Of a stretch of 64,000 nucleotides of DNA, positions 1 through 64,000 are shown one piece after another. The notes under the pieces were generated by a model. That model had not been told where the DNA came from. It ran no database searches and worked only from the letters and a program-made list of their open reading frames with translations. The translations under genes were made by a program, and so were the position numbers. The DNA is from Candidatus Woesearchaeota archaeon (GTDB lineage: Archaea > Nanobdellota > Nanobdellia > Woesearchaeales > JACJVW01): assembly GCA_020637435.1 (NCBI GenBank), contig JACJVW010000003.1, positions 4,787 to 68,786 of the forward strand, read 5' to 3'. Positions within the stretch are counted from its first letter, which is position 1; the number at the start of each line of letters is the position of its first letter.

Positions 1-253
1 TGGATTCACAACCCATAAAGAAGGGATTATGATGCAGCTCACCTTCCATCCGGGAAGGATAGCCCATTTGTTGACACATTGATGAACCTTCTTCTGAGAC
101 GCTTTTCACAGAGCCGTGGAGCACTCCTCTTGGTCCGGAGATGAGGGTTGCCAATTTCGCATACGAATCCACATGCACACCCATATACTCTGCTTTTGTG
201 CAAGCATTGGGGCAGTACAGCTGACCTGCCAGGAGCGCTACTACAAGATCCAT
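1..253 (-). CDS. hypothetical protein, 3' end beyond window edge
   Basis: Manual translation MDLVVALLAGQLYCPNAC... open from ATG at 253 to the window edge; divergent from xth; not in ORF track. Confidence 0.4.
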   Translation of the reverse strand, partial: MDLVVALLAGQLYCPNACTKAEYMGVHVDSYAKLATLISGPRGVLHGSVKSVSEEGSSMCQQMGYPSRMEGELHHNPFFMGCES

Positions 254-321
254 AGTGGTTGCGAAGTGTTCATGGTTTAAAATGATTACATTTTTAATGG
301 AAGGTGTCTGACTGCATAATC

Positions 322-1095
322 ATGAAGATAATCTCCTGGAATGTGAATGGAATAAGGGCCGTGCTCAATAAGGGTTTTCTAGATTTCCTGCAACAGGAGA
401 GTCCGGATATCGTCTGTATCCAGGAGACGAAAGCTCACCCGGAACAGGTGGACTTGGCCTTGGATGATTATCCTCATCATTTTTGGAATTCCGCTGTGCG
501 AAAAGGCTACTCTGGTACTGCCATATTCAGCAGGATAGAACCTTTGCAGGTGCATTATGGGTTGGGCATCGAAGAGCATGATACTGAAGGAAGAATCATC
601 ACTTTAGAATTTGATGACTTTTATCTTACGACTGTGTATACTCCCAATTCCGGAAGGGACCTTGGTCGTCTTGGATACCGTCATAAAGATTGGGATCCAG
701 CGTTCTTGTCGTATGTTAAAAAGCTTGAAAAGGAGAAACCGGTCATTTTTTGCGGTGACTTAAATGTGGCTCACAAGGAGATTGATTTGAAGAATCCGCA
801 GACGAACAAGACGACCAAGAGCAAGCCCGGCAATGCCGGATTTACCGACCAGGAGCGTGAAGGTTTTGATAATATTATGGGAGCAGGTTTTGTTGATACG
901 TTTAGGCATTTCTATCCTGAGAAGGAGCAGTACACCTGGTGGAGCTATATGTTCAGCGCAAGGGCGAAGAATGTGGGCTGGCGAATCGACTATTTCTGCG
1001 TGTCATCATCCTTGATGGATAGAGTAAAGGATGCATTTATTCTTGACCAGGTTATGGGTTCCGACCACTGCCCTGTGGGGATTGTCCTTAAGTAA
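322..1095 (+). CDS. xth: exodeoxyribonuclease III (AP endonuclease)
   Basis: [32 protein letters not shown] and SDHCP motifs; start moved to ATG 322. Confidence 0.95.
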
Positions 1096-1134
1096 CCGAA
1101 CATTATTTAATAGGTGTTTTTTTACTCTGTTCCT

Positions 1135-2340
1135 ATGGCAGATGTCTGGATTCACAAGTATGCTCCTTCTTCAAGCTCTGAGGTTGTTGGCCAGAATAAG
1201 GCTATCGAGGAGATGAAAGCATTCATACAGGATTTCTCAAAGCAAAAAAAGAAATCGATGATACTTTACGGGGATAGCGGGAGCGGAAAGACTTCGAGCG
1301 TTTATGCCGTAGCGCATGAACTGGAGCTTGAGGTCATCGAGGTAAATGCCTCTGATTTTCGTACTAAAGATCTAATCAATGAACGGCTAGGCAAGGCGCT
1401 TGGGCAGATGAGTCTTTTTGCAAAGAGCAAGGTTGTGCTTGTCGATGAAGTCGACGGCATGTCGGGCACGAAGGACCGCGGAGGTATCCCCGCTATTGTC
1501 GCTCTCATCAAGGACACCAAGTTTCCTATCTTCATCACGGCGAATGATCCTTGGGATAAGAAGTTCTCTGCGCTTCGTAAAGAGGCAGAGATGACTGAGT
1601 TTAGGACATTGTCGTATATCTCTATCACTAATCTGCTCAAGCATATCTGCAAGGAAGAGGAGGTGTCGTACGACGAGGACGACCTGAAGACGATCGCAAG
1701 AAGGTGTGGTGGGGATGCTCGTGCAGCTATCAATGATCTGCAGATGGTACTTGGTACTAAGAAGGTACTTGAGAAAAATGACCTGCTTGCACTTAGCGAA
1801 CGTGACCAGCAGGACAGTATCACTAATGCGCTGATGAAGGTGTTCAAGACTACCGATCCGGAAGTAGCGATAACCGCTTTCGACAATATTCCTGAGGATG
1901 TCAATGAGGTGTTTCTTTGGGTCGCTCATAATCTTCCGCGAGAATATAAGAAACCTGAGGATCTTGTAAGGGCTTATGACGCAATCAGCAGGGCGGATGT
2001 GTTCCAGGGTCGTATCAGGAGGCGGCAACATTGGCGTTACCTTGTGTATGTGTACGCGCTGTTGAGCGCAGGTGTTGCGACGGCGAAGGATGAGAAATAT
2101 AAGGGTTTCACTTCATATGAGCAGACTAAGCGGATACTTATGCTGTGGCAGGCAAAGATGAAGTATGAGAAACGCAATTCAATTTCCGAGAAAATAGCTG
2201 AGAAGACACATACTTCAAAGAAGCGTGTCATCCAGGATGTGTTGCCTTTCTTTAAAGAGATGTACAAGTCTATGGACAGGAGCGCTGTAGACGATGATCT
2301 TGAACTCTCCAAGGAAGAGATAGCCTGGCTTGTGAAATAA
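1135..2340 (+). CDS. rfcL: replication factor C large subunit
   Basis: W..KYAP N-terminus, Walker A GDSGSGKT, ELNASD-like EVNASD, Walker B LVDEVDG, archaeal RFC-L C-terminal helices. Confidence 0.93.
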   Translation: MADVWIHKYAPSSSSEVVGQNKAIEEMKAFIQDFSKQKKKSMILYGDSGSGKTSSVYAVAHELELEVIEVNASDFRTKDLINERLGKALGQMSLFAKSKVVLVDEVDGMSGTKDRGGIPAIVALIKDTKFPIFITANDPWDKKFSALRKEAEMTEFRTLSYISITNLLKHICKEEEVSYDEDDLKTIARRCGGDARAAINDLQMVLGTKKVLEKNDLLALSERDQQDSITNALMKVFKTTDPEVAITAFDNIPEDVNEVFLWVAHNLPREYKKPEDLVRAYDAISRADVFQGRIRRRQHWRYLVYVYALLSAGVATAKDEKYKGFTSYEQTKRILMLWQAKMKYEKRNSISEKIAEKTHTSKKRVIQDVLPFFKEMYKSMDRSAVDDDLELSKEEIAWLVK

Positions 2341-2421
2341 CCTATGTCCAGTTTTTTCTTACAGAAGTTGATCGCTGTATGATACGGAACATTTATTAGC
2401 GAATACATACTTTGAAAGGGT

Positions 2422-3228
2422 ATGGGATTGCGCGCGATATGTTTTGACCTGGACGGCGTACTCTATATGCCGCATGAATTTATCAGAACGATTCTACTTC
2501 ATTCTGTGCGAGCGATGATCACGTATGGCTTGAAGGCTGAAGTCGATGTGGCGCTTGACAAGCTTATTGAGATCCGGAATGAGGATACGGGTGCGACGGA
2601 TCATTTCAATCGCCTCTGTCTACACTTCAATAGACAGGAAGACCCCATCATCATCGCTTCCGGTGTGGAGAAGTACCATGAGAGCAAGACTGCGTACATG
2701 CAACGTCCAAAAGGACTGGACTATGTTCTCTCAAAACTTAAGGAACACTACATCTTATGTCTTGTCTCGAATGGACGACCTATAAAGCAGGCAGACAAGG
2801 CTGTGCGGCTTGGCATAGTGCACTATTTCACAAAGTTTGGCTCAGACGCAAGTATAAGGCAACGTATGGTATATATCTCGAATGATCCTTCAAAGATGAA
2901 ACCCATGCCGTATCTTTGGAATGCTTGTACACAAGATCTAGGTGTTGATTTTAGCGAGTGTGTCATGATCGGAGACAAATTATGGGAAGACATGGTCGGC
3001 GCTAAACGTCTGGGGATGAAGACTATAAAGATAAATCAAGGTAATCACGCTCTGCTTTCCATCAAAGATTCTTTTGTGAAAGCGAAGAAATCAACTGCTT
3101 TTAAGCGTCTTTATCCCAAGGGGTTAACGCTAAAGGAGTTCACTGAGCTAGCAACTCCAGATGCTCAGGCAATCGATCTTACAGAGCTGCCTGGACTTAT
3201 CCAGAATATCGCCGCAGATCTCGAATAG
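2422..3228 (+). CDS. HAD-superfamily hydrolase
   Basis: FDLDGVL motif I, VSNG motif II, KP motif III, IGDKLWEDMVGA motif IV. Confidence 0.88.
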   Translation: MGLRAICFDLDGVLYMPHEFIRTILLHSVRAMITYGLKAEVDVALDKLIEIRNEDTGATDHFNRLCLHFNRQEDPIIIASGVEKYHESKTAYMQRPKGLDYVLSKLKEHYILCLVSNGRPIKQADKAVRLGIVHYFTKFGSDASIRQRMVYISNDPSKMKPMPYLWNACTQDLGVDFSECVMIGDKLWEDMVGAKRLGMKTIKINQGNHALLSIKDSFVKAKKSTAFKRLYPKGLTLKEFTELATPDAQAIDLTELPGLIQNIAADLE

Positions 3229-3895
3229 TCCCAAAAGACTTGAGTTCTCCATCATGGGTTATGGTCACGTTGAAATTATCTATCTCTTTTAGGTAGGGAC
3301 TGAGCAAACGTTCGCGAAGAACATCGGTGCCCTGTGTCAAGACATTGCAGGAAGGATGTACCAACAGGCGTAAACCTTTCCATTTTCCATCAAGGAAGCA
3401 TTTGAATGTCTCTTCCATAGCACCTTCACGGATGGTGACCGCTGGGTGTTCGTGACCGATGATGACAGTGTCTACTTCATTTGGCATCTGTCGTATGATG
3501 TGGCCGTGCGTGACACCTATGGAGCCGAATACATACGTATCAAGCATACGCATATTGAGATCCTCTAATATCGGGCCAAGGATCATGTCATGATTGCCTT
3601 TGATGATGATGAGTTCGTGTTTGCGGGCCAGAAAACGAAGAAGTTTCTTGACTTCTTCAGATTCCTTGAAGAGGATGCCGCCGATGTGATGCTTGATGTC
3701 ACCGTTGAGTATTATCTTTTTTGGACATACCTTTAGCAACATTTGTTCTAAGCGCTTAATGGTCTTCTCGAATTGATTCTGCGGCACATGGATACCTGTC
3801 TGACGAAGCACCGCTTCGTAGCCCAGGTGAATATCACCTATGATCAGAGTATTATCTATCACCCATCCAAGGTCTTGCATGCGTATATCTGGCAT
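3197..3895 (-). CDS. archaeal calcineurin-like metallophosphoesterase
   Basis: GDIHLG, NGDIKH, KGNHD, THGH and GHEHP metal-binding motifs. Confidence 0.88.
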   Translation of the reverse strand: MPDIRMQDLGWVIDNTLIIGDIHLGYEAVLRQTGIHVPQNQFEKTIKRLEQMLLKVCPKKIILNGDIKHHIGGILFKESEEVKKLLRFLARKHELIIIKGNHDMILGPILEDLNMRMLDTYVFGSIGVTHGHIIRQMPNEVDTVIIGHEHPAVTIREGAMEETFKCFLDGKWKGLRLLVHPSCNVLTQGTDVLRERLLSPYLKEIDNFNVTITHDGELKSFGTIRDLRRYSG

Positions 3896-4039
3896 AGAGG
3901 TCCATAATCTCGTCTTTCATATAAGAATTTTGGCTACCAGAGGTAGATTTTTGGCTATTTATAAAGAAACATTTAAAAAGGTCAAAGTATTCTTCTTTAT
4001 AAATCCTTAAAAAGGGTTTATAATCTTGGGGGTATTAAC

Positions 4040-4594
4040 ATGGCAAAAACCACTGTTGTCAACATGGTAATTTCTACCGCTCTAGAAGAGCACATCAATC
4101 TGGATAAGTTAGCTTCTACGCTTCCGAACACTGAGTATAATCCTGAGCAGTTTCCAGGACTGATTATGAGAATCAAGGATCCTAAAACCTCAGCCCTTAT
4201 CTTCACCAGTGGACGAGTCGTCTGCACAGGAGCAAAGAATATGGCTGATGCTGAGCGTTCAGTACAGAACATCATCGAATCGCTCAAAAAGATAAAGGTC
4301 CATATCAAGATCAAACCTATACTACATGTACAGAATATGGTCGCGGCAGGTTCACTAGGTTATGACCTGAATCTGAACAAACTTGCTATAACACTGAACA
4401 ACGTTGAATACGAACCTGAACAGTTCCCGGGTCTTGTGTACAAGATCAAATCACCTAAGACCAGTTTCCTACTGTTCGGCAATGGTAAGATCGTTGTTAC
4501 CGGTATCAAGAATGATGCGGATTTGGTTAAGTCTGTAGAGGTTCTTGAAGAGACTCTTGGAAAAGTCATGGACACCGGCAAGAAGAAAAAATAA
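4040..4594 (+). CDS. tbp: TATA-box binding protein
   Basis: Two repeats NMV...EY.PEQFPGL...LIF.SG.VV.TG. Confidence 0.98.
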   Translation: MAKTTVVNMVISTALEEHINLDKLASTLPNTEYNPEQFPGLIMRIKDPKTSALIFTSGRVVCTGAKNMADAERSVQNIIESLKKIKVHIKIKPILHVQNMVAAGSLGYDLNLNKLAITLNNVEYEPEQFPGLVYKIKSPKTSFLLFGNGKIVVTGIKNDADLVKSVEVLEETLGKVMDTGKKKK

Positions 4595-4641
4595 TTTTTT
4601 TATTTACCCTCTTTCTGTAATCGTTAAGAAGAAGGAAAAAA

Positions 4642-4660
4642 AATGGACATTTAGTCCATT
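4642..4660 (-). terminator. hairpin plus U-tract at the end of the acidic micropeptide
   Basis: AATGGAC-ATTTA-GTCCATT inverted repeat followed on the minus strand by a T run. Confidence 0.45.
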
Positions 4661-4752
4661 AAGCCTTCATCGTCGGAATCGTCACCAAAAGAAAGTTCCG
4701 CAAAGTCTTCGCCGATTTCAGCTGAATATTCGAGTGACTCGTCGTCATACAT
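4651..4752 (-). CDS. 33-aa highly acidic small protein
   Basis: MYDDESLEYSAEIGEDFAELSFGDDSDDEGLMD*; TATA-like box at 4805-4810; below the ORF-track cutoff. Confidence 0.55.
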   Translation of the reverse strand: MYDDESLEYSAEIGEDFAELSFGDDSDDEGLMD

Positions 4753-4909
4753 TATTTACACAAAACCCCTTCTACTGTGTTTAGGGAATCCATGAAGACA
4801 CTTCTATAAAAACATTTCGCTACATTAGCAGTGTTTTTGCATAGAAAAAAAATGTAGGTGCTACTACTTTTAATACTTTGAAATAAAGAATAATAGAGGA
4901 ATAAAAAAT

Positions 4910-5491
4910 TTAATACTGCCTTCGCAGCATGCTTGCTTTCTTTGAAGGACGAACCTTTTCAGCTCCTTTGCCTTTGTTCATAAGGCCTCGGGACTTTCGA
5001 CCAGCTGTTGTCTTTCCTCTAAAAGCACGTCCTTTGTGCTTGTCTTGGGTGATCCAGCTTAGGTTCTTGTCTTTCTTAATAGCAGGATGGGCACGGTCAA
5101 CAAGGATGACTTCATACCATGCATGCTTTCCGTCTTTCGCAAGGTAGTAGCTTCCAAGTGCCTCGCAGTTAGGGAACGCTTTGCTAGCGCGCTCTTCAGC
5201 TACCTGCTGATAGTTCTTGTCAAGGACCATCTTCTGTCTGGAATGTTTCGGACGTCGTCCTCCCATCTCATCAGGTCGCATATGTCCGCCTCGCATGACA
5301 CGCTGACGTACGACGACGATTCCCTGCTTGGCTTTGTAGCCGATAGAACGTGCACGGTCAAGCCTCGTCGGTTTTGCGATCCTTGTGGTGACCGGTTCTC
5401 TTCGCCATTCAATAAGATGCTCTTTCCAGGAGTCTCCGAGATTTTTCTTCGGAGCTTTCCATAGGTCTTTTAGATATTTGTATAAGCTCAT
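4910..5491 (-). CDS. rpl15e: 50S ribosomal protein L15e (eL15)
   Basis: RPTRLDRAR-like KPTRLDRARSIGYKAKQG, YEVILVD, GRAFRGKT..GRKSRGL. Confidence 0.98.
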   Translation of the reverse strand: MSLYKYLKDLWKAPKKNLGDSWKEHLIEWRREPVTTRIAKPTRLDRARSIGYKAKQGIVVVRQRVMRGGHMRPDEMGGRRPKHSRQKMVLDKNYQQVAEERASKAFPNCEALGSYYLAKDGKHAWYEVILVDRAHPAIKKDKNLSWITQDKHKGRAFRGKTTAGRKSRGLMNKGKGAEKVRPSKKASMLRRQY

Positions 5492-5510
5492 TATATAGCC
5501 TCCATATTTT

Positions 5511-5596
5511 AGTCTGCTTTGCAGTCAATACCTATTCAGGAAAGCCATTTCCCACATCCAGGTATCAGTCTGGTGGATTTCTGAGGCATTTATAAA
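5511..5596 (-). promoter_or_regulatory. rpl15e promoter (TTTATAAA 5589-5596) and structured 5' leader
   Basis: ATACCT/AGGTAT outer stem (5528-33/5560-65) enclosing a GGAAA/TTTCC hairpin (5539-52); CTGC-AAA-GCAG hairpin; GGAGG SD. Confidence 0.5.
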
Positions 5597-5825
5597 GCTT
5601 CCTGTGAAGTTTCTATAGACTCGGGCTAGATTCCAGTCGGGATGTGCTTGTTAATCACTCCGGAGTAACTTAATTCATACCAACTCCTGCCAGTCCCAAC
5701 TTTCCCTAAAATAAAGGAGTTCGTGGTTCTCCTTCGAAAAACCGGTTCTCCCTAATCAAAACCTTTAAATAGTGGCTATAGTCCTTGAAATCGTATATGT
5801 CATGCTCATTGGGAGGCTGTGTAAT

Positions 5826-6239
5826 ATGAGAAAATTCCTATCAAAAATCAGATCGGCTATCAATCCGCCGGAAGAGACTGACCAGGAAGATGGTTATGTC
5901 GAGATTGAGGGTGAATCAGAAAGCCCTCAGAAGAAGATTGTAGTCAGACCTTTCACACTTAAAGAGTTCGAAGATATCAAAGATATTCTGGAAACCCTGC
6001 GGAAAGGGAATACCATTTGTCTGGTCAACATCAAACCGCTCAAAGACAAGGACTTGCTTGAGCTTAAACAGGCTATCAATAAACTGAAGAAGACCTGTGA
6101 CGCTCATGATGGCGAGATAGCCGGCTTTGGTGAAGAATGGATCGTTGTGACTCCATCATTCGCGACAATCTACAAGAGCAAGGCTATGCCTACTGTGGAT
6201 GACGATGATGAAGAACGCTCCAATCTACAGACCTATTGA
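5826..6239 (+). CDS. sepF: cell division protein SepF
   Basis: LRKGNTICLVNI, LKKTCDAHDGEIAG, IVVTP pattern; GGGAGG SD before ATG 5826. Confidence 0.9.
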   Translation: MRKFLSKIRSAINPPEETDQEDGYVEIEGESESPQKKIVVRPFTLKEFEDIKDILETLRKGNTICLVNIKPLKDKDLLELKQAINKLKKTCDAHDGEIAGFGEEWIVVTPSFATIYKSKAMPTVDDDDEERSNLQTY

Positions 6240-6291
6240 TTCTTTTTATTAAGATACTTTTTTAAATTGGTCGTTGTTTGATTCTTCTCAC

Positions 6292-6386
6292 GGGTCCATA
6301 GCTTAGCCTGGTATAGCATTCGGCTCTTAATTGGGCTTTTCCAAGCTGAAACCGAAAGGTCGGGGGTTCGAATCCCTCTGGACCCA
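6292..6386 (+). tRNA. tRNA-Lys(CTT) with 21-nt intron (6330-6350) at position 37/38
   Basis: GGGTCCA/TGGACCC acceptor stem, TTCGG/CCGAA anticodon stem, CTT at 6326-28, GGTTCGAAT T-loop. Confidence 0.9.
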
Positions 6387-6701
6387 TACCTCTTCTTTAA
6401 GTCTATCTGTCTGAACCCCGGGGTTCGAATTGTTGTGAACGAAGTGAACAACATAGACATGAGCTTGCTCATGGCGTTCCCTCTGGACCCATACCTCTTC
6501 TTTAAGTCTATCTTTCTGAACCTTGGGGTTCGAATTGTTGTGAACGAAGTGAACAACATAGACATGAGCTTGCTCATGGCGTTCCCTCTGGACCCATATA
6601 TCTTCTTTAAGTCTATCTGTCTGAACTTTGGGGTTCGAATTGTTGTGAACGAAGTGAACAACATAGACATGAGCTTGCTCATGGCGTTCCCTCTTGGTCC
6701 A
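6387..6701 (+). repeat. 3 x 105-bp tandem repeat, each ending in the tRNA-Lys 3' end with a hairpin cassette in the T-loop
   Basis: Units 6387-6491, 6492-6596 and 6597-6701, near-identical with a few substitutions. Confidence 0.95.
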
Positions 6702-6912
6702 TATACCCTTATTTTTCTTAATTGTGTCGATAGAAATTATGCCTTAATAAGGAGTCTTCCATATGCATGAAGACTACTACTGCGACCCCCCTGGGAGCAT
6801 ATCCCTACTTCCAGAGCAATAACTTTTTAAAGTATAAAATTCCTACTTATCGGAGAGTAGCAACACTCATTCTAAAAGAGGTGCTGAGTACAGCATAGAG
6901 AGGTACAAACAA

Positions 6913-7806
6913 ATGAAAAAAAGTTTAGTGATTATTGGATTACTATTTATGAGCCTGTTCGTATACGCGGAGGGCCAGACACATGTTTATGTAGAAGGAT
7001 ATGTTATGGATGACTTGGGTAACAAGTACGGCAATATGGATGTTCATGCATACATGGACGAGGGAGATGGAGTTTTTTCCTCTTCTGATCGATTGTATGA
7101 TACTGTAGTCTCAGAGCTTTCGAACGGTATACACAACGGCTATTACTGGTTGAATATACCTGCATCTGACTTTGAAGTCGGTGCTACTATGTTCATCGTC
7201 TATCAAAATGTAAGCCATGAAGCTATCGTTACTCTTGCTGACCTTAAAGCCATGAACTATAAGAAGGATCTTAAGATTGTTGAGAAGAACTTAGAAGTTG
7301 AGGGTGTGGAAGCAGAGACTGAAGATTCTATGGAAGAGACATCTGTGGATGAAGTGACTGAAGAGGAGACTGAGGATACTATGGAAAATACTGCTGATGT
7401 AGAAGTAGCTGAAGAAGAGACTGAGGATTCTATGGAAGAGACTTCTGAGGAAGAAGTAGCTGAAGAAGAGACTGAGGACTCTATGGAAGAGACTTCTGAT
7501 GTAGAAGTAGCTGAAGAAGAGACTGAGGACTCTATGGAAGAGACTTCTGATGTAGAAGTAGCTGAAGAAGAAACTGAGGACTCTATGGAGGACACTGTTG
7601 AAGAAGAGGCTGTACCAGAAGAAGAAACTTCTGAAGATGAGTCTGATGCGGAGAAAGACGAAGGTATGCAAGTCACTATGCCAAGCATCGGCGGCAATAT
7701 GTCACTATTCGTCGGAGCAGGTGTCGTCATCATCCTTTTGCTCATCCTGGCTTGGATCTTCAGTTCAAGGTCCAGAGGCAGGAAACCGGACTACGTTGTC
7801 CGATAA
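6913..7806 (+). CDS. secreted, C-terminally membrane-anchored protein with acidic repeat stalk
   Basis: Signal peptide, 17-aa Glu-rich repeats, C-terminal TM helix followed by basic residues. Confidence 0.8.
   Translation: MKKSLVIIGLLFMSLFVYAEGQTHVYVEGYVMDDLGNKYGNMDVHAYMDEGDGVFSSSDRLYDTVVSELSNGIHNGYYWLNIPASDFEVGATMFIVYQNVSHEAIVTLADLKAMNYKKDLKIVEKNLEVEGVEAETEDSMEETSVDEVTEEETEDTMENTADVEVAEEETEDSMEETSEEEVAEEETEDSMEETSDVEVAEEETEDSMEETSDVEVAEEETEDSMEDTVEEEAVPEEETSEDESDAEKDEGMQVTMPSIGGNMSLFVGAGVVIILLLILAWIFSSRSRGRKPDYVVR
7393..7596 (+). repeat. intragenic 4 x 51-bp tandem repeat (SDVEVAEEETEDSMEET)
   Basis: Four in-frame units plus two degenerate upstream units. Confidence 0.9.
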
Positions 7807-7839
7807 GCTTTTATTTTCTTTATTCATTCAACTTTTTCT

Positions 7840-9234
7840 ATGGATATTTTCCTGACTAATACACTTGGCAAGACCAAGCAACGATTCACACCTATCACTC
7901 CGGGAAAGGTCAGTATATACACCTGTGGTCCTACAGTGTATCATTATGCTCATATAGGAAACCTTCGTTCTTTTGTGTTTGCTGACCTGCTTAAACGCAT
8001 GTTCATCGCAAATAACTACAAGGTAGAGCATGTGATGAATATTACTGATGTAGGTCATCTGACGAGCGATGCGGATGACGGTGAGGACAAGCTTGAGAAG
8101 GGGGCTAGGCGTGAAGGAAAGACTGTCTGGGAAGTGGCTCAATATTATACCGACCATTTTATGGAAGACTTGAGCAGGCTTAACATTATGCTCCCCGACC
8201 ACATGCCGAAGGCTACCGACCACATTGCTGAGATGATAAGTATCATCAAGAACCTAGAGGAGAAAGGATATACGTATATCGCTGAAGGTAATGTCTATTT
8301 CGATACGCAGAAATATGCTGAGTATGCTGATTTTGCAGGACTGAAGCTTAATGAGGAAGATGCTCGGTCACGTGTGGATGAGGATGAACATAAGAAGAGT
8401 CCCTTCGATTTTGTCCTTTGGTTCACCCGTTACAAATACAGTTCTCATGAGATGGAATGGGACAGTCCCTGGGGCCGAGGGTTTCCGGGCTGGCATATTG
8501 AATGCAGCGCAATGTCGACAAAATATCTTGGAGATCATTTTGATATCCATACCGGAGGCATTGATCACATTCCTGTGCATCATACGAATGAGATCGCTCA
8601 GAGCACTTGTGCGTTTGGCCATAAATGGGTCAACTACTGGATGCACAACAATTTCCTTGTGCTTGGCGAAGATGAGAAGATATCAAAGTCGAAAGATAAT
8701 TTTCTTCGCTTGCAGACATTGATGGACAAAGGCATCTCTGGTCTTGATTATCGGTATTTCCTTCTTGGCGCTCACTACCGTAAACCTCAGACATTCTCAT
8801 TTGAAGGGCTTGAAGCAGCAAAGACTAGTCTTCGCAAGCTTGTGCAGAAGTACAAGGATGTTTCCGTCCGTGATGGACGTAATGAAGATGAATTCGATAT
8901 CTTCTATACGAAATTCCTGGAAGCGATGAATGATGACTTGAATACTCCTCAGGCACTGGCAGTGTTCTGGGAGACCGTGCAAGACACCAACATTGATGTT
9001 GGGACGAAGAGGTCGCTGTTTGATGCGTATGATGCTGTGCTTGGCATAGGGCTTAAGGAACAGGCAGAACGAAAAGAGGAAATCCCGGATGATGTCCTTG
9101 CGCTTAAATCTGAGCGGGACAAGGCGCGGGTTTTGAAGAACTGGGCGGAATCTGACCGACTACGAGATGAGATTGTGTCTAAAGGTTTTGAAGTGCTTGA
9201 CTCTAAGGATGGTACTGAAATTAGAAAGGCCTAA
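7840..9234 (+). CDS. cysS: cysteinyl-tRNA synthetase
   Basis: YTCGPTVY..AHIGNLR, GWHIECS, HTGGIDHIPVHH.NE, KMSKS-like KISKS. Confidence 0.98.
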   Translation: MDIFLTNTLGKTKQRFTPITPGKVSIYTCGPTVYHYAHIGNLRSFVFADLLKRMFIANNYKVEHVMNITDVGHLTSDADDGEDKLEKGARREGKTVWEVAQYYTDHFMEDLSRLNIMLPDHMPKATDHIAEMISIIKNLEEKGYTYIAEGNVYFDTQKYAEYADFAGLKLNEEDARSRVDEDEHKKSPFDFVLWFTRYKYSSHEMEWDSPWGRGFPGWHIECSAMSTKYLGDHFDIHTGGIDHIPVHHTNEIAQSTCAFGHKWVNYWMHNNFLVLGEDEKISKSKDNFLRLQTLMDKGISGLDYRYFLLGAHYRKPQTFSFEGLEAAKTSLRKLVQKYKDVSVRDGRNEDEFDIFYTKFLEAMNDDLNTPQALAVFWETVQDTNIDVGTKRSLFDAYDAVLGIGLKEQAERKEEIPDDVLALKSERDKARVLKNWAESDRLRDEIVSKGFEVLDSKDGTEIRKA

Positions 9235-9319
9235 GTAAATTTAGCTGGTAATGCTATCTTGACAGCACATGGTGCGGTATTTAACAAGTTTTAAATAACA
9301 AATTTCAGCGTCATACCCT

Positions 9320-10048
9320 ATGGCTAAGCAGAATGCACATCTTTTTCTGAATAGCGTCGCGTTTGTATTAGGTTTTTCGGTGGTGTTCTCTGCGATGGGA
9401 GTATCGCTGCAGACTACTCTTTCATCGATCAGTTTTGAACTGCAGGGATTCTTGGCTAAGCTTGGAGGAATCATCATCATCTTCTTTGGTCTTTATCTGC
9501 TGAACATTGTCAAGGTCCCTTTCCTGCAGAAGGAGATCAGGATCTCTGTGCACAAGAAATTTTCATCAGCCTATATCTCATCTTTCGTTTTTGGAGCCGC
9601 GTTCGCCATCGGCTGGTCTCCCTGTGTAGGGGCTATACTCGGAGCAATACTTGCGCTTGCCATAAGCTACCCTGCGCTAGCGTTCTTCCTTATGGTTGCT
9701 TATTCGCTTGGCTTGAGCATCCCTTTTTTGATCGTTGGTTATTTTGCGGATGAAGCGAGAGGTTGGGTGAAAAAATACACCGCTTCGCTTCGCTATGCGA
9801 GCAAGGTCTTTGGGGCTATCCTCATCGTTCTAGGAGTTCTTGTCTTCACTGGCAATCTTGGTGCGATCTCCAGTCTGGAATGCACAGATCAGGGTCTTGG
9901 GAAGATCACTCACAGCCTGCTTGGTAACCAGCCTTTACATCTGGGTATCGCGTTCCTTGCAGGACTGGTCTCGTTCCTAAGCCCTTGCGTCCTGCCGCTG
10001 ATTCCGGCTTTTCTGACCTATCTGGCCTCATTGCTAGTCAAACACTAA
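9320..10048 (+). CDS. ccdA: CcdA/DsbD-family thiol-disulfide transporter, apparently circularly permuted
   Basis: GWSPCVGAILG motif mid-protein; AFLAGLVSFLSPCVLPLIP motif at the C-terminus. Confidence 0.9.
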   Translation: MAKQNAHLFLNSVAFVLGFSVVFSAMGVSLQTTLSSISFELQGFLAKLGGIIIIFFGLYLLNIVKVPFLQKEIRISVHKKFSSAYISSFVFGAAFAIGWSPCVGAILGAILALAISYPALAFFLMVAYSLGLSIPFLIVGYFADEARGWVKKYTASLRYASKVFGAILIVLGVLVFTGNLGAISSLECTDQGLGKITHSLLGNQPLHLGIAFLAGLVSFLSPCVLPLIPAFLTYLASLLVKH

Positions 10049-10079
10049 TTTTATTAAGGTCAAAGGTCCTACAATTGCT

Positions 10080-10619
10080 ATGAAAAGAGGTCAATCCTCG
10101 ACCGAATCACTGATGGTCTATGGAATAGGGTTGCTAATGATCGTAGCGGTGATAGCTTCCCTATCATTCTTCGGGGTCATCAATCCAGAATCTTTGATTC
10201 CTGGAAGCTGCTTATTTGACAGTGAACTGGAGTGTATGGACGCGACCATCGAAGGAGGCAATAAGAGTGTGCATCTCGCTTTGGTCAACAATAAAGGAAG
10301 AGCTATCGATATTCTCAATGTGTCATTGGCGTTCGCCATTCCCGATAGCTACAGGTGCAATTCTACGCGTATGATGCTTGATGCTGACGGTACTCTCTCA
10401 ACCTACACTCTTACTGATAGCATAGCAGTCGCTGGTCAATTTACGATGAACAATAGGATTCCAGAGTCTTACGGCTTTAGGATCCAGATCGAATGCGCGG
10501 ATGCTAACTGGGTGGTGGATGAGAAAGTGCAAATCAATGTAGAAGTCACTTACCGAAACAGTTATTCTGGACTTATGCACACTGCGCAGGGAACGATCAA
10601 TGCTCGTGTCGGTCAGTGA
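10080..10619 (+). CDS. class III signal peptide (archaeal type IV pilin-like) protein
   Basis: MKRGQSSTESL followed by a hydrophobic helix. Confidence 0.8.
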   Translation: MKRGQSSTESLMVYGIGLLMIVAVIASLSFFGVINPESLIPGSCLFDSELECMDATIEGGNKSVHLALVNNKGRAIDILNVSLAFAIPDSYRCNSTRMMLDADGTLSTYTLTDSIAVAGQFTMNNRIPESYGFRIQIECADANWVVDEKVQINVEVTYRNSYSGLMHTAQGTINARVGQ

Positions 10620-11365
10620 TCAAGCATACCGCAGGCGGCTTCGATGTCAGCACCGCGACTCATCCTTACAAAGCATTTGTAGCCTGTATTCCTGATTATC
10701 TCCTTGAAATGTACTAGATGAGGGCTTTTTTTGAGTGTTCCCTTTTCGTTGTATTCAATAATGTTGAAATTGGTGCTAGGGGCCCAGTCCAATGCTGCAA
10801 GCCTTCTGGCGTCCTCATCTGTGTCATTGACACTGTCTATCAAGGTGTATTGTACCATGATTCCGTTCTTCCCCCTATGCTGATGCGAGAATCTGACGAG
10901 TTCTTGCAGTCCGGCGGCATGAGGAATAAGCTTGTCACGTAGTTCCTGCGTCGACGCATGGACAGAGACGGCGATATTGTAGGGTACATCTATCAGTCTG
11001 TTAAGGTGATAGCCTACGGTGGAGAGAGTTATATGCCTATATGCGAGATTGAATTTTGTATGAATAGCTTCGATAGCAGCACTTACAGCTTTAAAATTAA
11101 GCATCGGTTCACCCATGCCCATGCATACGAGCGCTGTGGGGTTCTGACCTATCATCTGTGCTGCATCGCTAAACTGACCGATTATCTCTTCGCTATTGAG
11201 ATTGCGTCTGAACTTTCCCGTGTGGCAAAAGGTGCAACCTACCGGGCATCCGGACTGGGATGAGACACATACTGTGTATTTCTCATTTTTTGATGGGATG
11301 ATGACAGCGGTATACCCGTCATACTCCAACTTAATAGTCCCGTCGGTTGATGTTATGCTTTGCAT
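10613..11365 (-). CDS. rlmN: radical SAM RNA methyltransferase, RlmN/Cfr family, N-terminally short
   Basis: CVSSQSGCPVGCTFC (CxxxCxxC), MGMGEP, ITLSTVG, GADIEAACG. Confidence 0.85.
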   Translation of the reverse strand: MQSITSTDGTIKLEYDGYTAVIIPSKNEKYTVCVSSQSGCPVGCTFCHTGKFRRNLNSEEIIGQFSDAAQMIGQNPTALVCMGMGEPMLNFKAVSAAIEAIHTKFNLAYRHITLSTVGYHLNRLIDVPYNIAVSVHASTQELRDKLIPHAAGLQELVRFSHQHRGKNGIMVQYTLIDSVNDTDEDARRLAALDWAPSTNFNIIEYNEKGTLKKSPHLVHFKEIIRNTGYKCFVRMSRGADIEAACGMLDH

Positions 11366-11441
11366 GCATATTTCATCAATCAGGACAGACTTATATGCGT
11401 ATCCATAATCATTAAAAGACTCTGATGAATCCTCTCATGCT

Positions 11442-12272
11442 ATGCTACAGCTTTTTAGAGTGCATCAATGGTACAAGAATCTTGTTGTAGCATTGCCATT
11501 GTTCTTTTCCGCGACTGCACTGGATTTGGGGAATATCTGGCAGACTGCAATTACATTCGCACTATTCTGCATCATCTCCTCAGTCAATTACATCCTTAAT
11601 GATGTGCATGACGCTAAGAAAGATAGATTGAATCCTGAGAAAAAGGACAGACCTATCGCTTCTGGCAGGGTCAGTGCTGGAATCGCGATTGCGATCGCTG
11701 TATCACTGTTGTGCATGGGAGTGCTGATAGGGTTTCTCCAACAGTTTGTCATCGCAGTATTGCTGCTACTCTTTTTCCTGATCACGTTCGTCTATTCGTA
11801 TTGGGCAAAAGAACAACCGTATCTGGAGTTTTTTTTTGTCAGCACGAACTATATCATCAGGGCAGTAGCCGGTGCGTACGCGATACAGGTGTATGTAAGT
11901 CCATGGCTTATTCTTGGCACGTTTTTCCTGGCTCTCTACATCATCATTGGCAAGCGATATGCGGAACTTGCTCTTCCAGATATAGAGGCATCACGACCAG
12001 TAATGGTCCACTATAAGTCTGGACATCTACGGGATTTTGTGACCATCGCTACCACATCACTCCTCATCTGCTACGCTCTTTATTCGTTCTCCTCAGCCTA
12101 TACATATCTTGTCTATACTATACCCGTATTCATCTATCTGGTATTCAAGTACAGCACGCATATCTATGCGCAGGATAGTGTCGCACGACATCCGCATAAT
12201 ATCATAAGGGATAGAAATTTTGTGACAGCACTTCTCGTCTATGCTATGCTTGCAGTAATTATCGTCTACTGA
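11442..12272 (+). CDS. UbiA-family prenyltransferase (decaprenyl-phosphate phosphoribosyltransferase-like)
   Basis: QWYKNL, YILNDVHDAKKDRLNPEKKDRPIASG; multiple TM helices. Confidence 0.9.
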   Translation: MLQLFRVHQWYKNLVVALPLFFSATALDLGNIWQTAITFALFCIISSVNYILNDVHDAKKDRLNPEKKDRPIASGRVSAGIAIAIAVSLLCMGVLIGFLQQFVIAVLLLLFFLITFVYSYWAKEQPYLEFFFVSTNYIIRAVAGAYAIQVYVSPWLILGTFFLALYIIIGKRYAELALPDIEASRPVMVHYKSGHLRDFVTIATTSLLICYALYSFSSAYTYLVYTIPVFIYLVFKYSTHIYAQDSVARHPHNIIRDRNFVTALLVYAMLAVIIVY

Positions 12273-12940
12273 GAAGAGATCTCAACTGCCCTTCCTTTCT
12301 TGATGAGCAGCTCTGCGATGTCTCCAGGGAGGTTTGCAACATCCTCTTCCTGGAAAGGACCGTAAACCTCAAGCTCTTTGCCTACAAATTTTGGCACTGC
12401 GTGGGTGAAACGGACCATCTTCTTTAGCGCATTCTCTGATGGAGATGGTTCAGGTTTGTTCTCCACCTTTTTTGGTTCCTGCTTTTCAACAATCACTTTA
12501 ACTTCTGCATCAGTCACCGATGCTTCCCTACCTTCGAGAACTGAGATGAGGATGCCTTTGCGATAGTTCTGCATTGTCCTGACAAGGGAATGGAACAGCT
12601 GCTTTTCGATGTCAAGCAGATTGGTCGTATCGATGATGTTAGAATCTGTCCTTGCCTTGTTCATAGCAAGCATCAGGATCTTCTTCTCACGTCTGTCATA
12701 GAGCTCCTGGAGAATCTTGGCGACATTGCTCAACTGGTTGCGAAGCTTGGCATGTTCGGTCGCTTTGAGCAGATCTATAGTCTGGTTGGCATCTCCTATC
12801 TCAGTCTTCTTGTCAGAGATATAGGTGAGCACATCATCGAAGAATGTTTCGGGAAGCTTTTGGATGTCATCTTTGTACTTCTCTCTACGAAGAAGCTCAA
12901 AGAGTGTCTCATAAGAAATACTTAGATCCTCGTCCCCCAT
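12266..12940 (-). CDS. GINS complex subunit (Gins51-like)
   Basis: LRREKY...IQKLPETF, RREKKIL..A, C-terminal B domain YGPF.EEDVANLP...AELLI.KG.A. Confidence 0.85.
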   Translation of the reverse strand: MGDEDLSISYETLFELLRREKYKDDIQKLPETFFDDVLTYISDKKTEIGDANQTIDLLKATEHAKLRNQLSNVAKILQELYDRREKKILMLAMNKARTDSNIIDTTNLLDIEKQLFHSLVRTMQNYRKGILISVLEGREASVTDAEVKVIVEKQEPKKVENKPEPSPSENALKKMVRFTHAVPKFVGKELEVYGPFQEEDVANLPGDIAELLIKKGRAVEISSQ

Positions 12941-13018
12941 ACCATTTCTGAAAGTCAAATAGGGTATATAAATGTTACACCCCGAAAAATAGGACTGAGA
13001 ATCAAGGTGATAAATGTA

Positions 13019-13432
13019 TCAGTCGCTTCGCTTGCGAAATCCGAACTCCTGGTCTAGCTCTATTGCGGCCTCTTCCCAGTCATCGAGCATGCGGTTGACA
13101 TCTTTTCGTAATTCCTGGACGGAACGTTGCAGACTACCGCCGCGGATGTAGAGTCTTGCTTTGTCACGGACTATGAGGCCCGCTTCGATAAATATCCTGA
13201 TGTGATGGTTGACCCGCGCTTGTTTGATGTCAAGACGCCTTGCAAGCTCTTCACAGCGTACTCCCTTCTGTTCAGCGCTAAGGTTGACCAGTTCTTTGAA
13301 GACTCTTAGCGAAGTGTCTTCTATGTCTCGACCTGTTTGAAGGCCCATGCTATGAAAGAGCCACTGCAGTTCTTTGTCCGGTCTTTCATCAAGCGGTCGG
13401 TCGATCTTCTTTATCCTGAAATATCGGATCAT
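13019..13432 (-). CDS. winged-helix (ArsR-like) transcription regulator
   Basis: EELARRLDIKQARVNHHIRIFIEAGLI HTH pattern. Confidence 0.75.
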   Translation of the reverse strand: MIRYFRIKKIDRPLDERPDKELQWLFHSMGLQTGRDIEDTSLRVFKELVNLSAEQKGVRCEELARRLDIKQARVNHHIRIFIEAGLIVRDKARLYIRGGSLQRSVQELRKDVNRMLDDWEEAAIELDQEFGFRKRSD

Positions 13433-13568
13433 GTATCAAGGAATCCCTTTTCAAATTTATAAATCTTTTGGATAAATTCTATTTTATCTCTTTATTGTCG
13501 ATAAGAAGTCGATAAAATTAGCAAAGTTTATAAGCAAATTCATGTTAACGGGCCTGTGAGGTGAGGCA

Positions 13569-15647
13569 ATGACCAAACTTACAGTCGAAGAAGCAGTCCA
13601 GATGGACGTAGGAAGGAATATCGCGCGTATACCACGAAGAGCTATGGAGTCTTTGGGAGTTGCGCAGGGTGATGCCATATTTATCAAAGGGAAGGTCAAG
13701 ATAGCAGCGCAGGTGTATCCTATCCGTAGTGAGGATGAGTCGAAGGATATCATCCGCATGGATGGCAATATGCGAATGCTTGCGCAGTCTAGCCTATCTA
13801 CTCTTGTTGAGATAGCGAAGGCTCAATATAAAGATGCTAAATCTATCACGCTAGCACCTATAGAAGGATCGACATTCTTTGCGGACCAGAACTTTTTCAA
13901 GTCCCGCTTTGAAGGCTACATCACCCAGAAGAACTCTATCATCACAGTAGATTATATGGGTAGGCAGGGCTTCTACACAGTCGTGAAGGTTTCACCTGCC
14001 GGAGTTGTGCGGCTCAGTGCAGAGACCAAGATACAGATTTCTGAAAAACCTGTCAAAGAGATAAAGACACCGAATGTCAGTTACGAAGATATAGGTGGTC
14101 TTTCACGGGAGATTGAGCTAGTTCGTGAGATGGTAGAGATCCCCATGAAGCACCCCGAGGTCTTCGACAGGCTTGGCATCAGCTCACCTAAAGGTGTACT
14201 GATGACCGGTCCTCCCGGTACCGGTAAGACATTGCTGGCAAAAGCTGTAGCGAGCGAAACAGATTCAGCTTTTTATTCCATTGCCGGTCCTGAGATCATG
14301 AGCAAGTTCTATGGGGAATCGGAGAAGCAGCTTAGAGAAATATTTGAGGAAGCGGAGAAGAATGCACCTGCGATCATCTTTATCGATGAGATAGATTCTA
14401 TCGCGCCAAAGCGTGAAGAGACCAGAGACCAGACGGAGAAAAGGATTGTCGCACAATTGCTCACTATCATGGACGGTCTAAAATCGCGAGGTCAGGTCAT
14501 TGTGATGGCAGCGACCAACCGACCGGATGATCTTGATGAGGCATTGCGGCGACCGGGAAGGTTCGACCGTGAACTGAAGATCCATCCCCCAGGACTTGAG
14601 GGTAGGAAAGAGATCCTTCATATCCATAGCAGAGGCATGCCGCTGGCTGAGGACCTGGACATGGATGATCTTGCGCACCGCACAAACGGGTTTACCGGAG
14701 CTGATATCGAAGTACTCTGCAAGGAAGCTGCCATGCGTGCGCTAAGACCTTGGATGCCGTCACTTCAGGATCAGGCAGAAAAGGTTCCTGCGAATGTGCT
14801 TGACAAGATTCAGATAAAGAAAGAACATTTCGATCATGCGCTCACTGTGGTTGAACCCTCAGCTATGCGTGAAGTCCTAATCAATACTCCTACTACTACG
14901 TGGGATGATGTAGGTGGTCTTGGAGAAGCTAAACAGCTGATGAAGGAGGCTATCGAACTACCTTTGAAGAAGCCTGAACTCTTTAAGAAAGCCGGTATCA
15001 AACCCCCGAAGGGAATTCTTTTGCACGGCCCTCCAGGAACGGGAAAGACGCTTATAGCAAAAGCCATCGCTCATGAGAGCAACGCTAATTTCATCTCTAT
15101 CAAGGGACCTGAACTCATCTCTAAATGGGTGGGAGAATCTGAAAAACGTGTTAGGGACATATTCAAGAAGGCACGTCAGGTAGCACCAGCTATTATCTTT
15201 TTTGATGAGTTTGATGCCATCTCCCAGGTGCGGGGTTCATCTACTACGGATTCGACGGAACGTATGGTCAACCAGCTGCTTACGGAACTTGATGGTGTCG
15301 AAAGTCTGGAGAAGGTCACTATTGTTGCTGCAACGAATAGGCCTGATCTTATAGATCCCTCACTGCTTCGACCAGGACGGATTGATGTTAAGATTGAGAT
15401 AGGACTCCCTGATGACGCTACCAGAAAACAGATCTTTGAAGTGCATACAAAGGGCATGCCGCTCAAGGATGTTCAACTGGACGATTACATCGCAGCAACC
15501 ACTGGGATGTCAGGAGCTGAGATAGAGAATATCTGTAGAGAAGCAGGCATGGCAGCTATCCGGAGGGTCGCTGATACCGATCAAGCCGAAGTGGTCATCA
15601 CTAAAACTGATTTCGATGATGCTCTTAAGATTGTGAAGAAGATCTGA
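13569..15647 (+). CDS. cdc48: CDC48/VAT AAA+ ATPase
   Basis: N domain plus two AAA modules: GPPGTGKT twice, FIDEID/FFDEFD, SRH ATNRPD...RPGR.D. Confidence 0.97.
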
Positions 15648-15768
15648 TGGCAGAACGATATATGATCTCTGCTGCTATCACATCCAATGGCATATAACCC
15701 GGGAAACCGTTGTTTGTACGCATCCACTTAGGGAAATAATTTTAACGTCCAAGCGATTTTACCTTTCC

Positions 15769-16614
15769 ATGCACGGCGTGTCTTACCGGTTCAATCACTT
15801 GCTGGCCAGAGCAGAGAGTTTTGTCAAAACTTCCATCTCAGTAGAAAATTCAGGTTATCTGGCAATATTTGACAGGACTCTTGATCTGATCCTGAAGAAG
15901 CTTACTGACGCTTATTTTGAGAGCTCCAATTACTTGGATTGGGTTGTGGATGAGGATCGAGAACGTATTGATCTTATCTTTACTGACGGTATGTACGCAG
16001 AGCACAAAGAAGTGGGACCTTTTTGGCATCAGATACATATACCTATCTCCTATCTTGAGGATATGGAACATCTTGACGCTGCACTGCACGCAGAGTCCAG
16101 ACATGCGATCCACCATAATCTGCACCATGACCGGGGTGTCAGTTTCAAACACTCGGCAAGTAAGGCAGGCACGATCATAAGCGAAACTGTCCATCAAGGT
16201 ACGGATTTTCCGCTTACTATCCCTGATCGGTTCGGCAATGATTTTGATTTTGTCCAGGGTGATGTCCCATACCACTGCAGCGCTTATATTCTGGGGCAGC
16301 TTTCTCCTCAACCTCTTGAAAGACAGATTCAGGTGCAATGGCTTGCACGACAGACGATACGGGAACATAAGGTTGACTCTGATCTGTATCGGCTTACCCT
16401 ATCAGAAAGGGAATTCGATCCTTTGCAGGCTGCTTTCGATTTTCATCGTGGTCGCAGGGATCCTCTACGCACATATGCGTATAAGGAGTATCCATTTGAG
16501 GGATGTAAATTTGAAGGAATGAAGAAAAATTATTATGCTTCTCAGCTTGATTACATTCTATTGCGTCTTGCTACATCATCCATTGATGCATTGCATAAAG
16601 AGATCAGAGTTTGA
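15769..16614 (+). CDS. hypothetical protein
   Basis: 281-aa ORF, no recognisable motif; start uncertain. Confidence 0.55.
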   Translation: MHGVSYRFNHLLARAESFVKTSISVENSGYLAIFDRTLDLILKKLTDAYFESSNYLDWVVDEDRERIDLIFTDGMYAEHKEVGPFWHQIHIPISYLEDMEHLDAALHAESRHAIHHNLHHDRGVSFKHSASKAGTIISETVHQGTDFPLTIPDRFGNDFDFVQGDVPYHCSAYILGQLSPQPLERQIQVQWLARQTIREHKVDSDLYRLTLSEREFDPLQAAFDFHRGRRDPLRTYAYKEYPFEGCKFEGMKKNYYASQLDYILLRLATSSIDALHKEIRV

Positions 16615-17536
16615 ACTGCTCATGCCCTTCATACACGCGCATAGCCCCATCAACATCCCAGCCGCCGTACGTGATGGCCGAAATTGCGTCACAGAGCCTG
16701 ATAGCCTCATCGAGCGGTCGCTGATGTACGTTCCTTCCCGTGGCATTGCCCTTGCCGCCTGCGTAATAGATCTGGTCATGTACGTCCTGAAGGAAATCCC
16801 TGACTCCTTTTTTTGAGCCGCCTGCGCAGACAACGCCTGTATTGCCTGCCGCTTTGATTGCTTCTTTGAACATTTCCCTTGAGTCAAAGCCGTATTTGCT
16901 TGGGTAGTTTACTTTGACGAAATCGGAACCAAGGCACAGAGCTGTTCCGCACGCGCCCGCGATGATATGCGGATCCTTCTCGAAGAGTACCGATTTGCCT
17001 CGTGGATATATCCATAGGACTGTGAGCAGTCCATGCTTGTGAGCTTCACTGATAAGCCGTCCTGCTTCTGTAAGCATATCTGCTTCGTATTCAGATCCAA
17101 GATAGAGTGTGTAGCCTACTGCAAGAACTCGAAGTCCTGATTCTTTCTTGAATCTTACAACATCATCCACGGTCCAAATCTGTCTGGAGACGGGGTCTCT
17201 TTGTTTAGTCTCGACGAGATTGGTCTTAGAGTTAAGCTTGACGAGGTAGCCTATTCCTGGGTATTGTCTTCCGTACCTTGCTATGAGGCCCATCTGTGCC
17301 GCAAAGCAGCCAACGGTGCCGTGATATGCTATCTTAAAGAGGTGTTCGGGATCACTGTCTTCGTCTGCTATTCCCTGGCCGTAGAAATCACTATTAAGGT
17401 GCTCTATCTTCTGGTCACCTGCGAATAGCACCAGTTTTCCTGTGCTTCTGGTCAGTGAGAGAAAGTTCGCGACATACTCATCATGCATGCTGGATGGTAC
17501 ATCAAGCGGAATTGAAACGTCATGTTTAGTAAGCAT
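16604..17536 (-). CDS. class I fructose-bisphosphate aldolase (DhnA family)
   Basis: FAGDQKIEH, YLVKLNSKT, VLWIYPRG, GSDFVKVNYP (Schiff-base Lys), GRNVHQR. Confidence 0.92.
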   Translation of the reverse strand: MLTKHDVSIPLDVPSSMHDEYVANFLSLTRSTGKLVLFAGDQKIEHLNSDFYGQGIADEDSDPEHLFKIAYHGTVGCFAAQMGLIARYGRQYPGIGYLVKLNSKTNLVETKQRDPVSRQIWTVDDVVRFKKESGLRVLAVGYTLYLGSEYEADMLTEAGRLISEAHKHGLLTVLWIYPRGKSVLFEKDPHIIAGACGTALCLGSDFVKVNYPSKYGFDSREMFKEAIKAAGNTGVVCAGGSKKGVRDFLQDVHDQIYYAGGKGNATGRNVHQRPLDEAIRLCDAISAITYGGWDVDGAMRVYEGHEQFKL

Positions 17537-17672
17537 ACTTGTAACCCCCTTTTTAGAGTCAAAAGGGTATATGTACCTTATAAATATTTCCTTCTTGAAA
17601 GCTTTGGTTTTACCACAATTTAGCTTTGGGATACGTCATGACGCTTCTCTCTATAATTCTTAATAAAATAAT

Positions 17673-18527
17673 CTAAGTTGGGACATTTACCATCTTCAAA
17701 CCTTCATCATGAGGTATGCTTCTCCTGTTTAGGTAGGGTGTTAACGCATCGAGTTCATAAGGCTTTATCATCTGCTGGCCATCACAGACACGTTCGCCTT
17801 TGTAGCAGTAGTCGGGGTCGGTATGCACTTCTATCATCACGCCGTCTGCTCCACGTTCTAGTCCACGGATGGCATAGTCGATGACCAGTTCTCGTTTGCC
17901 GGTCGTGTGACTTGGGTCATAGATTAGCGGATATCCAGCGTCTTTAATCTGCGCTATAGCGTCCATATCCGGTTTGAATCTTGTGGTCGTGCTCGTATCC
18001 TTCTGTTCTCCGCGCAAGCATAGCACGATATTGTTGTTGCCGAATTGCGTCAGATATCCTATGCTGTCAAGGTATTGTTGTACAGATAGTCCCAAGGGTC
18101 TCTTGAAGAGGATGGGTTTGTTCCCCGCCTGCGCTGTCTGGTAGCCTACTTCACTGAGGAAGTCTTGTTGTCCGCTGCGCGCTCCTATCTGTATCATATC
18201 TGCTGTAGCTATAACTGATTCCAAAACATCGATGCGCTTTCCATCAGGAGTTCTTCTTGTGACTCCTGTGGCTTCGGTTACAATCGGTATGCCCAGTTTT
18301 TCTCGCATAGCGGCCATACGTTCGAGTCCCATTAGTTCGTCGCCCTGGAATGTGCCTGGGCTGCTTCTTGGTTTGAATGCACCGCCTCTTGCGATGTGCG
18401 TACCGTACCGCATCGCTTCTCCTACTATCTCTGTGTAACGATCATCGACAGCGCATGGTCCTGCGATAAGCACTTTAGCGTTACCTATCTCGATGTTCTG
18501 TATGTTCACTATGTTTCTTACTACCAT
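17673..18527 (-). CDS. aroF: 3-deoxy-D-arabino-heptulosonate 7-phosphate (DAHP) synthase, class I-beta, no regulatory domain
   Basis: IAGPCAV, RGGAFKPRSSP, IQIGARS, DPSHTTG, ADGVMIEVH..P...DG.Q; start taken at ATG 18527 behind a GGAGG SD (alternative 18563). Confidence 0.9.
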   Translation of the reverse strand: MVVRNIVNIQNIEIGNAKVLIAGPCAVDDRYTEIVGEAMRYGTHIARGGAFKPRSSPGTFQGDELMGLERMAAMREKLGIPIVTEATGVTRRTPDGKRIDVLESVIATADMIQIGARSGQQDFLSEVGYQTAQAGNKPILFKRPLGLSVQQYLDSIGYLTQFGNNNIVLCLRGEQKDTSTTTRFKPDMDAIAQIKDAGYPLIYDPSHTTGKRELVIDYAIRGLERGADGVMIEVHTDPDYCYKGERVCDGQQMIKPYELDALTPYLNRRSIPHDEGLKMVNVPT

Positions 18528-18596
18528 TCTTCCTCCTGCTAGGACCGTCGGCAGTTTATACATCAAAAGAAAACGTCTGGTCCCAGGCTTGTCGCT

Positions 18597-18662
18597 CTAG
18601 TACCAGTAAAAAAAGCCAAAGCTAAATCCAAACATCTGCTGTCCGGTGTTCTGGCCTTTCAT
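18597..18662 (-). CDS. aromatic-residue-rich leader peptide MKGQNTGQQMFGFSFGFFYWY
   Basis: Manual translation; 8 of the last 11 codons are Phe, Tyr or Trp; directly upstream of DAHP synthase. Confidence 0.75.
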   Translation of the reverse strand: MKGQNTGQQMFGFSFGFFYWY

Positions 18663-18686
18663 TATGTGATTATTGGGGAGAACACC

Positions 18687-18694
18687 TATATAAA
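18687..18694 (-). promoter_or_regulatory. TATA box of the leader-DAHP synthase transcript
   Basis: TTTATATA on the minus strand about 25 nt before the leader ATG. Confidence 0.6.
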
Positions 18695-18712
18695 ATTTAT
18701 TAAAAAAAGTAG

Positions 18713-18970
18713 TCAGTCATCACCAAGTCGGTCAGCGAAGGCGATAGTCTCCATGACTCTCTTGATCTTTATCCGTACTTTTTCTCCTACTTCTGTATTC
18801 TGTACGAACACAGTGTATCCTTCGACTTTTACGATACCGTCGCCTTTCTTTCCGATATCTTCTATGGTGACATCGAATTCCTGTCCTTTTTGGATGCTTG
18901 TGACTTGGCTTCTCCTTTGAGAACCTGAATCCTGTCTTCTGTTGTCAGTTGCATATTGATCTCTTTCCAT
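18713..18970 (-). CDS. TRAM-domain RNA-binding (cold-shock-like) protein
   Basis: GQEFDVTIEDIGKKGDGIVKVEGYTVFV...VGEKVRIKI; start uncertain (18970-19012). Confidence 0.92.
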   Translation of the reverse strand: MERDQYATDNRRQDSGSQRRSQVTSIQKGQEFDVTIEDIGKKGDGIVKVEGYTVFVQNTEVGEKVRIKIKRVMETIAFADRLGDD

Positions 18971-19106
18971 CCTTCTTCTTTCCATGAGGATCACATATGC
19001 AGAATACTTCACAGGTTAATAAACAAATCGGCTGTTTACTTTGAGGATTCTTGCGTACATGGACGAAGTGGATTCATTGTTCAATATACTGGTCTTAGAC
19101 AAGACC

Positions 19107-19751
19107 TTAATTCTGCGAAGTTGGTGCGGGTAGAACGATCTCCGGATATCGTACGGCATTCTTCATGAGCATGACAAGTTCAGGAAGCACCTTGGTGGCA
19201 TACTTCTTACCCCTTATTCCAAATTCATCGAATACTTCCCTAATCATATCCGTTACTTCACTCTTTGTCGCAGGGTATCTGTCCGTACCTGCCAGAAACT
19301 GTGCCCCTGGCTTCCACGCATGGGTGAATACATACTCCTGATCGCTCATGTAGGTCGCTGATATGGTTCCATCCGGGATAAGCAGGGTTGTCGCGACCTG
19401 GGTGAGGCTGTGCGCATTGCCTTCACCATTGCGCTCAAGACGCATCGCAAAAACACCCCTTGTGCACTCTACCATAGTAGGACTTAGGACATCCAGGTCA
19501 ACTTTGCCGACGACGAGTTCAAGCCCTTTGTGCTGACAATCCATGGGATCGTACAGGGTCCGCATAGCGTCGACTCTATACCCATTGCATAGCCTGTGCG
19601 TCGATGATTCAAACAGATGCCTTTCATGGTAATGCAAAAGAAGATTGTCCACTTGTGTCTCTTCGATATTCGAGACTTCTTCAAGCTGTTTGATGAGTCG
19701 AATGTACATGCTTCGCGGGTCGTCCATAGTTTTCTGGAGTTGCCACGGCAT
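19107..19751 (-). CDS. hypothetical protein
   Basis: 214-aa ORF, no motif recognised. Confidence 0.55.
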   Translation of the reverse strand: MPWQLQKTMDDPRSMYIRLIKQLEEVSNIEETQVDNLLLHYHERHLFESSTHRLCNGYRVDAMRTLYDPMDCQHKGLELVVGKVDLDVLSPTMVECTRGVFAMRLERNGEGNAHSLTQVATTLLIPDGTISATYMSDQEYVFTHAWKPGAQFLAGTDRYPATKSEVTDMIREVFDEFGIRGKKYATKVLPELVMLMKNAVRYPEIVLPAPTSQN

Positions 19752-19759
19752 TTATATGT

Positions 19760-21388
19760 TTATGTTAGCAGAAGGTTGAGGTGCATAGCTTTGTTGTCGA
19801 TAAATTCAGGCAGATCTCTACGGTATTTCCATGCCATAAGTCTGAACAACGGTGTCGCAAGGGTCACAAAGAAGAGCTTGTCGATTAAACGATATGCAGA
19901 TTGTTTTCTCAGTATTAACATAAGGATCATTTTCTTTAACCAGGTGGATTTCTGATTCATGTCAATCGTGAATGTGTAGAATCCCGAAAAGCGTTCCTGG
20001 TAGGTTGCAATATTCTCGATGAGCGACTTTTCTGAAGTCTGTCGAGCCAGTACTTTTCGAAGTTCATAGAATAGCTTTAGGGTCTCTGTAAGAAAATCGA
20101 TCTGCTCTATGCCTGCTTGTGCACCAAGTGTGCGCAAAGTCAAAAATTCACCTTCATCTATCTGTGGACTGCTCTTGAACGCAACCTGGTAGTATGCTTT
20201 GATGAACGGACTAATGGTCACATTGTCCCAGAACATCCAAACTACCGGGGGGACTCGTGATCTTCTGAAGTAGAAGGGTTTTCCTCCGCTGTAGATAAGA
20301 CGATGATACAGGCTATTGTATTCACGCAGGAAAGCCACCATATCTTTTCCCATGGTTTGCCTGATTATCTGTTCAGGTAACGCATGATCTTTGAATATTC
20401 TTAGTGCTGCGATGGTGTTGAGTTCATTCCAGGGTGAACTGTTTTTGAGGAATGTAATGTCGTTGTACTTTGACCAACCCCCTGTCTGACACCAGACGGA
20501 AAGGCCGACCAGGTTGTGCATATTTTCCAATTTTTCTTTGTATTTGAAGTAATCCCATCCCACAAAGTAAGGATTAGTTCCAAATCCGTCACGTTCTCTT
20601 CTGGTCTGCAACTCGATCATCATCCGGAGCTCTGGATTGTGGAAGAAGAGCGGGTTGAGTTCAAGGTTTGAGAAAAAATCAGTATCGCCATATTTCATCG
20701 AAACGATAAGATGGTCACTTCTGATACCTTGAAACACTTTATCGAATGTTCTCTTATTCCAGATCAGGTCACCTATCTCGTAGGCCCCGACTGTCCATGT
20801 CCTGAAGATCAGTTCCTTTTCGGCTTCTTCTACGACGAGTAGCAATTCTTTAAGCAGGACGTTCGCTTCTTTGGCTGTGCGTAGGGTAAGCGTGCTGTGG
20901 AAATCCCCTTTTACATCGATTCCGTCTGATTCTCCTATCCGAAGATTGATGCCGTCTATCGGGTATTCATTGCAGACTTTTTTCACTGCTATCTTGAGGA
21001 GACTATGAAGCTCCTTTGACTCTCCGCCGGTATGTTGTTCGATACTCGGATTATTGAACATGACATCGCTATTGATGAAGACATACATGCCGGCATCTTT
21101 AGCCATCCTTATGAGTCGTGAGTAGTACTCTTTGTACACCTCTATCTTTGACTTGGTCTGTTCATCATAGAAAGGAAATGTTACCATGTGCGCAAGATCA
21201 TCAAGAGTTAGTGTGTTGTAGCCGATATCCCTGATCCTACTTAGATAAGTGGTGAACTGTCTGACTACCTTATTCATATTCCTTTCTATGTCCCGTTCTA
21301 GTTCGAAGAACGGAATCTTGGACCAGTTTACGGTGCCTTTCGGTTCAAGGAAGAAAGGACCAATACAATCTATGGCGTAATACTCCAT
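19760..21388 (-). CDS. conserved hypothetical protein, possible glycoside-hydrolase-like TIM barrel
   Basis: 542 aa; LRIGESDG.D, IFRTWTVGA, MKY..TDFF and WCQTGGW patterns; function not established. Confidence 0.6.
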   Translation of the reverse strand: MEYYAIDCIGPFFLEPKGTVNWSKIPFFELERDIERNMNKVVRQFTTYLSRIRDIGYNTLTLDDLAHMVTFPFYDEQTKSKIEVYKEYYSRLIRMAKDAGMYVFINSDVMFNNPSIEQHTGGESKELHSLLKIAVKKVCNEYPIDGINLRIGESDGIDVKGDFHSTLTLRTAKEANVLLKELLLVVEEAEKELIFRTWTVGAYEIGDLIWNKRTFDKVFQGIRSDHLIVSMKYGDTDFFSNLELNPLFFHNPELRMMIELQTRRERDGFGTNPYFVGWDYFKYKEKLENMHNLVGLSVWCQTGGWSKYNDITFLKNSSPWNELNTIAALRIFKDHALPEQIIRQTMGKDMVAFLREYNSLYHRLIYSGGKPFYFRRSRVPPVVWMFWDNVTISPFIKAYYQVAFKSSPQIDEGEFLTLRTLGAQAGIEQIDFLTETLKLFYELRKVLARQTSEKSLIENIATYQERFSGFYTFTIDMNQKSTWLKKMILMLILRKQSAYRLIDKLFFVTLATPLFRLMAWKYRRDLPEFIDNKAMHLNLLLT

Positions 21389-21610
21389 ATCAGTGGAAAT
21401 GATGTTTCTTAATTTATAAACCTTGAGAACGTGTACCTACTATCTACTTTTGCCTTGATGGTGCTTAAAAAACTTTATGCAATTAATCTCGATAACTGAT
21501 TAATAAAAGAAAGTTCTCTATAGTGGCATGAAATATGATATGAACTACAACAGGAAACTGGTCGGTGATTTGTATGAACTTCGTATTGAGCATGGTCGTG
21601 ATGACGATGT

Positions 21611-22069
21611 TCAGTACAGGACGTGATTGATTGCCCAATTTTTTTTATGCACTTTTTTTAGATGTTCTTCAATCTTTGCTTGGTCTTCCTGTTCCATCTT
21701 GATGGTGAATCTATCGTATGAAATCATCACGGATGCAGTATACGCGGTGATACTTCCGTCGTCGCTGCCAGGTATGCTCATTAATGCCTGAAATGACCCT
21801 TCTCTTATGAAGAGTGTGTTGTACATCATCTTCGCTAGATGCTCACTTGCTGCCTCGGTATCGATTGTCACTGTGGCTTTGTAATCATTGTGCAAAAGGT
21901 TAGTTAGATAACCAGTAGGCTTTGACCATCTTATGAGCTCTGGCTTTATCCAGGTCCACCTTCCTTCAAAATTATCTTTGAAGTGGTCAGCGATGTCCAC
22001 CAAATCGCTTCCTAAGGGTACCATGATTCGTTCTTTTGGTTGCTTGACGACAATGTCTATTGTAGGCAT
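21611..22069 (-). CDS. hypothetical protein
   Basis: 152-aa ORF. Confidence 0.55.
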   Translation of the reverse strand: MPTIDIVVKQPKERIMVPLGSDLVDIADHFKDNFEGRWTWIKPELIRWSKPTGYLTNLLHNDYKATVTIDTEAASEHLAKMMYNTLFIREGSFQALMSIPGSDDGSITAYTASVMISYDRFTIKMEQEDQAKIEEHLKKVHKKNWAINHVLY

Positions 22070-22126
22070 GAAGCATGGAGAATCAAACAGCAGTTAAAAA
22101 GTTTAATAAATGGTCCATAGTTACAG

Positions 22127-22304
22127 CTGCATACGTGCCAGCGTCGCATAATCTGGAGAAGATGAGCAATAGCTCACCTTCGGAGAATATTGCGGTGGTC
22201 TCGAAAGATGAAAACTATGGTTTCGTCACGAAACAACCACTGTCCTTGTGACTTCCCGGTTCAAAAACCTACATAGGCTGAAAGTCCGGGCGCTGGCGTA
22301 GCAG
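22127..22304 (+). ncRNA. candidate structured non-coding RNA of unknown family
   Basis: 14-bp closing helix (22127-43 with 22291-304), several internal stems, TATA-like TTTAATAA at 22102-09, terminator downstream. Confidence 0.55.
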
Positions 22305-22308
22305 TGGG

Positions 22309-22334
22309 CCGGCATCTTTGGTGCCGGTTTTTTT
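22309..22334 (+). terminator. intrinsic-type terminator
   Basis: CCGGCA-TCTTTGG-TGCCGG followed by T7. Confidence 0.7.
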
Positions 22335-22731
22335 ATTTATAGAGTTCTGAGAAGCTTTCTTCATCCCCATAGTCAAGAAAATCTTTGTGATGTTTAGGGG
22401 GGATGTGGCCATTCTCTTTCTTGTGCTTGATAGCGCACCAGTGTTTCTCCGTTCTGCCGGCGATCTCAGAGACGTAGTGGAGCAGGCCATTGACATAACC
22501 GCAATAAGCGCAGTTAGTCTTCTGCAGAAGCGAAAGATAACCTAGCTTGTGCCTGTCTATCTTGATGTACTTGTGTCTCTCAACTCTGGGGAGGCCATAC
22601 AACCGAAAACCCAATTGGTGGTATATCTCTACGAAAATGTCGAGCATTATGAACACAAAGAGCATGGCGTAAAGCATCATGAAGCCTAACGCGTTCTTGA
22701 CCGGATGATGCTGTCTTCGTTTATATTCCAT
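22333..22731 (-). CDS. conserved hypothetical membrane protein
   Basis: TM helix then NCAYCGYVNGL...RTEKHWCAIKH. Confidence 0.7.
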   Translation of the reverse strand: MEYKRRQHHPVKNALGFMMLYAMLFVFIMLDIFVEIYHQLGFRLYGLPRVERHKYIKIDRHKLGYLSLLQKTNCAYCGYVNGLLHYVSEIAGRTEKHWCAIKHKKENGHIPPKHHKDFLDYGDEESFSELYK

Positions 22732-22787
22732 CGAGAATCAGTATATGCTATTTGTATTTATAAAAACTTGTATTAAAAAAATAAGAA

Positions 22788-23270
22788 TTATTTTTTCTTT
22801 TTTGCTGAAGGTTTCTTCTTAGTTGCTTTCTCTTCAGCAAGAATTTTCTTCTCTGCCTTCTCGTACTCAATACCGCCAAGACTGTCTTCGATGTAGACGT
22901 CGAATCTGTCGATACTGACATAGATAAGTGCAAGAACCAGACCTGAGCCCCAGATCATGACCAGAAGGAAATCCATGTTGAAGAATCCTATGAGGATCAG
23001 CATGACCAGAGATGCCACGATCAGGATGAATCCAAACATAATCTGCGTGCTCGCATTGAGTCTTGTGTCCGGATGTGTCAGTCTTGGGTAGTTGTAGACG
23101 AGGAAGGATGTGTTGATGAAAATACCTATAGAGAAGGCAATCACACCTCGTATCTCCGCTTCTTGAGGACCGCCAACAAGACCTTCCATCATTGCATAAA
23201 CTGCGTATGCGATGATGAAGCTCAGTAGCAGAACAACAGCAGAACCCGTATAATGATGTTTATCTCTCAT
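22788..23270 (-). CDS. hypothetical membrane protein (4 TM)
   Basis: Four hydrophobic helices and a Lys-rich tail; GAGGT SD before ATG 23270. Confidence 0.7.
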   Translation of the reverse strand: MRDKHHYTGSAVVLLLSFIIAYAVYAMMEGLVGGPQEAEIRGVIAFSIGIFINTSFLVYNYPRLTHPDTRLNASTQIMFGFILIVASLVMLILIGFFNMDFLLVMIWGSGLVLALIYVSIDRFDVYIEDSLGGIEYEKAEKKILAEEKATKKKPSAKKKK

Positions 23271-23397
23271 GAGTATAACCTCTTTTTTTATATACACTTT
23301 CCGGGATGCGTATTATATAAAGGTTTCTATCTTTTTGATCTTGAAGCCAATAAGTAAAAAAGAATCATTTGTTCACATCTGCATGGGTGTCTGAGGT

Positions 23398-24771
23398 TCA
23401 TCCTCTTATGATGGCAAGGATCTCGTCACGTTTCTGCTCCATGACTTGCCGGGTGCGCGCTTCAAGATTGAGCCGCAGCAGCGGTTCTGTGTTGGATGGT
23501 CTGACGTTGAACCAGAAATCTTCGAACTCAATGGTGACGCCATCAAGCCATGAGACCGATTTGGCGCTTCCTCCATAGATCTCTTCGAGCTTTTTCATCA
23601 TGCCTTCCTTGTCCTCTACTTCAGAGTTTATCTCGCCAGAGTGCGCATATCTTCTAAGGGGTCGTACCAGTTCGGCACTGGACTTGCCAGATTCACACAG
23701 CTCTTTCATGATGATGAGCGCGACTATCTGCGGCATCTCAAAGAAACCATATTTTGTCTTGACGAAGAAATGTCCTGATGATTCACCTGCAAAAGGAGCG
23801 CCTACATCAATTCCGTGCTTTTTGATAAGGCTGTGGCCCACTTTGGTGACCTCGGGCTTACCGCCTGCTTCTTCTATCATGTCGCGGGTGATCATGCCTG
23901 GTCGTATATCATAGCAGATAGTCGTGCCCGGGTTGTGCTTAAGCACTTCCTGCGCTACCATTCCTCTGATGATCGCAGGGTCGATGAGTTCACCTTCATT
24001 GTCTATGAAGAATATCCTATCACCATCTCCATCTGTGGCGATGCCAAGATCTGCATGCACTTCCCGTACTTTCGCTTTTAGATCAACGATATTCTGTTCC
24101 TGATATGGGTCTGCCTGGTGTGCCGGGAATGTTCCGTCAAGATCGAAGTTCATCTCAATGAGCTCACACCTGAGTTTCCCGAAAAGCGCTTGCAAATCGG
24201 GAGATCCCATAGCATTCGCTGCATCGCATACTACTTTGAGACCTTCTATGACTGAGAAATCATAATACTCAAGACTATAGTCGGTCACATCATTGAGGCT
24301 TTCTTCCTGGATGGATACTTTGCCCTGTCCTTTGCTTTCCTCATAGTCGTCCGTTACGACTATGTCTCTTATCCTGGCAAGTCCTGTGTCAAGACCCATC
24401 GGGTAGGCTTTGGCGCGGACAACCTTTAGTCCGTTGTATTCTTTTGGATTGTGGGAAGCGCTTACTTGAATGCCTCCATCATACCCGTACTTGGAAACTG
24501 CAAAGTAGAATGTGGGGGTCGATACCAACCCTAGGTCGACGACGTTCGCTCCGGTTGAAGTGATGCCATCTATGAGGCTTCGCGCAAGTTCGGGTGAACT
24601 GAGGCGCATGTCCTGGCCGACAGCGATGGTCAGATGTTCCTTGTCCGAATTTTCTTCTCTTATGAGTTTGACATAGGCCTTGCCTATGTTGTAGACGAGG
24701 TCTTTGTTTAGCTGCTCGGGAAATCTGCCGCGAATGTCATATGCTTTGAAGATAGATGTGTCGAATTCCAT
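23398..24771 (-). CDS. phosphomannomutase/phosphoglucomutase
   Basis: FKAYDIRG, SASHNP catalytic Ser, DGDGDR metal loop, GESSGH, VRPSNTEP. Confidence 0.96.
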   Translation of the reverse strand: MEFDTSIFKAYDIRGRFPEQLNKDLVYNIGKAYVKLIREENSDKEHLTIAVGQDMRLSSPELARSLIDGITSTGANVVDLGLVSTPTFYFAVSKYGYDGGIQVSASHNPKEYNGLKVVRAKAYPMGLDTGLARIRDIVVTDDYEESKGQGKVSIQEESLNDVTDYSLEYYDFSVIEGLKVVCDAANAMGSPDLQALFGKLRCELIEMNFDLDGTFPAHQADPYQEQNIVDLKAKVREVHADLGIATDGDGDRIFFIDNEGELIDPAIIRGMVAQEVLKHNPGTTICYDIRPGMITRDMIEEAGGKPEVTKVGHSLIKKHGIDVGAPFAGESSGHFFVKTKYGFFEMPQIVALIIMKELCESGKSSAELVRPLRRYAHSGEINSEVEDKEGMMKKLEEIYGGSAKSVSWLDGVTIEFEDFWFNVRPSNTEPLLRLNLEARTRQVMEQKRDEILAIIRG

Positions 24772-24936
24772 AGTGAGCAAAACCTCGGACAACCGATTTT
24801 TATACTTTGTGCAAAGGGGTATTTGGGACTTTGCAAGGAGTCCAAATAGTCTGAAGTCAGCATCCAGAACGGCTTTAGTGCACAAAATTTATATACTAGT
24901 ATTCATTATATAACTAGATAGCCCGGGTGGAACCAG

Positions 24937-25515
24937 GTGATGATAGTGAGAAACACGTTCCGCGAAATGGATGATATGTTCTATATGAAGAATCCATGGG
25001 ATACTTTGGCATACCTTGACCCTGCCATGACTCTTGATGATTTGGATCACGGAGCTCGACTGCAGGATACACAGGCTTTTTCTAGGCGTTTCGGACATAC
25101 GAGTATGAGAACGTATTATGCAGCCTTGAATGCGTTCACGCCTCATTTCCAGGTGCTTGGTAATGTCATCAAACAACATGATGCTCTTATGGAACGGCAA
25201 TATGGAATCAAGTATGTGCCCTTCGATACTCCTCTATTTGTGAAGGATGAGGAGATTTTGGGCGCTTATAGCACGGATGATACTCGTACTATCAGTTCTA
25301 TGCTCTCTCTTCCGGATACTCAGGGAAGGATCGAATCCAGGCATGACTGGGATCTTGGTGAGGTGCTTGAAGAGGTCGCAAATACAGTAGGGGATTTCTT
25401 CGGTGTTAGGACATTTGAGAAGGTTCCTGAATTCGCTTATCGTATCCCTTACGGGGGAAGGGGCGGTATCGCTGTTCCGTACACTGACAATCATGGCTTT
25501 ATTGTCAGGCAATGA
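24937..25515 (+). CDS. hypothetical protein
   Basis: 192-aa ORF. Confidence 0.55.
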   Translation: MMIVRNTFREMDDMFYMKNPWDTLAYLDPAMTLDDLDHGARLQDTQAFSRRFGHTSMRTYYAALNAFTPHFQVLGNVIKQHDALMERQYGIKYVPFDTPLFVKDEEILGAYSTDDTRTISSMLSLPDTQGRIESRHDWDLGEVLEEVANTVGDFFGVRTFEKVPEFAYRIPYGGRGGIAVPYTDNHGFIVRQ

Positions 25516-25625
25516 ATTATCCTTTGTTCTTTGTTTTTCAAGCCCCTTTTTTTGGAAAACTTTATAAAAGATAAATCTCAGAGTATCAGATATATATGGT
25601 CATTTATCATAAAAGAGGTGTACTT

Positions 25626-26318
25626 ATGAGCAAAAAAGCTTCTTTACAGTTATCTATAAACGCAATTGTCGTCTTGATTCTCGCTATCACTCTGCTTGGA
25701 CTGGGACTAGGATTTGTGAAGACATTGTTTGGCAGCACTACAGAAAATTTCGAGAATATGAACCAGGAACTCAAGACAGATATGATAGAGCAGCTTGAGC
25801 AGTCGGGTTCGCTTATGACACTGAAGCAGACAAAGTTCGAAGTTGAGAGTGGCAAGCCGGTCAATTTCTACTATGGTCTTAGGAACACTGAGAGTGTTGG
25901 TCAGTGTTTCTATGTGCAATTCTACTGCAATCAGGCGCTCAGTGTAGGCGTACCTGGAGATTGCCTTGGACAAGACATCACCAACGCTGATTACTGGTTC
26001 TGGTTCAAGACTGTACCGTTCATCCATATCCCTGCACAGACCAGTATGCCTCTATACGCTACTCTTCAGGCTTCTGGTGCTACTGATACGTACGATGGAC
26101 GACTTATCATATGGAAAGCTCCTGAGAGCGCTCCGGGTGAATGTGCATCAGGTGGATTTACTTCAGGATTCGATTTCCAGGGTTCCGAAGCTTCGAGTAT
26201 TTACCCTGGCGGTAGTGACCCAAGCGCAGAGATCAATACCGTATCTGCATATGCGGATATCGACGGAAATCCACTGACCTTCCATGCTCAGCAGGCATTC
26301 TATGTATCGGTGAAATAG
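25626..26318 (+). CDS. pilin-like protein with class III signal peptide (paralog 1)
   Basis: MSKKASLQLSINAIVVLILAI; GAGGTG SD. Confidence 0.8.
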   Translation: MSKKASLQLSINAIVVLILAITLLGLGLGFVKTLFGSTTENFENMNQELKTDMIEQLEQSGSLMTLKQTKFEVESGKPVNFYYGLRNTESVGQCFYVQFYCNQALSVGVPGDCLGQDITNADYWFWFKTVPFIHIPAQTSMPLYATLQASGATDTYDGRLIIWKAPESAPGECASGGFTSGFDFQGSEASSIYPGGSDPSAEINTVSAYADIDGNPLTFHAQQAFYVSVK

Positions 26319-26328
26319 AGGTGTTCAA

Positions 26329-26922
26329 ATGAAGAAAGGATCCTTACAATTATCCATCAACGCGATTGTCGTGTTGATCCTTGCAATTACTATACTTGGG
26401 CTTGGGCTTGGATTCATCAAGTCCCAATTCGATACGGCCACACAAAATTTTGGAGTTGCTGATCAGGAACTTGCGAAACAGATCACTGATGAGCTTGAGA
26501 GTTCAGGAAAGCTTCTCACTCTTAAGAAGCAGGAGTTCGAAGTGAAGTCCGGTGATCCTGAAGAGTTTTTCTTCGGCATCAGGAATACCGATACCGCAAA
26601 CCAATGGAAGTATTATATACAATTCCAGTGCATCTCCACTGCAAGCAACCCTACAGGATGCGACAACTGGGATGCAGATGGCGATAATCAGTGGGACTGG
26701 TTCAAGACTTTCACGGTGACTGATATCGACGCAGCATCCAGCAAGGCAATATTCGCCAATCTACTTGCTCAGTCCGCAACCGAGACCTATAACGGTAAAC
26801 TTACGGTCTACAGATGCACTACAGCAGGCGGATGTCCTGCGGACCTTACTGATGCTATTGCTCAGCTTGGAACCGATAGTATTGTGCATGACACCAAGGT
26901 CTTCACTATCAGGGTAATCTAA
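26329..26922 (+). CDS. pilin-like protein with class III signal peptide (paralog 2)
   Basis: MKKGSLQLSINAIVVLILAI; shares SG.L.TL...EV.SG.P..F..G.RNT and W.WFKT with paralog 1. Confidence 0.8.
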   Translation: MKKGSLQLSINAIVVLILAITILGLGLGFIKSQFDTATQNFGVADQELAKQITDELESSGKLLTLKKQEFEVKSGDPEEFFFGIRNTDTANQWKYYIQFQCISTASNPTGCDNWDADGDNQWDWFKTFTVTDIDAASSKAIFANLLAQSATETYNGKLTVYRCTTAGGCPADLTDAIAQLGTDSIVHDTKVFTIRVI

Positions 26923-26930
26923 GGGGTGAA

Positions 26931-27149
26931 ATGATGAAAAAACGACTCACGCAATCAGAAGAATTCGAGATCATGAAGATGGTCATGGACAAGTTCCTAT
27001 GGCTAGGAACTGTCATCATGGGTTATGGCCTCTTCAAGATGTTCACTGAGTCAGACATCGCTAATGGCATCTATTTCCTTGTCACTGGAGTTATCGTGCT
27101 GGTCCTGTTTGTGATCATCATGGTCAAGGAATACGAGATGGTCAAGTAG
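26931..27149 (+). CDS. small two-TM membrane protein
   Basis: 72 aa, two hydrophobic helices, GGGGTGA SD. Confidence 0.7.
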   Translation: MMKKRLTQSEEFEIMKMVMDKFLWLGTVIMGYGLFKMFTESDIANGIYFLVTGVIVLVLFVIIMVKEYEMVK

Positions 27150-27159
27150 GTCATGTCGC

Positions 27160-27747
27160 ATGAACAAAAAGGCTATCGAACTTTCAGTTAATTTTCTTGT
27201 TATTCTCATTCTCTCTATCGTCATTTTTAGTTCAGCATTAATTCTGACAAAGAAGGTATTTGACTCTACCACTACTAAGCAAAAAGAGCTTGATGATAAG
27301 ACCATCAAGCAGATTGAAGTGTTGCTTAACGATGGTTCAAGAGTAGGAATTCCCATCCTTAAGAAATCCGGTAGTCCTGGTGACCAGCTTATCTACGGAC
27401 TTGGCATCTACAATGTGCTTAGAGCTCAGAAGACGTTCCATGTGGAGATTACGTTCAAGACAGCTTACGCTCCGGACGATACTGAAATAGTCGGTGCTGA
27501 TAATGCGCATATTGAGTCTGACTGGTATTTCTCCTCTGTTAAGGAATATACAATTAAGAACAATGAATATGTGTCCATACCTATTCTGTTTGAGATTGGC
27601 TCTGAGATGGCACCCGGGGTACCTACGCAGAAAGGTATCTATATCTTTGATGTGAAGGTTACGGTCGATGACAATGATGACCATGTGAATACAGGTGATA
27701 AGCTATATGACGGCAATCTTCACAAAATTTATGTTGTTGTAGAGTAG
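27160..27747 (+). CDS. pilin-like protein with class III signal peptide (divergent paralog 3)
   Basis: MNKKAIELSVNFLVILILSI. Confidence 0.78.
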   Translation: MNKKAIELSVNFLVILILSIVIFSSALILTKKVFDSTTTKQKELDDKTIKQIEVLLNDGSRVGIPILKKSGSPGDQLIYGLGIYNVLRAQKTFHVEITFKTAYAPDDTEIVGADNAHIESDWYFSSVKEYTIKNNEYVSIPILFEIGSEMAPGVPTQKGIYIFDVKVTVDDNDDHVNTGDKLYDGNLHKIYVVVE

Positions 27748-27813
27748 TTTTGTGTTGTTCATTTCTATGTTCTAATCGAATGATTAATAAACGAAACCAC
27801 TTATAAAGTATGT

Positions 27814-28419
27814 ATGCAACGCAGAGGTGGATTTCAGCTCTCACTTAACGCCATCGTACTTTTAGTGCTTGGAATTGCAGTGGTTAGTTTTGCCATTGTA
27901 ATCGTACCTAAACAATTTGATGTGGCTAAGCAAGAATTCGCTTATGCCTCCGAAGAGATCAATACGCAGATTACTGAATATTTGACTAGGTCCGGTGAAT
28001 TGCTTACTGTATCCCAGGTCGAGATGCGGGTCAGTGCGGGTGATCCTATGGAGTTGTATTTTGGGATCCAGAATACTGATAATGTGGTGCGAAGGTACTA
28101 TATCGAATTTCGCTGCGTGAATTCTATCCAGAACCCTAGCGGATGTGCAGCATCTATTGTCGATACAGATAGCTCGTGGAATTGGTTCTCGACGTGGAGT
28201 CATGTGGATCTGGATCCGCTGAGCAGCAGAGCATTCATCACGTATCTACTAGCCTCGCAAGGCGGAGACTCCTATAATGGGCGGCTGGTAATCTGGAAAT
28301 GCATAGATCCTGCAAATACTTGTCCGGATAATATTGCTGATTTCTCAGCGCTTCCTGGTGATACCACCGACAATATGGAGAGCTATGCAGAAAAGAAAAT
28401 AGTTGTCGCGGTCAATTAA
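27814..28419 (+). CDS. pilin-like protein with class III signal peptide (paralog 4)
   Basis: MQRRGGFQLSLNAIVLLVLGI; same core motifs as paralogs 1 and 2. Confidence 0.78.
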   Translation: MQRRGGFQLSLNAIVLLVLGIAVVSFAIVIVPKQFDVAKQEFAYASEEINTQITEYLTRSGELLTVSQVEMRVSAGDPMELYFGIQNTDNVVRRYYIEFRCVNSIQNPSGCAASIVDTDSSWNWFSTWSHVDLDPLSSRAFITYLLASQGGDSYNGRLVIWKCIDPANTCPDNIADFSALPGDTTDNMESYAEKKIVVAVN

Positions 28420-29086
28420 GACCGCTGATGAGGTCCAGGAGGGCCTGCTTAGGATTGTCTGCTTTTGTGATGCCTGAAGCCAGGAGTACACCGTCAGCGC
28501 CGAGATGCACCGCGATACGGACATCGTCTCCCGTCTTTACACCTGCACCTACCAGCACTTTGATACTTGGGCAGATGGACTTTATGCTCTGCACGGTCTG
28601 TGAGATGAGTTCTGGCCTTGCTGTCGAGACGGAGATGTCTCCTCCTATAAGTTCCGGAGGCTCAACAGCGATGAAGTCAGGTTCAAACACCGCGACTGCC
28701 TTAGCCTGTTTTTCATCGTTGGAGCAGACGATGGTGATAAGTCCAACCTCTTTGCATCTTTCTATAGAACGCTGAAGAACATCAAGGCGTAGGCGGTGCT
28801 CACTATGATTAAGCAGTGTTCCGATGGCACCATTCTCTTTGACATCTTCGGGGAGGATGCTACCCGTATGTGCGCCTTGTGTTTCCGCATCGATATGTTC
28901 AGCAAGCACCGGAATCGATGTATTGGTATCGATGCGATAAATGTCGGGAGCGGGTACGCAGAGCGCTACTGCACGTCCGGTCTCTTGCGCGGCTTCTTCG
29001 CAAGCCTTGGCCAGTTGAAGAGCTCTCTCTCCGATGGATGATTCATAAGTCTTGAAGTTTATAGCGATAAGTGGTGTCTCTATCAT
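28412..29086 (-). CDS. tpiA: triosephosphate isomerase (archaeal type)
   Basis: INFKTY, NHSEHR, AVEPPELIG, GAGVKTG, LLASG. Confidence 0.97.
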   Translation of the reverse strand: MIETPLIAINFKTYESSIGERALQLAKACEEAAQETGRAVALCVPAPDIYRIDTNTSIPVLAEHIDAETQGAHTGSILPEDVKENGAIGTLLNHSEHRLRLDVLQRSIERCKEVGLITIVCSNDEKQAKAVAVFEPDFIAVEPPELIGGDISVSTARPELISQTVQSIKSICPSIKVLVGAGVKTGDDVRIAVHLGADGVLLASGITKADNPKQALLDLISGLN

Positions 29087-29339
29087 GACTTCTTTTCTGG
29101 TGTTTGAGCTTTTTATGTTTTTCGAGAAGTAAGGATAAAATTCTAAAATTTGCTGGTAGGGGCGCTAAAAACTCTAGATTTAAATATGATGGGCTTGAAA
29201 CGTACTGGTAAGTGCGATACAAAAGGTTATCATTGATGAGTAGCCAATGTTTGTATTTACTGAACAATAGAAAAGGTTATAAAGTTGATATCTCTATAGA
29301 GTAGCATCATACTTATTGATTCTATAAGCGAGAGTGTGT

Positions 29340-30278
29340 ATGAAAGTGGAATGGTATACAGAATACGGTTTTAAAGATAATCCTTTGGAAATCAACCCGC
29401 TAGAGGCCTCCGAGGATCCGGTAGGTTTCGATCAGGAGATCGAGGACCTGCTCTACTATGTTGAATCTGGAAACGTCATCCTTATCGAAGGTCCAAAGAG
29501 TTCGGGCAAGACCCTGCTTCTTGGTCAGGTCATCGAGAAGTTCGGTGGTAAGGGGCGCATCGTCTACATCGACGGTAACAATCTGAACAGGAAATATCAG
29601 ATCGACGAACTGTTGACTGATGCTCAGGGATTCTTCCGAAGGATGTTTAAGAAACGTCCGAAGGGAATGATACTGCTCCTGGACAATTCTGTCGATCTGC
29701 CTCTAAAGACGTATGAGATGCTCCAGTACTATTTTGATCAAGATTATCTGCATTCAGTTGTCTTTACGGCTGCCGATGGGAAGAAGCTTGCCATGCCAAA
29801 GAGCATGCGCGACAGGATCGGTAGCAGGACTATCAAGACCAAGACACTAAGCAGAGATGCTGCTGTCGATATGGTTCTTGACCGGCTTAATCAGGATATC
29901 ATCTCAAAGGATATGCTTGAGAAGCTTCACATCATGTCTGACAATGATATGAAGCGGTTCCTTGTCAACTGCAATAAGGTCTTCGACTATATGGTCGATG
30001 AAGAGAAAGACGATATCGATCTTAAGACTATGACCAAGGTTGTCAATGAGGACAGCGAGTATGACGAACTCTTAAAGGATGAAGTCTCGGAAGACGCATT
30101 CGTCGACGAAGAGACCGGAGAGAAACTTGTCAAGGTCGGTGAGCACTACAGATCTCCTGATGATCTCTACTGCCCTGAATGCGGCGCTCTTATCGATGAA
30201 GATGATGATGAATGCCCAAGCTGCGGCGTCATCTTCGAAGAGGCTGACGACGACGAAGAGGAGAAGAAGAGGAAGTAA
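29340..30278 (+). CDS. ExeA/GspA-like P-loop ATPase with C-terminal zinc ribbon
   Basis: YGFKDNP N-terminus, Walker A GPKSSGKT, Walker B LLLDN, CPECG...CPSCG. Confidence 0.7.
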   Translation: MKVEWYTEYGFKDNPLEINPLEASEDPVGFDQEIEDLLYYVESGNVILIEGPKSSGKTLLLGQVIEKFGGKGRIVYIDGNNLNRKYQIDELLTDAQGFFRRMFKKRPKGMILLLDNSVDLPLKTYEMLQYYFDQDYLHSVVFTAADGKKLAMPKSMRDRIGSRTIKTKTLSRDAAVDMVLDRLNQDIISKDMLEKLHIMSDNDMKRFLVNCNKVFDYMVDEEKDDIDLKTMTKVVNEDSEYDELLKDEVSEDAFVDEETGEKLVKVGEHYRSPDDLYCPECGALIDEDDDECPSCGVIFEEADDDEEEKKRK

Positions 30279-30279
30279 A

Positions 30280-30969
30280 ATGGCTTGGTATGAAGAATAC
30301 GATTTTGTCTCAAATCCTTTCACGATAAAACCCCAAGAAGAGCTTGAAGATTTTTTCGGACAGAAGGATATCATTGATAAGATTGAGGACTGTTATGAAG
30401 AAGGCGCTATGATAGTAGTGCGTGGCGCATATGGTACCGGAAAGACTACGGTGATGAAGGGAGTTATCGATCTTTTCAAAGGTGAGCGAAAAGTCGCTTA
30501 CTATAATTGTTACACCAGTGAGAAGAAGATAGATTTTGAGGATATCCTTGTCAGAGGTGGCAATTTCCTCTCTTCCATGTTTCGGATGAAGACGAAGGAT
30601 ATGATCCTTATCCTAGATGAAGCGCACAACATGATGCACAAGGATTTTGAGAATGTTGTCGACTTTTTTGAGGATGGCTATTTCAGGATGGTCATACTGG
30701 TGACTAGCGAGGACGATTTTAAGTTCCCTGCTGAGATCAATGACATCGTCGGCGATCAGGTCTACAAGCTTGAGATGATCGATGAGAAAAATGCTGTCGA
30801 ACTGGTTAAATCCAGACTCGAGGGTGTTAACCTCATGGGCGATGATGTAATCAAGAAGATCCTCAAGGCATCAAAGACTCCCCGGGAGTTCATGATGCGC
30901 TGCGATGACGCTTGCAGGAAGGCTGTTGAGCGTGGTAGTGAAAAGGTCGAAGATAAGGATCTCAAATAA
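30280..30969 (+). CDS. ExeA/GspA-like P-loop ATPase (paralog)
   Basis: YDFVSNPF N-terminus, GAYGTGKT, ILILDEAH; start moved to ATG 30280. Confidence 0.75.
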   Translation: MAWYEEYDFVSNPFTIKPQEELEDFFGQKDIIDKIEDCYEEGAMIVVRGAYGTGKTTVMKGVIDLFKGERKVAYYNCYTSEKKIDFEDILVRGGNFLSSMFRMKTKDMILILDEAHNMMHKDFENVVDFFEDGYFRMVILVTSEDDFKFPAEINDIVGDQVYKLEMIDEKNAVELVKSRLEGVNLMGDDVIKKILKASKTPREFMMRCDDACRKAVERGSEKVEDKDLK

Positions 30970-30980
30970 GTTTTTAATTT

Positions 30981-31565
30981 TTGTCTCATTCTTATTCTAC
31001 TATGAAAGGATTGCTTTCGCTTGTGCTACTATCGGGTGCAGCACTTGGCTGTGATGAGCATGTGTACGAAAATATGCTAAGTGCTGTACAAGCCGATGTA
31101 CCAGGTTATGAAGAGCGGGCCACTGCATATGCGAAACGCTGTGGATACGATTGTGGTCTTGTAGAGCGCGCTAGGCTTAGCGGCCCAAAGCTCAGATATG
31201 AGCGGTATATCAAGTCTATCAACGACGGTGTACTTGTCTTCTTTGAGCCGGCAGCCCGTCTTGCCGAAGAGCATGGGTTTTCCATCTCCATACTGGAAAG
31301 AGCTGTCTTACAAGGGGCTTTGAGAAATTATACTGCGTATCTGGATGATATCGCACAGGGTCGTATTTATATGGAATCTTTTGCAAGGAAACTTGCCAAG
31401 GATTATGGTTTTTCTGATGTTGAGGTGGCTGACGCTGTCACTATGGGGGTTCCAAAGAGGTGTGCAGAACTCAGGTCACTTATAGGCAAAGGCGCGACGC
31501 TGTATGGCTCAGAACTTGAGGAACTTACTCTGGAGTTTGGGGAGCTTTGTTCGGGGCGTAAGTAA
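30981..31565 (+). CDS. hypothetical secreted or lipoprotein-like protein
   Basis: Hydrophobic N-terminus ending in LGC; weak helical repeats (LA..YGFS). Confidence 0.55.
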   Translation: MSHSYSTMKGLLSLVLLSGAALGCDEHVYENMLSAVQADVPGYEERATAYAKRCGYDCGLVERARLSGPKLRYERYIKSINDGVLVFFEPAARLAEEHGFSISILERAVLQGALRNYTAYLDDIAQGRIYMESFARKLAKDYGFSDVEVADAVTMGVPKRCAELRSLIGKGATLYGSELEELTLEFGELCSGRK

Positions 31566-31899
31566 TACCTTTCATCCTTAGGTAGGCAATGAAATCCTCG
31601 GCGTTCTTAAAAAGCAGTTTATACGGCGACCCTTCCCCATTTACTTCACAACCTTCTTCATCGTAGTCGCGGCATATATTGGGGCGGTGCTCGTAGATAG
31701 AGCACATCTTTCCAACCAGTTTTTTGCATGGTGTCATGACTTCCATGTACCAGTCTTCGTCCTCAGCATCTATGTATATCTGAATATTCTCATGAAGAAG
31801 GTACCATACAAAAGAATCGTAGTCTTCGTTATCCTCTGGTGTGTCCAGAGGCACGGTGATGTAATGGCAGCATTTGCCGCAATCTGTGCATTTGATCAT
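31525..31899 (-). CDS. YkgJ-family Cys-cluster (Fe-S/Zn) protein
   Basis: CTDCGKCC, PCKKL...CSIYEHRPNICRDY. Confidence 0.88.
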   Translation of the reverse strand: MIKCTDCGKCCHYITVPLDTPEDNEDYDSFVWYLLHENIQIYIDAEDEDWYMEVMTPCKKLVGKMCSIYEHRPNICRDYDEEGCEVNGEGSPYKLLFKNAEDFIAYLRMKGITYAPNKAPQTPE

Positions 31900-31987
31900 T
31901 TTTTCTAGAGGATTTGACAGATTCCTTTTTAAGAATCTTTCTACTCAAGAAACCTTTAAAAACATACTCTTGTTGCAGTCTTTCCAT

Positions 31988-32117
31988 GCGAGGGTGGCAG
32001 AGCCTGGTCAAATGCGCAGGACTTAAGCGACCTATGATGGAGACAACCAAGCGCGTGCTTGGGTCTAAGTTATCCTGTCCCTTAGTGGGTTCGAGGGTTC
32101 GAATCCCTTCCCTCGCA
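31988..32117 (+). tRNA. tRNA-Leu(TAA) with 44-nt intron (32028-32071)
   Basis: GCGAGGG/CCCTCGC acceptor, CAGGA/TCCTG anticodon stem, long variable arm, perfect BHB (CTTA/TAAG central helix, GACC/GGTC). Confidence 0.95.
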
Positions 32118-32140
32118 TTATTTCTCATTATCCTTCAGTC

Positions 32141-32220
32141 GAACCCTAGGGTTCAAAGTGTTGTGAGCTGATGCGGACAACATAGACATGGATTTTTCCA
32201 TGTCGTACCCTACCCTCGCA
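32141..32220 (+). repeat. tRNA-Leu 3'-end copy with T-loop hairpin cassette
   Basis: GAACCCTAGGGTTC...TGTTG/CAACA-TAGA-CATG/CATG-TCGT-ACCCTACCCTCGCA. Confidence 0.85.
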
Positions 32221-32264
32221 TATTCCCTTCTTTGCGTTGTGCTCTTGGTTCTAAGGAATCCCTG

Positions 32265-33011
32265 TCAACTCTTCTTTTTGAACTTAAGAATAATGAAGGT
32301 TGGCAATGTTGCACACAAATGGAACCTTTCAGGATCAATCTTTTTTGATGAAGGTCTTGGTTTGCAATCAATATAATTAAGGAGTTCAAAACCATTCTTG
32401 ATTCCACCATTAATGAAGGCTTCAAACGGATAGTTGTACAATTTTATTTTCCCGAGACTTCCAAGGTTGTTGAATATTGGTTTTGTGCCAAAATAGTCTC
32501 CCCAGATCCTTCTTTCTCCATTTTTTCCTTTTGTTATGCCTATTCTGTGTTCATCATTTTGGCACATTAAGTTAAAAATGGGGTGCCCTGTTGAAAAGCA
32601 GAATGTGCCTCCTTTTTTTAGAACACGTTCAGTTTCTCTGAAGAGTCTGTTTAGGTTTTTTACATAGTGAATTGCTAAGCTAGAATAAACAAGATCAAAA
32701 GTGGAATCTTTGTATGGCAATGGTTTACTCATATCGGCGACATTGAACACTGAGTTTGCTATCTTTTGCTGTTGTGCAAGTTTGACCATCTGTTCACTTA
32801 TGTCGATTCCAATGAGTTTTTTGAACCCTTTTTTTGAGAGTTTTTTTGCTTGGTCTCCAAATCCACAACCAAGGTCAAGAAGGGTCAAGTCTTTTACGTT
32901 ACCTATGGCTTTTATGAGGTTAGGAACTTCGATGTCTCTGTTATAATCGAAACGAGTTTTGTCCTTCCTGCGTTCCATGAAGTGTTCTGCCAATGTATCG
33001 AAATCACTCAT
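32265..33011 (-). CDS. class I SAM-dependent methyltransferase
   Basis: LLDLGCGFG motif I, IGIDIS, FDLVYSSLAIHY, LKKGG. Confidence 0.92.
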   Translation of the reverse strand: MSDFDTLAEHFMERRKDKTRFDYNRDIEVPNLIKAIGNVKDLTLLDLGCGFGDQAKKLSKKGFKKLIGIDISEQMVKLAQQQKIANSVFNVADMSKPLPYKDSTFDLVYSSLAIHYVKNLNRLFRETERVLKKGGTFCFSTGHPIFNLMCQNDEHRIGITKGKNGERRIWGDYFGTKPIFNNLGSLGKIKLYNYPFEAFINGGIKNGFELLNYIDCKPRPSSKKIDPERFHLCATLPTFIILKFKKKS

Positions 33012-33172
33012 CTCAGCATTCTCTATGTTTCTACTTAATAAACTCTATTCCTGTAATCTGCAACAGATTGTCGCACCAGCTTCACTCTCGTTTCCGTGAG
33101 CCGTTAGTTCTGCTTTCTGATTCAGGTAAAAAGAAATCCGAAATATACCATACAAAACAAATGGATAAAAAA

Positions 33173-33364
33173 TTAGAAATTTTTTTTTGCGCCAGCTGCG
33201 ATCGCTTTATCTGCGTTCTCTTTTGACATCATGGCGCACATGGTAGTTGGACAATCAGGGCATTTACCCTTGGCCATGTAGCCTCCTTTTGCGGTCTGAT
33301 TGATCACAGGATCTACCATCTTCTGATTTTTTTTCTTACATTTCACACAATATGCTTCTACCAT
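33173..33364 (-). CDS. small zinc-ribbon protein (DUF5679-like)
   Basis: AYCVKCK...M..P.....GG....GKCPDC.T.M. Confidence 0.8.
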   Translation of the reverse strand: MVEAYCVKCKKKNQKMVDPVINQTAKGGYMAKGKCPDCPTTMCAMMSKENADKAIAAGAKKNF

Positions 33365-33517
33365 AGTATTGACCTCGTTTTTGCTATTTTAAGCCTACGT
33401 AATTATCATGGAGGCCGAATCATTCTTTAATCCTTTGGTTTTTGATATATATTCACCTTAAGATGGGACATTTCTTCCCATTATGTTTTTTATACTCTAC
33501 CATTTTCCGTGTTGCAC

Positions 33518-34108
33518 ATGAAACTCTACTTAACCTCGGTTGCGGCGAATATGCTTGATGAGATCGATTTTTCGAAGCACAGAAAAGTTGCGTTCATACC
33601 TAATGCTGGTGACTTATATGAAAACCCTTCATTTGTCGCCGCTGATAGAGCAGCACTTGTTGAGAAAGGCCTTGAGGTTGAGGACCTTGACCTTAAGGAG
33701 TATCATTCTGGTGGCATCAGGGAGAAACTTAAGGAGTATGAAGTTATCTTTGTGGCTGGCGGCAATACGTTCTACCTTATGCAGCAGGTGCTTAAGAGTG
33801 GATTTGGTCGGGCTTTGCAGCAGATGATTTATGAGGACAAGCTGTATATTGGTTCAAGCGCTGGCTCAGTTATCGCCTGTCCTGACATCGATTTCGTGAA
33901 GAAGCTGGATGACCCTTCAGCAGCTGAATTGCCTAATCATCAAGGATTACACCTGATCAATTTCTACGTTTTGCCTCATTTTGAGGTGAATGAGACGAAT
34001 GTGGCAATACTTGGACTGCTCCGGGGAGAGGAGGTCATCACTTTGCCCGATAACCAGATGGTCGTCTATTGTGACGGAAACAAGAAGATAGTGACTGCCA
34101 AGCACTGA
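33518..34108 (+). CDS. peptidase E (S51) family
   Basis: VAFIPNA, FVAGGNTFYL, YIGSSAGS nucleophile, VLPHF. Confidence 0.92.
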   Translation: MKLYLTSVAANMLDEIDFSKHRKVAFIPNAGDLYENPSFVAADRAALVEKGLEVEDLDLKEYHSGGIREKLKEYEVIFVAGGNTFYLMQQVLKSGFGRALQQMIYEDKLYIGSSAGSVIACPDIDFVKKLDDPSAAELPNHQGLHLINFYVLPHFEVNETNVAILGLLRGEEVITLPDNQMVVYCDGNKKIVTAKH

Positions 34109-34120
34109 TGTTTTTCAGTC

Positions 34121-34708
34121 TTATATGAATTTTACGCCAAGGTGCGTGAGCAGCAGTTCATACAGGATTAGAACAAAGACTATTGTTGAGATAAGGATGA
34201 TGATATCGCGCTTTCTTTTATGGCTGTTGTGCCGGACGCTTGATTTGAAGTTGAGCAAGTCGTAAACTTCATCACCTATGTAAAGTGTGAAGAATGTGCC
34301 TACTCCGGAGAGGACTATAATAAGATAGTAAGGTATCGGAGTAATAAGGATGTCCTTAAATATGGTCAGTAAAAATGTCTTCTCATATGCTTCCGGATTG
34401 AAGAGCAAATTTGTGATATTGAGAAGTATGGCAAATGCCCACACAAAAATCTCTGAGTGTATCATTTTGAAACCCAAAAAATACCTTAACGGTAGGTCAA
34501 GGACAATCCCTCCATCCGGTATAGGTGTGGCTAATACGAAGAAAGACCAGGTGAGCAGCATGATCACAAATCCGTCTTTTAGGCCAAAATGCCATGATGC
34601 GAAAGCGAAATATGCTACCAGGATCAGAACGACTGTGAGAAATTTGTTCTTAAAGACTTTACGGATCTCATGTGAGAAGTGTTCTTCCAAGTGCCTAATA
34701 TTCAGCAT
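34121..34708 (-). CDS. hypothetical membrane protein
   Basis: Several TM helices; WSFFVLATPIPDGG. Confidence 0.7.
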   Translation of the reverse strand: MLNIRHLEEHFSHEIRKVFKNKFLTVVLILVAYFAFASWHFGLKDGFVIMLLTWSFFVLATPIPDGGIVLDLPLRYFLGFKMIHSEIFVWAFAILLNITNLLFNPEAYEKTFLLTIFKDILITPIPYYLIIVLSGVGTFFTLYIGDEVYDLLNFKSSVRHNSHKRKRDIIILISTIVFVLILYELLLTHLGVKFI

Positions 34709-34805
34709 GGTTCTACCTTCACGAATAGGGTTTAAATAGATTGTGGAGGTGGTGTCATATAGCTGAACATTTGGCTACGTCTGTTGGTCTTGATATGGCA
34801 CTGAT

Positions 34806-35297
34806 CTAATTGTTCGTTGCATTTGTTGTTTGAAGAGTGAACAGGATCCTGTAGGCTGTCCGCCTTTTTTTATCGGTAAGTTTGATGCATTTGCCTTCAC
34901 TCACCCAGTTTTCAAGCATCTTCTTTATTTTCCTAAAGTTATGACGTTCACCATATAACTCCAGCAGCATCACTGAGAGCTCTTTTGGGAAGTACCAGCA
35001 TTGACCTATATAGTCAATCGATCTTATCTCTTTTACCATATGCTCATCAAGCATGGTATTGAAGTTAGCTGCTATGATGCTCTCAATCATATGCAGTAAG
35101 TCAAAGTTGGAAAGATTACTTAGTCTTGAGAGTTCCTTGCCAAGGATTCGGCCCTGTTCATCAATCACGCAAAGTCCATAGTGCACCAGGCTTCTGATGA
35201 CGCGTATGCAGTTCTTGTGGACATTTGTATCGTCTTTGTACTTTTTGAGATGGTGATTCTTGTACATTATCTGCCATAACCTGTCTTCAATCTGCAT
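34806..35297 (-). CDS. hypothetical protein
   Basis: 163-aa ORF. Confidence 0.55.
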   Translation of the reverse strand: MQIEDRLWQIMYKNHHLKKYKDDTNVHKNCIRVIRSLVHYGLCVIDEQGRILGKELSRLSNLSNFDLLHMIESIIAANFNTMLDEHMVKEIRSIDYIGQCWYFPKELSVMLLELYGERHNFRKIKKMLENWVSEGKCIKLTDKKRRTAYRILFTLQTTNATNN

Positions 35298-35415
35298 AAG
35301 GGGTCTGTATCAGATTCGATTAATAGCCCTTTGCATTTCCTAGTTTATTTTTCGTAATATTTATAAATATCCTACTCTATCCTACCTTTATGTATCGCGT
35401 GTGATGGTGTAGACT

Positions 35416-36267
35416 ATGCATCGTAAAACTTACAATGATGTGGATATTGACAGACAGAACGGAACAGTGACGAAACATTATATCCAAGGAGATGATGTGC
35501 AACGATTACGGCGTATGCATACGGAGCGGGATGCATTACTGGAACTTCATAAATACCCGCACAGCTGCGTGTTACCTGAGGTTCTTGATGACAAAGATGA
35601 TGGACCTTCATTAACCATCTCGTATCTGAATGGTGCTCATGATATCACTGAATTGCTTGAAGATAATTCTATGCAGCATCTTGTTGGTCCAATAATGGAA
35701 GCTAAGACTTATCTGGAGACAGTACATCACCGTACAAATTCCAAATATGCAGTTCCGGAAAGCCTTGTGGAGAAACTTGAAACATATTCAGACGTCTACG
35801 CAGATTACATTCCGGATGATGTGCTGCGCTATCTTGGTTATATGCAAGTGCCACGCATGCCTGTCTCAAATGTCCACGATGATTTTAAGTTGGCAAATAT
35901 CATGCCTATCGATGGCGGAGGGGTAGGTCTAGTTGATTGGGAGCACTATTCACAAGGCGCTTCAGATTATGATAGAGCCACACTTTTTGTTAACGCAGCT
36001 ATACTGTTGGATTCAAAAGGCAGATTGCCTGAGATGCGAGACCTTGCACCTGTCATAGGAGAACCTTCATCAGAGCTGTATTTCAATATGATGGTACGAA
36101 CCCTCGTAGAATTCAGTCCCGCGGTCAAGCGCGGGGAGTACGGACCTTCACGGCCTATCGTCATATTTATGCAGCGATTGCTTCAATATGAGCTTAGAGC
36201 TGTTTCGCGTCCCATTAGTGTTGAAAGATTTACGGAGCAGATGGTCTACGATGCATACATTCTTTGA
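35416..36267 (+). CDS. APH/choline-kinase-like phosphotransferase
   Basis: HDDFKLANIM catalytic loop, LVDWE. Confidence 0.8.
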   Translation: MHRKTYNDVDIDRQNGTVTKHYIQGDDVQRLRRMHTERDALLELHKYPHSCVLPEVLDDKDDGPSLTISYLNGAHDITELLEDNSMQHLVGPIMEAKTYLETVHHRTNSKYAVPESLVEKLETYSDVYADYIPDDVLRYLGYMQVPRMPVSNVHDDFKLANIMPIDGGGVGLVDWEHYSQGASDYDRATLFVNAAILLDSKGRLPEMRDLAPVIGEPSSELYFNMMVRTLVEFSPAVKRGEYGPSRPIVIFMQRLLQYELRAVSRPISVERFTEQMVYDAYIL

Positions 36268-37066
36268 AGTCATCAAGGAGATCGGAATCGCCTCCTGGTC
36301 AATCATCCAGGAGCAGCAGGATGTTACGCTTAGTCGCAAGAATATTCATGGTGATGTGCAGACGAGGTTTGATGTGCTTATCGATGACTTGATAGTGGAG
36401 AGATTCAGAAAGGCAAGGATAGCACGAACATTGCTAAGTGAAGAACGGGAAGAACCTGTCCTGATGGAAGGCGATCCTGATCTAAGTATCCATGTCGACC
36501 CGGTCGATGGTTCGAAACATTCTCTAGTCAACGGGGCTTTCGGCAGTCTGTTTGCCCTATATAAGGATCGTCATGTCATAGCTGCAGCTTATTTACACTA
36601 TGGCCCCCGTGTTGTCCTTGTCGCTGCTGAAAGCCAAGTTGACGAATACCTCCTGTCTGGGCAGAGCTTTCTAAAGTCAGAGGAGGGTATCCAAGTTCCA
36701 GCTGCAAAGCAATTAGTGCTTGGCGGCCTTTATAACGGATATCCTCCAAAGCTTCTTGAATATGTGACGCAGATGCTTGCTGACGGTTACTATTTTACGT
36801 ATTCTCATCCTTTGATCTGCAATCTGCACAATATTCTCAAGAAAGGTGGGGTATATGCGTATCCCAAGACAAGGTTGTATCCGGACGGAAAGATACGTCT
36901 CTACACGGAAGCCAAGACTGTCGCATTCATCATCGAGAAAGCGGGAGGAAGAGCGACAGATGGAGTGCAGCGGATTCTTGACAAGGAAGGCGGATACAAA
37001 GATAAGACTGCACTTTTCTTCGGAGATCCAGCACTAGTCCAAGAAATCCTTGGCGGTCTTGAATGA
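36251..37066 (+). CDS. fbp: fructose-1,6-bisphosphatase class I
   Basis: GDVQT.FD, LLSEE, DPVDGS, YGP, ILKKGGVYAYP, GKIRLYTEA, IEKAGG; start moved to ATG 36251. Confidence 0.9.
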   Translation: MHTFFEVIKEIGIASWSIIQEQQDVTLSRKNIHGDVQTRFDVLIDDLIVERFRKARIARTLLSEEREEPVLMEGDPDLSIHVDPVDGSKHSLVNGAFGSLFALYKDRHVIAAAYLHYGPRVVLVAAESQVDEYLLSGQSFLKSEEGIQVPAAKQLVLGGLYNGYPPKLLEYVTQMLADGYYFTYSHPLICNLHNILKKGGVYAYPKTRLYPDGKIRLYTEAKTVAFIIEKAGGRATDGVQRILDKEGGYKDKTALFFGDPALVQEILGGLE

Positions 37067-37798
37067 TCTCCAGTTGCTCTCATCGATAAATCCATGCTTC
37101 CTTTTAATGTCATCAAGTTGAAGCTCAAGTTTTCCAGAGTCATCCAGGTTTTTTACACACTCTGGTTCGATCATCCCAAGCCCTGTGAAGATAAGGTGGG
37201 TTGAAGCGTCTTTGTCCTTCTCTTTGAACTTCAGGATTTGGGTGCCCTGCATGACTGCTGAACCATATTTAGAGGGATTTTTCATGCTGCGAAGCACCAT
37301 GACCAGGTCGGAGGCATCTTTGCGCATAAATGTTTCAAGAGATGCAAGCCTGGTGCTTGGCAGGATATTCCCATACATGAATATGAATGGTCGCTGTAGT
37401 TTTCTGGCACAATCCTTTAGAGCACCGCCATTGCCTGTCTTACTAGCGGTGTAGATTAAATTTACATCTGGATGATGTTTGGAGATATAGTTCATGATAT
37501 TACTGGAATCAGTATGCACATGGATGTCATGTATCCCATTGTCATGAAGATAAGCTATCTGAGCATCAATCAATGGAGCACCTTTGTATGTATGAAGGCA
37601 TAATTCTTTTCCATCGATGGTATCCTGGCCAACGGTAAGTATCAGCGCAGGAGTCTTATGCATCTCTTTTTCAAGGATGCTTTCAATGATTTTGCTCCTG
37701 TTTATCTTTTTAGCTTTCGCAAGCGCATCGATATCGGCAAGGATACTTTGCTCAACCGTGATACTTATCTTATCCTTCATCAGAAGCTCTAATATCAA
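37034..37798 (-). CDS. ribbon-helix-helix domain fused to a degenerate NDP-sugar nucleotidyltransferase domain
   Basis: N-terminal KISITV...INRSKIIE; PSKYG, FKEK; GG.GTR signature absent. Confidence 0.7.
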   Translation of the reverse strand: MILELLMKDKISITVEQSILADIDALAKAKKINRSKIIESILEKEMHKTPALILTVGQDTIDGKELCLHTYKGAPLIDAQIAYLHDNGIHDIHVHTDSSNIMNYISKHHPDVNLIYTASKTGNGGALKDCARKLQRPFIFMYGNILPSTRLASLETFMRKDASDLVMVLRSMKNPSKYGSAVMQGTQILKFKEKDKDASTHLIFTGLGMIEPECVKNLDDSGKLELQLDDIKRKHGFIDESNWRSFKTAKDFLD

Positions 37799-37825
37799 TC
37801 AAGGTTTATAAAATATGGTGTATGC

Positions 37826-38548
37826 TTATTTGAGAAACCTTCTAAGAAGAGGATAGTAGATATCCTGTTCCACAGCGATAGGTAGCAGATCCTGTGTCGC
37901 CTGGTCGGTGAACTTGATCATCTCTGCATTGCGGATTAAAGCGATCGGGGTACATTCGTCGCCTTCGCCCATGACTAGAACAGCTGCTGCCGCAAGTCCA
38001 TCGACGAGATTGCTTTGGGACATTTGCATCTTCCTTTCGAAAAGGTCTGTTGTCTGTCTATAGTCTTTTTGCGGATACATGCCAAAGAAGCCTACGCTTA
38101 TACCGACCACACCACTTCTAAGAGGTGGTGTGACGCTGTCTGTAAGTATGACGGCTATCTCGCTGACTTTGTGCTTGTTTCGAAGGTAGGTCCATATCTC
38201 ATGTGCAGCTTCGCTGGGTTGTTCTGGCCAGAGGATGTAATGATTGTCCGCATTGCTTTCATCGATGCCTGCGGATGGGATGAGCGTGTTCTCTTTTACG
38301 GTCAATACAACGTATTCTCCGGGGCATTCTTCTCTAGGAATGAACAAGTCTGCTTCTTTTTGGATGAGTTCATCTTTGCTGCTTATCTTTGATTTAGGTA
38401 TGCATCTTCCCTGGTGTATGGCAACTACCTTGGAGGAGATGAGGATGATGTCTTTTTCCGTGATATCCGTGAGGAATCTATCGAGCACACTGAACAGGTC
38501 GTCTTTTGGAGGATGGAATATACTGGTTTTGATTGGTATAATCTCCAT
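37826..38548 (-). CDS. CofE-like gamma-glutamyl ligase family protein
   Basis: ISSKVV, SAGIDESN, VILTDS, DLF.R, VMGEGDECTP. Confidence 0.88.
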   Translation of the reverse strand: MEIIPIKTSIFHPPKDDLFSVLDRFLTDITEKDIILISSKVVAIHQGRCIPKSKISSKDELIQKEADLFIPREECPGEYVVLTVKENTLIPSAGIDESNADNHYILWPEQPSEAAHEIWTYLRNKHKVSEIAVILTDSVTPPLRSGVVGISVGFFGMYPQKDYRQTTDLFERKMQMSQSNLVDGLAAAAVLVMGEGDECTPIALIRNAEMIKFTDQATQDLLPIAVEQDIYYPLLRRFLK

Positions 38549-38625
38549 GAGACATGCTTATTTATCATTCTTTATAAGTCTTGATGCCGAATCATTTTTA
38601 TATGGCATAGCGGACCGCATATACA

Positions 38626-40533
38626 ATGGACAAGTATGAGTATGTGTCGAAGTTTAAGACGCTGATTACGCGTGAACGTAACGCAGAGATTGAGTTTCAT
38701 ACTGAGGAGATTAAGTCTCTTAAGCCGTTTGCCCGTGAGAAAAAGGGGCGGGCTTTGCTAGATATGGTGAAGCAATCTTTTAAACGGGAAGGGGAGTCGG
38801 TGTTCCGCTTTGTGAAGATGAATGGCGAAAAGCTTCCTCACAATGAATTTGCGATAGGTACAAACGTGCTTATCAGTTCTGGAAGACCGCTTGAGCATCA
38901 CCTTAAAGGTGTGGTTATGCAAAAAAGCGGAATGCACCTGGATGTGTACGTGCAGACGCAGTCAAATATGCTGCAACGGGACCGTCTGCGTATCGATGTC
39001 TATGTGAATGATACGACGTATCAGGCGCAGCTACAGATTCTTGATAATTTTAAGGAATGGGCGCTTGATAAACGAACTATCCGTGAGGTTCTGCTTCATG
39101 AGATGCGTCCCCGGCTTGGCAAGGGTGGTGATGTAGAGTACTTTGATGAACTCTTAAACGAGTCACAAAAACTGGCTGTCTCGTATGCCTTGCAGGAAGA
39201 TGATTTCTATCTTATCCAAGGTCCTCCCGGAACAGGAAAGACGAAGACTAGCATCGAGATCGTCAGGCAGCTGATTAAGCAAGGTAAGTCGGTTCTTGTC
39301 AGCGCTGATTCGAATGTAGCTACGGACAATATCATGCTTGGTCTGGTGCAACATACATCTGTGATACGGATTGGTGAGAGTCCAAAAATCAGCGAAGAGA
39401 TTGAGGAGCATACCCTTCAAAATATGGTCAAACAAAGTGCGGGTTATCGAGTTATCTCTGAGGGTGAAGCTTTGGTCAAGAAGTACAGAGAAGAGCAGCG
39501 CAAGCATACCATGCCTACGAAGAAGAATAGTGCAGGTGTGTCACATTTCCAGATCGTAAAGATGGCAGAGCGTGAGCAGTCCGGCTTTGGTATGTCGGTC
39601 GATACGCTGAAATCCATGGCTAAGTGGATTAAGTTTCAAGAGAAGATTAAATTCATTCATAAGAAACTAGATGGCGTTCGCAGAAAGGTTATGAAAGGGT
39701 GTATTGATAGCGCTTCGGTTATCTGTACGACGAACACGACTGCCGGGAGTCATCATCTTGATGGCATCACTTTTGATGCAGTCCTTATCGATGAAGCTGG
39801 GCAAAGCACTGAACCCAGCTGCCTAATACCAATCTCTAAAGCGAAGAAGGTTATCCTGGTGGGTGATCATAAGCAATTGCCACCTACTATCCTTAGCAGG
39901 AACGCACAGGAACTGAGCGTTTCACTCTTCGAACGGATGTTCGGGCATTGCAGATACACACTTCTTGATACACAATACCGTATGCATCCGCTCATCAATC
40001 AGTTTCCTAGCGATGAATTCTATGAGGGTAAGCTCAAAACGTACAGTAAGAATGTGAGTCATGTTATAAAGGATCCAGTTTTTGAAAAGAATGTAGTATT
40101 TATTGATGTTAAGGGTGTTGAGAAGAAGTTTAAAGGTGCGACAAGCTACTATAACGTACCTGAAGTTGATCGGATTATGGACCTTGTTGAAAAGTATGCT
40201 AAGCATGGGGTTAAGGCAGAAGATATTGGTGTTATCAGTCCTTACAATGAGCAGGTGCGAAAACTGCAGGAGCGCATGCCTTTTGTTGAGGTGCATAGTA
40301 TTGACGGATTTCAGGGGCGGGAGAAGAAGGTGATTATCATATCTCTGGTTCGTTGCAATGGCCGTGGAGAGATAGGTTTTCTTAAGGACCTTCGAAGACT
40401 TAATGTGGCACTTACGCGAGCTATTTGTGAGCTGGTGGTGATCGGTGATGAGAAGACTATCTGCTCCAATGCTACGTATCGGCGATTTGTTGATTTTGTA
40501 AAGAAGGACGGAACGTATATTTCTAAATCTTAA
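38626..40533 (+). CDS. SF1B helicase, Upf1/IGHMBP2 family
   Basis: [46 protein letters not shown]. Confidence 0.95.
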   Translation: MDKYEYVSKFKTLITRERNAEIEFHTEEIKSLKPFAREKKGRALLDMVKQSFKREGESVFRFVKMNGEKLPHNEFAIGTNVLISSGRPLEHHLKGVVMQKSGMHLDVYVQTQSNMLQRDRLRIDVYVNDTTYQAQLQILDNFKEWALDKRTIREVLLHEMRPRLGKGGDVEYFDELLNESQKLAVSYALQEDDFYLIQGPPGTGKTKTSIEIVRQLIKQGKSVLVSADSNVATDNIMLGLVQHTSVIRIGESPKISEEIEEHTLQNMVKQSAGYRVISEGEALVKKYREEQRKHTMPTKKNSAGVSHFQIVKMAEREQSGFGMSVDTLKSMAKWIKFQEKIKFIHKKLDGVRRKVMKGCIDSASVICTTNTTAGSHHLDGITFDAVLIDEAGQSTEPSCLIPISKAKKVILVGDHKQLPPTILSRNAQELSVSLFERMFGHCRYTLLDTQYRMHPLINQFPSDEFYEGKLKTYSKNVSHVIKDPVFEKNVVFIDVKGVEKKFKGATSYYNVPEVDRIMDLVEKYAKHGVKAEDIGVISPYNEQVRKLQERMPFVEVHSIDGFQGREKKVIIISLVRCNGRGEIGFLKDLRRLNVALTRAICELVVIGDEKTICSNATYRRFVDFVKKDGTYISKS

Positions 40534-43500
40534 TGTAGATGAGGTAGTCGGGTGCATCTTCTACCGTGCCATCATCAGGGACTATTATCTGATAGTCGTG
40601 CTGTTCATAGTTGTAACCGTAAGTGCTGTTGTACACGTAGCCTGTGTAGAGGATCTGGTCATTGTTGACATCATATAGAATGACTTGCTTAAAAACAGAA
40701 GATTGATTGGTGCCGTTGACATTGAGATGGGTGGTATTGCATGTGTTTGGAAGTATCGCATCAGGACTTAATGTAATTAACGGGTGGTCAGGCGTCCCGA
40801 AGGTGTTGTGCAGGTTGTCGGATGCCGTGGAAAGTCCCAGCAGTACTTCTTCGTCATCCTGGTGCGTATCATTTGCACAGGTTACATTGGCGAATGAGAT
40901 GGTGGAACGTGCTGCGATGATATAGCTTGGTCGGATATCACCCCAATCGAAAGCAACGTTGCTTGCATCATCGCGCAACCGGACTGATGCATTAGCTCTA
41001 CCATAGAAGAAATGCCAGTTTGTACTCCGTACGCTTTGAGAAAGGTTGAGTATGGTGACATAGCCTCCCTGTCCACCAACAGCAGCACCTGCTATCAATA
41101 CATCGTCTACTGCAGATAGAGTCGAATAGCCAGTACGATTACAGGTTACATTGAACCAATGGAAAGCATACGTGCTGAAATTATGCTCAAAAGTGAACTG
41201 TGTGCCTGTATTAGTCATATTCTGGACTGTAGGGTCATCGCTGAAGAAGATCTGACAGGAAGCGTCATTGATATGGTTGCCTGAAGTATGGTTTGTGTAG
41301 TTCGCGTAAAATGTCACGCTCGTGTTTATCTCGCTGTAATTGGTCTCAACTGAATCATAGATAACAAGGTTTGAGTTGGCGCCGATGCTGTAAGTCGTGA
41401 AATGACTGACTGTGAAAGAGATTACACCTCCTGCATTGCTTACTATGGTGCAATCAGCACATACTTGTCCATCCTGTAGTATCAGTGGGTTTTCAATGTT
41501 TATGTTTTTCAAAGTGAGTGTCGCTGACCTGTTTAAGGCAGGAAGATTGGTGGTGTCAATCGTTATGGTGTTTTGGCTTATGGTGACAAATTCAGGAATA
41601 TCACCACCCTGTGAGAGGTCTATTGATTCAGAGAAGTTGATGCTGCCGTATGAGATCTTTTCCAGCACCATGTTGGTTATGTTGCTCAGATTCTGACCTC
41701 CAAGAGAGGTAGTTGCGCCGTCGAACCCGGTCAGATGGGAGACGAACACATAGGCTCCGTTTCCAGTATCGTCACCACCGTCATCAGAGAAGCATTGTAT
41801 ATTCCATGCAAGAGTACCTCCATCATCTGCTGACCAGGAGATGGTATCAGATATATTGCGTGTTACGCTGGTGTCATTGGCTACCTGAATACCATCTATG
41901 AGCAGGGTGCAGTATGTTATCGTATCAGTCGCGTCTACGATGTATGAGAAATTGATGAGGCTGCCAGTAATGTAACTTTGATTAAATGGTGAGTTTAGGG
42001 TGATGTTGACTATTGGTGGTGTAAGGTCTTCAACTATAGTTATCTTGAAATGTTCTGTGAGGTTTCGCTCAGTACCATCTTCGTATATGGTGAAAAAATC
42101 CCATTCACCAATTTGTGTTGCATTGACTGTCCAAGTCGTTGTGCAGTTCTCCCCATCATTAAGGTTGTTTAGGCAGCCGTCAGTATTTGGATTGGTTGTG
42201 GTTGTGTAGAAGGGGTCAGCACCATTCCATGAGCTAATGTAAGGTACGACTCCTTTGGGTAAAGTTGTGCTTAGGTCAATGCGCGGATAATACTCATCTG
42301 TTTGAGTATCATATAGTTTTTTACCCGCGTTTTGCAGCTTCGTTTTGATATCGAGAGGTGATATCTCGTGTCCGTAGCTGGTTCGATAGTATTGTTTCAT
42401 GAGTGCTGCCGCTCCGGCAACTTGCGGTGTAGCCTGAGATGTACCATGTTTTGCAGTTGTTCCTCCCGTATGGGAAAATGCAATGATTTCTGCACCCGGT
42501 GCAAGGAGGTCCATGATACTTTCTCTGTTTGTGAAGCAGGTGAGTTTGTCTGCAGCTGTTGAGGTATCTGAGCAGGAGGAGTACGACCATCCGTGTCCGT
42601 AATTGTAGTCAAATACGGCACCAACAGAGACAGCATTAGCTACGCATGCCGGTGAACTGATTCCTGTGTAATCAGCATCATTTCCTGTGGCAGCGACTAC
42701 GAAGATATCCTGGCTTACAGCAGTGTTGATTACTGTTGCTTCAGAGGGATATGAACCGTCACAAGCTGATGCAAATCTTGACCCACCTCCCAGGCTTAGA
42801 GATATCACTGAAATGTTGTAGGTAGCCGCATTGTCAACGCACCAGTCAATTCCTGCAATTACATCAGAATTGTATCCTGAGCCAGCTGAGTCAAGCACCT
42901 TAATTGCCACAATATTTGCTTCAGGCGCTACGCCAATGTACTGATTGTAATTTCCTGCAGCGATGCTCGCGCAATGCGTGCCATGACCATTATCATCATC
43001 AGCAGCAGTGTCTTCAGGGGTATTGTCTGGGCAGCAATTATCTGTGCAGTAACAATACTCGGCTACTATTCGGTCTTGAAAACCTGCATGGTCAGTGTCT
43101 ATACCCGTATCAACAACACATATAGTCTCCCCTTTTCCTGTAATATTGGTTGAATTTACATAGAGATTCCAGGCTTGTTCTGCCTGAATAAGTGGGGAAC
43201 TTTGTGTCAAACTTATATGTACGGGCTTTATTGTTGTAATGGTTTTAATGTCAGGGTCTTCAAGAAGCATATCAAGCCCTTTTTGCGTAATGCTTCCTGC
43301 CAGAGACGGGATTGTTTCATACCTGGTTACTTGTTCTATATTCTTAGGTCCAACGCTCATACCAAATACCTGAAACAAGGGGCGGTTTAGGCTATTGACT
43401 ATTCTGTCCTGTTTTCGGTCAATAGCTACTTTTTTTGATTGCATGGAAATGGCTTGAGCTGTCACTAGGTCTGTCTCGAAAGTAATGATGACTTGAACTC

Positions 43501-43750
43501 TACTTTGATTGTTGAGGGTTTTCTGTACATGCTCTTCGATGTATCTGTCTGAGATGGGGTCAAGGATTGCTGTGATATTACCGCAAATCCCTTCACAGGT
43601 TACTCCTGTGCTGATATTGAAGAAGGTGTCTCTCTGAACGGTAGAATTAGTTGTCACTATGTAGGGTACGATGGCCGCAGATGCTATCTCGATGCAAAGA
43701 AAAGAAATAATCACTAGTAATGTGGTTCTTACGGACACCCTAGAGCACAA
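40523..43750 (-). CDS. large secreted subtilisin-like S8 protease with Ig-like and surface-repeat C-terminal domains
   Basis: Signal peptide, propeptide, VVDTG, HGTHCA, GTSQATP catalytic triad. Confidence 0.93.
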   Translation of the reverse strand: MCSRVSVRTTLLVIISFLCIEIASAAIVPYIVTTNSTVQRDTFFNISTGVTCEGICGNITAILDPISDRYIEEHVQKTLNNQSRVQVIITFETDLVTAQAISMQSKKVAIDRKQDRIVNSLNRPLFQVFGMSVGPKNIEQVTRYETIPSLAGSITQKGLDMLLEDPDIKTITTIKPVHISLTQSSPLIQAEQAWNLYVNSTNITGKGETICVVDTGIDTDHAGFQDRIVAEYCYCTDNCCPDNTPEDTAADDDNGHGTHCASIAAGNYNQYIGVAPEANIVAIKVLDSAGSGYNSDVIAGIDWCVDNAATYNISVISLSLGGGSRFASACDGSYPSEATVINTAVSQDIFVVAATGNDADYTGISSPACVANAVSVGAVFDYNYGHGWSYSSCSDTSTAADKLTCFTNRESIMDLLAPGAEIIAFSHTGGTTAKHGTSQATPQVAGAAALMKQYYRTSYGHEISPLDIKTKLQNAGKKLYDTQTDEYYPRIDLSTTLPKGVVPYISSWNGADPFYTTTTNPNTDGCLNNLNDGENCTTTWTVNATQIGEWDFFTIYEDGTERNLTEHFKITIVEDLTPPIVNITLNSPFNQSYITGSLINFSYIVDATDTITYCTLLIDGIQVANDTSVTRNISDTISWSADDGGTLAWNIQCFSDDGGDDTGNGAYVFVSHLTGFDGATTSLGGQNLSNITNMVLEKISYGSINFSESIDLSQGGDIPEFVTISQNTITIDTTNLPALNRSATLTLKNINIENPLILQDGQVCADCTIVSNAGGVISFTVSHFTTYSIGANSNLVIYDSVETNYSEINTSVTFYANYTNHTSGNHINDASCQIFFSDDPTVQNMTNTGTQFTFEHNFSTYAFHWFNVTCNRTGYSTLSAVDDVLIAGAAVGGQGGYVTILNLSQSVRSTNWHFFYGRANASVRLRDDASNVAFDWGDIRPSYIIAARSTISFANVTCANDTHQDDEEVLLGLSTASDNLHNTFGTPDHPLITLSPDAILPNTCNTTHLNVNGTNQSSVFKQVILYDVNNDQILYTGYVYNSTYGYNYEQHDYQIIVPDDGTVEDAPDYLIYIKI

Positions 43751-43845
43751 TTCAGGTTCTTTGATTTATAAAGTTTGGCGTCAGACATCACTTTGTTTAG
43801 AAGGGCCTTGGTCTTTTTAGTATTTTAGAGTAGAAACAAAGCTTT

Positions 43846-45078
43846 TTGATAGAAGGAATTCCTGATTATCATGTGGAGCCATTTATCATCACTCTCCTGT
43901 ACCTAACGATCCTCTTAGCGCTAGGTGTCATCATATTGACGATGTCACGGGCGCTGCGGATTCCTGGCATCTTCCTTCTGGTTATCGCGGGTTATATGCT
44001 TAAGCTAAACGGCTACAATTTCTTCGATGATACTGCTATGCTGGTGTTCGCATCTTTGTCTTTGATACTTATCATGCTTGAGACCACGATGGATATCGAT
44101 ATGGCCCACATAATGAACAATTTTTTGGCTATGCTCAAATTCACTATAGGATATTTTTTCCTCAACGGCTATATCCTGACATTGGTTGTGTATCTCATCT
44201 TCGATGTCGGTTCAACTTTTGAAAGTTTCATCCTGTGCTTCCTGCTCTCAATCATCATGTATGGTGTCGACGCATCGGTCGCTCTTGAGTTTATTAAGAA
44301 CTCAAAGAAGAATCGTGTGACAGAGATGCTTAAGATTGAAGGTATCCTTTCCGGTCCTCTAGTGGTCGTTTTTGCATTTTTTGTCATCGGTCTAATCGAC
44401 TCTGGACAGTTCATGAACGACAGCGTCATCGATCCGTTGCTCATCATAGGCAAACAAATACTTATCGCGGTGTTGGTTGGTATGGGTCTCTCATTCCTCC
44501 TGTACAGATTTATGCTCTATTTCACTATCGAGAAAGAGATGAAGTGGCTATTGATCGTGTCTGTGGGTATTCTTGTCTTTGTTATGGGTGAATATTTCGG
44601 CTCAAACGGCAGTCTTGCTGTCGCGCTCTTCGGAATCCTTTACAGAGGTCTGTCCAAGTCAAGTTTCGGCAAGGAGTATACGAAGCTCATCGCGCATATC
44701 TTTTTCATCATCGTCTTCATACTGCTGGGTATGCAGTTTGATGTTCCTGATATCTTTATGGTGCTCAAAGGTCTGCTACTCTTCGGGGTCTATCTGCTGC
44801 TCAGATTCCTCTGTCTGTATCTGTTCATCAAACAATTGGACCTAAGGGAGATAGCGTTTATGACACTCAATGTAGCAAAGGGTATAGAGATAGCTCTTGT
44901 GCTTGTCATCATGAAGCTGTATTTCAGCGATGTTGATGGTATACATTTCATCCTGACGATGGGTTTTCTTTTCTTCCTATTCAGCTATATCAGCTCCACT
45001 ATCGTCATCCACTATCAGGACTTTTTTCTCGCTCCTCATAAAGCTAATAAATCGAAGAAGAAGCCGGTATCTGCATGA
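43846..45078 (+). CDS. cation/proton antiporter (CPA family)
   Basis: About 12 TM helices, GVDAS, IEGILS, GSNGSLAV. Confidence 0.82.
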   Translation: MIEGIPDYHVEPFIITLLYLTILLALGVIILTMSRALRIPGIFLLVIAGYMLKLNGYNFFDDTAMLVFASLSLILIMLETTMDIDMAHIMNNFLAMLKFTIGYFFLNGYILTLVVYLIFDVGSTFESFILCFLLSIIMYGVDASVALEFIKNSKKNRVTEMLKIEGILSGPLVVVFAFFVIGLIDSGQFMNDSVIDPLLIIGKQILIAVLVGMGLSFLLYRFMLYFTIEKEMKWLLIVSVGILVFVMGEYFGSNGSLAVALFGILYRGLSKSSFGKEYTKLIAHIFFIIVFILLGMQFDVPDIFMVLKGLLLFGVYLLLRFLCLYLFIKQLDLREIAFMTLNVAKGIEIALVLVIMKLYFSDVDGIHFILTMGFLFFLFSYISSTIVIHYQDFFLAPHKANKSKKKPVSA

Positions 45079-45311
45079 GACGCAAAAAACCTCATACCGG
45101 CACCGCTGTGAATCGCAGGGATGCATTCTACAAGTATTTTCCCGTTGATGATGTTAAGAGCATAGCTGTTCCTGCAAGGAGATGCAAGCGCAGCGGAAGG
45201 ATCACGACCAGCTACTGCGTCGTGTGCCATCAGCCATTGATTGAGAAGTATCTTATGGATGGTGTCTGTGAAGTCTGCAAGGGAAAAAGGTCAAAGGATT
45301 ATATAGGTTAA
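45075..45311 (+). CDS. small Cys-rich zinc-finger protein
   Basis: CVVC and CEVC pairs; ATGA overlap with the antiporter stop. Confidence 0.6.
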   Translation: MRRKKPHTGTAVNRRDAFYKYFPVDDVKSIAVPARRCKRSGRITTSYCVVCHQPLIEKYLMDGVCEVCKGKRSKDYIG

Positions 45312-46696
45312 CGAAGCTGTGGAATCTCCATATAGTCTCTCCACAAGCCTACGACTGCATTTATGATGGCCCAGGCGGAGTTGGGTATGTCTGAGGTTAC
45401 TTCCTTCTTTTGCATGGTATATGCGTGGTTGTGCGCCATCTGGGGGTGGATCTCAGCATTGATATCCATGTCGACAGACCTTATCTGCAATTCGATGGCT
45501 TGATACTTCTGCACCTGGTCACCTATCCTGTCTCCTATCATGAATGGTACGTGCAATGACTGATATCCTGTGCCTTTTGGATTTTTAATATAGTCTTTGG
45601 CGAGCGCAGGGTCGATACGCATCAGACCATCGCTCTGCTCGACGATCACTTTGAATGCTTCATAGAAATCATATACCTGATCCTTGTCACGTACTATGAC
45701 TCTGATACCAAACATATCCTGAAAAGATTTTGGCCTGTCACCCTGTTCTCCAAGGGTCTTTCGGTCATATAAGGTACGAAGCAGTTTCATGGCCATACTA
45801 TTCCAGCTTTTTACCCGGGTCTGTACTTCAGCATAGGGCAGATGAATCCTCTTCGACTGGTCGATAGCTTCCACTAGATACTCCACATAGTCTTCTAGTT
45901 CAGGTTTCTTGCTCACATAGTCGTCGAGCACCAGGTGTCTTCTTTTAATATCTCTGAGTATCTGGTAGCAGGCTTCGTAATTGATGTCACCGTTACTCTT
46001 AAGGGTGTCCGGCATATGTGAAAGGAAATTCTGGGCAAAGTAATTGGATGATATCCTTTGGCCTACATGTCCACCGTAGGTGGCTTTATACACTCTTTGT
46101 AGCAGAGGAGCAACCGCTTTTTTCATGTCTCCCGCTTTGGGTGCGCTTTCGTAAAAGGTAATCTCGCCGCTTTTTTTTGTCCTGTGCGTAGGGAGGTGGA
46201 GTCTTGGATGCGTACCGGTGGTGTCCCAGTTGAGGTCTTTACCGTAAATCACGTTCCTGAATCGGAAATCTTCTTCTAGAATATCTGCATCCTGAGTCTG
46301 GAAAATAGTCGCTATCTTCGTTCTATCTTCAAGAGAATACATGGTGATCTGATTCAAAGTGGTCGGTACGCTTGGTGTTGGAGGGATGATGGAGGCCTCT
46401 TCAAGCGTTTCCCTTATCTTGTCGGGAAGCACTTTCCTCAGCTTCACTTCACCCTCTCTTCGGGATTCGCTGACAATGGACCAGAGCCTTTGGATCTCAT
46501 CATCATGTACAATTCGGTTGAGTGTACTAAGAAGCGTACCTTCGCTCATGCTTACCAGTTTTTCCAAAGGATACGCGGTGAATACCCGAGCAAATTGATA
46601 GCTAACGTCTTGCGGGTCAAGGAATGCGGGCTCCACAGCATGACTGAATCTACTGTAGAGCTGCTCATTCACTTCATGACGCATCGTGTTTGGCAT
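45308..46696 (-). CDS. RelA/SpoT-domain nucleotide pyrophosphokinase with long unknown N-terminus
   Basis: RVKS..S...K, QDMFGIRV, DYIKNPKGTGYQSLH, ELQIRS, AE...AH..Y. Confidence 0.85.
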   Translation of the reverse strand: MPNTMRHEVNEQLYSRFSHAVEPAFLDPQDVSYQFARVFTAYPLEKLVSMSEGTLLSTLNRIVHDDEIQRLWSIVSESRREGEVKLRKVLPDKIRETLEEASIIPPTPSVPTTLNQITMYSLEDRTKIATIFQTQDADILEEDFRFRNVIYGKDLNWDTTGTHPRLHLPTHRTKKSGEITFYESAPKAGDMKKAVAPLLQRVYKATYGGHVGQRISSNYFAQNFLSHMPDTLKSNGDINYEACYQILRDIKRRHLVLDDYVSKKPELEDYVEYLVEAIDQSKRIHLPYAEVQTRVKSWNSMAMKLLRTLYDRKTLGEQGDRPKSFQDMFGIRVIVRDKDQVYDFYEAFKVIVEQSDGLMRIDPALAKDYIKNPKGTGYQSLHVPFMIGDRIGDQVQKYQAIELQIRSVDMDINAEIHPQMAHNHAYTMQKKEVTSDIPNSAWAIINAVVGLWRDYMEIPQLR

Positions 46697-47108
46697 AGGG
46701 GAGCGCTACTTAAATTTTATTTATAAATCTTACTTTTCTTTGTCTCTTTTTAGTAGTAATCGTTGTCATCTTGCTTGGGATACCAGACATTTTATCGAAC
46801 CAATGAGAATTGTGAAGATGCAAATAGAATGTAATACTGGCTTATGATGAAAACAATTCTGTGGCTCGTATTGCCTATGTGATCGTAAATCTCTAAACGT
46901 TTTATTTCGTCCATGAAAACTATTATATACTTGCTTCACTTATGGTCAAGGTATGAACACAAAAGTTGATTGTATTCATTGTTAATTCAACCAGTTATAT
47001 TTCTGCAATCATTCTTCTGAATCATGGGTAGCTCGGCTACTCTGTAAACTCTATCTGGATTCTTGGAATTTCTTGAAATCGATTGTTGAATAAATGGAGG
47101 AATGAAAA

Positions 47109-47768
47109 ATGTATAGAGAATCAATCTATGAATTTATCAAAGGAGAAGCGACATTATTGCTTCCTAAACAGGGCGGATTATTTGATTACATGTGGGATCT
47201 TTTACCTGAAATTGGTCTAGAGGAAGTAGTGATGGATTTGGATCTGCTTAAGCGCAAGGCACTGGACAAGTTAACAATAGGAGATCTTACTGTACAACTT
47301 GTCAGAGGTGAAGATATATCACAACGAGTAATGGATTCCCTTGGACTGGGAAGAAATACATATGGGCTTACTGGCGATGACCTTTATGATGAGTGGAGGC
47401 TAACTCAACCAGAGAATCCCCTTGAAGTGAAGAACACCTATGATTGGGTTGACAAGAGAGCTATTTATGGAAGGCCTGCACTTTGTGTTGTTAACAGGTC
47501 TGGTGAGCTAGGAAAGATAAGATCCGGATCAATCATCGCTCTAAACAGGAAATATGTCAATACATCAAAGCTTGCCCTTGAAGATTCCTTAAAAGATATG
47601 TCTTTTTTGTACAGAGTTTATAGTGGAGATACGGAGAAGGTCGTTGAAGCAGGCAACGCAAGCGCAGCAGTCGATATAGTGTATAGTGGTTCTACATTGG
47701 AATCGACTGGTCTTAAGATTGCTGCATGTATCAGGACTAGTGACCTATCGCTAATAGGAAGCAAGTAA
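47109..47768 (+). CDS. hisG: ATP phosphoribosyltransferase, short-form-like
   Basis: LPKQG.L, GLTGDDL, KY.N, G.TE, VDIV.SGSTL...GL; GGAGG SD. Confidence 0.8.
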   Translation: MYRESIYEFIKGEATLLLPKQGGLFDYMWDLLPEIGLEEVVMDLDLLKRKALDKLTIGDLTVQLVRGEDISQRVMDSLGLGRNTYGLTGDDLYDEWRLTQPENPLEVKNTYDWVDKRAIYGRPALCVVNRSGELGKIRSGSIIALNRKYVNTSKLALEDSLKDMSFLYRVYSGDTEKVVEAGNASAAVDIVYSGSTLESTGLKIAACIRTSDLSLIGSK

Positions 47769-47973
47769 TTTTTTTTATTATTATTGACAACCAATGCATA
47801 TCTGCAAAGAAATCTGTTTCTTCTTTTTTTTCTTTGGCAAATGCTCCTTTTCTATTTATGAGTTGACTAATGCTCAATGCTTCTAGGGACTCTTCACAAA
47901 CTTTTTAGAAATAGAAAACTCTTTTTCGTACATTTGCTAAGAAAAAAGAGAAGAAGAAAAAAAGTCCAGAAAA

Positions 47974-48474
47974 CTATTTCGAACCGTAATAGAAATAGTT
48001 CTCCAGGACCACGTTGTCTGGAGAAAAGTTCCCCTGCCTGGGATGGCTTTCCTTTTGTGTCTGAGGTTTCCCGCCTGAATTCTCGGTAGACACTTGGTTT
48101 GATGCATGTTGTTGAACTTGTTCCACAGGTCGTTCTACAGGTTGAGCTTTAATGGCTTTGATCTGCTGCATCTCATTGTAGAGTTTTTTCATCTCTTCTG
48201 CGATGAGCTTGTTGTTCTTCATTATAGCATCCGAAACAATCTGCCTTATCTCCTGTTCTGTCACAGACTTAGTCTGTGGTTCCACCTTCGGAAGTTCCTG
48301 TACAACAGTCTCCTGTCGTTTGTAGCTCTCAGGCACAGAGTTCTCGTAGATACTTGTCGCCTGACTTACCGCGTCGTCGAATGACTGAACGTGTCCGTTC
48401 TTTGTCAATTCTGCAATCATCTGGTTCGCTTTTCTGAGTTCTTCTATGTTCATCATTCTGTACCGCACCTTCAT
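47974..48474 (-). CDS. hypothetical protein coupled to ftsZ
   Basis: ATGA overlap with the ftsZ stop; C-terminal ENYFYYG. Confidence 0.7.
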   Translation of the reverse strand: MKVRYRMMNIEELRKANQMIAELTKNGHVQSFDDAVSQATSIYENSVPESYKRQETVVQELPKVEPQTKSVTEQEIRQIVSDAIMKNNKLIAEEMKKLYNEMQQIKAIKAQPVERPVEQVQQHASNQVSTENSGGKPQTQKESHPRQGNFSPDNVVLENYFYYGSK

Positions 48475-49529
48475 ACAAAATTAATGTCCAACTCACTGGA
48501 GAGTGAGTTTTTCCGCTGCTGTACCTGTTTTGCGTCTTCTTTTCCGACGATCCAGGGTGAATTGACTCCGGTCATGATGGTCATGACACAGATCTTTCCT
48601 TTCATGTTCTCTGATACACGAGCGCCCCAGATGACATTGGCGTCTTCGCTGAGATTCTTGGTGACTTCGTCACCTACTGCTTCGACTTCTTCAAGAGTCA
48701 TGTCAGGTCCGCCCTCAATGTGGATGAGCGCTCCGTCTGCTCCTTTGTAGTCTATGTCAAGCAGTGGGTTGGAAAGCGCACCGCCTACAGCTTCAGCAGC
48801 CCTGTTGTTGGTATCTGAATACCCTACCCCGATTGCGGCAACGCCGCCGTTTTTCATGATCGCTTTTACATCAGCGAAATCAAGATTGACAAGTGATGGA
48901 ACGGAGATGGTCTCAACGATTCCACGAATCATGGTTGCGACAAGCTCGTTAGCAACAGCGAATGCTTGCTGTACTGGAAGGTTTCCAGCTATTTTGACCA
49001 GTCTGTTGTTGTCTACAACGATGACGGTATCCGCGATAGCGCGTAGTTTCTGCAGACCTACTTCGGCTTTGTCGATCCTTGCACGTTCTATGCTAAATGG
49101 CATGGTCACTGTTCCTATGACGATGGATCCCATCTCGGAAGCAATCTTGCCTACCATAGGAGCAGAGCCTGTTCCTGTGCCGCCGCCCATACCAGCGCAG
49201 ACAAAGACCATATCGGTATTTTTGAGGCTTTCTTTGACCTCATTCATGTTCTCCTGGACTGCAGCAGCCCCTTTTTCAGGGAAGCCACCACATCCAAGAC
49301 CTTTTGTCACACTAGCGCCGATGAGAAATTTCTCATCAGCTTCAGTGATGTTCAGATGTTGCTGATCGGTATTGCATGCGATAATCTTAGCGCCTTTGAT
49401 GCCTTTTCGGTACAGCCAACTTACCATATTGTTGCCTGCGCCACCGCATCCTATAACTTTGATATTTGCTTGTCCTACCTCGACTTCGGGCATTGCGCCC
49501 ACCAAATTCTCCGGGTTAAATATGTCCAT
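48471..49529 (-). CDS. ftsZ: cell division protein FtsZ
   Basis: GCGGAGNN, GMGGGTGTG, NLDFAD. Confidence 0.98.
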   Translation of the reverse strand: MDIFNPENLVGAMPEVEVGQANIKVIGCGGAGNNMVSWLYRKGIKGAKIIACNTDQQHLNITEADEKFLIGASVTKGLGCGGFPEKGAAAVQENMNEVKESLKNTDMVFVCAGMGGGTGTGSAPMVGKIASEMGSIVIGTVTMPFSIERARIDKAEVGLQKLRAIADTVIVVDNNRLVKIAGNLPVQQAFAVANELVATMIRGIVETISVPSLVNLDFADVKAIMKNGGVAAIGVGYSDTNNRAAEAVGGALSNPLLDIDYKGADGALIHIEGGPDMTLEEVEAVGDEVTKNLSEDANVIWGARVSENMKGKICVMTIMTGVNSPWIVGKEDAKQVQQRKNSLSSELDINFV

Positions 49530-49693
49530 GACGGTCCACCTCAGTGTTGCTTTCTAGTAAGAATATTATATATGACAACCAGTATATAAATGTTACTAAT
49601 TTGTATACTGAGTTAAGTTTTTGTATACTATTTCGTTGCTCCTGAATGGTGACTACTCTTCTTTAAATAACAATTTTGCAGGAAAAGCCCCAT

Positions 49694-50164
49694 ATGGCTA
49701 GTGATGATTCTCTGCAGATTGTTATTTTCAGGCTTCATGAGGAGTATTACGGAGTCAATATCCGGGATGTTATTGAGATCCACAAGGAAGCACCCATGAC
49801 GAATGTACCTAATTCAAAACCGTTTATCGACGGAGTCATCAATCTGCGAGGTAAAATAGTAGTCATCGTGGATCTGAATACGATGCTCAATATGGAACGT
49901 ACTGAACAGACGAGAAAGTCAAGGATTATCGTTATGGAGTCAGAGGGGGACCCGGTAGGCATGAAGGTGGATGAAGTCATAGAGACTGTTGTGATAGCCA
50001 AGGATGATATCCAGGCACCACCTTCTGTGATACGTGAGCGCATCAATGATGATTATATACAGGGAATAATCACGATCAAAGATCGGTTGGTGGTACTTTT
50101 GGATAATGTAAGCCTGTTCCAAGCGGATATAACTGAAGAGGTGGATGCAAGTGGAGGACAGTAA
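49694..50164 (+). CDS. cheW: chemotaxis coupling protein CheW
   Basis: IFRL..E.YG, VP......GVINLRG.IV.IVDL, G..VD.V. Confidence 0.93.
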   Translation: MASDDSLQIVIFRLHEEYYGVNIRDVIEIHKEAPMTNVPNSKPFIDGVINLRGKIVVIVDLNTMLNMERTEQTRKSRIIVMESEGDPVGMKVDEVIETVVIAKDDIQAPPSVIRERINDDYIQGIITIKDRLVVLLDNVSLFQADITEEVDASGGQ

Positions 50165-50666
50165 ACGGATAGTGCTTTTTACACTCGGCTCTGAACTCTT
50201 TGGTTGTGATATTTCGCATGTGCTTGAGATTATGAAGGTCAGGCCTTATACAGCGATACCTGGCGCATCAGAGTATGTAGAGGGTGTCATCAATATTCGT
50301 GGGCAGATAGTGGCTGTAGTCAATCTAGCCAAGAAACTTGGTTTCCCCCAGACTGATGACCTTAACAGAGCAAGAGTTATCGTCTGTGATGTAGGAAAAG
50401 ACTCTATCGGATTTCAGGTGGATGCAGTCAAAGAGGTCATGACGCTTGAGACGGGTGAGATCAAGTCACCGCCTGGAGTCATCCAGAAAAAAATAAGGTC
50501 TGAGTACCTGGAAGGTATCTATATCGACGGGGATAATCTGATAATCCTTGTGGACCTTCTTGCGCTTGTTACGGCTGAGGAACTAAATACTCTTGGCGGA
50601 ACCATGGCGCCTACGTCACCTAAGGAGATCTATGACGAGATCAATAAAGTGATGAAAGATCAGTAA
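50145..50666 (+). CDS. cheW: chemotaxis coupling protein CheW (second copy)
   Basis: FTLGSELFG, IP..S.YVEGVINIRGQI..V.NL, GFQVD.V. Confidence 0.93.
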   Translation: MQVEDSKRIVLFTLGSELFGCDISHVLEIMKVRPYTAIPGASEYVEGVINIRGQIVAVVNLAKKLGFPQTDDLNRARVIVCDVGKDSIGFQVDAVKEVMTLETGEIKSPPGVIQKKIRSEYLEGIYIDGDNLIILVDLLALVTAEELNTLGGTMAPTSPKEIYDEINKVMKDQ

Positions 50667-50743
50667 GCTCTGGTTCAAGTTCTTATTGAAGTGGCAACGC
50701 ATGTTTTGTAGACTGAGTGTCTGTTCACTTGATAAATGCACGA

Positions 50744-51180
50744 AGCCTGGTACACAGACCGAACAAGTTCGTTCTTGCCTTGCTCACTCTCTTCGCAAGG
50801 GATCGTTCGGTTGGCATTGCAATTTCTCCACTATTCTATGTTAAAACTTATAAAGAGATGAACAAGAACTTAGCTATTATGGGCTTGTAGCTCAGCCTGG
50901 TATACAGACCGAACAAGTTCGTTCTTACCTTGCTCATTCCATTCGCAAGGGATCGCTCGGTTGGCATTGCAATTTCTCCACTATTCTATGTTAAAACTTA
51001 TAAAGAGATGAACAAGAACTTAGCTATTATGGGCTTGTAGCTCAGCCTGGTATACAGACCGAACAAGTTCGTTCTTACCTTGCTCACTCTCTTCGCAAGG
51101 GATCGTTCGGTTGGCATTGCAATTTCTCCACTATTCTATGTTAAAACTTATAAAGAGATGAACAAGAACTTAGCTATTAT
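50744..51180 (+). repeat. about 3 x 150-bp tandem repeat of promoter plus tRNA-Ala 5' half with a D-loop hairpin insert
   Basis: GGGCTTGTAG recurs at 50881, 51031 and 51181; the first unit is truncated at 50744. Confidence 0.95.
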
Positions 51181-51276
51181 GGGCTTGTAGCTCAGCCTGG
51201 TAGATCGCTCGGTTGGCACAATCATCATCTGATTCCAAAGATCGAGAGGCCGCGGGTTCAAATCCCGCCAAGTCCA
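51181..51276 (+). tRNA. tRNA-Ala(GGC) with 22-nt intron (51219-51240)
   Basis: G3:U70 pair, GGC at 51215-17, perfect BHB (TTGG/CCAA, AATC/GATT); C11/T24 mismatch in the D-stem. Confidence 0.92.
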
Positions 51277-51285
51277 TATTTTTTC

Positions 51286-51450
51286 TTACTTTAATTTGCT
51301 TATGATGCCTTTGACGAATTCTTCGTATCTTACTTCGGCTGCAAGCATGGCAACATCCGGACTAGGAATGCCTTCTACATGGTCGATATGTTTGAGATGC
51401 TCAGTTAACAGTTTTCTGATGAGTTCCTTTTCGTTTGCTGTTAGCGTCAT
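51286..51450 (-). CDS. 54-aa hypothetical protein
   Basis: MTLTANEKELIRKLL...; GGTGA SD; manual translation. Confidence 0.6.
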   Translation of the reverse strand: MTLTANEKELIRKLLTEHLKHIDHVEGIPSPDVAMLAAEVRYEEFVKGIISKLK

Positions 51451-51485
51451 ATGTATCACCCATAGTGCATAAAGATTTGATAGTA

Positions 51486-52223
51486 TTATAATCTTGTGGG
51501 TGTGAGTATGTAGCCTTTGTCAAGGTCGCCGAAGATAGTGCATTTTTTTGGGTTTTTCCAGTAGAAGAAGACGATGTAGGCGCACAACAAAGCATCGATT
51601 TGGTCTTCATAGTCTTTTAATGCCCTGCCCCTCATCCCTATAACTTTTTGCTTGAGAAAATCACACGGAAGCAGTTTGTAGAAGGCATTTTGATATTCTT
51701 TAAAGGCCTGCCACCTGCTTTCATAGGTTCGGCCGGGTTTGTTCTTATAGGGGATTATCTTATCCCTTCTAAAGAGTGTAATGGTGGCGGGATGAGGGAA
51801 TACTTCGTAGAATCTTTTACCTGACTCTTTTGGTTTATTCAGGAAGCTTTGGGTGAACTTCCTCTGTTCCAGGGCAATGCTGATGTCTTCACCTCTAATT
51901 GACCCAGTCCAGCTTGAGAGGCGCTTTCTGTTGGCAGGGTGTGCGCCCGCATGGTGTTTTCTGAATTCTTTGTTGAGGAGCTGTTCTCCCGGGCGGGAAC
52001 CATCTTCGTTGGGTACGATGAGAGGCGCATCGATACCAATAATCGTAGGACTCTTTTGTATGATGCTAAATATGGTCTTAAGGATATTTGCATCGGAATC
52101 ATGGATAGAGATATGGACTATCTGCAAATGCTCATTAATAATTGCGACACCAGATGGGTTCCTGTTGGACCAGGCAAGATCAAGACCTACGAAAAACATA
52201 TACTTAATCCGAATAGCCTTCAT
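51486..52223 (-). CDS. DUF429-family predicted RNase H-like nuclease
   Basis: VGLDLAWS...SGVA, IGIDAPL, EVFPHP, DQIDALLCA. Confidence 0.88.
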   Translation of the reverse strand: MKAIRIKYMFFVGLDLAWSNRNPSGVAIINEHLQIVHISIHDSDANILKTIFSIIQKSPTIIGIDAPLIVPNEDGSRPGEQLLNKEFRKHHAGAHPANRKRLSSWTGSIRGEDISIALEQRKFTQSFLNKPKESGKRFYEVFPHPATITLFRRDKIIPYKNKPGRTYESRWQAFKEYQNAFYKLLPCDFLKQKVIGMRGRALKDYEDQIDALLCAYIVFFYWKNPKKCTIFGDLDKGYILTPTRL

Positions 52224-52309
52224 ATTTATGAATTGTGTGCTGTTGTTTTAAGCCTTAAAACCGAAGTACTATGACAGATTTAATAGTATGATCACAATCT
52301 AAAGGTCAC

Positions 52310-52762
52310 ATGTATGATATTACAGATATACCGGACCTTGGATCTCTTTCGATAGCGTATAAGGGTGCCCCAAATTCTTATCTATTGGCTTATGGCACCG
52401 CCGTATTGATACGTGAAAGTGGATATTCATTAGATGATGCAGCTAAGCTTGTCAGTACATTTCGTGATATGGAGTATGAGCCAAGACAGGTGGCAAGGGG
52501 AGTTGAGATCCTTCTAGGCGAGGATAGGGGTCGAAGCATCGGTGATATCATCGACGTTACGGAGCGTGTAAAGAAATACACTACCTGGTCTTGCAGCCCC
52601 TCGAATATCGCATATGCTGTTGTTGATGCCCTAAAGACGGGAGAGTCTACAGAGCGAATATTACGTGCTATCGACTGCAGAGGGCAGCATACCTCGCGGA
52701 TGCAAAACCTATTCGGTCGTGGCGCAAATGGGGTTGTAAAATACCTCGGTGATTGCCTCTGA
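52310..52762 (+). CDS. hypothetical protein
   Basis: 150-aa ORF. Confidence 0.55.
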   Translation: MYDITDIPDLGSLSIAYKGAPNSYLLAYGTAVLIRESGYSLDDAAKLVSTFRDMEYEPRQVARGVEILLGEDRGRSIGDIIDVTERVKKYTTWSCSPSNIAYAVVDALKTGESTERILRAIDCRGQHTSRMQNLFGRGANGVVKYLGDCL

Positions 52763-52811
52763 TTGAAAAATCTTTTAAATGCATGATTTCTCGCTTTAGA
52801 TTATTGACTTT

Positions 52812-52924
52812 GGGGCTGTAGTGTAGCTTGGACGTAGTAATGCTGCGTATCGCAGCATTGCTAGGGAGCAATATCACTGGCGGTTCGGGGCCGCCCAACC
52901 GGAGTTCGAATCTTCGCAGTCCCA
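52812..52924 (+). tRNA. tRNA-Pro(CGG) with 40-nt D-loop intron (52832-52871)
   Basis: GGGGCTG/CAGTCCC acceptor, GGCGG/CCGCC anticodon stem, CGG at 52886-88; GCTT/GAGC central helix with 3-nt bulges. Confidence 0.88.
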
Positions 52925-53090
52925 TACAAAACCATTTAATTTAAAAATTAGAAAAAGCAAAGGGTCGTAGTAAGTAGCACCACAGCATCTAGATAACGAT
53001 GCTTAGTTTGTTTGCACAAACTGTAAGCTCAGTAGACAAGCTAGTGGGTTTCTTCGCTAGCGCTCATCAAGCCCAGGAAAATCAGATATT

Positions 53091-53243
53091 GGGGCCGTAG
53101 TGTAGCCTGGAGTTGATCACAGCTGTGGTCATCGGGTACCTATCACTGGAGCTCGGGGTTCGTAGCGCAAATGCGCTGTGCTTCCAAGAAAGCACATAAC
53201 GTACGGACAGCTTCTAACCGGAGTTCGAATCTCCGCGGTCCCA
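53091..53243 (+). tRNA. tRNA-Pro(GGG) with D-loop intron (53111-53139) and 50-nt anticodon-loop insertion (53159-53208)
   Basis: GGGGCCG/CGGTCCC acceptor, GGAGC/GCTTC anticodon stem, GGG at 53155-57; position 33 is C. Confidence 0.75.
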
Positions 53244-53482
53244 TATTTCTTCCTCTGGAATCAGCAATAGAACTCCAGAGTTCGAATTGTTGAGGTTTCC
53301 TCAACATAGACACGGTTTTTCCGTGGCGTACTCCCGCGGTCCCATATTTTTTCCTCTGGAATCAGCAATAGAACTCCAGAGTTCGAATTGTTGAGGTTTC
53401 CTCAACATACCTTGTGTTAACAAGGTTCGAGACTTCAGTTGAAGAAGACATGGTTTCTCCGTGGCGTACTCCCGCGGTCCCA
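53244..53482 (+). repeat. two tRNA-Pro 3'-end copies with T-loop hairpin cassettes (101 and 138 bp)
   Basis: Units 53244-53344 and 53345-53482; the second carries extra hairpins. Confidence 0.92.
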
Positions 53483-53534
53483 TATTCTTTTCTATTATAT
53501 AAGTGCAAAAGAACTGAACAAAAAGTAAATGAAA

Positions 53535-54131
53535 TTATTTTCTTAAATCCTTATCAAATGAAAGAATCAGATCACCGACATGATAAGCTTCTATGGCGCT
53601 ACGGCTACTATCTTGTTTAACACCACCTAGGTGATACTCTTTTTCTCCGTCTAAAGGATATTTTTCCACCAAGTCTGTTCGACCATCCAATTTACCAAAT
53701 GGATGACCATCATGTACAAACCATTCGATGCCATCTCTCTTTGCTTTAACAGTATGTTGGTCCTTTGTAGAAGAACTATTGAGAATCTTAATTTCAATTG
53801 GCTTTCGCGGATTGATCTCCAAATCGTAAGCAAGTAGCTCTTGTGCAATAGCATAAGCCTCTTTAGTTGCGGGGTTGCTGTCTTCTTTAACACCCCCACG
53901 ATAGGGGAACCATGTATTCTCATCTGGATGTCTATCGACTCTGTCGACTTTTCCATCGTAAGGACCGAAAGGATAGCCATCGTGTGCTCTCCAGTCTTCA
54001 CCATCTCGGGTCGCGATAACATAATGCATTGCATCGTTATTTGTGCTGCCGCTTATCTTGATCTCTGGTGCTTCAGAAGCATTGACTGAAGCTGCTAGGA
54101 TAATTCCTGTGAGTGTTATCATCGGTTTCAT
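53535..54131 (-). CDS. secreted protein with two tandem copies of an unknown domain of about 85 aa
   Basis: Signal peptide; EIKI...A.RDG.W..HDG.PFG..DG..D.V...P......GGVK.DS...EAY occurs twice. Confidence 0.75.
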   Translation of the reverse strand: MKPMITLTGIILAASVNASEAPEIKISGSTNNDAMHYVIATRDGEDWRAHDGYPFGPYDGKVDRVDRHPDENTWFPYRGGVKEDSNPATKEAYAIAQELLAYDLEINPRKPIEIKILNSSSTKDQHTVKAKRDGIEWFVHDGHPFGKLDGRTDLVEKYPLDGEKEYHLGGVKQDSSRSAIEAYHVGDLILSFDKDLRK

Positions 54132-54196
54132 TGTCTGTGTCTAGAATACTAAGCAGATTATAAACTTAACTATAGTCATTACTTGGAAGGGACTAT

Positions 54197-54853
54197 TTAC
54201 CTTGATCTATTTACTCCGACACGATTACAGTGCTCAAACAGTGCGCATTTACTGCAATGCGGGCTTGTTGGTGTGCAGATGCTCTGGCCCCAGGTGACGA
54301 AGACGCGGTTGATTTCTTTCCACCATCTAATGGGGGCTTTTTTTCTAAGCGCCATCTCGGTGTCAAAAGGTGTTTTAGTTCGGACATAGCCAAGTCTGTT
54401 GGTTATTTTGTGCACATGAGTGTCAACACAGATGGCTGGTTTTTCAAATGCAACGGCTACGACGAGATTTGCTGTCTTGCGGCCAACACCGGGTAGCTCG
54501 ACAAGCTCTTCGACAGTGTCAGGGATAATGCCTCCGAATTTCTCATCGAGAACGTCTGGAAGCTGCTTGAGGAATTTTGCTTTGTTCTTGTAGAAGCCGA
54601 CAGGGAAGATTAGTTTTTCGATTTCTGGAATTGAGTATTTTCGAAAGTCTGCAGGTGATTTGACGGTCTTGAAGAGGCGCTCTGAGACTGAACCAGTGGT
54701 CTCGTCTTTCGTTCGTGCGCTGAGTATGGTTGCGATGAGCACTTTGAATGGGTCGTTTGTCTGGATTTTAATGAGGTCTACAACCGGAACATGTAGTTTA
54801 TCGCATTCCATGATGAGAATTTGCATGACTTGGTCTATGTCTACCTTCTTCAT
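54197..54853 (-). CDS. nth: endonuclease III
   Basis: LSARTKD, HhH LPGVGRKTAN, VDTHV, C-X6-C-X2-C-X5-C Fe-S motif. Confidence 0.97.
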   Translation of the reverse strand: MKKVDIDQVMQILIMECDKLHVPVVDLIKIQTNDPFKVLIATILSARTKDETTGSVSERLFKTVKSPADFRKYSIPEIEKLIFPVGFYKNKAKFLKQLPDVLDEKFGGIIPDTVEELVELPGVGRKTANLVVAVAFEKPAICVDTHVHKITNRLGYVRTKTPFDTEMALRKKAPIRWWKEINRVFVTWGQSICTPTSPHCSKCALFEHCNRVGVNRSR

Positions 54854-54878
54854 AGAATATCAACAAAGGGTTCCGCAT

Positions 54879-55003
54879 ATTAACCTTTCTGTCAAGAATG
54901 ATGTTCTGACAGAATCTAAATTATTTATATGCTTTTAATTAGAATTTTATTGTTGCAAGATTCTGTCAGAATTCTTTTCCGTACATTCTTGACAAAGGTT
55001 AAT
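54879..55003. repeat. nested inverted repeats containing TTCTG-N-CAGAA palindromes
   Basis: Perfect 14-bp IR at 54904-17/54958-71; outer IR of about 20 bp at 54879-900/54984-55003 with a 2-nt bulge. Confidence 0.8.
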
Positions 55004-55014
55004 AAGCAAAATAT

Positions 55015-55272
55015 TTAGTTGATGGCTACACCAGTGCCGATAGCCTGACCTGGCATTCCTTTTTCGAAAAGCACTCGAATTGCACCTTTCTTGCCGTGAG
55101 CAGAGCGGACTTCACCTTTGATGTCTCGCTTAGCGGGGCTGGTCCAGGTAACTGTCTTTCCGACAAGCTTCTCAGCTTTCTCGCGGGAATCGACGGTCTC
55201 TGGAAGAACAATCATCTGATTATTCGTCTGCGTGGTCACGCCTCGTTTATAGTTGATAATGACTCCTTTCAT
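55015..55272 (-). CDS. rpl35ae: 50S ribosomal protein L35Ae (eL33)
   Basis: GVIINYKRG, LVGK.V.W, G.V...HG..G.IRV.FEKGMPGQAIG. Confidence 0.96.
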   Translation of the reverse strand: MKGVIINYKRGVTTQTNNQMIVLPETVDSREKAEKLVGKTVTWTSPAKRDIKGEVRSAHGKKGAIRVLFEKGMPGQAIGTGVAIN

Positions 55273-55443
55273 AGGACTCCAGAAACTCTAGCCCCTTTAA
55301 AAAGGTTGTTATTTAATGCACGAGACGCGATGTCTGCAGGAAATCTCATTTACCCTCAATATGGTTTCAGATCTTCTTGGTGGGATCTTATCCTTCTTTT
55401 TAAAAACGGATGATTTATTAAGGAGTGGAACCAGTATTGCACT

Positions 55444-56001
55444 ATGGCGGAAGCCGCGATGCCAGAAAAGGGGGACTATGAGATTTACGACCGGAAAAAT
55501 CCAGGTGTGCTACTCCATGGTTTCTTCGCGTTGCTGCTGACTATCATCTATCTAGTTATATACTATCAGATATTCATCCTGGAGCTTGATGTTGGTTCTC
55601 ATGAGTCGTTGTCTTTCATCCTGAGCATCGCCAGTATATTTATGGTGATTTCGTTATATCTTTATTACACGTTCTTTAGTCATGTTTTACAGTATTTTTC
55701 TCATCGACCAAGATTGCTGTTCAATAAATCTGGTATCTATCTTCGTATGCACGGGGTCAAATCCTGGTTCATCGCCTGGAGCAGGATAGCGTCGATAGGT
55801 ATCGAGTCCAAATATATAGGTCTGGATTCAGCGGTGGGTACGATGCCAGCTTTGACCATTAGGTATAGTCAGAACGAAGTGCCTCCTAAATCCCTTCAAA
55901 GTGGTATCGGCAGTGAAGGTGAAGTGTATTTCTGGCTTAAGGATATACGGACAATCCCTGAGCAGATTGACGTTATACGGGGCCGTTTTCTTGAAAACTA
56001 A
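55444..56001 (+). CDS. two-TM membrane protein with PH-like cytoplasmic domain
   Basis: Two TM helices then L.F...GI...I.W..I..IG pattern. Confidence 0.65.
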   Translation: MAEAAMPEKGDYEIYDRKNPGVLLHGFFALLLTIIYLVIYYQIFILELDVGSHESLSFILSIASIFMVISLYLYYTFFSHVLQYFSHRPRLLFNKSGIYLRMHGVKSWFIAWSRIASIGIESKYIGLDSAVGTMPALTIRYSQNEVPPKSLQSGIGSEGEVYFWLKDIRTIPEQIDVIRGRFLEN

Positions 56002-56040
56002 TATATAGTAGTGATGCTGTATATACATCGGTGAATAGAG

Positions 56041-56598
56041 GTGCTTGAGGACTGGCCAAAATTTACGAATGACACCTACGTGGTCAGATTACCCCGTAAG
56101 GGGGGCAGGTTGGTATTAGTGACTCTAGTGAATCTTGTTCTGATCGGGGTCGCTTCTACGCTCATTACTGGTGGTATCAAGGGCTGGAATATCAATCCTA
56201 TGGTGCTATATGGCATCACTTCGATGATCGTCGCACTTGAGCTCATGGCATTATTCTTTTTCATAAAGACTTTGCAGGATTATCTTATTCCTCATACTAT
56301 GATCTGCGCCGCTAAAGAGGCCTTGTTCCTAGGTATAGACGGTTCGAAAGCCTATCGCATAAGCTATGATACTATAGGTGGTGTCGGTGCTGAGACAAAA
56401 AATCTTACTCAGAAGAAAGGAACAGTTGAAGAACAGGCAGTTGTCATTCGATTCCAGACAGAAGATATGCCTGCCATCGTAAGAAACGCTTATAGTGATA
56501 CGGAAGGTGAGATATATTTCTTCCAGCACATGCTCGATAGGCCTGTCGACGAGGTTGCGAACAAACTCACCAGCAAGATCAGTAGTTATTCGTTCTGA
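56041..56598 (+). CDS. two-TM membrane protein, paralog of upstream gene
   Basis: Same layout; shared EGE(I/V)YF motif near the C-terminus. Confidence 0.65.
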   Translation: MLEDWPKFTNDTYVVRLPRKGGRLVLVTLVNLVLIGVASTLITGGIKGWNINPMVLYGITSMIVALELMALFFFIKTLQDYLIPHTMICAAKEALFLGIDGSKAYRISYDTIGGVGAETKNLTQKKGTVEEQAVVIRFQTEDMPAIVRNAYSDTEGEIYFFQHMLDRPVDEVANKLTSKISSYSF

Positions 56599-57563
56599 TG
56601 AAAATGATATATGTTGTCATGCTTTTGTTCCTGTTTATAGCAGGGTGTGAAAATGAAGTTCTTTTAGAGGATGCAGATGGATGGGTTCATTATCCTGAAC
56701 CAATATTCTCCGGGCAGCATCCTTTGATTGGAGATCCATCAGTTATTCCTTATCAGGATGGTTTTTTGATGTCTTATACCTGTTTTGATGTATATGGTAA
56801 GCCGCAAGGTGGTGAGATATGCCTGGCGATCTCTAAGAATGGCACAAAATGGGATATTGTGGAGAACGGTGAGAAGGTAAAGGGTCGGATTACGTTTGAT
56901 AGTGAATGGGCAGATGCCCATGAGACTTCATTCTTGCTTGAGACCAAAGATACTTACTATGTCTATGCAATTGGCTATTTGGATGAAGGTGGGTTCTTTA
57001 ATTCGAAGAGTAAGATGGGTCTTTGGGTTTCTGAAGATGGGATGTCTTATACACCTTATAGCAAGAAGCCTATATTGGAACCTTCACCTGAGGGCTATGA
57101 TTCTGATGGTCTTACAAGTCCTTCGATACTTGAGCTGGATGATGGCTATGTTATGCTGTATGCAGGTTTTTGCCTAGCAACGTGTCAGCGTACTCCGGGT
57201 GTGTATTTGCTTACTGCAAGTTCGAGTGATGGTATTGAATGGGAAAAGGCTCCTGAGCCATTGCTGCACAATGTCTCCTGGTCACCAGTTGGGCTTGGGG
57301 AGCCTGAACTGACCTATTCTGATGGCACGTATACTATTTATTTCACTTCTACTGAAAATCCGCATGCAATTGGTATCGCAACCAGCAATTCCTTGAGCGG
57401 CCCCTGGAATATCTCTGAAGCTCCAATACTGGTCAGTACTGGTTCTGCCTGGGATAAAGAGGGTGTTATTGCACCTTCAGTCTTAAATAAGGATGGTAAG
57501 ACTCATGTCTGGTTTCATGGGATGGGGAAGAAATCTATAGAGATCGGATATGCACACAATTGA
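56598..57563 (+). CDS. lipoprotein-like five-bladed beta-propeller glycoside hydrolase family protein
   Basis: IAGC lipobox-like signal; GDPSV, SPSI, EPEL and APSV blade motifs; repeated S.DG..W. Confidence 0.75.
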   Translation: MKMIYVVMLLFLFIAGCENEVLLEDADGWVHYPEPIFSGQHPLIGDPSVIPYQDGFLMSYTCFDVYGKPQGGEICLAISKNGTKWDIVENGEKVKGRITFDSEWADAHETSFLLETKDTYYVYAIGYLDEGGFFNSKSKMGLWVSEDGMSYTPYSKKPILEPSPEGYDSDGLTSPSILELDDGYVMLYAGFCLATCQRTPGVYLLTASSSDGIEWEKAPEPLLHNVSWSPVGLGEPELTYSDGTYTIYFTSTENPHAIGIATSNSLSGPWNISEAPILVSTGSAWDKEGVIAPSVLNKDGKTHVWFHGMGKKSIEIGYAHN

Positions 57564-57570
57564 TTGTTGA

Positions 57571-58746
57571 TCATTTAGAAGGGTAAAGCCTTGATATTTT
57601 TTCTTTGCGCATGAAGGGTTCAAGTTCTTTACGGACCTCTAAGGGCCATTCTTTGTTTTCCAGTATTTTAGCGAGCGCCCAGGTATCGACGGATTTAACC
57701 TCGTCTATCCTGCCTATGCGTTGTAGTGTGTTGACCAGTCCCGGGTACTCAGGGTCATTCTTGTTGGGCAACTTGACGACCTCTTTGGACCATATTCTTA
57801 TCCTGGTATCTTTGCTATAGACTGTCAGCATATTCTGCTTCTCTGCTTGTATGAGTATAGCTTCTTTTATCTTATTGAGCTCGACTTCAACCTTATTCTT
57901 CTCTTCTGATGTTCGCATATAGCTGTCGACCAGACTTGCCATCTCATCGGACAGGTATTTATTGTCGAGCAGACGATTGATCTCCCAGAGGTGCTTGAAA
58001 TGAGGACATATGGGCTGAAATTCGCACCACCCGCACAGTGCAGTCTTGTTATCCGGGAATTCTGTCGCAGCTTCAATCTTCTTGACGTTCGCTTTCGTCT
58101 CGTCCAGCGTCTTTAGGAGATCCTCTTCTGTCTTCTCTATGATAACGTCCTTATCGAACGCAAGCATGTGCCATACCAGTCTTACTCTTTTACAATCCTG
58201 ATACTTTTTCTTGATAGCAATTGCGTATAATGCCAGCTGTCTGTCATTGTCCGCATCTTCAGCGGTCTTAAGAGAATTTGATGTCTTGTAGTCATGGATG
58301 GTGTACAGACCATCTCCTTCGTACGAGAGGCGGTCGATGTAGCCTTGCAGCTGATGCTGGTCATCGAGGTCAAAAAGGATATATTCTTCCACTCCTATGG
58401 TCTTATCCTGGTCAAAGGGAGCGAACCTATCATAATATTCAGAGATGAAACGTACGCCCATGGCGCGGTAATCATCTACTGTGTAGTCTTCACGGACGAC
58501 TAGGATGCCTTCCTGCCATTCTTTATCCCACTGGTTCTGATAGAATTCGATGAGATCCTGCAACTGATTCTTGCGTTCAAACTGCAGATCTTTGTAAAGT
58601 TTCTCAAGCGCTTCGTGCACGCGTGAACCCATGAAGGCTTCGATAGTGCCCTTGATCTGTGTCTTGGCCTTCTCGATGTAGTTGAAGCGGTATTTTAGGG
58701 GGCATGAGTTGTATGTTTCTATCTTAGAATGTGAGTACAGGGTCAT
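57571..58746 (-). CDS. PD-(D/E)XK RecB-family nuclease with probable Fe-S cluster
   Basis: YSHS.I...CP.KY, G.IDRL, HDYKT, QL..Y, CGWCEFQPICP. Confidence 0.9.
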   Translation of the reverse strand: MTLYSHSKIETYNSCPLKYRFNYIEKAKTQIKGTIEAFMGSRVHEALEKLYKDLQFERKNQLQDLIEFYQNQWDKEWQEGILVVREDYTVDDYRAMGVRFISEYYDRFAPFDQDKTIGVEEYILFDLDDQHQLQGYIDRLSYEGDGLYTIHDYKTSNSLKTAEDADNDRQLALYAIAIKKKYQDCKRVRLVWHMLAFDKDVIIEKTEEDLLKTLDETKANVKKIEAATEFPDNKTALCGWCEFQPICPHFKHLWEINRLLDNKYLSDEMASLVDSYMRTSEEKNKVEVELNKIKEAILIQAEKQNMLTVYSKDTRIRIWSKEVVKLPNKNDPEYPGLVNTLQRIGRIDEVKSVDTWALAKILENKEWPLEVRKELEPFMRKEKISRLYPSK

Positions 58747-58922
58747 AACAAGCCTCGTTTCTCATACTCTTCTTTCTTAACACCGCGCTTGATGTCAGCG
58801 TATTTATCATCAGGAGAATATTTTGGAGGTCGCTTCTGTTCGGTAACCGCATCGCATACAGGACATTTCTCCTGCATCGTGTATTTGTCGCAAGCTTTGC
58901 AGAAACGGATGGTTCGTGCCAT
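58743..58922 (-). CDS. nop10: H/ACA RNP protein Nop10
   Basis: CKACDKYTM...CPVC....PPKYSPDDKY; manual translation (59 aa); canonical position after aIF2-alpha. Confidence 0.93.
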   Translation of the reverse strand: MARTIRFCKACDKYTMQEKCPVCDAVTEQKRPPKYSPDDKYADIKRGVKKEEYEKRGLL

Positions 58923-58925
58923 CTT

Positions 58926-59696
58926 CTAATCACGATTGAAGCTGATCACGCCATCAGCTTTGGCAAGGACTTTCTCTACTTTAGAGACAGCTTCTTTAAG
59001 AATCAATTCGGCGTCTTTGTAGTTGTCGGATTCTACACGGAACTGATATTTGCCTCCGCCAAGGTATTTGCAGTCTAAACCTTCAGTACCTTTGATGGTG
59101 GAGAAAGCTTTCTTAATTATCTCCACTCCTTCTTTTTCATAGAGGGTTGCGGACAAGGTACCTTCGATGTCGACGATAGGAGGTTTGATCCTCTGGCGAA
59201 CAATCTCTTCAAGCTGTTCAGCAAGGTGTTTATCAAGCTTGAATTTCTTGAAATCTGCCTTATCGTCCACTACTTCTTCGAAGAATTCGTAGAGTGAACC
59301 ATGCTCTTCCATGGCGATAGGATTAATCTTGTCGAAGAGCTCTTCAGTCTTTATCTTGTTGTCTTTAGCGACGAACTCAAGGATCTTCTCAGCTTTCTGT
59401 TCCTGCTTGACTTCGTTTATCTTACCTCTGCGCTGGTTCTCATTGACCCTGCGCAGCGAAAGATCGATATGACCTCGTTCCTTGTTGATCCTTAGAACTT
59501 TACAGACGATGACCTTGTCTTCTTTTACAAAGTCCCGTATGTTCCTGATCCTTCCGGGTGAGATCTCAGAAATATGTATCATGCCATTCTTATTGTACTC
59601 GTCAAGTTTGACGAACACAGAATGGAATTGCACGTTCGTTACCGTACAAAGAACAATTTCGTTCTCTTCCGGAAATCCCGTGTACTTGAGCAGCAT
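58926..59696 (-). CDS. eif2a: translation initiation factor aIF2 alpha subunit
   Basis: S1 domain FPEE.E.V..TV, IHISEI, GHIDLSLRRV; YLGGGKY. Confidence 0.97.
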   Translation of the reverse strand: MLLKYTGFPEENEIVLCTVTNVQFHSVFVKLDEYNKNGMIHISEISPGRIRNIRDFVKEDKVIVCKVLRINKERGHIDLSLRRVNENQRRGKINEVKQEQKAEKILEFVAKDNKIKTEELFDKINPIAMEEHGSLYEFFEEVVDDKADFKKFKLDKHLAEQLEEIVRQRIKPPIVDIEGTLSATLYEKEGVEIIKKAFSTIKGTEGLDCKYLGGGKYQFRVESDNYKDAELILKEAVSKVEKVLAKADGVISFNRD

Positions 59697-59873
59697 TTAC
59701 TCAAGTACCTCAAGAACTCGTGCTTTTACCTTTGCTTTGCCGCCAGCTGGTTCTGCAAGGACTTTGCCGCAAACAAGGCATTTGACCTGTGAAGAGGCTT
59801 TTCCGAACATAATCTGCTCGTTTCGGCATTTAGGACACCGGATCTTGATGAATTTGCTTGTTGGTTCTGCCAT
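59697..59873 (-). CDS. rps27e: 30S ribosomal protein S27e
   Basis: SKFIKIRCPKC.NEQI.F......C..C...L..P.GGKA. Confidence 0.97.
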   Translation of the reverse strand: MAEPTSKFIKIRCPKCRNEQIMFGKASSQVKCLVCGKVLAEPAGGKAKVKARVLEVLE

Positions 59874-59973
59874 CGTAAAAATCTCCATATAATATACTCT
59901 GTGAATAATAGGCGGTTTATAAAGGTTTGCAAGCCTGTAAACGCTGAATAGAACAGAAATTGGGAAGAAAAAA

Positions 59974-60825
59974 TTAATCCTTTAGATACAGGATTTTTGA
60001 AGGTCCACCAAAGTCAGGTTTAGTCCTGTCATAAGCGTACGTAGAGATAAGCAGACCACCATCGATAGGTGCGATACCTGTTCCATTGATGCCTGGAATC
60101 TTCATCTGTAGGGCTTTCTTATCTTCAAGCGCTGCTTCAATGCCATTATCTAGGGATAATGCATAGATACCTGCTGTAACGTTGGATCTTTGATCAGGCA
60201 TAATGAGTAGTTCCCCTTCATGCTCAGCAAGACCGTACATGAATGTTGCAACTTCTGCATCTTTGCTGTTCTTCTGGATAGCTTTGAAACCTGCCAGAGG
60301 GACTTTTCCTATAGCGATCATCTCACCACTTGGGGCGATGTCGTATACTCCTAACTGGGTATTTTCATAGTTTTCGATTGTTACGATCTCACCACTTTTT
60401 AGTCTGGTGAAGTACTCGATCATATCACTGGTGTCTCCAAATACTTGTGGTTCAGGAACTGCATGACCGTTAAGGATTGCTTCAAGATCAACAATGCTAA
60501 GCTCTTTAGCACCATTCTGGAGATATAGCATCTTAGATGTGTCAGTTGGATCAATCTGAGCTACCTGGGCTCTAGGACTTAACTGGGCATCAGGTGTTCC
60601 GCTCCAGAGCTTTACAGTCTTACCATCTCCAGTTTGATCAACATACAGGTGGTTACCTAGAAATCTTTCTACTTCTAGACTTGGTGCTCTGTTCTGCATC
60701 TCAACAGAGTTAATAGTAAATCCTGGATCGAAATATTGTGCTGTAACAACTTTTCCATTAGTGGATGTGATGCCTGCGATAGGAGTAGCGCAAACGTAGA
60801 GTTCAATGAGTTTTGCGGATTTCAT
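59974..60825 (-). CDS. hypothetical protein, possibly beta-propeller
   Basis: 283-aa beta-rich ORF. Confidence 0.55.
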   Translation of the reverse strand: MKSAKLIELYVCATPIAGITSTNGKVVTAQYFDPGFTINSVEMQNRAPSLEVERFLGNHLYVDQTGDGKTVKLWSGTPDAQLSPRAQVAQIDPTDTSKMLYLQNGAKELSIVDLEAILNGHAVPEPQVFGDTSDMIEYFTRLKSGEIVTIENYENTQLGVYDIAPSGEMIAIGKVPLAGFKAIQKNSKDAEVATFMYGLAEHEGELLIMPDQRSNVTAGIYALSLDNGIEAALEDKKALQMKIPGINGTGIAPIDGGLLISTYAYDRTKPDFGGPSKILYLKD

Positions 60826-60874
60826 ACTTTAAAAAGAATTTAAATTTATTTATAAAAGTAGTGCCAATTATGGG

Positions 60875-61531
60875 CTATTTATAGAATTCAACTTCGCCTT
60901 CGAAGTATACGCCCTTTTTTAGCTCCACAGGGCGCCAATCGTCTTTGACGAGGACTGCGCCCAGCCAGTCAGCTAACTCTTCAGGGTTGCCTATTGTCGC
61001 GCTCAGGCCGAGAATCTGAATGTCTTTGATGAGGCGCCTGAGCATGATGATGATGATCTCGAGTGTCGGCCCTCTACCCTGGTCGTTAAGGAGATGGATT
61101 TCGTCGATGACGACGAGCGAAACCTGCTGAAGCCATTCACATTTATGCCGCATGAGGCTGTCGAGCTTTTCGGCGGTGCAGACGATGAGGTCGTACTCAG
61201 CAAGATAGTTATCTGTCTTGTCAAGGTCGCCAGAAGAAAGCGCAGTACGGAAGAGTGAGTCGTATTTCTTCTTGAATTCATGGAATTTCTCGCTTGCGAG
61301 CGCTTTTAGTGGAACTATGTAGATGGCTTTGCCTTTTTTTTCAAGGAAGTGATTGAGGAATGCCATCTCCGCGATGACTGTTTTTCCTGAAGCAGTAGGA
61401 GTACAGATGAGCATGCTCTTGAAATCCAGCAGACCGTCTTCGACTGCTTTTTCCTGGCCAGGGCGGAGTTTCTCTATGCCGTGAGAGGTAAGAAGCTCAT
61501 TTATCTTTGGAGGGAGTCGGTCAGGGAGCAT
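60875..61531 (-). CDS. Ski2/Hel308-like helicase, first RecA domain only
   Basis: LRPGQ Q-motif, TPTASGKT, VPLKALA, TAEK, IDEIH, LSAT; stop shortly after WRPV. Confidence 0.85.
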   Translation of the reverse strand: MLPDRLPPKINELLTSHGIEKLRPGQEKAVEDGLLDFKSMLICTPTASGKTVIAEMAFLNHFLEKKGKAIYIVPLKALASEKFHEFKKKYDSLFRTALSSGDLDKTDNYLAEYDLIVCTAEKLDSLMRHKCEWLQQVSLVVIDEIHLLNDQGRGPTLEIIIIMLRRLIKDIQILGLSATIGNPEELADWLGAVLVKDDWRPVELKKGVYFEGEVEFYK

Positions 61532-61630
61532 TGGGTTATGGGGTTGGAGGTGTCATATAAAGGTTTGGTGCTCTTAAAGTCATTTTGACTGTACTATGGA
61601 GATCTTAGAGCATTTTGCTAGGGTAGTCAG

Positions 61631-61855
61631 TCTCTTCGCTATAGGGTTTTTGCAACTATGTTCTAATAAGTAATAATACTTGTACTCAGAGAAAAATCTT
61701 TTACCGTACATGAGAAAGATGTTTTTTCACAAACACCCTCTTTCTCATGCTTCTTTTTCTCTTCGCTATAGGTTTTTTGCAACTATGTTCTAATAAGTGA
61801 TGATATTTGCACTCAGAGAAAAATCTTTTATCGTACATGAGAAAGAGGGTGTTTG
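61631..61855. repeat. two direct repeats of about 89 bp (period 127) with a perfect 20-bp inverted repeat
   Basis: Copies start at 61631 and 61758; 61730-49 is the reverse complement of 61836-55. Confidence 0.9.
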
Positions 61856-61891
61856 AAAATAAAAGGTAATAAAAAAATAAAAGCTAGGCTT

Positions 61892-64000
61892 TTACTCTTC
61901 GTCGCCCATCATCTCTTCTTCTTCCATGTGGGTTACTTGAGAGACTTTGGTGTCGCTGAAGGTTGTACTGGTTCCTGCAACTTCAACTTCCATTCCGCTT
62001 AGCGGGAAGGAGGTGTAGTCTGCAAGGACACGAGCTGCTCTTCGAGTATCAAGTGCAGTTGCACCTGCTACAAGCATAGCTACCTTGTTGCCATTTTCGT
62101 ATAGCTTGATGATAGCTTTGCCTTCTTCGAAGCCTTTAGTACATGGGGATGGATTTCCCATGAGCTGTGCAGCTACTGCGTTTGCGCAAGGACCACCCAC
62201 AACAATCATGTTCTGACCTGCAACATTGCTAACTTCACTAGCTAGCTTTGCAGTTCCAACAGTGATTGGGGTCACTTCGGTAGAAGTGATAGATCCGCCT
62301 GCGCTTCCTTCAAGGACGCTGGTAGACGTTACGCCAGAGCTTACATAGACATCGAAGGTAACTTCGTTTTCTGGGTACATGATGGAGATTTTACCCTGCT
62401 CATCTGTATCATAGATGATGTGGGTACCATATCCAGTCCAGCTCTCTTCGTAATTGTCTTTGCTGTCCCATGACTCAGTGTCAAGTACCTGGTTGCCAGA
62501 GATATCAATTGCCGCAAGAGATGCTACCTTAAGCTCTTCAGTTTCAGAACCATGCTGGTTAACTGTAACTACGAAGCCGTCAGTGTAGTCTGCATGGGAA
62601 AAGTCGTCTCTCTCTTCTTCGTACACATAGACACGACCAGTTCCTGCTGCTCCTTCAGTTGCGTTGATAATAACTTTAGCACCGCCTTTGGTGTAAAGGA
62701 CAGCAGTCTCATCAGATCCGTCCTGGTCGCTTCCGAAGTCAGTGAAGTCGACAGTTTCAGCACCACAGTCTGCGCTGAAGGAATAGGTCTTACCATCTAG
62801 GATAAGGTCATAAGTACCTACGCCGTTGCAGCTGCCTGCGGAAATCTTGGAGATCTCACCGGTTGCTACGTTCTTGAACCATACTTCGTCATCGGAGTCC
62901 TGGAACTTGTTCACCTGCATGACCTTACTATACTCGTCTTCAGACAGGATGAAATAGTTGTCTTTGACAAGTGAGGTAGCTGGGTCAAGTACAAGGATCT
63001 TATCGTTCGTACCGTCTTCACCGAGAGCAACATCGCCGCCATCGATGTGGAATACATCGAAGCTGAACTCGTCGTCAGTCTTGGTGGTCAGCTTTAGTCT
63101 CATGTTGTCGCCGCTTGGAGAAAGTTCGATTAGCTCAGTTGGACCTACGTTTATTCCAGCGAACTCATAGTCGATGTTCTGTAGGAATAGGTTGCCCTTC
63201 TCATCGTTATCAAGCTGCTCAGAGAGCTTTCCGCCTTCAGGTACGAAGTATTCTTCAGTGCCTACCCATCTGACCTGGATGTCATTGATAAGAATCTTAT
63301 CAGATGTGTTGGAACCCTTGAAGTTGATCTCTGCATCAACGGTGTCTTCTCCTACATCGAAGGTAGCCCAGTTGTCAGTTGTCCAGTCGCTCTCTTCAAG
63401 AGTAATCTTGGAAGCGCCTAGATAGAACTCAACGATGTCTCCTCCGCCCACTTCAGTACCTTCGTTCTCAAGGATGGTCTTGATACCGATGTCGGTGCCG
63501 TCAGCAAGGGTGTAGGTGTCGTCTTCTTCCAGCTTGTCAGTGACTTCTCCATTAACTTTTAGGATAACAGTGTCGTCGCTGCCGATAGCGATAACTTCAA
63601 CTTCGTAGTCGATACCGTTCAGGGTGTAGGTCTTAGAGGTGTACTCCTCTAGGGTGTCCTGGATAGCGCCGGTGAGGAGTTCCATACTGAGGTCTCCATC
63701 GGTAAGCTCTGTGTTCAGGATAGTGTACTCCTGTCCAAGAAGAGTGATCTTCTTGTTTTCGATATCGTCCAGTTCGTTGCTCTTGTCTGCGTCGATGTCA
63801 GACTCAAGTGCTGGCTGGAAGGTTGCTTTGTAGACATATATTGTGTCTGCGTCTGGAAAGTTCAGATACATAGCAGGGTCATCGCTCTGGTCATCATCGA
63901 TGCCGAACATAGTGGTAGCACCGGTTGATATGTCGATGAACTGATTGTATTTGAAGCTGCCCTTCTGGTTAGAGATTGAACCGCTGGAAAGTGATTCTAG
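61892..64000 (-). CDS. S-layer protein, 5' end beyond window
   Basis: Acidic beta-rich body; C-terminal NMIVVGGPCAN..AA...LVAG....DTRRAA.VL domain; frame open to the window edge. Confidence 0.9.
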   Translation of the reverse strand, partial: LESLSSGSISNQKGSFKYNQFIDISTGATTMFGIDDDQSDDPAMYLNFPDADTIYVYKATFQPALESDIDADKSNELDDIENKKITLLGQEYTILNTELTDGDLSMELLTGAIQDTLEEYTSKTYTLNGIDYEVEVIAIGSDDTVILKVNGEVTDKLEEDDTYTLADGTDIGIKTILENEGTEVGGGDIVEFYLGASKITLEESDWTTDNWATFDVGEDTVDAEINFKGSNTSDKILINDIQVRWVGTEEYFVPEGGKLSEQLDNDEKGNLFLQNIDYEFAGINVGPTELIELSPSGDNMRLKLTTKTDDEFSFDVFHIDGGDVALGEDGTNDKILVLDPATSLVKDNYFILSEDEYSKVMQVNKFQDSDDEVWFKNVATGEISKISAGSCNGVGTYDLILDGKTYSFSADCGAETVDFTDFGSDQDGSDETAVLYTKGGAKVIINATEGAAGTGRVYVYEEERDDFSHADYTDGFVVTVNQHGSETEELKVASLAAIDISGNQVLDTESWDSKDNYEESWTGYGTHIIYDTDEQGKISIMYPENEVTFDVYVSSGVTSTSVLEGSAGGSITSTEVTPITVGTAKLASEVSNVAGQNMIVVGGPCANAVAAQLMGNPSPCTKGFEEGKAIIKLYENGNKVAMLVAGATALDTRRAARVLADYTSFPLSGMEVEVAGTSTTFSDTKVSQVTHMEEEEMMGDEE

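Follow-up and report, generated by a model that had tools for sequence, protein, structure and literature searches.

Three tandem 105-bp units stand directly 3' of the tRNA-Lys(CTT) gene of this archaeon, and each copies the 3' end of that tRNA and carries a 48-nt hairpin cassette, here called K, in its T-loop. Our preferred reading, which we hold with moderate confidence from sequence comparison, is that the units are non-functional, intron-bearing tRNA 3'-end copies, which may owe their origin to DNA recombination inside the final ~14 nt of the tRNA and their present number to unequal exchange. The array had been described in a first-pass annotation of the same DNA; what is added here is the kinship of the cassette to T-loop BHB introns, the spread of such units to about half of the tRNA genes, and a counterpart in the tRNA-linked repeats (TLRs) of E. 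coli.

The tRNA-Lys array and its cassette

The window analyzed is a stretch of 64,000 nucleotides (C3:4787-68786) from a genome of 1.13 Mb in 5 contigs (45% G+C, rated 75% complete), whose archaeal character is seen in SepF and in many tRNA genes with protein-spliced introns. The tRNA-Lys(CTT) gene lies at 6292-6386 on the forward strand (95 nt; ARAGORN; Rfam RF00005, 59.4 bits) and is the sole Rfam match at the locus; it has an intact T-arm (GGGGG-TTCGAAT-CCCTC) and an anticodon loop with an intron of ~21 nt, and it is predicted to be a functional gene. TRF reports a 105-bp period at 6373-6694 (3.1 copies, 96% matches), in agreement with the three tandem 3'-end copies of the first-pass annotation, and the array at 6387-6701 resolves into units at 6387-6491, 6492-6596, and 6597-6701, all on the strand of the tRNA, with unit 1 starting at the first base past the discriminator (6387).

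Every unit follows one grammar: a copy of the pyrimidine-rich 26-nt trailer (S), a 7-nt arm (P), half of the T-arm (A), the insert K, and a copy of the tRNA 3' end (B). In unit 1, which scores 96.9 bits with a covariance model built from K (R1), these parts occupy 6387-6412, 6413-6419, 6420-6429, 6430-6477, and 6478-6491, respectively. Arm P (GAACCCC) is the reverse complement of the 7 nt that follow it, A (GGGGTTCGAA) comprises the 5' strand of the T-stem and the T-loop as far as A59, and B (TCCCTCTGGACCCA) is the last 14 nt of tRNA-Lys. The copy in each unit spans T-stem position 50 to the discriminator base, with the trailer after it and positions 1-49 missing, and the units are unable to yield a tRNA. 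B repeats at 6373-6386, 6478-6491, 6583-6596, and 6688-6701 as a direct repeat flanking the inserted DNA.

The copies are not identical. Unit 2 has P = GAACCTT and one G>T change in the trailer, with A, K, and B as in unit 1, while unit 3 reads TATA in place of TACC, has P = GAACTTT, and ends in CCCTCTTGGTCCA, which departs from B at 3 positions. The palindrome GAACCCCGGGGTTC, whose right arm is the start of the T-arm and which the first-pass annotation gave for every unit, is therefore perfect in unit 1 only, and the match of the unit end to the adjacent tRNA is exact (14 nt) in units 1 and 2 and lost in unit 3, the most distal and most decayed of the array. The ~ten differences between units form a graded pattern and all fall outside the 58 nt of A and K; together with the same grammar at other tRNAs, they uphold the earlier argument from substitutions against a simple assembly duplication. 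T5 (TTATTTTTCTT) first appears after unit 3, and since no oligo-T interrupts the DNA from tRNA-Lys to the end of the array, the primary transcript of tRNA-Lys probably includes the units. Only repeat-driven open frames were found in them; the ORFs 6233-6682(-) and 6435-6770(+), rejected as genes, are open because 105 bp equal 35 codons and lack family support, and the periods of other arrays, not divisible by 3, also argue against a coding reading. Just 3' of the array, a gene with a signal peptide (6913-7806) contains 5.6 copies of a 51-bp coding repeat at 7309-7596, acidic and rich in E, T, and S.

The three copies of K lie at 6430-6477, 6535-6582, and 6640-6687 on the forward strand, inserted between A59 and N60 of the T-loop copy. 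The 48-nt insert can be read directly as it was first described: hairpin 1 (UGUUG..CAACA), a UAGA linker, hairpin 2 (CAUGAG-CUUG-CUCAUG), and a GCGU tail. In an alignment of eight K units, which represent only four independent loci, the stems pair in 92% of cells, compared with 30-58% when the partners are slid, and 6 pairs show changes on both sides. A genome-wide motif search, proposed in the first-pass annotation, recovered the hairpin-2 module (TAGACAYG..CRTGKYGT) 12 times, and in every case a tRNA 3'-end copy follows immediately. The exact cassette pattern was absent from the 40 relatives scanned, and a scan of public genome and metagenome collections for the cassette core returned 66 matches; all of these are chance matches, so the cassette sequence appears private to this lineage. 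Readings of K as a C/D-box or H/ACA RNA, a K-turn, a hammerhead, or an integron attC site were dropped, with no match by eye.

Recurrence at other tRNAs and in relatives

An extra copy of the tRNA's own terminal 12-mer, counted with at most one mismatch, occurs in the flank of 12 of the 22 tRNAs called by ARAGORN, with 1-4 units each. By chance, a tRNA should have an exact copy of a 12-mer within 600 nt only ~4e-5 times, too seldom for chance to produce these end copies. They lie 3' of ten tRNAs, and two (Thr-TGT and Ala-GGC) have a mirror image at the 5' end.

At four other tRNAs the K-type grammar is found, with P, A, and B matched to the neighboring tRNA and K in common. K-family units follow a tRNA on contig C1 (three units, 94 bp each) and the tRNA at C1:403244 (one unit). 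In the window (forward strand), tRNA-Leu(TAA) at 31987-32118 is followed by one unit at ~32119-32220 (locus 31987..32220; R1 match 32141-32220) that has its own T-arm and 3' end, and a tRNA-Arg called by ARAGORN at 53090-53244 is followed by two at 53245-53482 (locus 53090..53482), the second with a 37-nt insert nested in its cassette. This two-hairpin module (CCTTGTG..CAAGG TTCGAGAC.. GTTGAAGAA) is placed between CAACATA and GACA of the cassette at two tRNA loci, 53350-53482 of the window and G000 C1:403109-403216 (-); both also have an extra C in the T-stem copy, and the shared features would point to ectopic conversion or transfer between the loci. The tRNA-Ser on contig C2 has four units with K variants in which hairpin 2 is intact, and here, as at C1:403244, both the tRNA and each unit are followed by T6-T7. 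Behind Thr-GGT and Trp, K is more diverged or decayed, and the Met locus resembles a plain 125-bp tandem duplication.

The mirror-image array 5' of tRNA-Ala(GGC) (gene 51180-51277; whole locus 50744..51277, +) consists of 3.1 units of 150 bp. Each contains a TATA-like box/promoter and the 5' exon (positions 1-37, ending at the 37/38 splice site), interrupted in the D-loop at 21/22 by a hairpin insert of 48 nt; if transcribed, the units at 50744-51202 would give promoter-driven truncated tRNA 5' halves. Between this array and the next tRNA cluster lies a gene for a DUF429 protein (51486-52223, -; Pfam E = 2e-18), whose family is predicted to comprise RNase H-like nucleases. A second repeat family in this genome forms tandem arrays with a period of 119-135 (76 bp next to a tRNA) at G000 C1:14154, 40200, 140873, and 539611, at C2:3906 and 60591, at C5:51585, and, right after a tRNA, at C1:188884-189089; its closing stem covaries, its AAATGTAC(R)A and GGAAGCATTT boxes are conserved, its inner hairpin is variable, and no match to it was recognized.

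Related genomes show the same architecture with other cassettes. Units follow Gly-TCC, Lys, and Thr-TGT in G011, a member of the same order but another family, where they combine a different conserved cassette with an imperfect antisense copy of the 3' end. In G002, of the same family as our genome, 4 of 28 tRNAs have units. Among the congeners G001, G002, and G003, the number of units at orthologous tRNAs varies, which shows that units are gained and lost rapidly; the extra Ser-TGA unit of G002 adjoins the gene, and an orthologous hairpin differs between G002 and G003 by a compensatory change. An orthologous array in G003 (L131, contig C17, between tRNA-Ala and tRNA-Val) includes ~100 N and comprises at least two units. 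Genus g2 has a cassette head (GTAAGCTTGAGC..GCGAAACTTAC) homologous to the unit that follows tRNA-Met in this genome; families of cassettes therefore outlast genera and are found at different tRNAs. The sequence ACGAAGTGA, considered as a motif common to the genomes, was dropped because it has 13 chance occurrences in this genome.

T-loop introns in complete tRNA genes

Run over 200 genomes of the order, R1 matched the ten units of this genome and three further sequences with weak scores (23-31 bits), all three of which are complete tRNA genes with an insert in the working T-loop. The pattern 'T-loop + TGTTG..CAACA', applied to 400 genomes, had a background equal to that of the reversed control; among its matches, only those with verified tRNA context were kept, and these added two further complete genes of this kind. 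Inserts in a working T-loop are thereby known from at least five genomes of the order: G183 (tRNA-Lys UUU), G255, G168 (tRNA-Ala GGC), G026, and G044. Those of G183 and G255 read UUCGAA|A-UGUUG..CAACA-UGAA-UU|U or equivalent and fold as a textbook hBHBh', in which the T-stem is the outer helix, the central helix of 4 bp is formed by T-loop positions 54-57 and UGAA (UUCG/UGAA), and each bulge measures 3 nt. The inner helix of the G183, G255, and G168 introns, UGUUG/CAACA, has the sequence of hairpin 1 of K, and the inserts of G168, G026, and G044 are K-like in having two hairpins.

The insertion site is also the same. At 59/60, which corresponds in the T-arm to the canonical 37/38 site, the stem of the arm could serve as outer helix, and introns L159, L165, L164, L139, and L140 are found at this position. 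Two further cases come from this genome: a complete Ser-like tRNA gene at 22137-22298 (+) has a 19-nt canonical BHB intron at 59/60 with a UUCA/UGAA central helix, and a complete gene at G000 C1:138005-138252 (-) has a 124-nt canonical intron at the same place. Both introns end in UGAAAG|U, and both genes have further introns. ARAGORN and the Rfam tRNA model miss the two genes on account of this combination of 59/60 and further introns, and the tRNA set of the genome is under-called.

At the sequence level, hairpin 1 and the insertion site of the cassette thus match real T-loop BHB introns, a match new to this analysis. K appears to belong to one family with the introns at this site in complete tRNA genes of relatives, although the link is drawn from short sequences, namely a 5-bp stem, the insertion site, and the weak model scores of 23-31 bits. 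K differs from the introns in its tail, which reads UGGC-GU at Lys or UGUC-GU at other loci where true introns have UGAA or CGAA. Read from the sequence, the BHB central helix of K has 3 of 4 pairs at Lys, two of them wobbles, and 2 of 4 at other loci. Because this central-helix strand is missing, K is not predicted to be a splicing substrate by the canonical BHB rule, although the broad-specificity endonucleases of such lineages might still cut it. A strict BHB scan of the tRNA and array yielded nothing but a weak pairing, all wobbles, of one GGUUCGAAUUGUU copy with the next; it also missed the gene's own anticodon intron and is thus too stringent to settle the matter. In all seven tRNA genes whose working copy has a T-loop intron, a 3'-end copy is lacking downstream, a suggestive count but one too small for significance.

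Origin of the units and their counterparts

The order 'tRNA 5' part - A - B - S - P - A - K - B' would be expected if an intron-less gene recombined within B with a 3'-end copy that has the intron. We propose that recombination within the last ~14 nt, with B as an att-like core, would park an intron-bearing 3'-end copy behind the intron-less working gene, and that unequal exchange between the repeated B+S segments would then give three copies; newer units would stand next to the gene and older ones would decay distally. The graded distal decay and the gene-proximal extra unit of G002 both agree with units being added beside the gene. Were recombination to occur within A, on the opposite side of the cassette, it would give the arrangement of the relatives, with K as an intron of the working T-loop. 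The Ala units include an untranscribed promoter, so the process appears to act on DNA. A retro-copy origin was rejected on the same ground, and the sole reverse transcriptase is of the retron type and located in a defence island.

That integration at this part of a tRNA occurs in the genome is shown by a 25.7-kb island (C1:66516-92230), a bona fide integrase-borne element bounded on one side by tRNA-Thr(TGT) and on the other by 16 nt that repeat the 3' end of this tRNA exactly from A58 on, with a tyrosine integrase (C1:90897-92165) adjoining the tRNA; its att repeat covers the same tRNA part as the units. The island also encodes the retron-type reverse transcriptase (C1:70937-72715; PADLOC RT_III-A, E = 3e-72) and large ORFs that we take to be restriction-modification-like; to our knowledge, retrons have rarely been reported in archaea. 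Several observations weigh against recombination as the origin of the units. The 75%-complete genome has three tyrosine-recombinase matches (PF00589), one of them inside the island, and all are on contig C1; the contig of the window has none, which bears out the earlier remark that no integrase is nearby. No match to a Y1/RAYT-type transposase (PF01797) was found in the genome, and Cas1/casposase is absent. No recombinase is linked to the arrays, yet ten or more tRNAs carry units, and a classical tRNA-specific integrase would not serve so many different tRNAs. The units are also gene-free and only 64-150 bp long, and recombination within B does not account for the 7-nt mirror arm P, whose geometry, GAAC-N6-GTTC, is reminiscent of a recombinase core site and equally of a template-switch junction.

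The sequence evidence appears compatible with intron loss, with intron gain, and with neither. More tentatively, and as a proposal we think has the weight of likelihood against it, the gene-free units may be DNA-level vehicles of archaeal tRNA intron gain and loss, that is, miniature att-like intron-bearing ends. Recombination 3' of the cassette would park K behind an intron-less gene, as in this genome, while recombination or deletion 5' of the cassette, between two GGGGTTCGAA copies, would install it in the working T-loop; an installed cassette would survive only if it formed a BHB, the state found in G183, G255, G168, G026, and G044. At 5' ends (the Ala and Thr arrays), the same vehicle would serve D-loop and anticodon-loop introns.

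The closest described system is that of the E. coli TLRs, for example the 178-bp repeats after tyrT-tyrV (rttR/tpr). According to the review in PMC8144298, which covers the work of Egan & Landy (1978) and Rudd (1999), there are 22 TLR units at ten loci, with 1-5 units per locus and 18-19 bp of 3' identity with the upstream tRNA; the 19 units in tRNA operons are given there as having no known function, while the three in rRNA operons (RrA/B/F) are processed sRNAs that bind Hfq and CsrA. As a control, we reproduced the tyrV array of MG1655 as three 178-bp units, each containing a copy of the T-arm 5' half (CGACCAAGGTTCGA), a hairpin-rich insert, and then a 3'-end copy with the exact 19-nt tRNA end. 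The Lys units resemble them in lying directly 3' of the tRNA on the same strand, in sharing the 3' end of the upstream tRNA, in the A-insert-B plan, and in recurring at several loci per genome (here 12 of 22 tRNAs, 1-4 units each). They differ in that the E. coli repeats are bacterial, have no sequence relationship to ours, include CCA in the copies, and are associated with no intron system; transcription of the E. coli units is established (RttR), whereas that of the archaeal array is predicted, and the archaeal insert appears to belong to a family also found as true introns.

Comparison with att duplications and with known introns gives a similarly divided picture. As in an att duplication, a restored working gene stands first, a displaced or extra copy lies downstream, and a tRNA 3' segment is directly repeated; the intron-like insert in a tRNA copy is what the Caldiarchaeum model of Sugahara et al. 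(2012, PMC3293823) postulates, in which an intron is gained by recombination between an intron-bearing attP and an intron-less attB; and the true integrase island of this genome uses the same tRNA segment, that of tRNA-Thr(TGT). Unlike att duplications, the units are tandem, gene-free, 64-150 bp in length, and endowed with common hairpin cassettes, they affect many different tRNAs with no integrase on the contig, and they have mirror-image arrays at 5' ends. 'Intron transposition' among archaeal tRNAs was described by Fujishima et al. (2010), as cited in PMC4090602, a review that calls its mechanism unknown. K, at 59/60 and with an inner helix identical to that of the G183, G255, and G168 introns, recalls BHB introns, and the presence of similar inserts at different tRNAs is reminiscent of the spread reported for related introns; K differs in being found in truncated gene copies and in lacking one strand of the central 4-bp helix. 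With REP/BIME, MITE, and PATE elements, the units share being short, gene-free, hairpin-forming, and multi-copy, with covarying stems. In contrast to these elements, all 12 hairpin-2 modules are at tRNA ends and none elsewhere in the genome, and the units have no terminal inverted repeats, no fixed target duplication, and no Y1/RAYT transposase here.

The main alternative to non-functional end copies is a functional trailer RNA: the units would be working small RNAs, co-transcribed with tRNA-Lys and cut out by tRNA end-processing through the copied 3' end, with K binding a protein or RNA. We consider this unlikely, although much at the Lys locus would suit it. The oligo-T-free stretch ends with T5 just after unit 3, the C>U changes in arm P preserve G.U pairing on the sense strand only, the hairpins covary, and three E. 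coli TLRs are processed sRNAs (PMC8144298). In particular, the invariance of K over the three Lys units while their flanks vary, together with the compensatory change between orthologous units of G002 and G003, suggests a constraint that a dead scar would not need. Set against this, the units at C1:403244 and after the tRNA-Ser on contig C2, each behind a T6-T7 run, would be poorly transcribed; no recurring promoter-like box is found in 3' units; the acceptor 3' strand has no partner in K units, which would not be tRNA-like processing substrates; families differ in architecture, some with a mirror arm, some with an antisense 3' end, and some with neither; decay is seen in distal units; and the 19 tRNA-operon TLRs of E. 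coli are still without a function (PMC8144298).

A second alternative, which we judge decidedly unlikely, dispenses with any site-specific enzyme: replication would stall at hairpin-rich DNA beside heavily transcribed tRNAs and switch templates, giving tandem duplications with short inverted junctions (the mirror arm), and ectopic gene conversion through the conserved T-loop would spread K and keep the copies matched to their tRNAs. The inverted micro-duplications exactly at unit junctions, the plain appearance of the 125-bp Met duplication, and the failure to find a dedicated enzyme all favor such a process, as do the Arg and C1:403244 units, whose common nested insert and extra C combined with their own acceptor strands are as in homology-bounded conversion tracts. 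However, the grammar of the units and the places of their junctions recur too regularly from locus to locus and from genome to genome, members of one cassette family stand at different tRNAs in more than one genus, the cassette occurs nowhere but at tRNA ends, and only ~10 nt of homology would be available for conversion between different tRNAs.

It is very improbable that the units are spare or alternative 3' exons, in which K would be spliced out or pieces trans-spliced, as in a split or permuted tRNA, to give tRNA-Lys or another isoacceptor. K does occupy a real intron position with the inner helix of true introns, and no tRNA-Lys(UUU) gene was found in the 75%-complete genome; yet the gene before the array is itself complete and its T-loop intact, K lacks the UGAA/CGAA strand of the BHB central helix, and the strict scan, which missed a known anticodon intron, found no usable motif. 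In a genome of which ~25% is missing, we found no orphan or second tRNA-Lys 5' piece, nothing complementary to leader or cassette beyond isolated 14-mers at scattered places, and, in a further difference from split and permuted tRNAs, no separate 5' piece with a trailer that pairs with the unit leader. Finally, we give hardly any credence to inflation of one copy to three by the assembler, which short repeats in a metagenome-assembled genome might invite, given that the copies differ by ~ten substitutions in a graded manner and that many tRNAs, in this genome and in independently assembled relatives, have comparable arrays of other periods.

If the preferred reading of the units as parked, intron-bearing tRNA ends is correct, they would bear on how short protein-spliced introns spread among archaeal tRNAs, an open question for which the sole concrete proposal concerns one Caldiarchaeum case (PMC3293823). 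One cassette family would exist in two states, as parked tRNA-end copies in this genome and as canonical introns in the working T-loops of relatives, and this pairing makes the intron-gain proposal testable. Standard finders miss tRNAs with T-loop introns here, and missed genes and partial copies alike can distort tRNA gene counts. The E. coli TLRs, known for decades and unexplained, are extended to archaea with the same internal plan, and by analogy the shared plan suggests a common process that may act at the tRNA genes of both domains.

Follow-up and report, generated by a model that had tools for sequence, protein, structure and literature searches.

Tandem partial copies of tRNA gene ends carry a double-hairpin cassette in a Woesearchaeota-type archaeon

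The window analyzed here is a 64,000-nucleotide stretch from the genome of a tiny DPANN (Woesearchaeota-type) archaeon in which half of the detectable tRNA genes have their own ends repeated beside them as short tandem copies. In the window, intact tRNA genes for Lys, Leu and Pro are directly followed by such units (Table 1). Each Lys unit (92-94 bits with the covariance model) opens with a 26-nt pyrimidine-rich trailer, the palindrome GAACCCC-GGGGTTC and the T-loop remainder GAAT, continues with hairpin 1 (TGTTG..CAACA), TAGA, hairpin 2 (CATGAGC..GCTCATG) and GCGT, and closes with TCCCTCTGGACCCA, which comprises the T-stem 3′ strand, the acceptor 3′ strand and the discriminator. From unit 1 to unit 3 the left arm of the Lys palindrome changes from CCCC through CCTT to CTTT, and the last 3′-end copy is degenerate (TCCCTCTTGGTCCA). 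The single Leu unit consists of GAACCCT joined to AGGGTTCAAAG, TGTTGT..ACAACA, TAGA, CATGGA..TCCATG, TCGTA and CCCTACCCTCGCA, and its trailer matches that of a second Leu locus on contig C1 at 18 of 22 positions (p = 0.017). In both Pro units the T-stem 3′ copy is longer by one C (ACTCCCG), and the additional module of Pro unit 2, placed between TA and GA, reads CCTTGTGTTAACAAGG TTCGAGAC TTCAGTTGAAGAA. This insertion variant was also seen at an Arg tRNA. The anticodon intron of tRNA-Pro had been suggested to reuse parts of the cassette; the resemblance is weak and consists of two hairpins and TAACGTA.

Table 1. Features of the window discussed in the text (window coordinates).
Feature	Position	Strand	Evidence
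tRNA-Lys(CTT), intact, canonical-position intron; anchor of the first array	6292..6386	+	ARAGORN, Rfam, sequence
Lys array, three tandem 105-nt units (6387-6491, 6492-6596, 6597-6701)	6387..6701	+	
tRNA-Ser(CGA), hidden; D-loop, anticodon and T-loop introns; yardstick, not a family member	22137..22298	+	
tRNA-Leu(TAA), intact; anchor of a single unit	31988..32117	+	Rfam, ARAGORN on genome, sequence
Leu unit, 103 nt, one copy	32118..32220	+	Covariance model, 86 bits
Ala 5′ array, mirror-image case (150 nt x 3.1 repeat spans 50744-51202)	50744..51180	+	Tandem Repeats Finder
tRNA-Ala(GGC), intact, canonical bulge-helix-bulge intron at 37/38	51181..51276	+	Rfam, motif scan
tRNA-Pro, multi-intron, intact T arm CGGAG TTCGAAT CTCCG; anchor of two units	53091..53243	+	
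Pro unit 1, basic form	53244-53344	+	Covariance model (Pro units score 71.7 and 39.1 bits)
Pro unit 2, extra 37-nt module	53345-53482	+	Covariance model (Pro units score 71.7 and 39.1 bits)

The unit boundaries and the hairpin grammar proposed for these three loci by a sequence-only reading of the window were confirmed on the sequence and by a pattern search, in which GTTCRAANTGTTG..CAACATA gave 6 matches against 0 expected from shuffles. The left palindrome arm indeed follows the cognate T stem (GAACCCC at Lys, GAACCCT at Leu, GAACTCC at Pro). In hairpin 2, 100% of cells are paired and three pairs are changed on both sides; among them is the compensatory CATG/CATG versus CACG/CGTG change that had been pointed out earlier, which held, with a T.G intermediate at this pair in Pro unit 2. 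Sequence conservation across loci covers the stem bases and the linkers, whereas the loops are unrelated. The copied 3′ stretch runs through the T-stem 5′ strand and T loop, then the T-stem 3′ strand, the acceptor 3′ strand, the discriminator and a few trailer bases, and it is preceded by a duplicate of the trailer and by a short T-stem copy in inverted orientation. We tentatively regard each 3′ unit as a dead copy of the last ~25 nt of its cognate gene, interrupted by a double-hairpin cassette where the T loop meets the T stem (60/61).

A pattern search combined with the covariance model recovered 10 full cassette copies (TGTTG-loop-CAACA, TAGA, CAYG-loop-CRTG, NCGT) downstream of five tRNA genes, namely Lys, Leu(TAA) and Pro in the window and, in addition to these known loci, a second Leu and an Arg gene elsewhere; reduced versions lie behind tRNA Ser-GGA and Thr-GGT. 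All full and reduced copies are located at most ~320 nt downstream of a tRNA 3′ end, and neither method found a copy away from tRNAs in the 1.13 Mb genome, so the family proved to be tied to tRNA loci with cognate flanks, as had been proposed. The 13-nt linker CAACATAGACAYG and ..CRTGNCGTW are common to 5-7 loci on three contigs. The cassette is lineage-specific: it was not found in genomes of the same order (100 searched by model, 400 by pattern), its sequence had no match in public contig collections, and Rfam held no family matching the cassette or the units. Of the 24 recognizable tRNA genes, 12 had partial self-copies, ten of the 3′ end and two of the 5′ end. The source is a metagenome-assembled genome of 5 contigs with repeats that are 96-100% identical, features that would suit tandem copies created or inflated by the assembly, and array copy numbers come from this one assembly. 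Such an artefact is very improbable, given that 12 loci on three contigs show the grammar, the copies differing by variants specific to each locus, and that three related genomes assembled independently show it too.

The two 5′ cases are tRNA-Ala(GGC) and tRNA Thr-TGT. The Ala array consists of two full units and one copy truncated at its 5′ end, each full unit comprising a promoter (CTTATAAA), tRNA-Ala nt 1-22, a 48-nt insert, tRNA nt 22-37 and ~26 nt of other sequence. Since the promoter is duplicated in these units, the template was DNA and not RNA. The insert holds CGAAC-AA-GTTCG and CCTTGC..GCAAGG; thus the GAAC/GTTC and CCTTG/CAAGG motifs that had been read as reuse of the cassette modules are present, but the family model reached only E = 0.1. 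Another idea is that the units are split-tRNA 3′ halves or alternative 3′ ends, spliced in trans or in cis to 5′ parts, as the 3′ units contain the T stem and T loop of the cognate tRNA together with its acceptor 3′ strand, and the tRNA genes of this lineage are heavily fragmented. We give this idea very little credence: the units always directly follow an intact gene for that tRNA, they have no promoters and no bulge-helix-bulge motif, the acceptor strand is mutated in the outermost copies, and, a scan of 2 kb on both sides of each tRNA gene having turned up 5′ partial copies only at the Ala and Thr-TGT arrays, there is no orphan 5′ half nearby.

The genome contains two hidden working tRNAs with true T-loop introns, both with bulge-helix-bulge motifs scoring 9/9. 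One of them, tRNA-Ser(CGA), was missed by both ARAGORN and Rfam; the intron in its T loop measures 19 nt (22266-22284, position 59/60) and shows a strict bulge-helix-bulge in which the T stem forms the outer helix, TTCA/TGAA the 4-bp helix, and AA|A and AG|T the bulges. The motif scan, which recovered the 37/38 intron of tRNA-Ala(GGC) as a positive control, found no strict bulge-helix-bulge at any cassette border (best score 7/9), and sequence similarity between the cassettes and the two real T-loop introns was not significant (p > 0.1). The sole shared feature is position, 59/60 for the introns and 60/61 for the cassettes. Spliceable introns were therefore rejected as an identity for the cassettes, and the suggestion that the units are intermediates of intron birth was not supported as it had been stated. 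A related alternative is that they are relics or donors of tRNA intron turnover, each split copy being a former gene end displaced by an uninterrupted one; in reverse, an exchange on the 5′ side of the cassette would give a working gene a new intron, which is the model of Sugahara et al. (2012) in miniature. The cassette site at 60/61, which adjoins the 59/60 intron site of two working tRNAs, fits this alternative, as do the location of the Ala insert at the D-loop/D-stem junction and the end of the Ala copy at the 37/38 exon border, and a published model ties partial tRNA copies to intron gain (PMC3293823). In addition, the tRNAs of relatives mostly lack introns, so introns have been gained or lost within the lineage. 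Against it stand the border scores and the lack of intron similarity given above, and a single displacement leaves the identical cassette-bearing arrays unexplained. No working tRNA with a cassette in its only T arm was found in the genome. We consider intron turnover unlikely, though it is the strongest of the alternatives.

The predicted folds of the Leu and Pro units were more stable than shuffles (z = -3.2 to -4.6). Together with the compensatory changes that preserve the stems, the sense-strand pairs that are G.T rather than A.C in the Lys palindrome and Pro unit 2, and the ending of all units in a tRNA end plus a T-rich run that resembles a natural terminator context, this favors a structured RNA with a host function in the tRNA 3′ trailer, i.e., a fail-safe terminator or 3′-end module, a processing signal, or a decoy of the T arm and 3′ end. 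Such an RNA would also fit the retention of an orthologous module between sister species. There, the hairpin module is ~90% identical, matching the neighboring coding sequence, whereas the trailer and the downstream spacer of the same unit are not conserved, which hints that the module has a host-level function rather than being a neutral scar. In contrast, the Lys fold was only as stable as shuffles (z about 0), and scores were similar on the two strands. T6-T7 tracts separate the working tRNA from the units at Ser-GGA, Arg and the tRNA at 316832-316937 of contig C1, and the 3′ units have no promoter-like box apart from a weak TTTAAG at Lys; with oligo-T tracts ahead of several units, most units are probably not transcribed. 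No ORFs were present within the units. Decay is greater in distal copies (Lys, Ser-GGA, the contig C1 tRNA just mentioned, Met, and also in a relative), the Arg copy is losing its structure (hairpin 1 5′ strand lost) and the Thr-GGT copy has a mismatch in hairpin 2. Conserved stems need not imply an RNA function, as several units lie behind T6-T7 terminator tracts and some copies are decaying. A trailer function is furthermore at odds with the 5′ arrays; other points against it are that no Rfam family matches, that the sequence of the module is confined to a single genome and that the set of unit-bearing tRNAs varies between genera. We rate such an RNA as rather improbable, somewhat below intron turnover. 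Among relatives, the Ala-GGC unit is present in one of two sister species and absent from the other, Thr-CGT has one unit versus two, and another family of the same order has a similar unit with two hairpins and ..ACGT ahead of the tRNA-end copy.

Errors of replication or repair would require no element at all: template switching at hairpin-forming tRNA DNA could yield the partial duplications together with the inverted copies that make up the GAAC..GTTC palindromes, and correction of quasi-palindromes would keep stems perfect without selection. The palindrome center lies exactly at the T-stem edge and transitions are concentrated there, in the Lys series described above and at Pro (GGAG to AGAG). 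Seven unrelated intergenic tandem arrays of 76-135 nt indicate that tandem duplication is frequent in this genome. Random switching does not, however, account for the same linker and ..CRTGNCGTW at 5-7 loci on three contigs, and it leaves unexplained the 89% identity of the Pro and Arg cassettes. We hold it improbable, a shade more so than a trailer RNA. Over the stretch that starts with the palindrome arm and ends with the T-stem 3′ copy, Pro unit 2 matches the Arg unit on contig C1 at 90 of 101 positions; the T arms of the two tRNAs are identical and both cassettes have the extra C, whereas the acceptor strands and trailers are local to each locus. Cassettes common to tRNAs with identical T arms but with local acceptors and trailers point to transfer or recombination at the DNA level.

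The reading we favor, at a likelihood slightly under one half, is that the units arose when tRNA gene ends were partially duplicated at the DNA level, and that they are not RNA genes, introns or split-tRNA halves; with the same reserve, we regard them as att-like recombination cassettes in miniature, free of genes, that are anchored on the ends of tRNA genes and were multiplied by unequal exchange. A short cassette-bearing DNA would recombine with the resident gene within its last 13-25 bp, from the T-stem 3′ strand to a point just beyond the discriminator, and these bases would act like an attachment-site core. With the exchange 3′ of the cassette, the tRNA stays working and the split copy becomes distal; this is the outcome observed, the step itself being suggested by it. 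The related cassettes could then have spread among tRNA genes with a common T-arm sequence, and the tandem arrays with distal decay would have arisen by unequal exchange between direct repeats, each of which, in the units, is a tRNA 3′ end with 3-10 bases of trailer. The hairpins would most likely represent the recognition or folding architecture of a recombination site, or, alternatively, palindrome self-correction may maintain the perfect stems. The same logic may apply at the 5′ ends (Ala, Thr-TGT). A 25.7-kb integrase-bearing island at tRNA-Thr(TGT) of the same genome has the same layout as the units, with a 16-nt repeat from T loop to discriminator and an inverted repeat just inside its distal copy. 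The earlier proposal of a non-autonomous element or templated duplication process stood insofar as cassettes are shared by tRNAs with identical T arms, but no recombinase could be linked to it: none was linked to any array, and the sole tRNA-adjacent integrase belongs to a different element. The units may also be decoy att arrays, as had been suggested earlier. The conserved stems and linkers beside unrelated loops imply a trans-acting factor, which also counts against the recombination reading, and a length of 64-150 bp is very short for a unit to be excised by a tyrosine recombinase or to form a double-stranded circle. This model accounts for neither the palindrome arm nor the origin of the first cassette.

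Among known systems, tyrosine-integrase elements of the SSV1 and pNOB8 types leave direct repeats of tRNA 3′ (or 5′) ends in archaeal tRNA genes, and the tRNA-Thr fragment of Caldiarchaeum belongs with these (PMC3293823). They share with the units a partial tRNA-end copy beside an intact gene, a repeat that starts in the T loop or T stem and stops shortly after the discriminator, and an inverted repeat on the inner side of the distal copy, with a true example in the same genome; a published model links such copies to intron gain. The units differ in that only 57-125 bp separate the repeats, integrase and cargo are absent, the copies are tandem and near-identical, one cassette family occurs at at least five different tRNAs with half of the tRNA genes hit, and the distal copy, which the cassette splits, also retains the T loop and the T-stem 5′ strand. 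At E. coli tyrT, a 178-bp unit is repeated 3.14 times behind tRNA-Tyr. Each repeat closes with the final 19 nt of the tRNA, and transcription and processing of the repeats yield RtT RNA. Here too tandem repeats directly behind a tRNA re-copy its 3′ end each time, but the case is bacterial and confined to a single locus, without a cassette family across tRNAs, and the units had no match to the Rfam RtT family. Cassette arrays that arise by site-specific recombination but have no recombinase of their own include integron attC cassettes, cis-mobilizable elements (CIMEs) accreted beside ICEs and the tandem ssrA islands of Dehalococcoides. Like the units, these are gene-poor or gene-free, polar, tandem and flanked by one attachment-core repeat, and recognition through a hairpin-forming site would recall attC; unlike them, the units measure 64-150 bp and use many tRNA anchors rather than a single attI or dif, lack R″/R′ boxes (RYYYAAC / GTTRRRY), and no IntI-like gene was found next to the arrays. 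MITEs and IS200/IS605 palindrome-associated elements are likewise short, non-coding, hairpin-rich and present in several copies per genome, but the cassettes have neither terminal inverted repeats nor a fixed target-site duplication, none lies away from tRNA ends, their flanks are cognate tRNA, and the genome has no Y1/HUH transposase, which bears out the earlier view that they are not a known IS end. T-loop and other non-canonical archaeal tRNA introns have been proposed to transpose in Thermoproteales (Fujishima et al., 2010, as cited in PMC4090602 and PMC3293823). The cassettes differ from such introns in lying in dead partial copies, in lacking a bulge-helix-bulge and in their dissimilarity to the real introns, but, like them, they are related short hairpin inserts at equivalent loop/stem junctions of different tRNAs, and they adjoin the position of the real T-loop introns of this genome.

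Behind three tRNA genes of the window lie units in which a partial copy of the cognate tRNA 3′ end is split by a two-hairpin cassette, and every unit is assembled in the same order. A unit starts with a trailer of roughly 23-26 nt that is rich in pyrimidines. Next, the T-stem 5′ strand together with TTC is present in inverted form (GAACCCC, GAACCCT or GAACTCC), directly abutting the actual strand; then come the T loop, hairpin 1 (TGTTG-loop-CAACA), TAGA, hairpin 2 (CAYG-loop-CRTG) and NCGT(A/T), and the unit closes with the T-stem 3′ strand, acceptor 3′ strand and discriminator of the cognate tRNA. The results bore out the grammar that the sequence-only reading had proposed for the Lys, Leu and Pro loci, where three, one and two units were found, respectively, and the core pattern matched six times in the window vs. 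none in shuffled sequences. That reading had also described conserved stems with variable loops and a compensatory change from CATG/CATG to CACG/CGTG. This was confirmed for hairpin 2, in which all pairs are intact in each aligned copy, 3 of 6 pairs are altered on both sides between loci, pairing is lost when the partner strand is slid, and a T.G pair in the second Pro unit represents an intermediate of the CATG/CACG switch. The five base pairs of hairpin 1 are invariant across the aligned copies, and stem bases and linkers are kept in sequence across loci with unrelated loops. Self-correction of the palindrome could mimic compensatory change. A coding function was rejected, since unit periods of 105 and 150 nt are multiples of three but those of 64, 70, 94, 98 and 101 nt are not. 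Just downstream of the Lys array, an ORF (6913-7806) holds an in-frame 51-nt tandem repeat (5.6 copies, window 7309-7596, plus strand) with an acidic, Glu/Thr/Ser-rich translation.

The source archaeal MAG (1.13 Mb in five contigs, 45% GC, ~75% complete), of which the window covers C3:4787-68786, has heavily interrupted tRNA genes. Rfam detected 17 of them and ARAGORN with introns 22, to which our own T-arm/acceptor scan added two; standard tRNA finders thus overlook many genes in this MAG (17 by Rfam vs. at least 24 present). In another genome of the same order (G019; complete, 1.3 Mb, different family), the Rfam tRNA model found just 14 tRNAs, and from this count it seems that gene interruption of a kind that defeats the finders reaches across the order. 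Genome-wide pattern searches together with R1, a covariance model built from the cassette family, identified ten full cassette copies in the MAG, so that the family is wider than the three loci first recognized, and 12 of the 24 recognizable tRNA genes carry partial self-copies. The proposed tie to tRNA loci held genome-wide, as neither the pattern search nor R1 found the motif away from tRNA ends in the MAG. The feature is real and clearly non-random in this one MAG. A link to a restriction site was rejected, since arrays are equally frequent whether the T loop of the tRNA reads TTCGAA (6/10) or TTCAAA (7/12). Such partial tRNA copies could be mistaken for tRNA pseudogenes or prophage attachment sites. 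Separately, at least five intergenic tandem arrays, unrelated to the cassettes, form a second family, in which a common ..AAATGTACG.. precedes a long inverted repeat such as TTTTTTCAAATATGCC..GGGCATATTTGAAAAAA; their periods are 76-135 nt, with up to 3.9 copies that are up to 99% identical, and one array lies directly 3′ of the tRNA at C1:188780-188882.

Units, arrays, hidden tRNA genes and the integrase-borne island in the window and on C1, C2 and C5, other contigs of the same MAG
Feature	Location	Strand	Remarks
Three 105-nt units	behind tRNA-Lys(CTT), window 6292-6386	+	sequence, ARAGORN, Rfam, repeat search
One unit	behind tRNA-Leu(TAA), window 31988-32117	+	
Two units	behind multi-intron tRNA-Pro, end at window 53243	+	
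Three units	behind second tRNA-Leu, C1:619757-619924		
One unit	behind Arg tRNA, C1:403244-403360		
Four to five 70-nt units	behind tRNA-Ser(GGA), C2		reduced version: TAGA, hairpin 2, NCGT only
Reduced version	behind tRNA-Thr(GGT)		TAGA, hairpin 2, NCGT only
Other hairpin modules	behind tRNA at C1:316832-316937, tRNA-Trp and tRNA-Met		like layout
Mirror-image arrays	5′ of tRNA-Ala (window) and tRNA-Thr(TGT)		
Hidden tRNA-Ser(CGA)	window 22137-22298	+	three introns: D loop, anticodon 37/38, T loop 59/60
Second hidden tRNA	C1:138017-138252	-	acceptor GGGCCCG/CGGGCCC; 124-nt T-loop intron at 59/60 and further introns
Classical 25.7-kb island at tRNA-Thr(TGT)	C1:66531-92245		bounded by 16-nt repeat AATCCCTCCAGAGGCT, T loop to discriminator
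Tandem arrays	C1:14154, C1:40200, C1:188884, C1:539611, C5:51585		second family, motif in common
Tandem arrays	C1:140873, C2:3906		similar periods; outside the motif comparison

Beyond this genome, the exact motif gave only chance matches in coding sequence, first among 60 relatives and afterwards among 400 genomes from the order, no match in the contigs of species-representative genomes, and four matches in metagenome contigs, all to one catalase gene. R1, the building and running of which the sequence-only reading had called for, gave no hits when run on 100 other genera of the order. Rfam returned tRNA only, at gathering and permissive thresholds alike, and an origin as an IS end, which that reading had also raised, did not fit either, given the lack of terminal inverted repeats, of Y1_Tnp and of copies off tRNA ends. 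By these searches the cassette sequence is private to the lineage and outside known families, and as far as the literature searched shows the family is undescribed. The partial-copy phenomenon itself, judged from the relatives' sequences, is not private to the lineage. In the sister genus, MAGs of two species (Woesearchaeota and Nanobdellota by label) carry a different module, GTAAGCTTGACC..GGGAAAC..GGGTCAAGG..CCCTTGG, behind Thr and Ala tRNAs (loci L025/L026 and L038/L039/L041). CT-rich tracts of at least 50 nt lie ahead of this module, and its two stems overlap in pseudoknot order; it is about 90% conserved between orthologous sites, which equals the conservation of neighboring coding sequence, and as an exact motif it was found only in those two genomes. 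The Met unit of our MAG bears a related module, and a complete genome that belongs to a different family within the order contains a two-hairpin unit ending in ..ACGT followed by a tRNA-end copy.

The sequence-only reading had offered intermediates of intron birth as one explanation of the cassettes, and the MAG provides real T-loop introns for comparison. A scan for interrupted T arms showed that two working tRNA genes have their sole T arm split at 59/60. One of these, tRNA-Ser(CGA), was missed by both ARAGORN and Rfam; its 19-nt T-loop intron has a perfect bulge-helix-bulge, and its T arm and acceptor 3′ strand are the same as those of tRNA-Ser(GGA), which bears the 70-nt array. As the intron criterion we used a 4-bp helix and two 3-nt bulges at the two borders plus an exon-exon outer helix. 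Both T-loop introns reached the strict bulge-helix-bulge at 9/9 (TTCA/TGAA, 5-bp T stem, bulges AA|N and AG|T), and by this motif scan splicing of both would restore TTCAAAT. In the same scan the cassettes scored at most 7/9 and the strict motif was absent; the Lys unit alone gave a relaxed solution restoring the T arm, with 3 of 4 pairs, two of them wobble. Since the strict scan recovered one of three control introns at canonical positions (Ala only), relaxed splice motifs could be missed. Sequence comparison of the cassettes with the real T-loop introns showed no significant similarity, and the word ACATAG, apparently common to the cassette and one of these introns, is not significant. Moreover, each cassette lies downstream of a complete tRNA with a contiguous T arm, and the sole functional copy is never interrupted by one. 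We therefore rejected the reading of the cassettes as spliceable introns, on the failed strict splice-motif test and the intact gene upstream. With only position in common, the link of the cassettes to intron gain remains positional.

The units might alternatively be halves of split tRNAs. Split halves as known from Nanoarchaeum and Caldivirga have their own promoter, a leader that pairs with the trailer of the partner half, and no intact gene for the tRNA concerned, a description that the units do not fit. The 3′ units have no TATA-like box, except for a weak TTTAAG at Lys, and scanning 2 kb on either side of each tRNA gene revealed no orphan 5′ halves. On these grounds, and because every unit has a complete gene for its cognate tRNA upstream and mutations affect the distal copies of the acceptor strand, this reading was rejected. 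Oligo-T is the established terminator in archaea, and at three loci (Ser-GGA, Arg and the C1:316832 tRNA) T6-T7 tracts lie between the working tRNA and the units. In addition, fold stability is alike on the two strands, with the Lys unit folding no better than shuffles, and some cassette copies are decaying. Taken together, the T tracts, fold stability and decay indicate that the units probably do not act as RNAs in any form. Copying through an RNA intermediate is unlikely as well, because the promoter is part of the Ala 5′ units and CCA is absent from all copies.

Several observations point instead to recombination at the gene ends. At 10 loci the units are bounded by a direct repeat that runs from the T-stem 3′ strand over the acceptor 3′ strand to the discriminator and on into 3-10 bases of trailer, a layout matching that of the genuine island at tRNA-Thr(TGT), in which the integrase adjoins the tRNA and an inverted repeat lies just inside the distal copy. 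The island carries a 422-aa tyrosine integrase, ORFs that by eye resemble type I restriction-modification genes, and a 592-aa retron-type reverse transcriptase with a coiled-coil tail (PADLOC RT_III-A, E = 3e-72); to our knowledge, retron-type enzymes are unusual in DPANN archaea. The second Pro unit and the Arg unit, which lie on different contigs, agree at 90 of 101 positions between the start of the palindrome arm and the end of the T-stem 3′ copy, a stretch in which both have the additional 37-nt module and one extra C. Acceptor strands and trailers of these units are specific to each locus, and the T arms of the two tRNAs are identical. The two Leu tRNAs likewise have T arms in common, and their units and trailers are related. 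Arrays are polar, with more degenerate distal copies, and the sister species, which have their own module family, differ in whether Ala-GGC has a unit and in whether Thr-CGT has one or two. From the repeat layout, cassette kinship, polarity and sister-species differences, we infer exchange at the gene end. Exchange within the terminal 13-25 bp would insert cassette-bearing DNA distal to the intact gene, and unequal exchange between the repeats would then amplify the units. A partner enzyme, for which a recombinase, HUH nuclease or reverse transcriptase had been suggested, did not emerge: none of the three tyrosine-recombinase genes of the MAG adjoins an array, a Y1 transposase is lacking from the MAG, and a link to its sole reverse transcriptase was rejected, this being a retron-type defense enzyme within the unrelated island. 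Only 57-125 bp without an ORF lie between the repeats, and a length of 64-150 bp makes the units awkward to excise. The conserved stems and linkers, together with the module conservation in the sister genus, suggest that a trans-acting factor or a function for the host is involved.

These findings touch on the wider question of how archaeal tRNA genes gain introns, become fragmented and are split. A 2026 census of Asgard tRNA introns leaves their arrival route open (bioRxiv 10.64898/2026.10.13.758758), and recombination at tRNA ends has been proposed as a driver of intron gain and fragmentation (PMC3293823). Three states coexist in our genome, i.e., working tRNAs with true T-loop introns, intron-free tRNAs trailed by T-arm copies that a cassette splits at almost the same position, and an integrase-borne island, which makes the latter idea testable in one lineage. 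The cassettes stand a modest chance of being a vehicle of tRNA intron gain. We consider it improbable, though worth stating, that these gene-free cassettes of ~60-120 nt are the smallest integrative elements so far, homing to the terminal 13-25 bp of tRNA genes (probably in the form of a folded DNA hairpin), rebuilding the displaced gene end and hopping between tRNAs with matching T arms; exchange on the other side of the cassette would then place it in a working T loop or D loop, making it the long-sought source of new non-canonical archaeal tRNA introns.

MITEs and IS200/IS605-derived palindromic elements are marked by terminal inverted repeats or subterminal hairpins at a fixed target, by copies scattered over many unrelated sites and by a cognate transposase; the units differ in that, on inspection, they lack terminal inverted repeats, and in the absence of both copies away from tRNA ends and Y1_Tnp. 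They are also unlike integrons, in which attC boxes (R''/L''..L'/R', RYYYAAC .. GTTRRRY) go with an IntI integrase and an attI site: by inspection, both strands of the units show GTTG..CAAC as the inverted repeats, their GAAC..GTTC arms do not fit the attC consensus, and no recombinase gene lies next to any unit array. They resemble RtT of E. coli tyrT in forming tandem units behind a tRNA, each with the tRNA 3′ end last; Rfam gave no RtT match, either with the gathering threshold or with E relaxed to 5. The att repeats of integrase elements differ in that the units have neither integrase nor cargo in the short stretch between repeats, but the repetition of the tRNA 3′ end plus a few trailer bases is the same. 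The reading that suits the units best is that of miniature att-like cassettes at the ends of tRNA genes, a variant of the known scars of partial tRNA copies.

What the first reader, a model, noticed from the sequence alone, without database searches (positions are those of the whole stretch)
9320..10048. Circularly permuted CcdA: the first-Cys helix sits at the C-terminus
Established: CcdA normally begins with AF.AG..SF.SPC.LP (TM1, first redox Cys), followed by TM2-6 containing W.PC.G. Seen: this ORF starts at the TM2-like FVLGFSVVF, has GWSPCVG centrally, and ends with AFLAGLVSFLSPCVLPLIPAFL (about 9938-10025) after a linker with an extra Cys (SLECTDQG). No TM1 is encoded upstream. Inference: a natural permutation retaining both catalytic cysteines.
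Basis: partly seen in the sequence, partly recalled or inferred. Interest (0 to 1): 0.75.

Follow-up and report, generated by a model that had tools for sequence, protein, structure and literature searches.

The report
Circularly permuted CcdA membrane reductase
This archaeal gene encodes an intact CcdA-type membrane protein, which passes reducing power from the cytoplasm to the cell surface, but its first cysteine-bearing helix sits at the end of the chain; the rearrangement is real, is conserved in hundreds of relatives, arose several times, and I found no description of it in the papers searched.

Summary
ORF 9320-10048 (242 aa) aligns to Thermus CcdA (PDB 5VKV) in two pieces. Residues 9-185 match TM2-TM6 and residues 206-236 match TM1. 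No TM1 is encoded upstream.

It is not a misassembly. All 120 best homologues, from Nanoarchaeota, Woesearchaeota and Pacearchaeota, share this order, and both catalytic Cys are invariant. Normal-order CcdAs about 50% identical occur in the same archaeal order and occupy the same operon slot.

The permuted protein aligns collinearly to a head-to-tail dimer of a normal relative. This fits tandem duplication, fusion and trimming at both ends.

Separate permuted clades exist in Trueperaceae and Chloroflexota. A tree needs at least 7 changes of order, and a single origin is rejected (AU p = 5e-10).

Charge counts predict both termini inside and a 27-residue linker outside.

In relatives the gene sits beside TlpA/DipZ-like redoxins. 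In this genome it does not, and this copy is the most divergent of the 120. The extra Cys188 is unique to it.

The genome has thioredoxin, thioredoxin reductase, DsbA-like and DsbB-like genes, and no cytochrome c maturation genes.

Most likely it is a working thiol-disulfide shuttle. I rate it a new variant of a known kind. Earlier notes of this scan report the same arrangement in at least 19 other genomes.

The parts
9290..9297 (+). TATA-like box (TTTAAATA), centred about 26 nt before the ATG. It suggests the gene has its own promoter and a leaderless or near-leaderless mRNA.
   Evidence: Read directly from the sequence. The promoter function is inferred and was not tested.
9320..10048 (+). 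Circularly permuted ccdA ORF, 242 aa plus the stop codon.
9347..9415 (+). Helix equivalent to canonical TM2 (residues ~10-32, FLNSVAFVLGFSVVF...). It is now the first, N-in signal-anchor helix.
   Evidence: Alignment to 5vkv, hydropathy, AF2 helix 2-34.
9449..9514 (+). Helix equivalent to TM3 (residues ~44-65).
9572..9667 (+). Helix equivalent to TM4 (residues ~85-116), with the GWSPCVG motif. The catalytic Cys102 is at 9623-9625.
   Evidence: Cys102 is present in 120 of 120 homologues.
9671..9745 (+). Helix equivalent to TM5 (residues ~118-142).
9797..9859 (+). Helix equivalent to TM6 (residues ~160-180).
9860..9937 (+). Linker of 26 residues (family range 25-28), predicted to lie outside the cell. 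Its first half is homologous to the C-terminal tail of normal-order CcdA, and its last residues to the normal N-terminus. It holds the non-conserved Cys188 (9881-9883).
   Evidence: Alignment to a tandem dimer; low K+R content (1.1 in 27 residues) and Cys188 present in 1 of 120.
9938..10033 (+). Helix equivalent to canonical TM1 (residues ~207-238, AFLAGLVSFLSPCVLPLIPAFL). The catalytic Cys223 is at 9986-9988. It is now the last helix and ends in the cytoplasm.
   Evidence: Query 206-236 matches 5vkv residues 3-33. The block F212...L235 contains 15 invariant columns. Cys223 is present in 120 of 120.

Best explanation
The ORF encodes a working member of the CcdA class of the DsbD superfamily in which the chain order is TM2-3-4-5-6-linker-TM1 instead of TM1-6. 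Inferred mechanism: as in canonical CcdA, cytoplasmic thioredoxin, kept reduced by thioredoxin reductase, reduces the Cys223-Cys102 disulfide from the inside. The pair is then exposed to the outside and reduces an extracytoplasmic thioredoxin-fold protein. The six helices keep their canonical orientations. What changes is the position of the termini and the tethering of TM1. Both termini are now cytoplasmic. The cut lies in the cytoplasmic TM1-TM2 loop. TM1 is tethered from the outer face by a ~27-residue linker to TM6, rather than from the inner face to TM2. The arrangement most likely arose by tandem duplication of ccdA, in-frame fusion, and loss of TM1 from copy 1 and of TM2-6 from copy 2. 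In this organism the protein serves general surface thiol reduction or disulfide isomerisation, not cytochrome c maturation.
For: Shown here:
- The segments are in permuted order relative to 5VKV and Pfam DsbD_TM scores 46.4 bits against a cut-off of 27.1.
- All 120 best homologues are permuted and cover 93-100% of the query.
- There are 60 invariant columns, including P101-C102 and S221-P222-C223-x-L-P-L. Both Cys are present in 120 of 120.
- 28 of 400 other genomes of the phylum carry the permuted form and about 36 carry a normal-order form 43-56% identical.
- The permuted protein aligns collinearly to a head-to-tail dimer of a normal relative, from about residue 50 of copy 1 to about residue 37 of copy 2. 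Identity is 53-66%, with a single 7-residue insertion at the joint.
- K+R counts alternate along the chain: N-terminus 2.6, loop 2-3 0.5, loop 3-4 6.0, loop 4-5 0.03, loop 5-6 3.3, linker 1.1, C-terminus 1.9. In normal relatives the N-tail has 0, loop 1 has 2.2 and the C-tail 0.7.
- Permuted genes in relatives directly abut membrane-anchored AhpC-TSA/Redoxin + Thioredoxin_10 genes. Normal-order relatives hold the same slot with orthologous partners, 49% and 33% identical.
- An independent Trueperaceae permuted gene overlaps a TlpA/ResA-like redoxin gene.
- The AF2 model has pLDDT 74 and pTM 0.68 and contains only helices, with none of the 242 residues modelled as strand. Its best PDB match is CcdA 5vkv, with probability 1.0 and TM-score 0.41-0.44.
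- The genome encodes thioredoxin (WCMPC) and thioredoxin reductase. It also encodes membrane-anchored DsbA-like (CPFC) and PPIase-Trx (CPHC) proteins and a DsbB-like protein.
Against:
- In this genome the gene is not next to any thioredoxin-fold gene. Its neighbours are cysS and a pilin-like ORF.
- No DipZ-C-like redoxin was found in the assembly by tblastn, although the assembly is only 75% complete.
- This copy is the most divergent of the 120. Mean identity is 55% against 68% among the others, and 15 of 109 conserved columns are changed, though mostly conservatively.
- No duplication intermediate (TM1-6 plus an extra TM1) was seen among the sequences I could inspect.
- The structural match to 5VKV is only moderate, with a TM-score of about 0.4.
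Confidence: 0.82

Rival explanations
1. Assembly or gene-calling artefact. On this reading a contig joined two tandem ccdA copies, or a frameshift hid an upstream TM1, so the real gene has the normal order.
For: The sequence looks exactly like the middle of a tandem dimer. The exact protein is not on record in the contig index.
Against: The same order occurs in all 120 best homologues. They come from many independent assemblies and sources, including contigs of 70-118 kb. It also occurs in 28 other genomes of the phylum. The upstream gene is a complete cysS, followed by stops in all frames, and the window holds only one TM1 motif. The genome holds no second ccdA.
Confidence: 0.01
2. Real permuted gene, but in this particular genome it is a decaying or functionally drifting copy. 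It has lost its redoxin partner and no longer shuttles reducing equivalents.
For: It has no adjacent thioredoxin-fold gene, and no DipZ-C-like redoxin was found in the assembly. It is the most divergent of the 120 homologues. The two same-family genomes in the survey lack the gene.
Against: The ORF is intact and all 60 family-invariant positions are kept, including both PC motifs. The 15 deviations are mostly conservative, such as K>R, T>S, V>I and L>I. A TATA-like box sits at the expected distance from the start codon. Other possible acceptors exist in the genome, namely the DsbA-like and PPIase-Trx proteins. The assembly is only 75% complete.
Confidence: 0.08
3. Not a reductant shuttle. On this reading it is a small-solute exporter of the wider LysE/TauE/ArsG-like superfamily that merely shares the fold.
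For: Sources name some homologues 'sulfite exporter TauE/SafE family protein'. The best NCBIfam hit is ArsG.
Against: The ArsG hit scores 42.9 bits against a cut-off of 200. Both redox cysteines sit in the CcdA-specific PC motifs and are invariant. The closest solved relative is CcdA at E = 4e-36. The conserved operon partners are extracytoplasmic CxxC redoxins.
Confidence: 0.04

Closest known systems
Canonical CcdA (Thermus thermophilus CcdA, PDB 5VKV; B. subtilis and R. capsulatus CcdA; Pfam PF02683 DsbD_TM)
   Same: It has six hydrophobic helices and the two catalytic cysteines in the SPCxLP (TM1) and WxPCxG (TM4) motifs. It is 32% identical to 5VKV in the Foldseek structural alignment of 194 columns, and TM1 and TM2-6 each align to it by sequence. 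The operon partners are TlpA/ResA-like redoxins. The cytoplasmic thioredoxin and thioredoxin reductase donors are present.
   Different: The chain order is TM2-3-4-5-6-TM1. Both termini are predicted to be cytoplasmic, whereas architecture and charge suggest they are outside in the canonical form. A new ~27-residue external linker joins TM6 to TM1. TM1 is tethered at its outer end instead of its inner end.
Normal-order CcdA of the same archaeal order (e.g. loci L016, L021, L032)
   Same: They are 53-54% identical to this protein, and up to 66% to other members of the permuted clade, over all six helices. They occupy the same operon slot: small Trx lipoprotein, then ccdA, then a DipZ-C-like redoxin. 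The partners are orthologous.
   Different: The order is TM1-6 and the length is about 222-241 aa. Their C-terminal tail and N-terminus correspond to the two halves of the linker in the permuted form.
Mycobacterium tuberculosis DipZ, and DsbD/ScsB (from my own knowledge and PMC3322552)
   Same: The permuted ccdA plus the adjacent redoxin with a Thioredoxin_10 domain in relatives reproduce, as two genes, the domain set of DipZ (CcdA core, Trx-like domain, C-terminal domain). Normal-order relatives with C-terminal CxxC domains also occur.
   Different: DipZ, DsbD and ScsB fuse their periplasmic domains to termini that lie outside. The permuted form has both termini inside, so such fusions are topologically impossible without an extra helix. 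None of the permuted sequences I inspected has one.
Permuted CcdA clades of Trueperaceae (Deinococcota) and Chloroflexota (Bellilinea, Dehalococcoidia)
   Same: They have the same break point in the TM1-TM2 loop and the same order. They are also adjacent to a redoxin.
   Different: They are phylogenetically separate from the DPANN clade, and each is nested among normal-order sequences. Their linker sequences are unrelated.

Membership tests
CcdA class of the DsbD superfamily (Pfam PF02683) | Significant match to the DsbD_TM profile and to a solved CcdA | tested here: met
   DsbD_TM scores 46.4 bits against a cut-off of 27.1. The match to 5vkv_A has E = 4e-36.
CcdA class of the DsbD superfamily (Pfam PF02683) | Two redox-active cysteines, one in the TM1 motif (SPCxLP) and one in the TM4 motif (WxPCxG) | tested here: met
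   Cys223 and Cys102 are both present in 120 of 120 homologues, with flanking Pro invariant in the 31-sequence alignment.
CcdA class of the DsbD superfamily (Pfam PF02683) | Six transmembrane helices with no soluble alpha or gamma domains | tested here: met
   There are six hydrophobic segments. The AF2 model contains only helices. The length is 242 aa.
CcdA class of the DsbD superfamily (Pfam PF02683) | Canonical linear order TM1 to TM6, with TM1 at the N-terminus | tested here: not met
   TM1 lies at residues 206-236, after TM6. This is the variant feature. It is a difference in connectivity, not in the parts themselves.
CcdA class of the DsbD superfamily (Pfam PF02683) | CcdA three-dimensional fold, with TM1 and TM4 inside a scaffold of TM2, 3, 5 and 6 | tested here: inconclusive
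   The Foldseek top hit is 5vkv with probability 1.0, but the TM-score is only 0.41-0.44 over 194 columns.
CcdA class of the DsbD superfamily (Pfam PF02683) | Genetic association with an extracytoplasmic thioredoxin-fold acceptor (TlpA/ResA/CcmG-like) | tested here: inconclusive
   The feature is met in relatives. It is not met at this locus. Unlinked candidate acceptors exist in the genome.
CcdA class of the DsbD superfamily (Pfam PF02683) | Cytoplasmic thioredoxin and thioredoxin reductase donor system in the same genome | tested here: met
   Thioredoxin is at C4:15996-16298 and scores 106.6 bits. A TrxB-like ORF is at C5:17753-18661.
CcdA class of the DsbD superfamily (Pfam PF02683) | Transfers reducing equivalents across the membrane | not testable with these tools
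   This needs genetics or biochemistry.
Natural circular permutant (by duplication, fusion and truncation) | Collinear alignment of the whole protein to a tandem dimer of a normal-order homologue | tested here: met
   The alignment runs from about residue 50 of copy 1 to about residue 37 of copy 2, at 53-66% identity, in 2-3 blocks with a 7-residue insertion at the joint.
Natural circular permutant (by duplication, fusion and truncation) | Existence of a tandem-fused intermediate | tested here: not met
   None was found among the 150 representative hits. The longer proteins are Trx-domain fusions, not tandem cores. The sample is small, so the route of origin remains inferred.

The most novel reading that the evidence does not exclude
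The permutation is not a neutral accident but a repeatedly selected design. CcdA has been cut at the same cytoplasmic TM1-TM2 loop at least seven separate times, in DPANN archaea, Deinococcota and Chloroflexota. Three things change each time. The chain starts with an ordinary N-in signal anchor. The broken, proline-rich catalytic helix TM1 is inserted last. This mobile 'elevator' helix is tethered from the outer face by a long flexible linker. Together these could ease membrane insertion, for example in cells with minimal insertion machinery, or could tune the elevator movement and partner access. If so, the two forms are a natural experiment on how helix connectivity constrains an elevator-type membrane redox protein.
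Probability: 0.3. Interest if true: 0.75.

Novelty: new variant of a known kind. Interest (0 to 1): 0.6.

Why it matters
Natural circular permutations that can be seen at the sequence level are rarely documented in multi-pass helical membrane proteins. This is because every helix must keep its orientation in the membrane.

[quoted passage not shown] Nature here provides matched pairs that are about 50-65% identical and sit in the same operon slot. They differ only in which end of TM1 is tethered. The change also recurs in several phyla.

That makes two questions directly testable. One is whether the TM1 tether matters for the redox shuttle. The other is whether the order in which helices are inserted matters for folding.

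There are also practical consequences:
- Profile-based annotation sees only TM2-6 of these proteins.
- The name 'cytochrome c biogenesis protein' is misleading in organisms such as this one, which lack cytochrome c maturation genes.
- With both termini inside, the DsbD/DipZ-type fusions to external domains are ruled out for this form.

Within this scan the same arrangement has already been noted in at least 19 other genomes. This window therefore adds one more, rather divergent, member and not a first sighting.

Tried and rejected
The misassembly question was settled by conservation instead.
- The look-up of encoding contigs found no record of the exact window protein.
- The two key CcdA structure and review papers (PMC5805637, PMC7485265) are not held. 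The canonical N-out/C-out topology therefore rests on three things: charge counts, domain-fusion architecture (PMC3322552) and my own knowledge.
- Four literature searches that paired circular permutation or 'permuted' with CcdA, DsbD, the LysE superfamily or membrane proteins in general found no paper describing a permuted CcdA. The single paper containing all three terms cites them in unrelated references.
- I looked for duplication intermediates among the longer representative hits and found none.
- I looked in the own genome for the DipZ-C-like redoxin partner by tblastn and found none.
- The second DsbD_TM hit in the genome (C1:255773-257224) turned out to be an HMA / DsbD_2-like / cupredoxin-like metal protein without the PC motifs. 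It is not a second CcdA.
- The Cys102-Cys223 distance in the AF2 model could not be read, because coordinates are not exposed.

Full report
**1. Observation**

The ORF at 9320..10048 (+) encodes 242 aa. A phmmer search of the PDB gives one strong relative, T. thermophilus CcdA (5vkv_A, E = 4e-36). The match comes in two pieces in swapped order. Query residues 9-185 match chain residues 40-208 (TM2-TM6), and query residues 206-236 match chain residues 3-33 (TM1).

Pfam DsbD_TM passes its cut-off (46.4 against 27.1 bits). Its best-matching stretch covers residues 6-175, which correspond to profile positions 42-214 of 219.

- GWSPCVG, with Cys102 at nt 9623-9625.
- SFLSPCVLPLIP, with Cys223 at nt 9986-9988.
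- Cys188 in SLECTDQG, at nt 9881-9883.

Upstream lies a complete cysteinyl-tRNA synthetase gene ending at 9234. The 85-nt spacer has stops in all three frames. A six-frame scan of the whole 64-kb window finds the TM1 motif only once, at 9974. A TTTAAATA box is centred about 26 nt before the ATG, which is compatible with an own archaeal promoter. That is a reading of the sequence and was not tested.

**2. The arrangement is real and conserved**

A search of 5.8 billion proteins returned 7,427 hits. The 120 best cover 93-100% of the query at 52-59% identity. Where a source names them, they come from Nanoarchaeota, Woesearchaeota, Pacearchaeota or 'Nanoarchaeia'. All of them have the TM4 motif near residue 100 and the TM1 motif near residue 222.

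In a 31-sequence alignment 60 columns are invariant. They include P101-C102 and a block of 15 positions within F212-L235. Over all 120 sequences both catalytic Cys are present in 120, and Cys188 only in the window's protein.

The homologues come from many independent assemblies. Some lie on contigs of 70-118 kb, and one protein was found on at least 24 contigs. The genome holds no second ccdA. The other DsbD_TM hit (C1:255773-257224) is an HMA / DsbD_2-like / cupredoxin-like metal protein without the PC motifs.

**3. Relation to normal-order CcdA**

I searched 401 genomes of the phylum, counting the window's own.
- 28 other genomes carry a collinear, full-length (permuted) match.
- About 36 carry a close normal-order relative. 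In these, query residues 7-186 match at 43-56% identity, and query residues 206-237 match at 57-79% identity immediately upstream in the same ~235-aa frame. I confirmed this by translating 20 such loci.

The permuted proteins align collinearly to a head-to-tail dimer of a normal relative. The alignment runs from about residue 50 of copy 1 to about residue 37 of copy 2, at 53-66% identity, with a single 7-residue insertion at the joint. Three correspondences follow:
- The first half of the linker (..NQLSRxANLxFAxxLL..) is the old C-terminal tail.
- The residues just before TM1 are the old N-terminus.
- The new termini are the two halves of the old TM1-TM2 loop.

This is the pattern expected from tandem duplication, in-frame fusion and trimming at both ends. 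The route itself is inferred, because I found no intermediate among the sequences I could inspect.

**4. Topology**

Hydropathy shows six hydrophobic segments. The AF2 model (pLDDT 74, pTM 0.68) contains only helices. Mean K+R counts over the 120 homologues alternate along the chain:

| Region | Mean K+R |
|---|---|
| N-terminus | 2.6 |
| Loop TM2-3 | 0.5 |
| Loop TM3-4 | 6.0 |
| Loop TM4-5 | 0.03 |
| Loop TM5-6 | 3.3 |
| Linker (27 residues) | 1.1 |
| C-terminus | 1.9 |

By the positive-inside rule this gives an N-terminus inside, a linker outside and a C-terminus inside. Normal-order relatives show 0 K+R in the N-tail, 2.2 in loop 1 and 0.7 in the C-tail, which indicates both termini outside. 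That agrees with normal-order proteins that carry C-terminal CxxC domains, and with the DsbD architecture, in which periplasmic domains flank the membrane core (PMC3322552).

So each helix keeps its orientation. Only the connectivity changes. TM1 is still a terminal helix attached at one end, but that end is now the outer one.

**5. Function**

In relatives the permuted gene is directly followed by a 349-374-aa membrane-anchored protein with AhpC-TSA/Redoxin/Thioredoxin_8 plus Thioredoxin_10 domains and a WTYTCINC motif; in two of the three loci the two genes overlap. In the closest homologue's contig the gene sits among three thioredoxin-fold genes.

Normal-order relatives occupy the same slot: small Trx lipoprotein, then ccdA, then redoxin. 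Their partners are 49% and 33% identical to those of the permuted genes. The two forms are therefore interchangeable in one conserved operon.

In the window's genome the context differs. The neighbours are cysS and a 179-aa pilin-like ORF. No DipZ-C-like redoxin is found in the assembly, which is 75% complete.

The genome does encode the following:
- thioredoxin (WCMPC) and thioredoxin reductase;
- a membrane-anchored DsbA-like protein (CPFC);
- a membrane-anchored PPIase with a C-terminal CPHC thioredoxin-like domain;
- a DsbB-like protein.

It has no CcsA/CcmC/CcmF-family gene. Its CxxCH motifs lie in ORFs such as DnaJ- and UvrA-like proteins and the radical-SAM ORF of the window; none looks like a cytochrome. 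The likely role is general reduction or isomerisation of surface thiols, not cytochrome c maturation.

This copy is the most divergent of the 120. Mean identity is 55% against 68% among the others, and 15 of 109 conserved columns are changed. The changes are mostly conservative and spare the catalytic motifs. I take it to be functional, and give a small probability to drift after loss of its partner.

**6. The permutation is recurrent**

A search of 1.84 billion representatives found about 15 further permuted clusters among the best 150 hits, and about 100 normal-order clusters. Sources name permuted members from these lineages:
- Dehalococcoidia;
- Bellilinea, in a cluster of 118 members;
- Trueperaceae, where 118 of the 119 best hits other than the query itself were permuted by the motif test and the last one by eye, and which include complete chromosomes.

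In the Trueperaceae locus the permuted gene overlaps an upstream TlpA/ResA-like redoxin gene.

I put permuted sequences back into the normal order in silico, dropped the junction columns, and built a careful IQ-TREE of 80 sequences over 202 columns. The results were as follows:
- The window's protein falls in a DPANN permuted clade of 13 (support 95/91).
- That clade is nested in a DPANN group (95/97) together with normal-order sequences.
- The Trueperaceae clade is separate (100/98).
- The permuted state needs 11 changes, and at least 7 are forced by well-supported branches.
- None of 200 bootstrap trees has a single origin.
- The AU test rejects one clade (p = 4.7e-10).

All the permuted forms I saw are cut in the same loop.

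**7. Comparison with what is known, and novelty**

The protein meets the defining sequence features of CcdA except the linear order. The three-dimensional test is only moderately supportive: Foldseek's top hit is 5vkv with probability 1.0 but a TM-score of about 0.4.

Four full-text searches found no paper that links circular permutation with CcdA or DsbD. Subscription journals are largely outside that library, so this is absence in the papers searched and not proof.

Earlier AI notes of this scan describe the same permuted CcdA in at least 19 other genomes and reach the same conclusions. Some report a different, half-swapped form that I did not test. They are not independent evidence. I consulted them after my own analysis.

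I rate this a new variant of a known kind, of moderate to high interest as a phenomenon. This window is one more, atypical, member of it.

Noticed in passing
window 10080-10619 (+): A 179-aa ORF starts 31 nt after ccdA and has no Pfam hit. Its N-terminus (MKRGQSSTESLMVYGIGLLMIVAVIASLSF) looks like an archaeal class III (type IV pilin-like) signal peptide. The mature part has four cysteines (by my reading of the translation, at positions 44, 52, 93 and 129). It could be a disulfide-bonded surface protein that is co-transcribed with ccdA.
   Followed up: partly
G000 C1:255773-257224 (+), locus L002: A 483-aa open frame scores as DsbD_TM. It is in fact a fusion of an HMA domain (CPSC), a DsbD_2/TauE-like membrane core (GFHCVAMCGG) and a C-terminal cupredoxin-like domain that ends in a Cys-rich tail. 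It is probably a metal-handling protein and not a CcdA.
   Followed up: partly
G000 C1, open frame of 488 aa around 618293-618490 (+), locus L044: This is a membrane-anchored protein with a SurA/PrsA-like parvulin PPIase region and a C-terminal thioredoxin-like domain (TTCPHCAW). It is an unusual fusion of a chaperone with an oxidoreductase, and a candidate acceptor for CcdA in this genome.
   Followed up: no
G000 C1:199754-200266 (+) and C1:603730-604470 (+): This small DPANN genome has a DsbB-family protein (43.5 bits; CSLC plus a second Cys pair) and a membrane-anchored DsbA-like protein (CPFC). Alongside CcdA it therefore seems to have an oxidative disulfide-forming pathway. What re-oxidises DsbB in such an organism is unclear.
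   Followed up: partly
L048 and L049 (CP070651.1, Trueperaceae MAG chromosome): Both copies of the permuted ccdA are 77% identical to the query, and they lie 1.3 Mb apart on one chromosome. I did not compare them with each other.
   Followed up: no
table, genomes G364 and G389 (same family as the window's genome): The two same-family genomes in the survey have no CcdA match at all. About 8% of the phylum's genomes have the permuted form and about 9% a close normal-order form. The distribution is patchy and suggests frequent loss or transfer.
   Followed up: no
window 10613-11365 (-): A radical-SAM ORF converges on the pilin-like ORF, and their 3' ends overlap by 7 nt.
   Followed up: no
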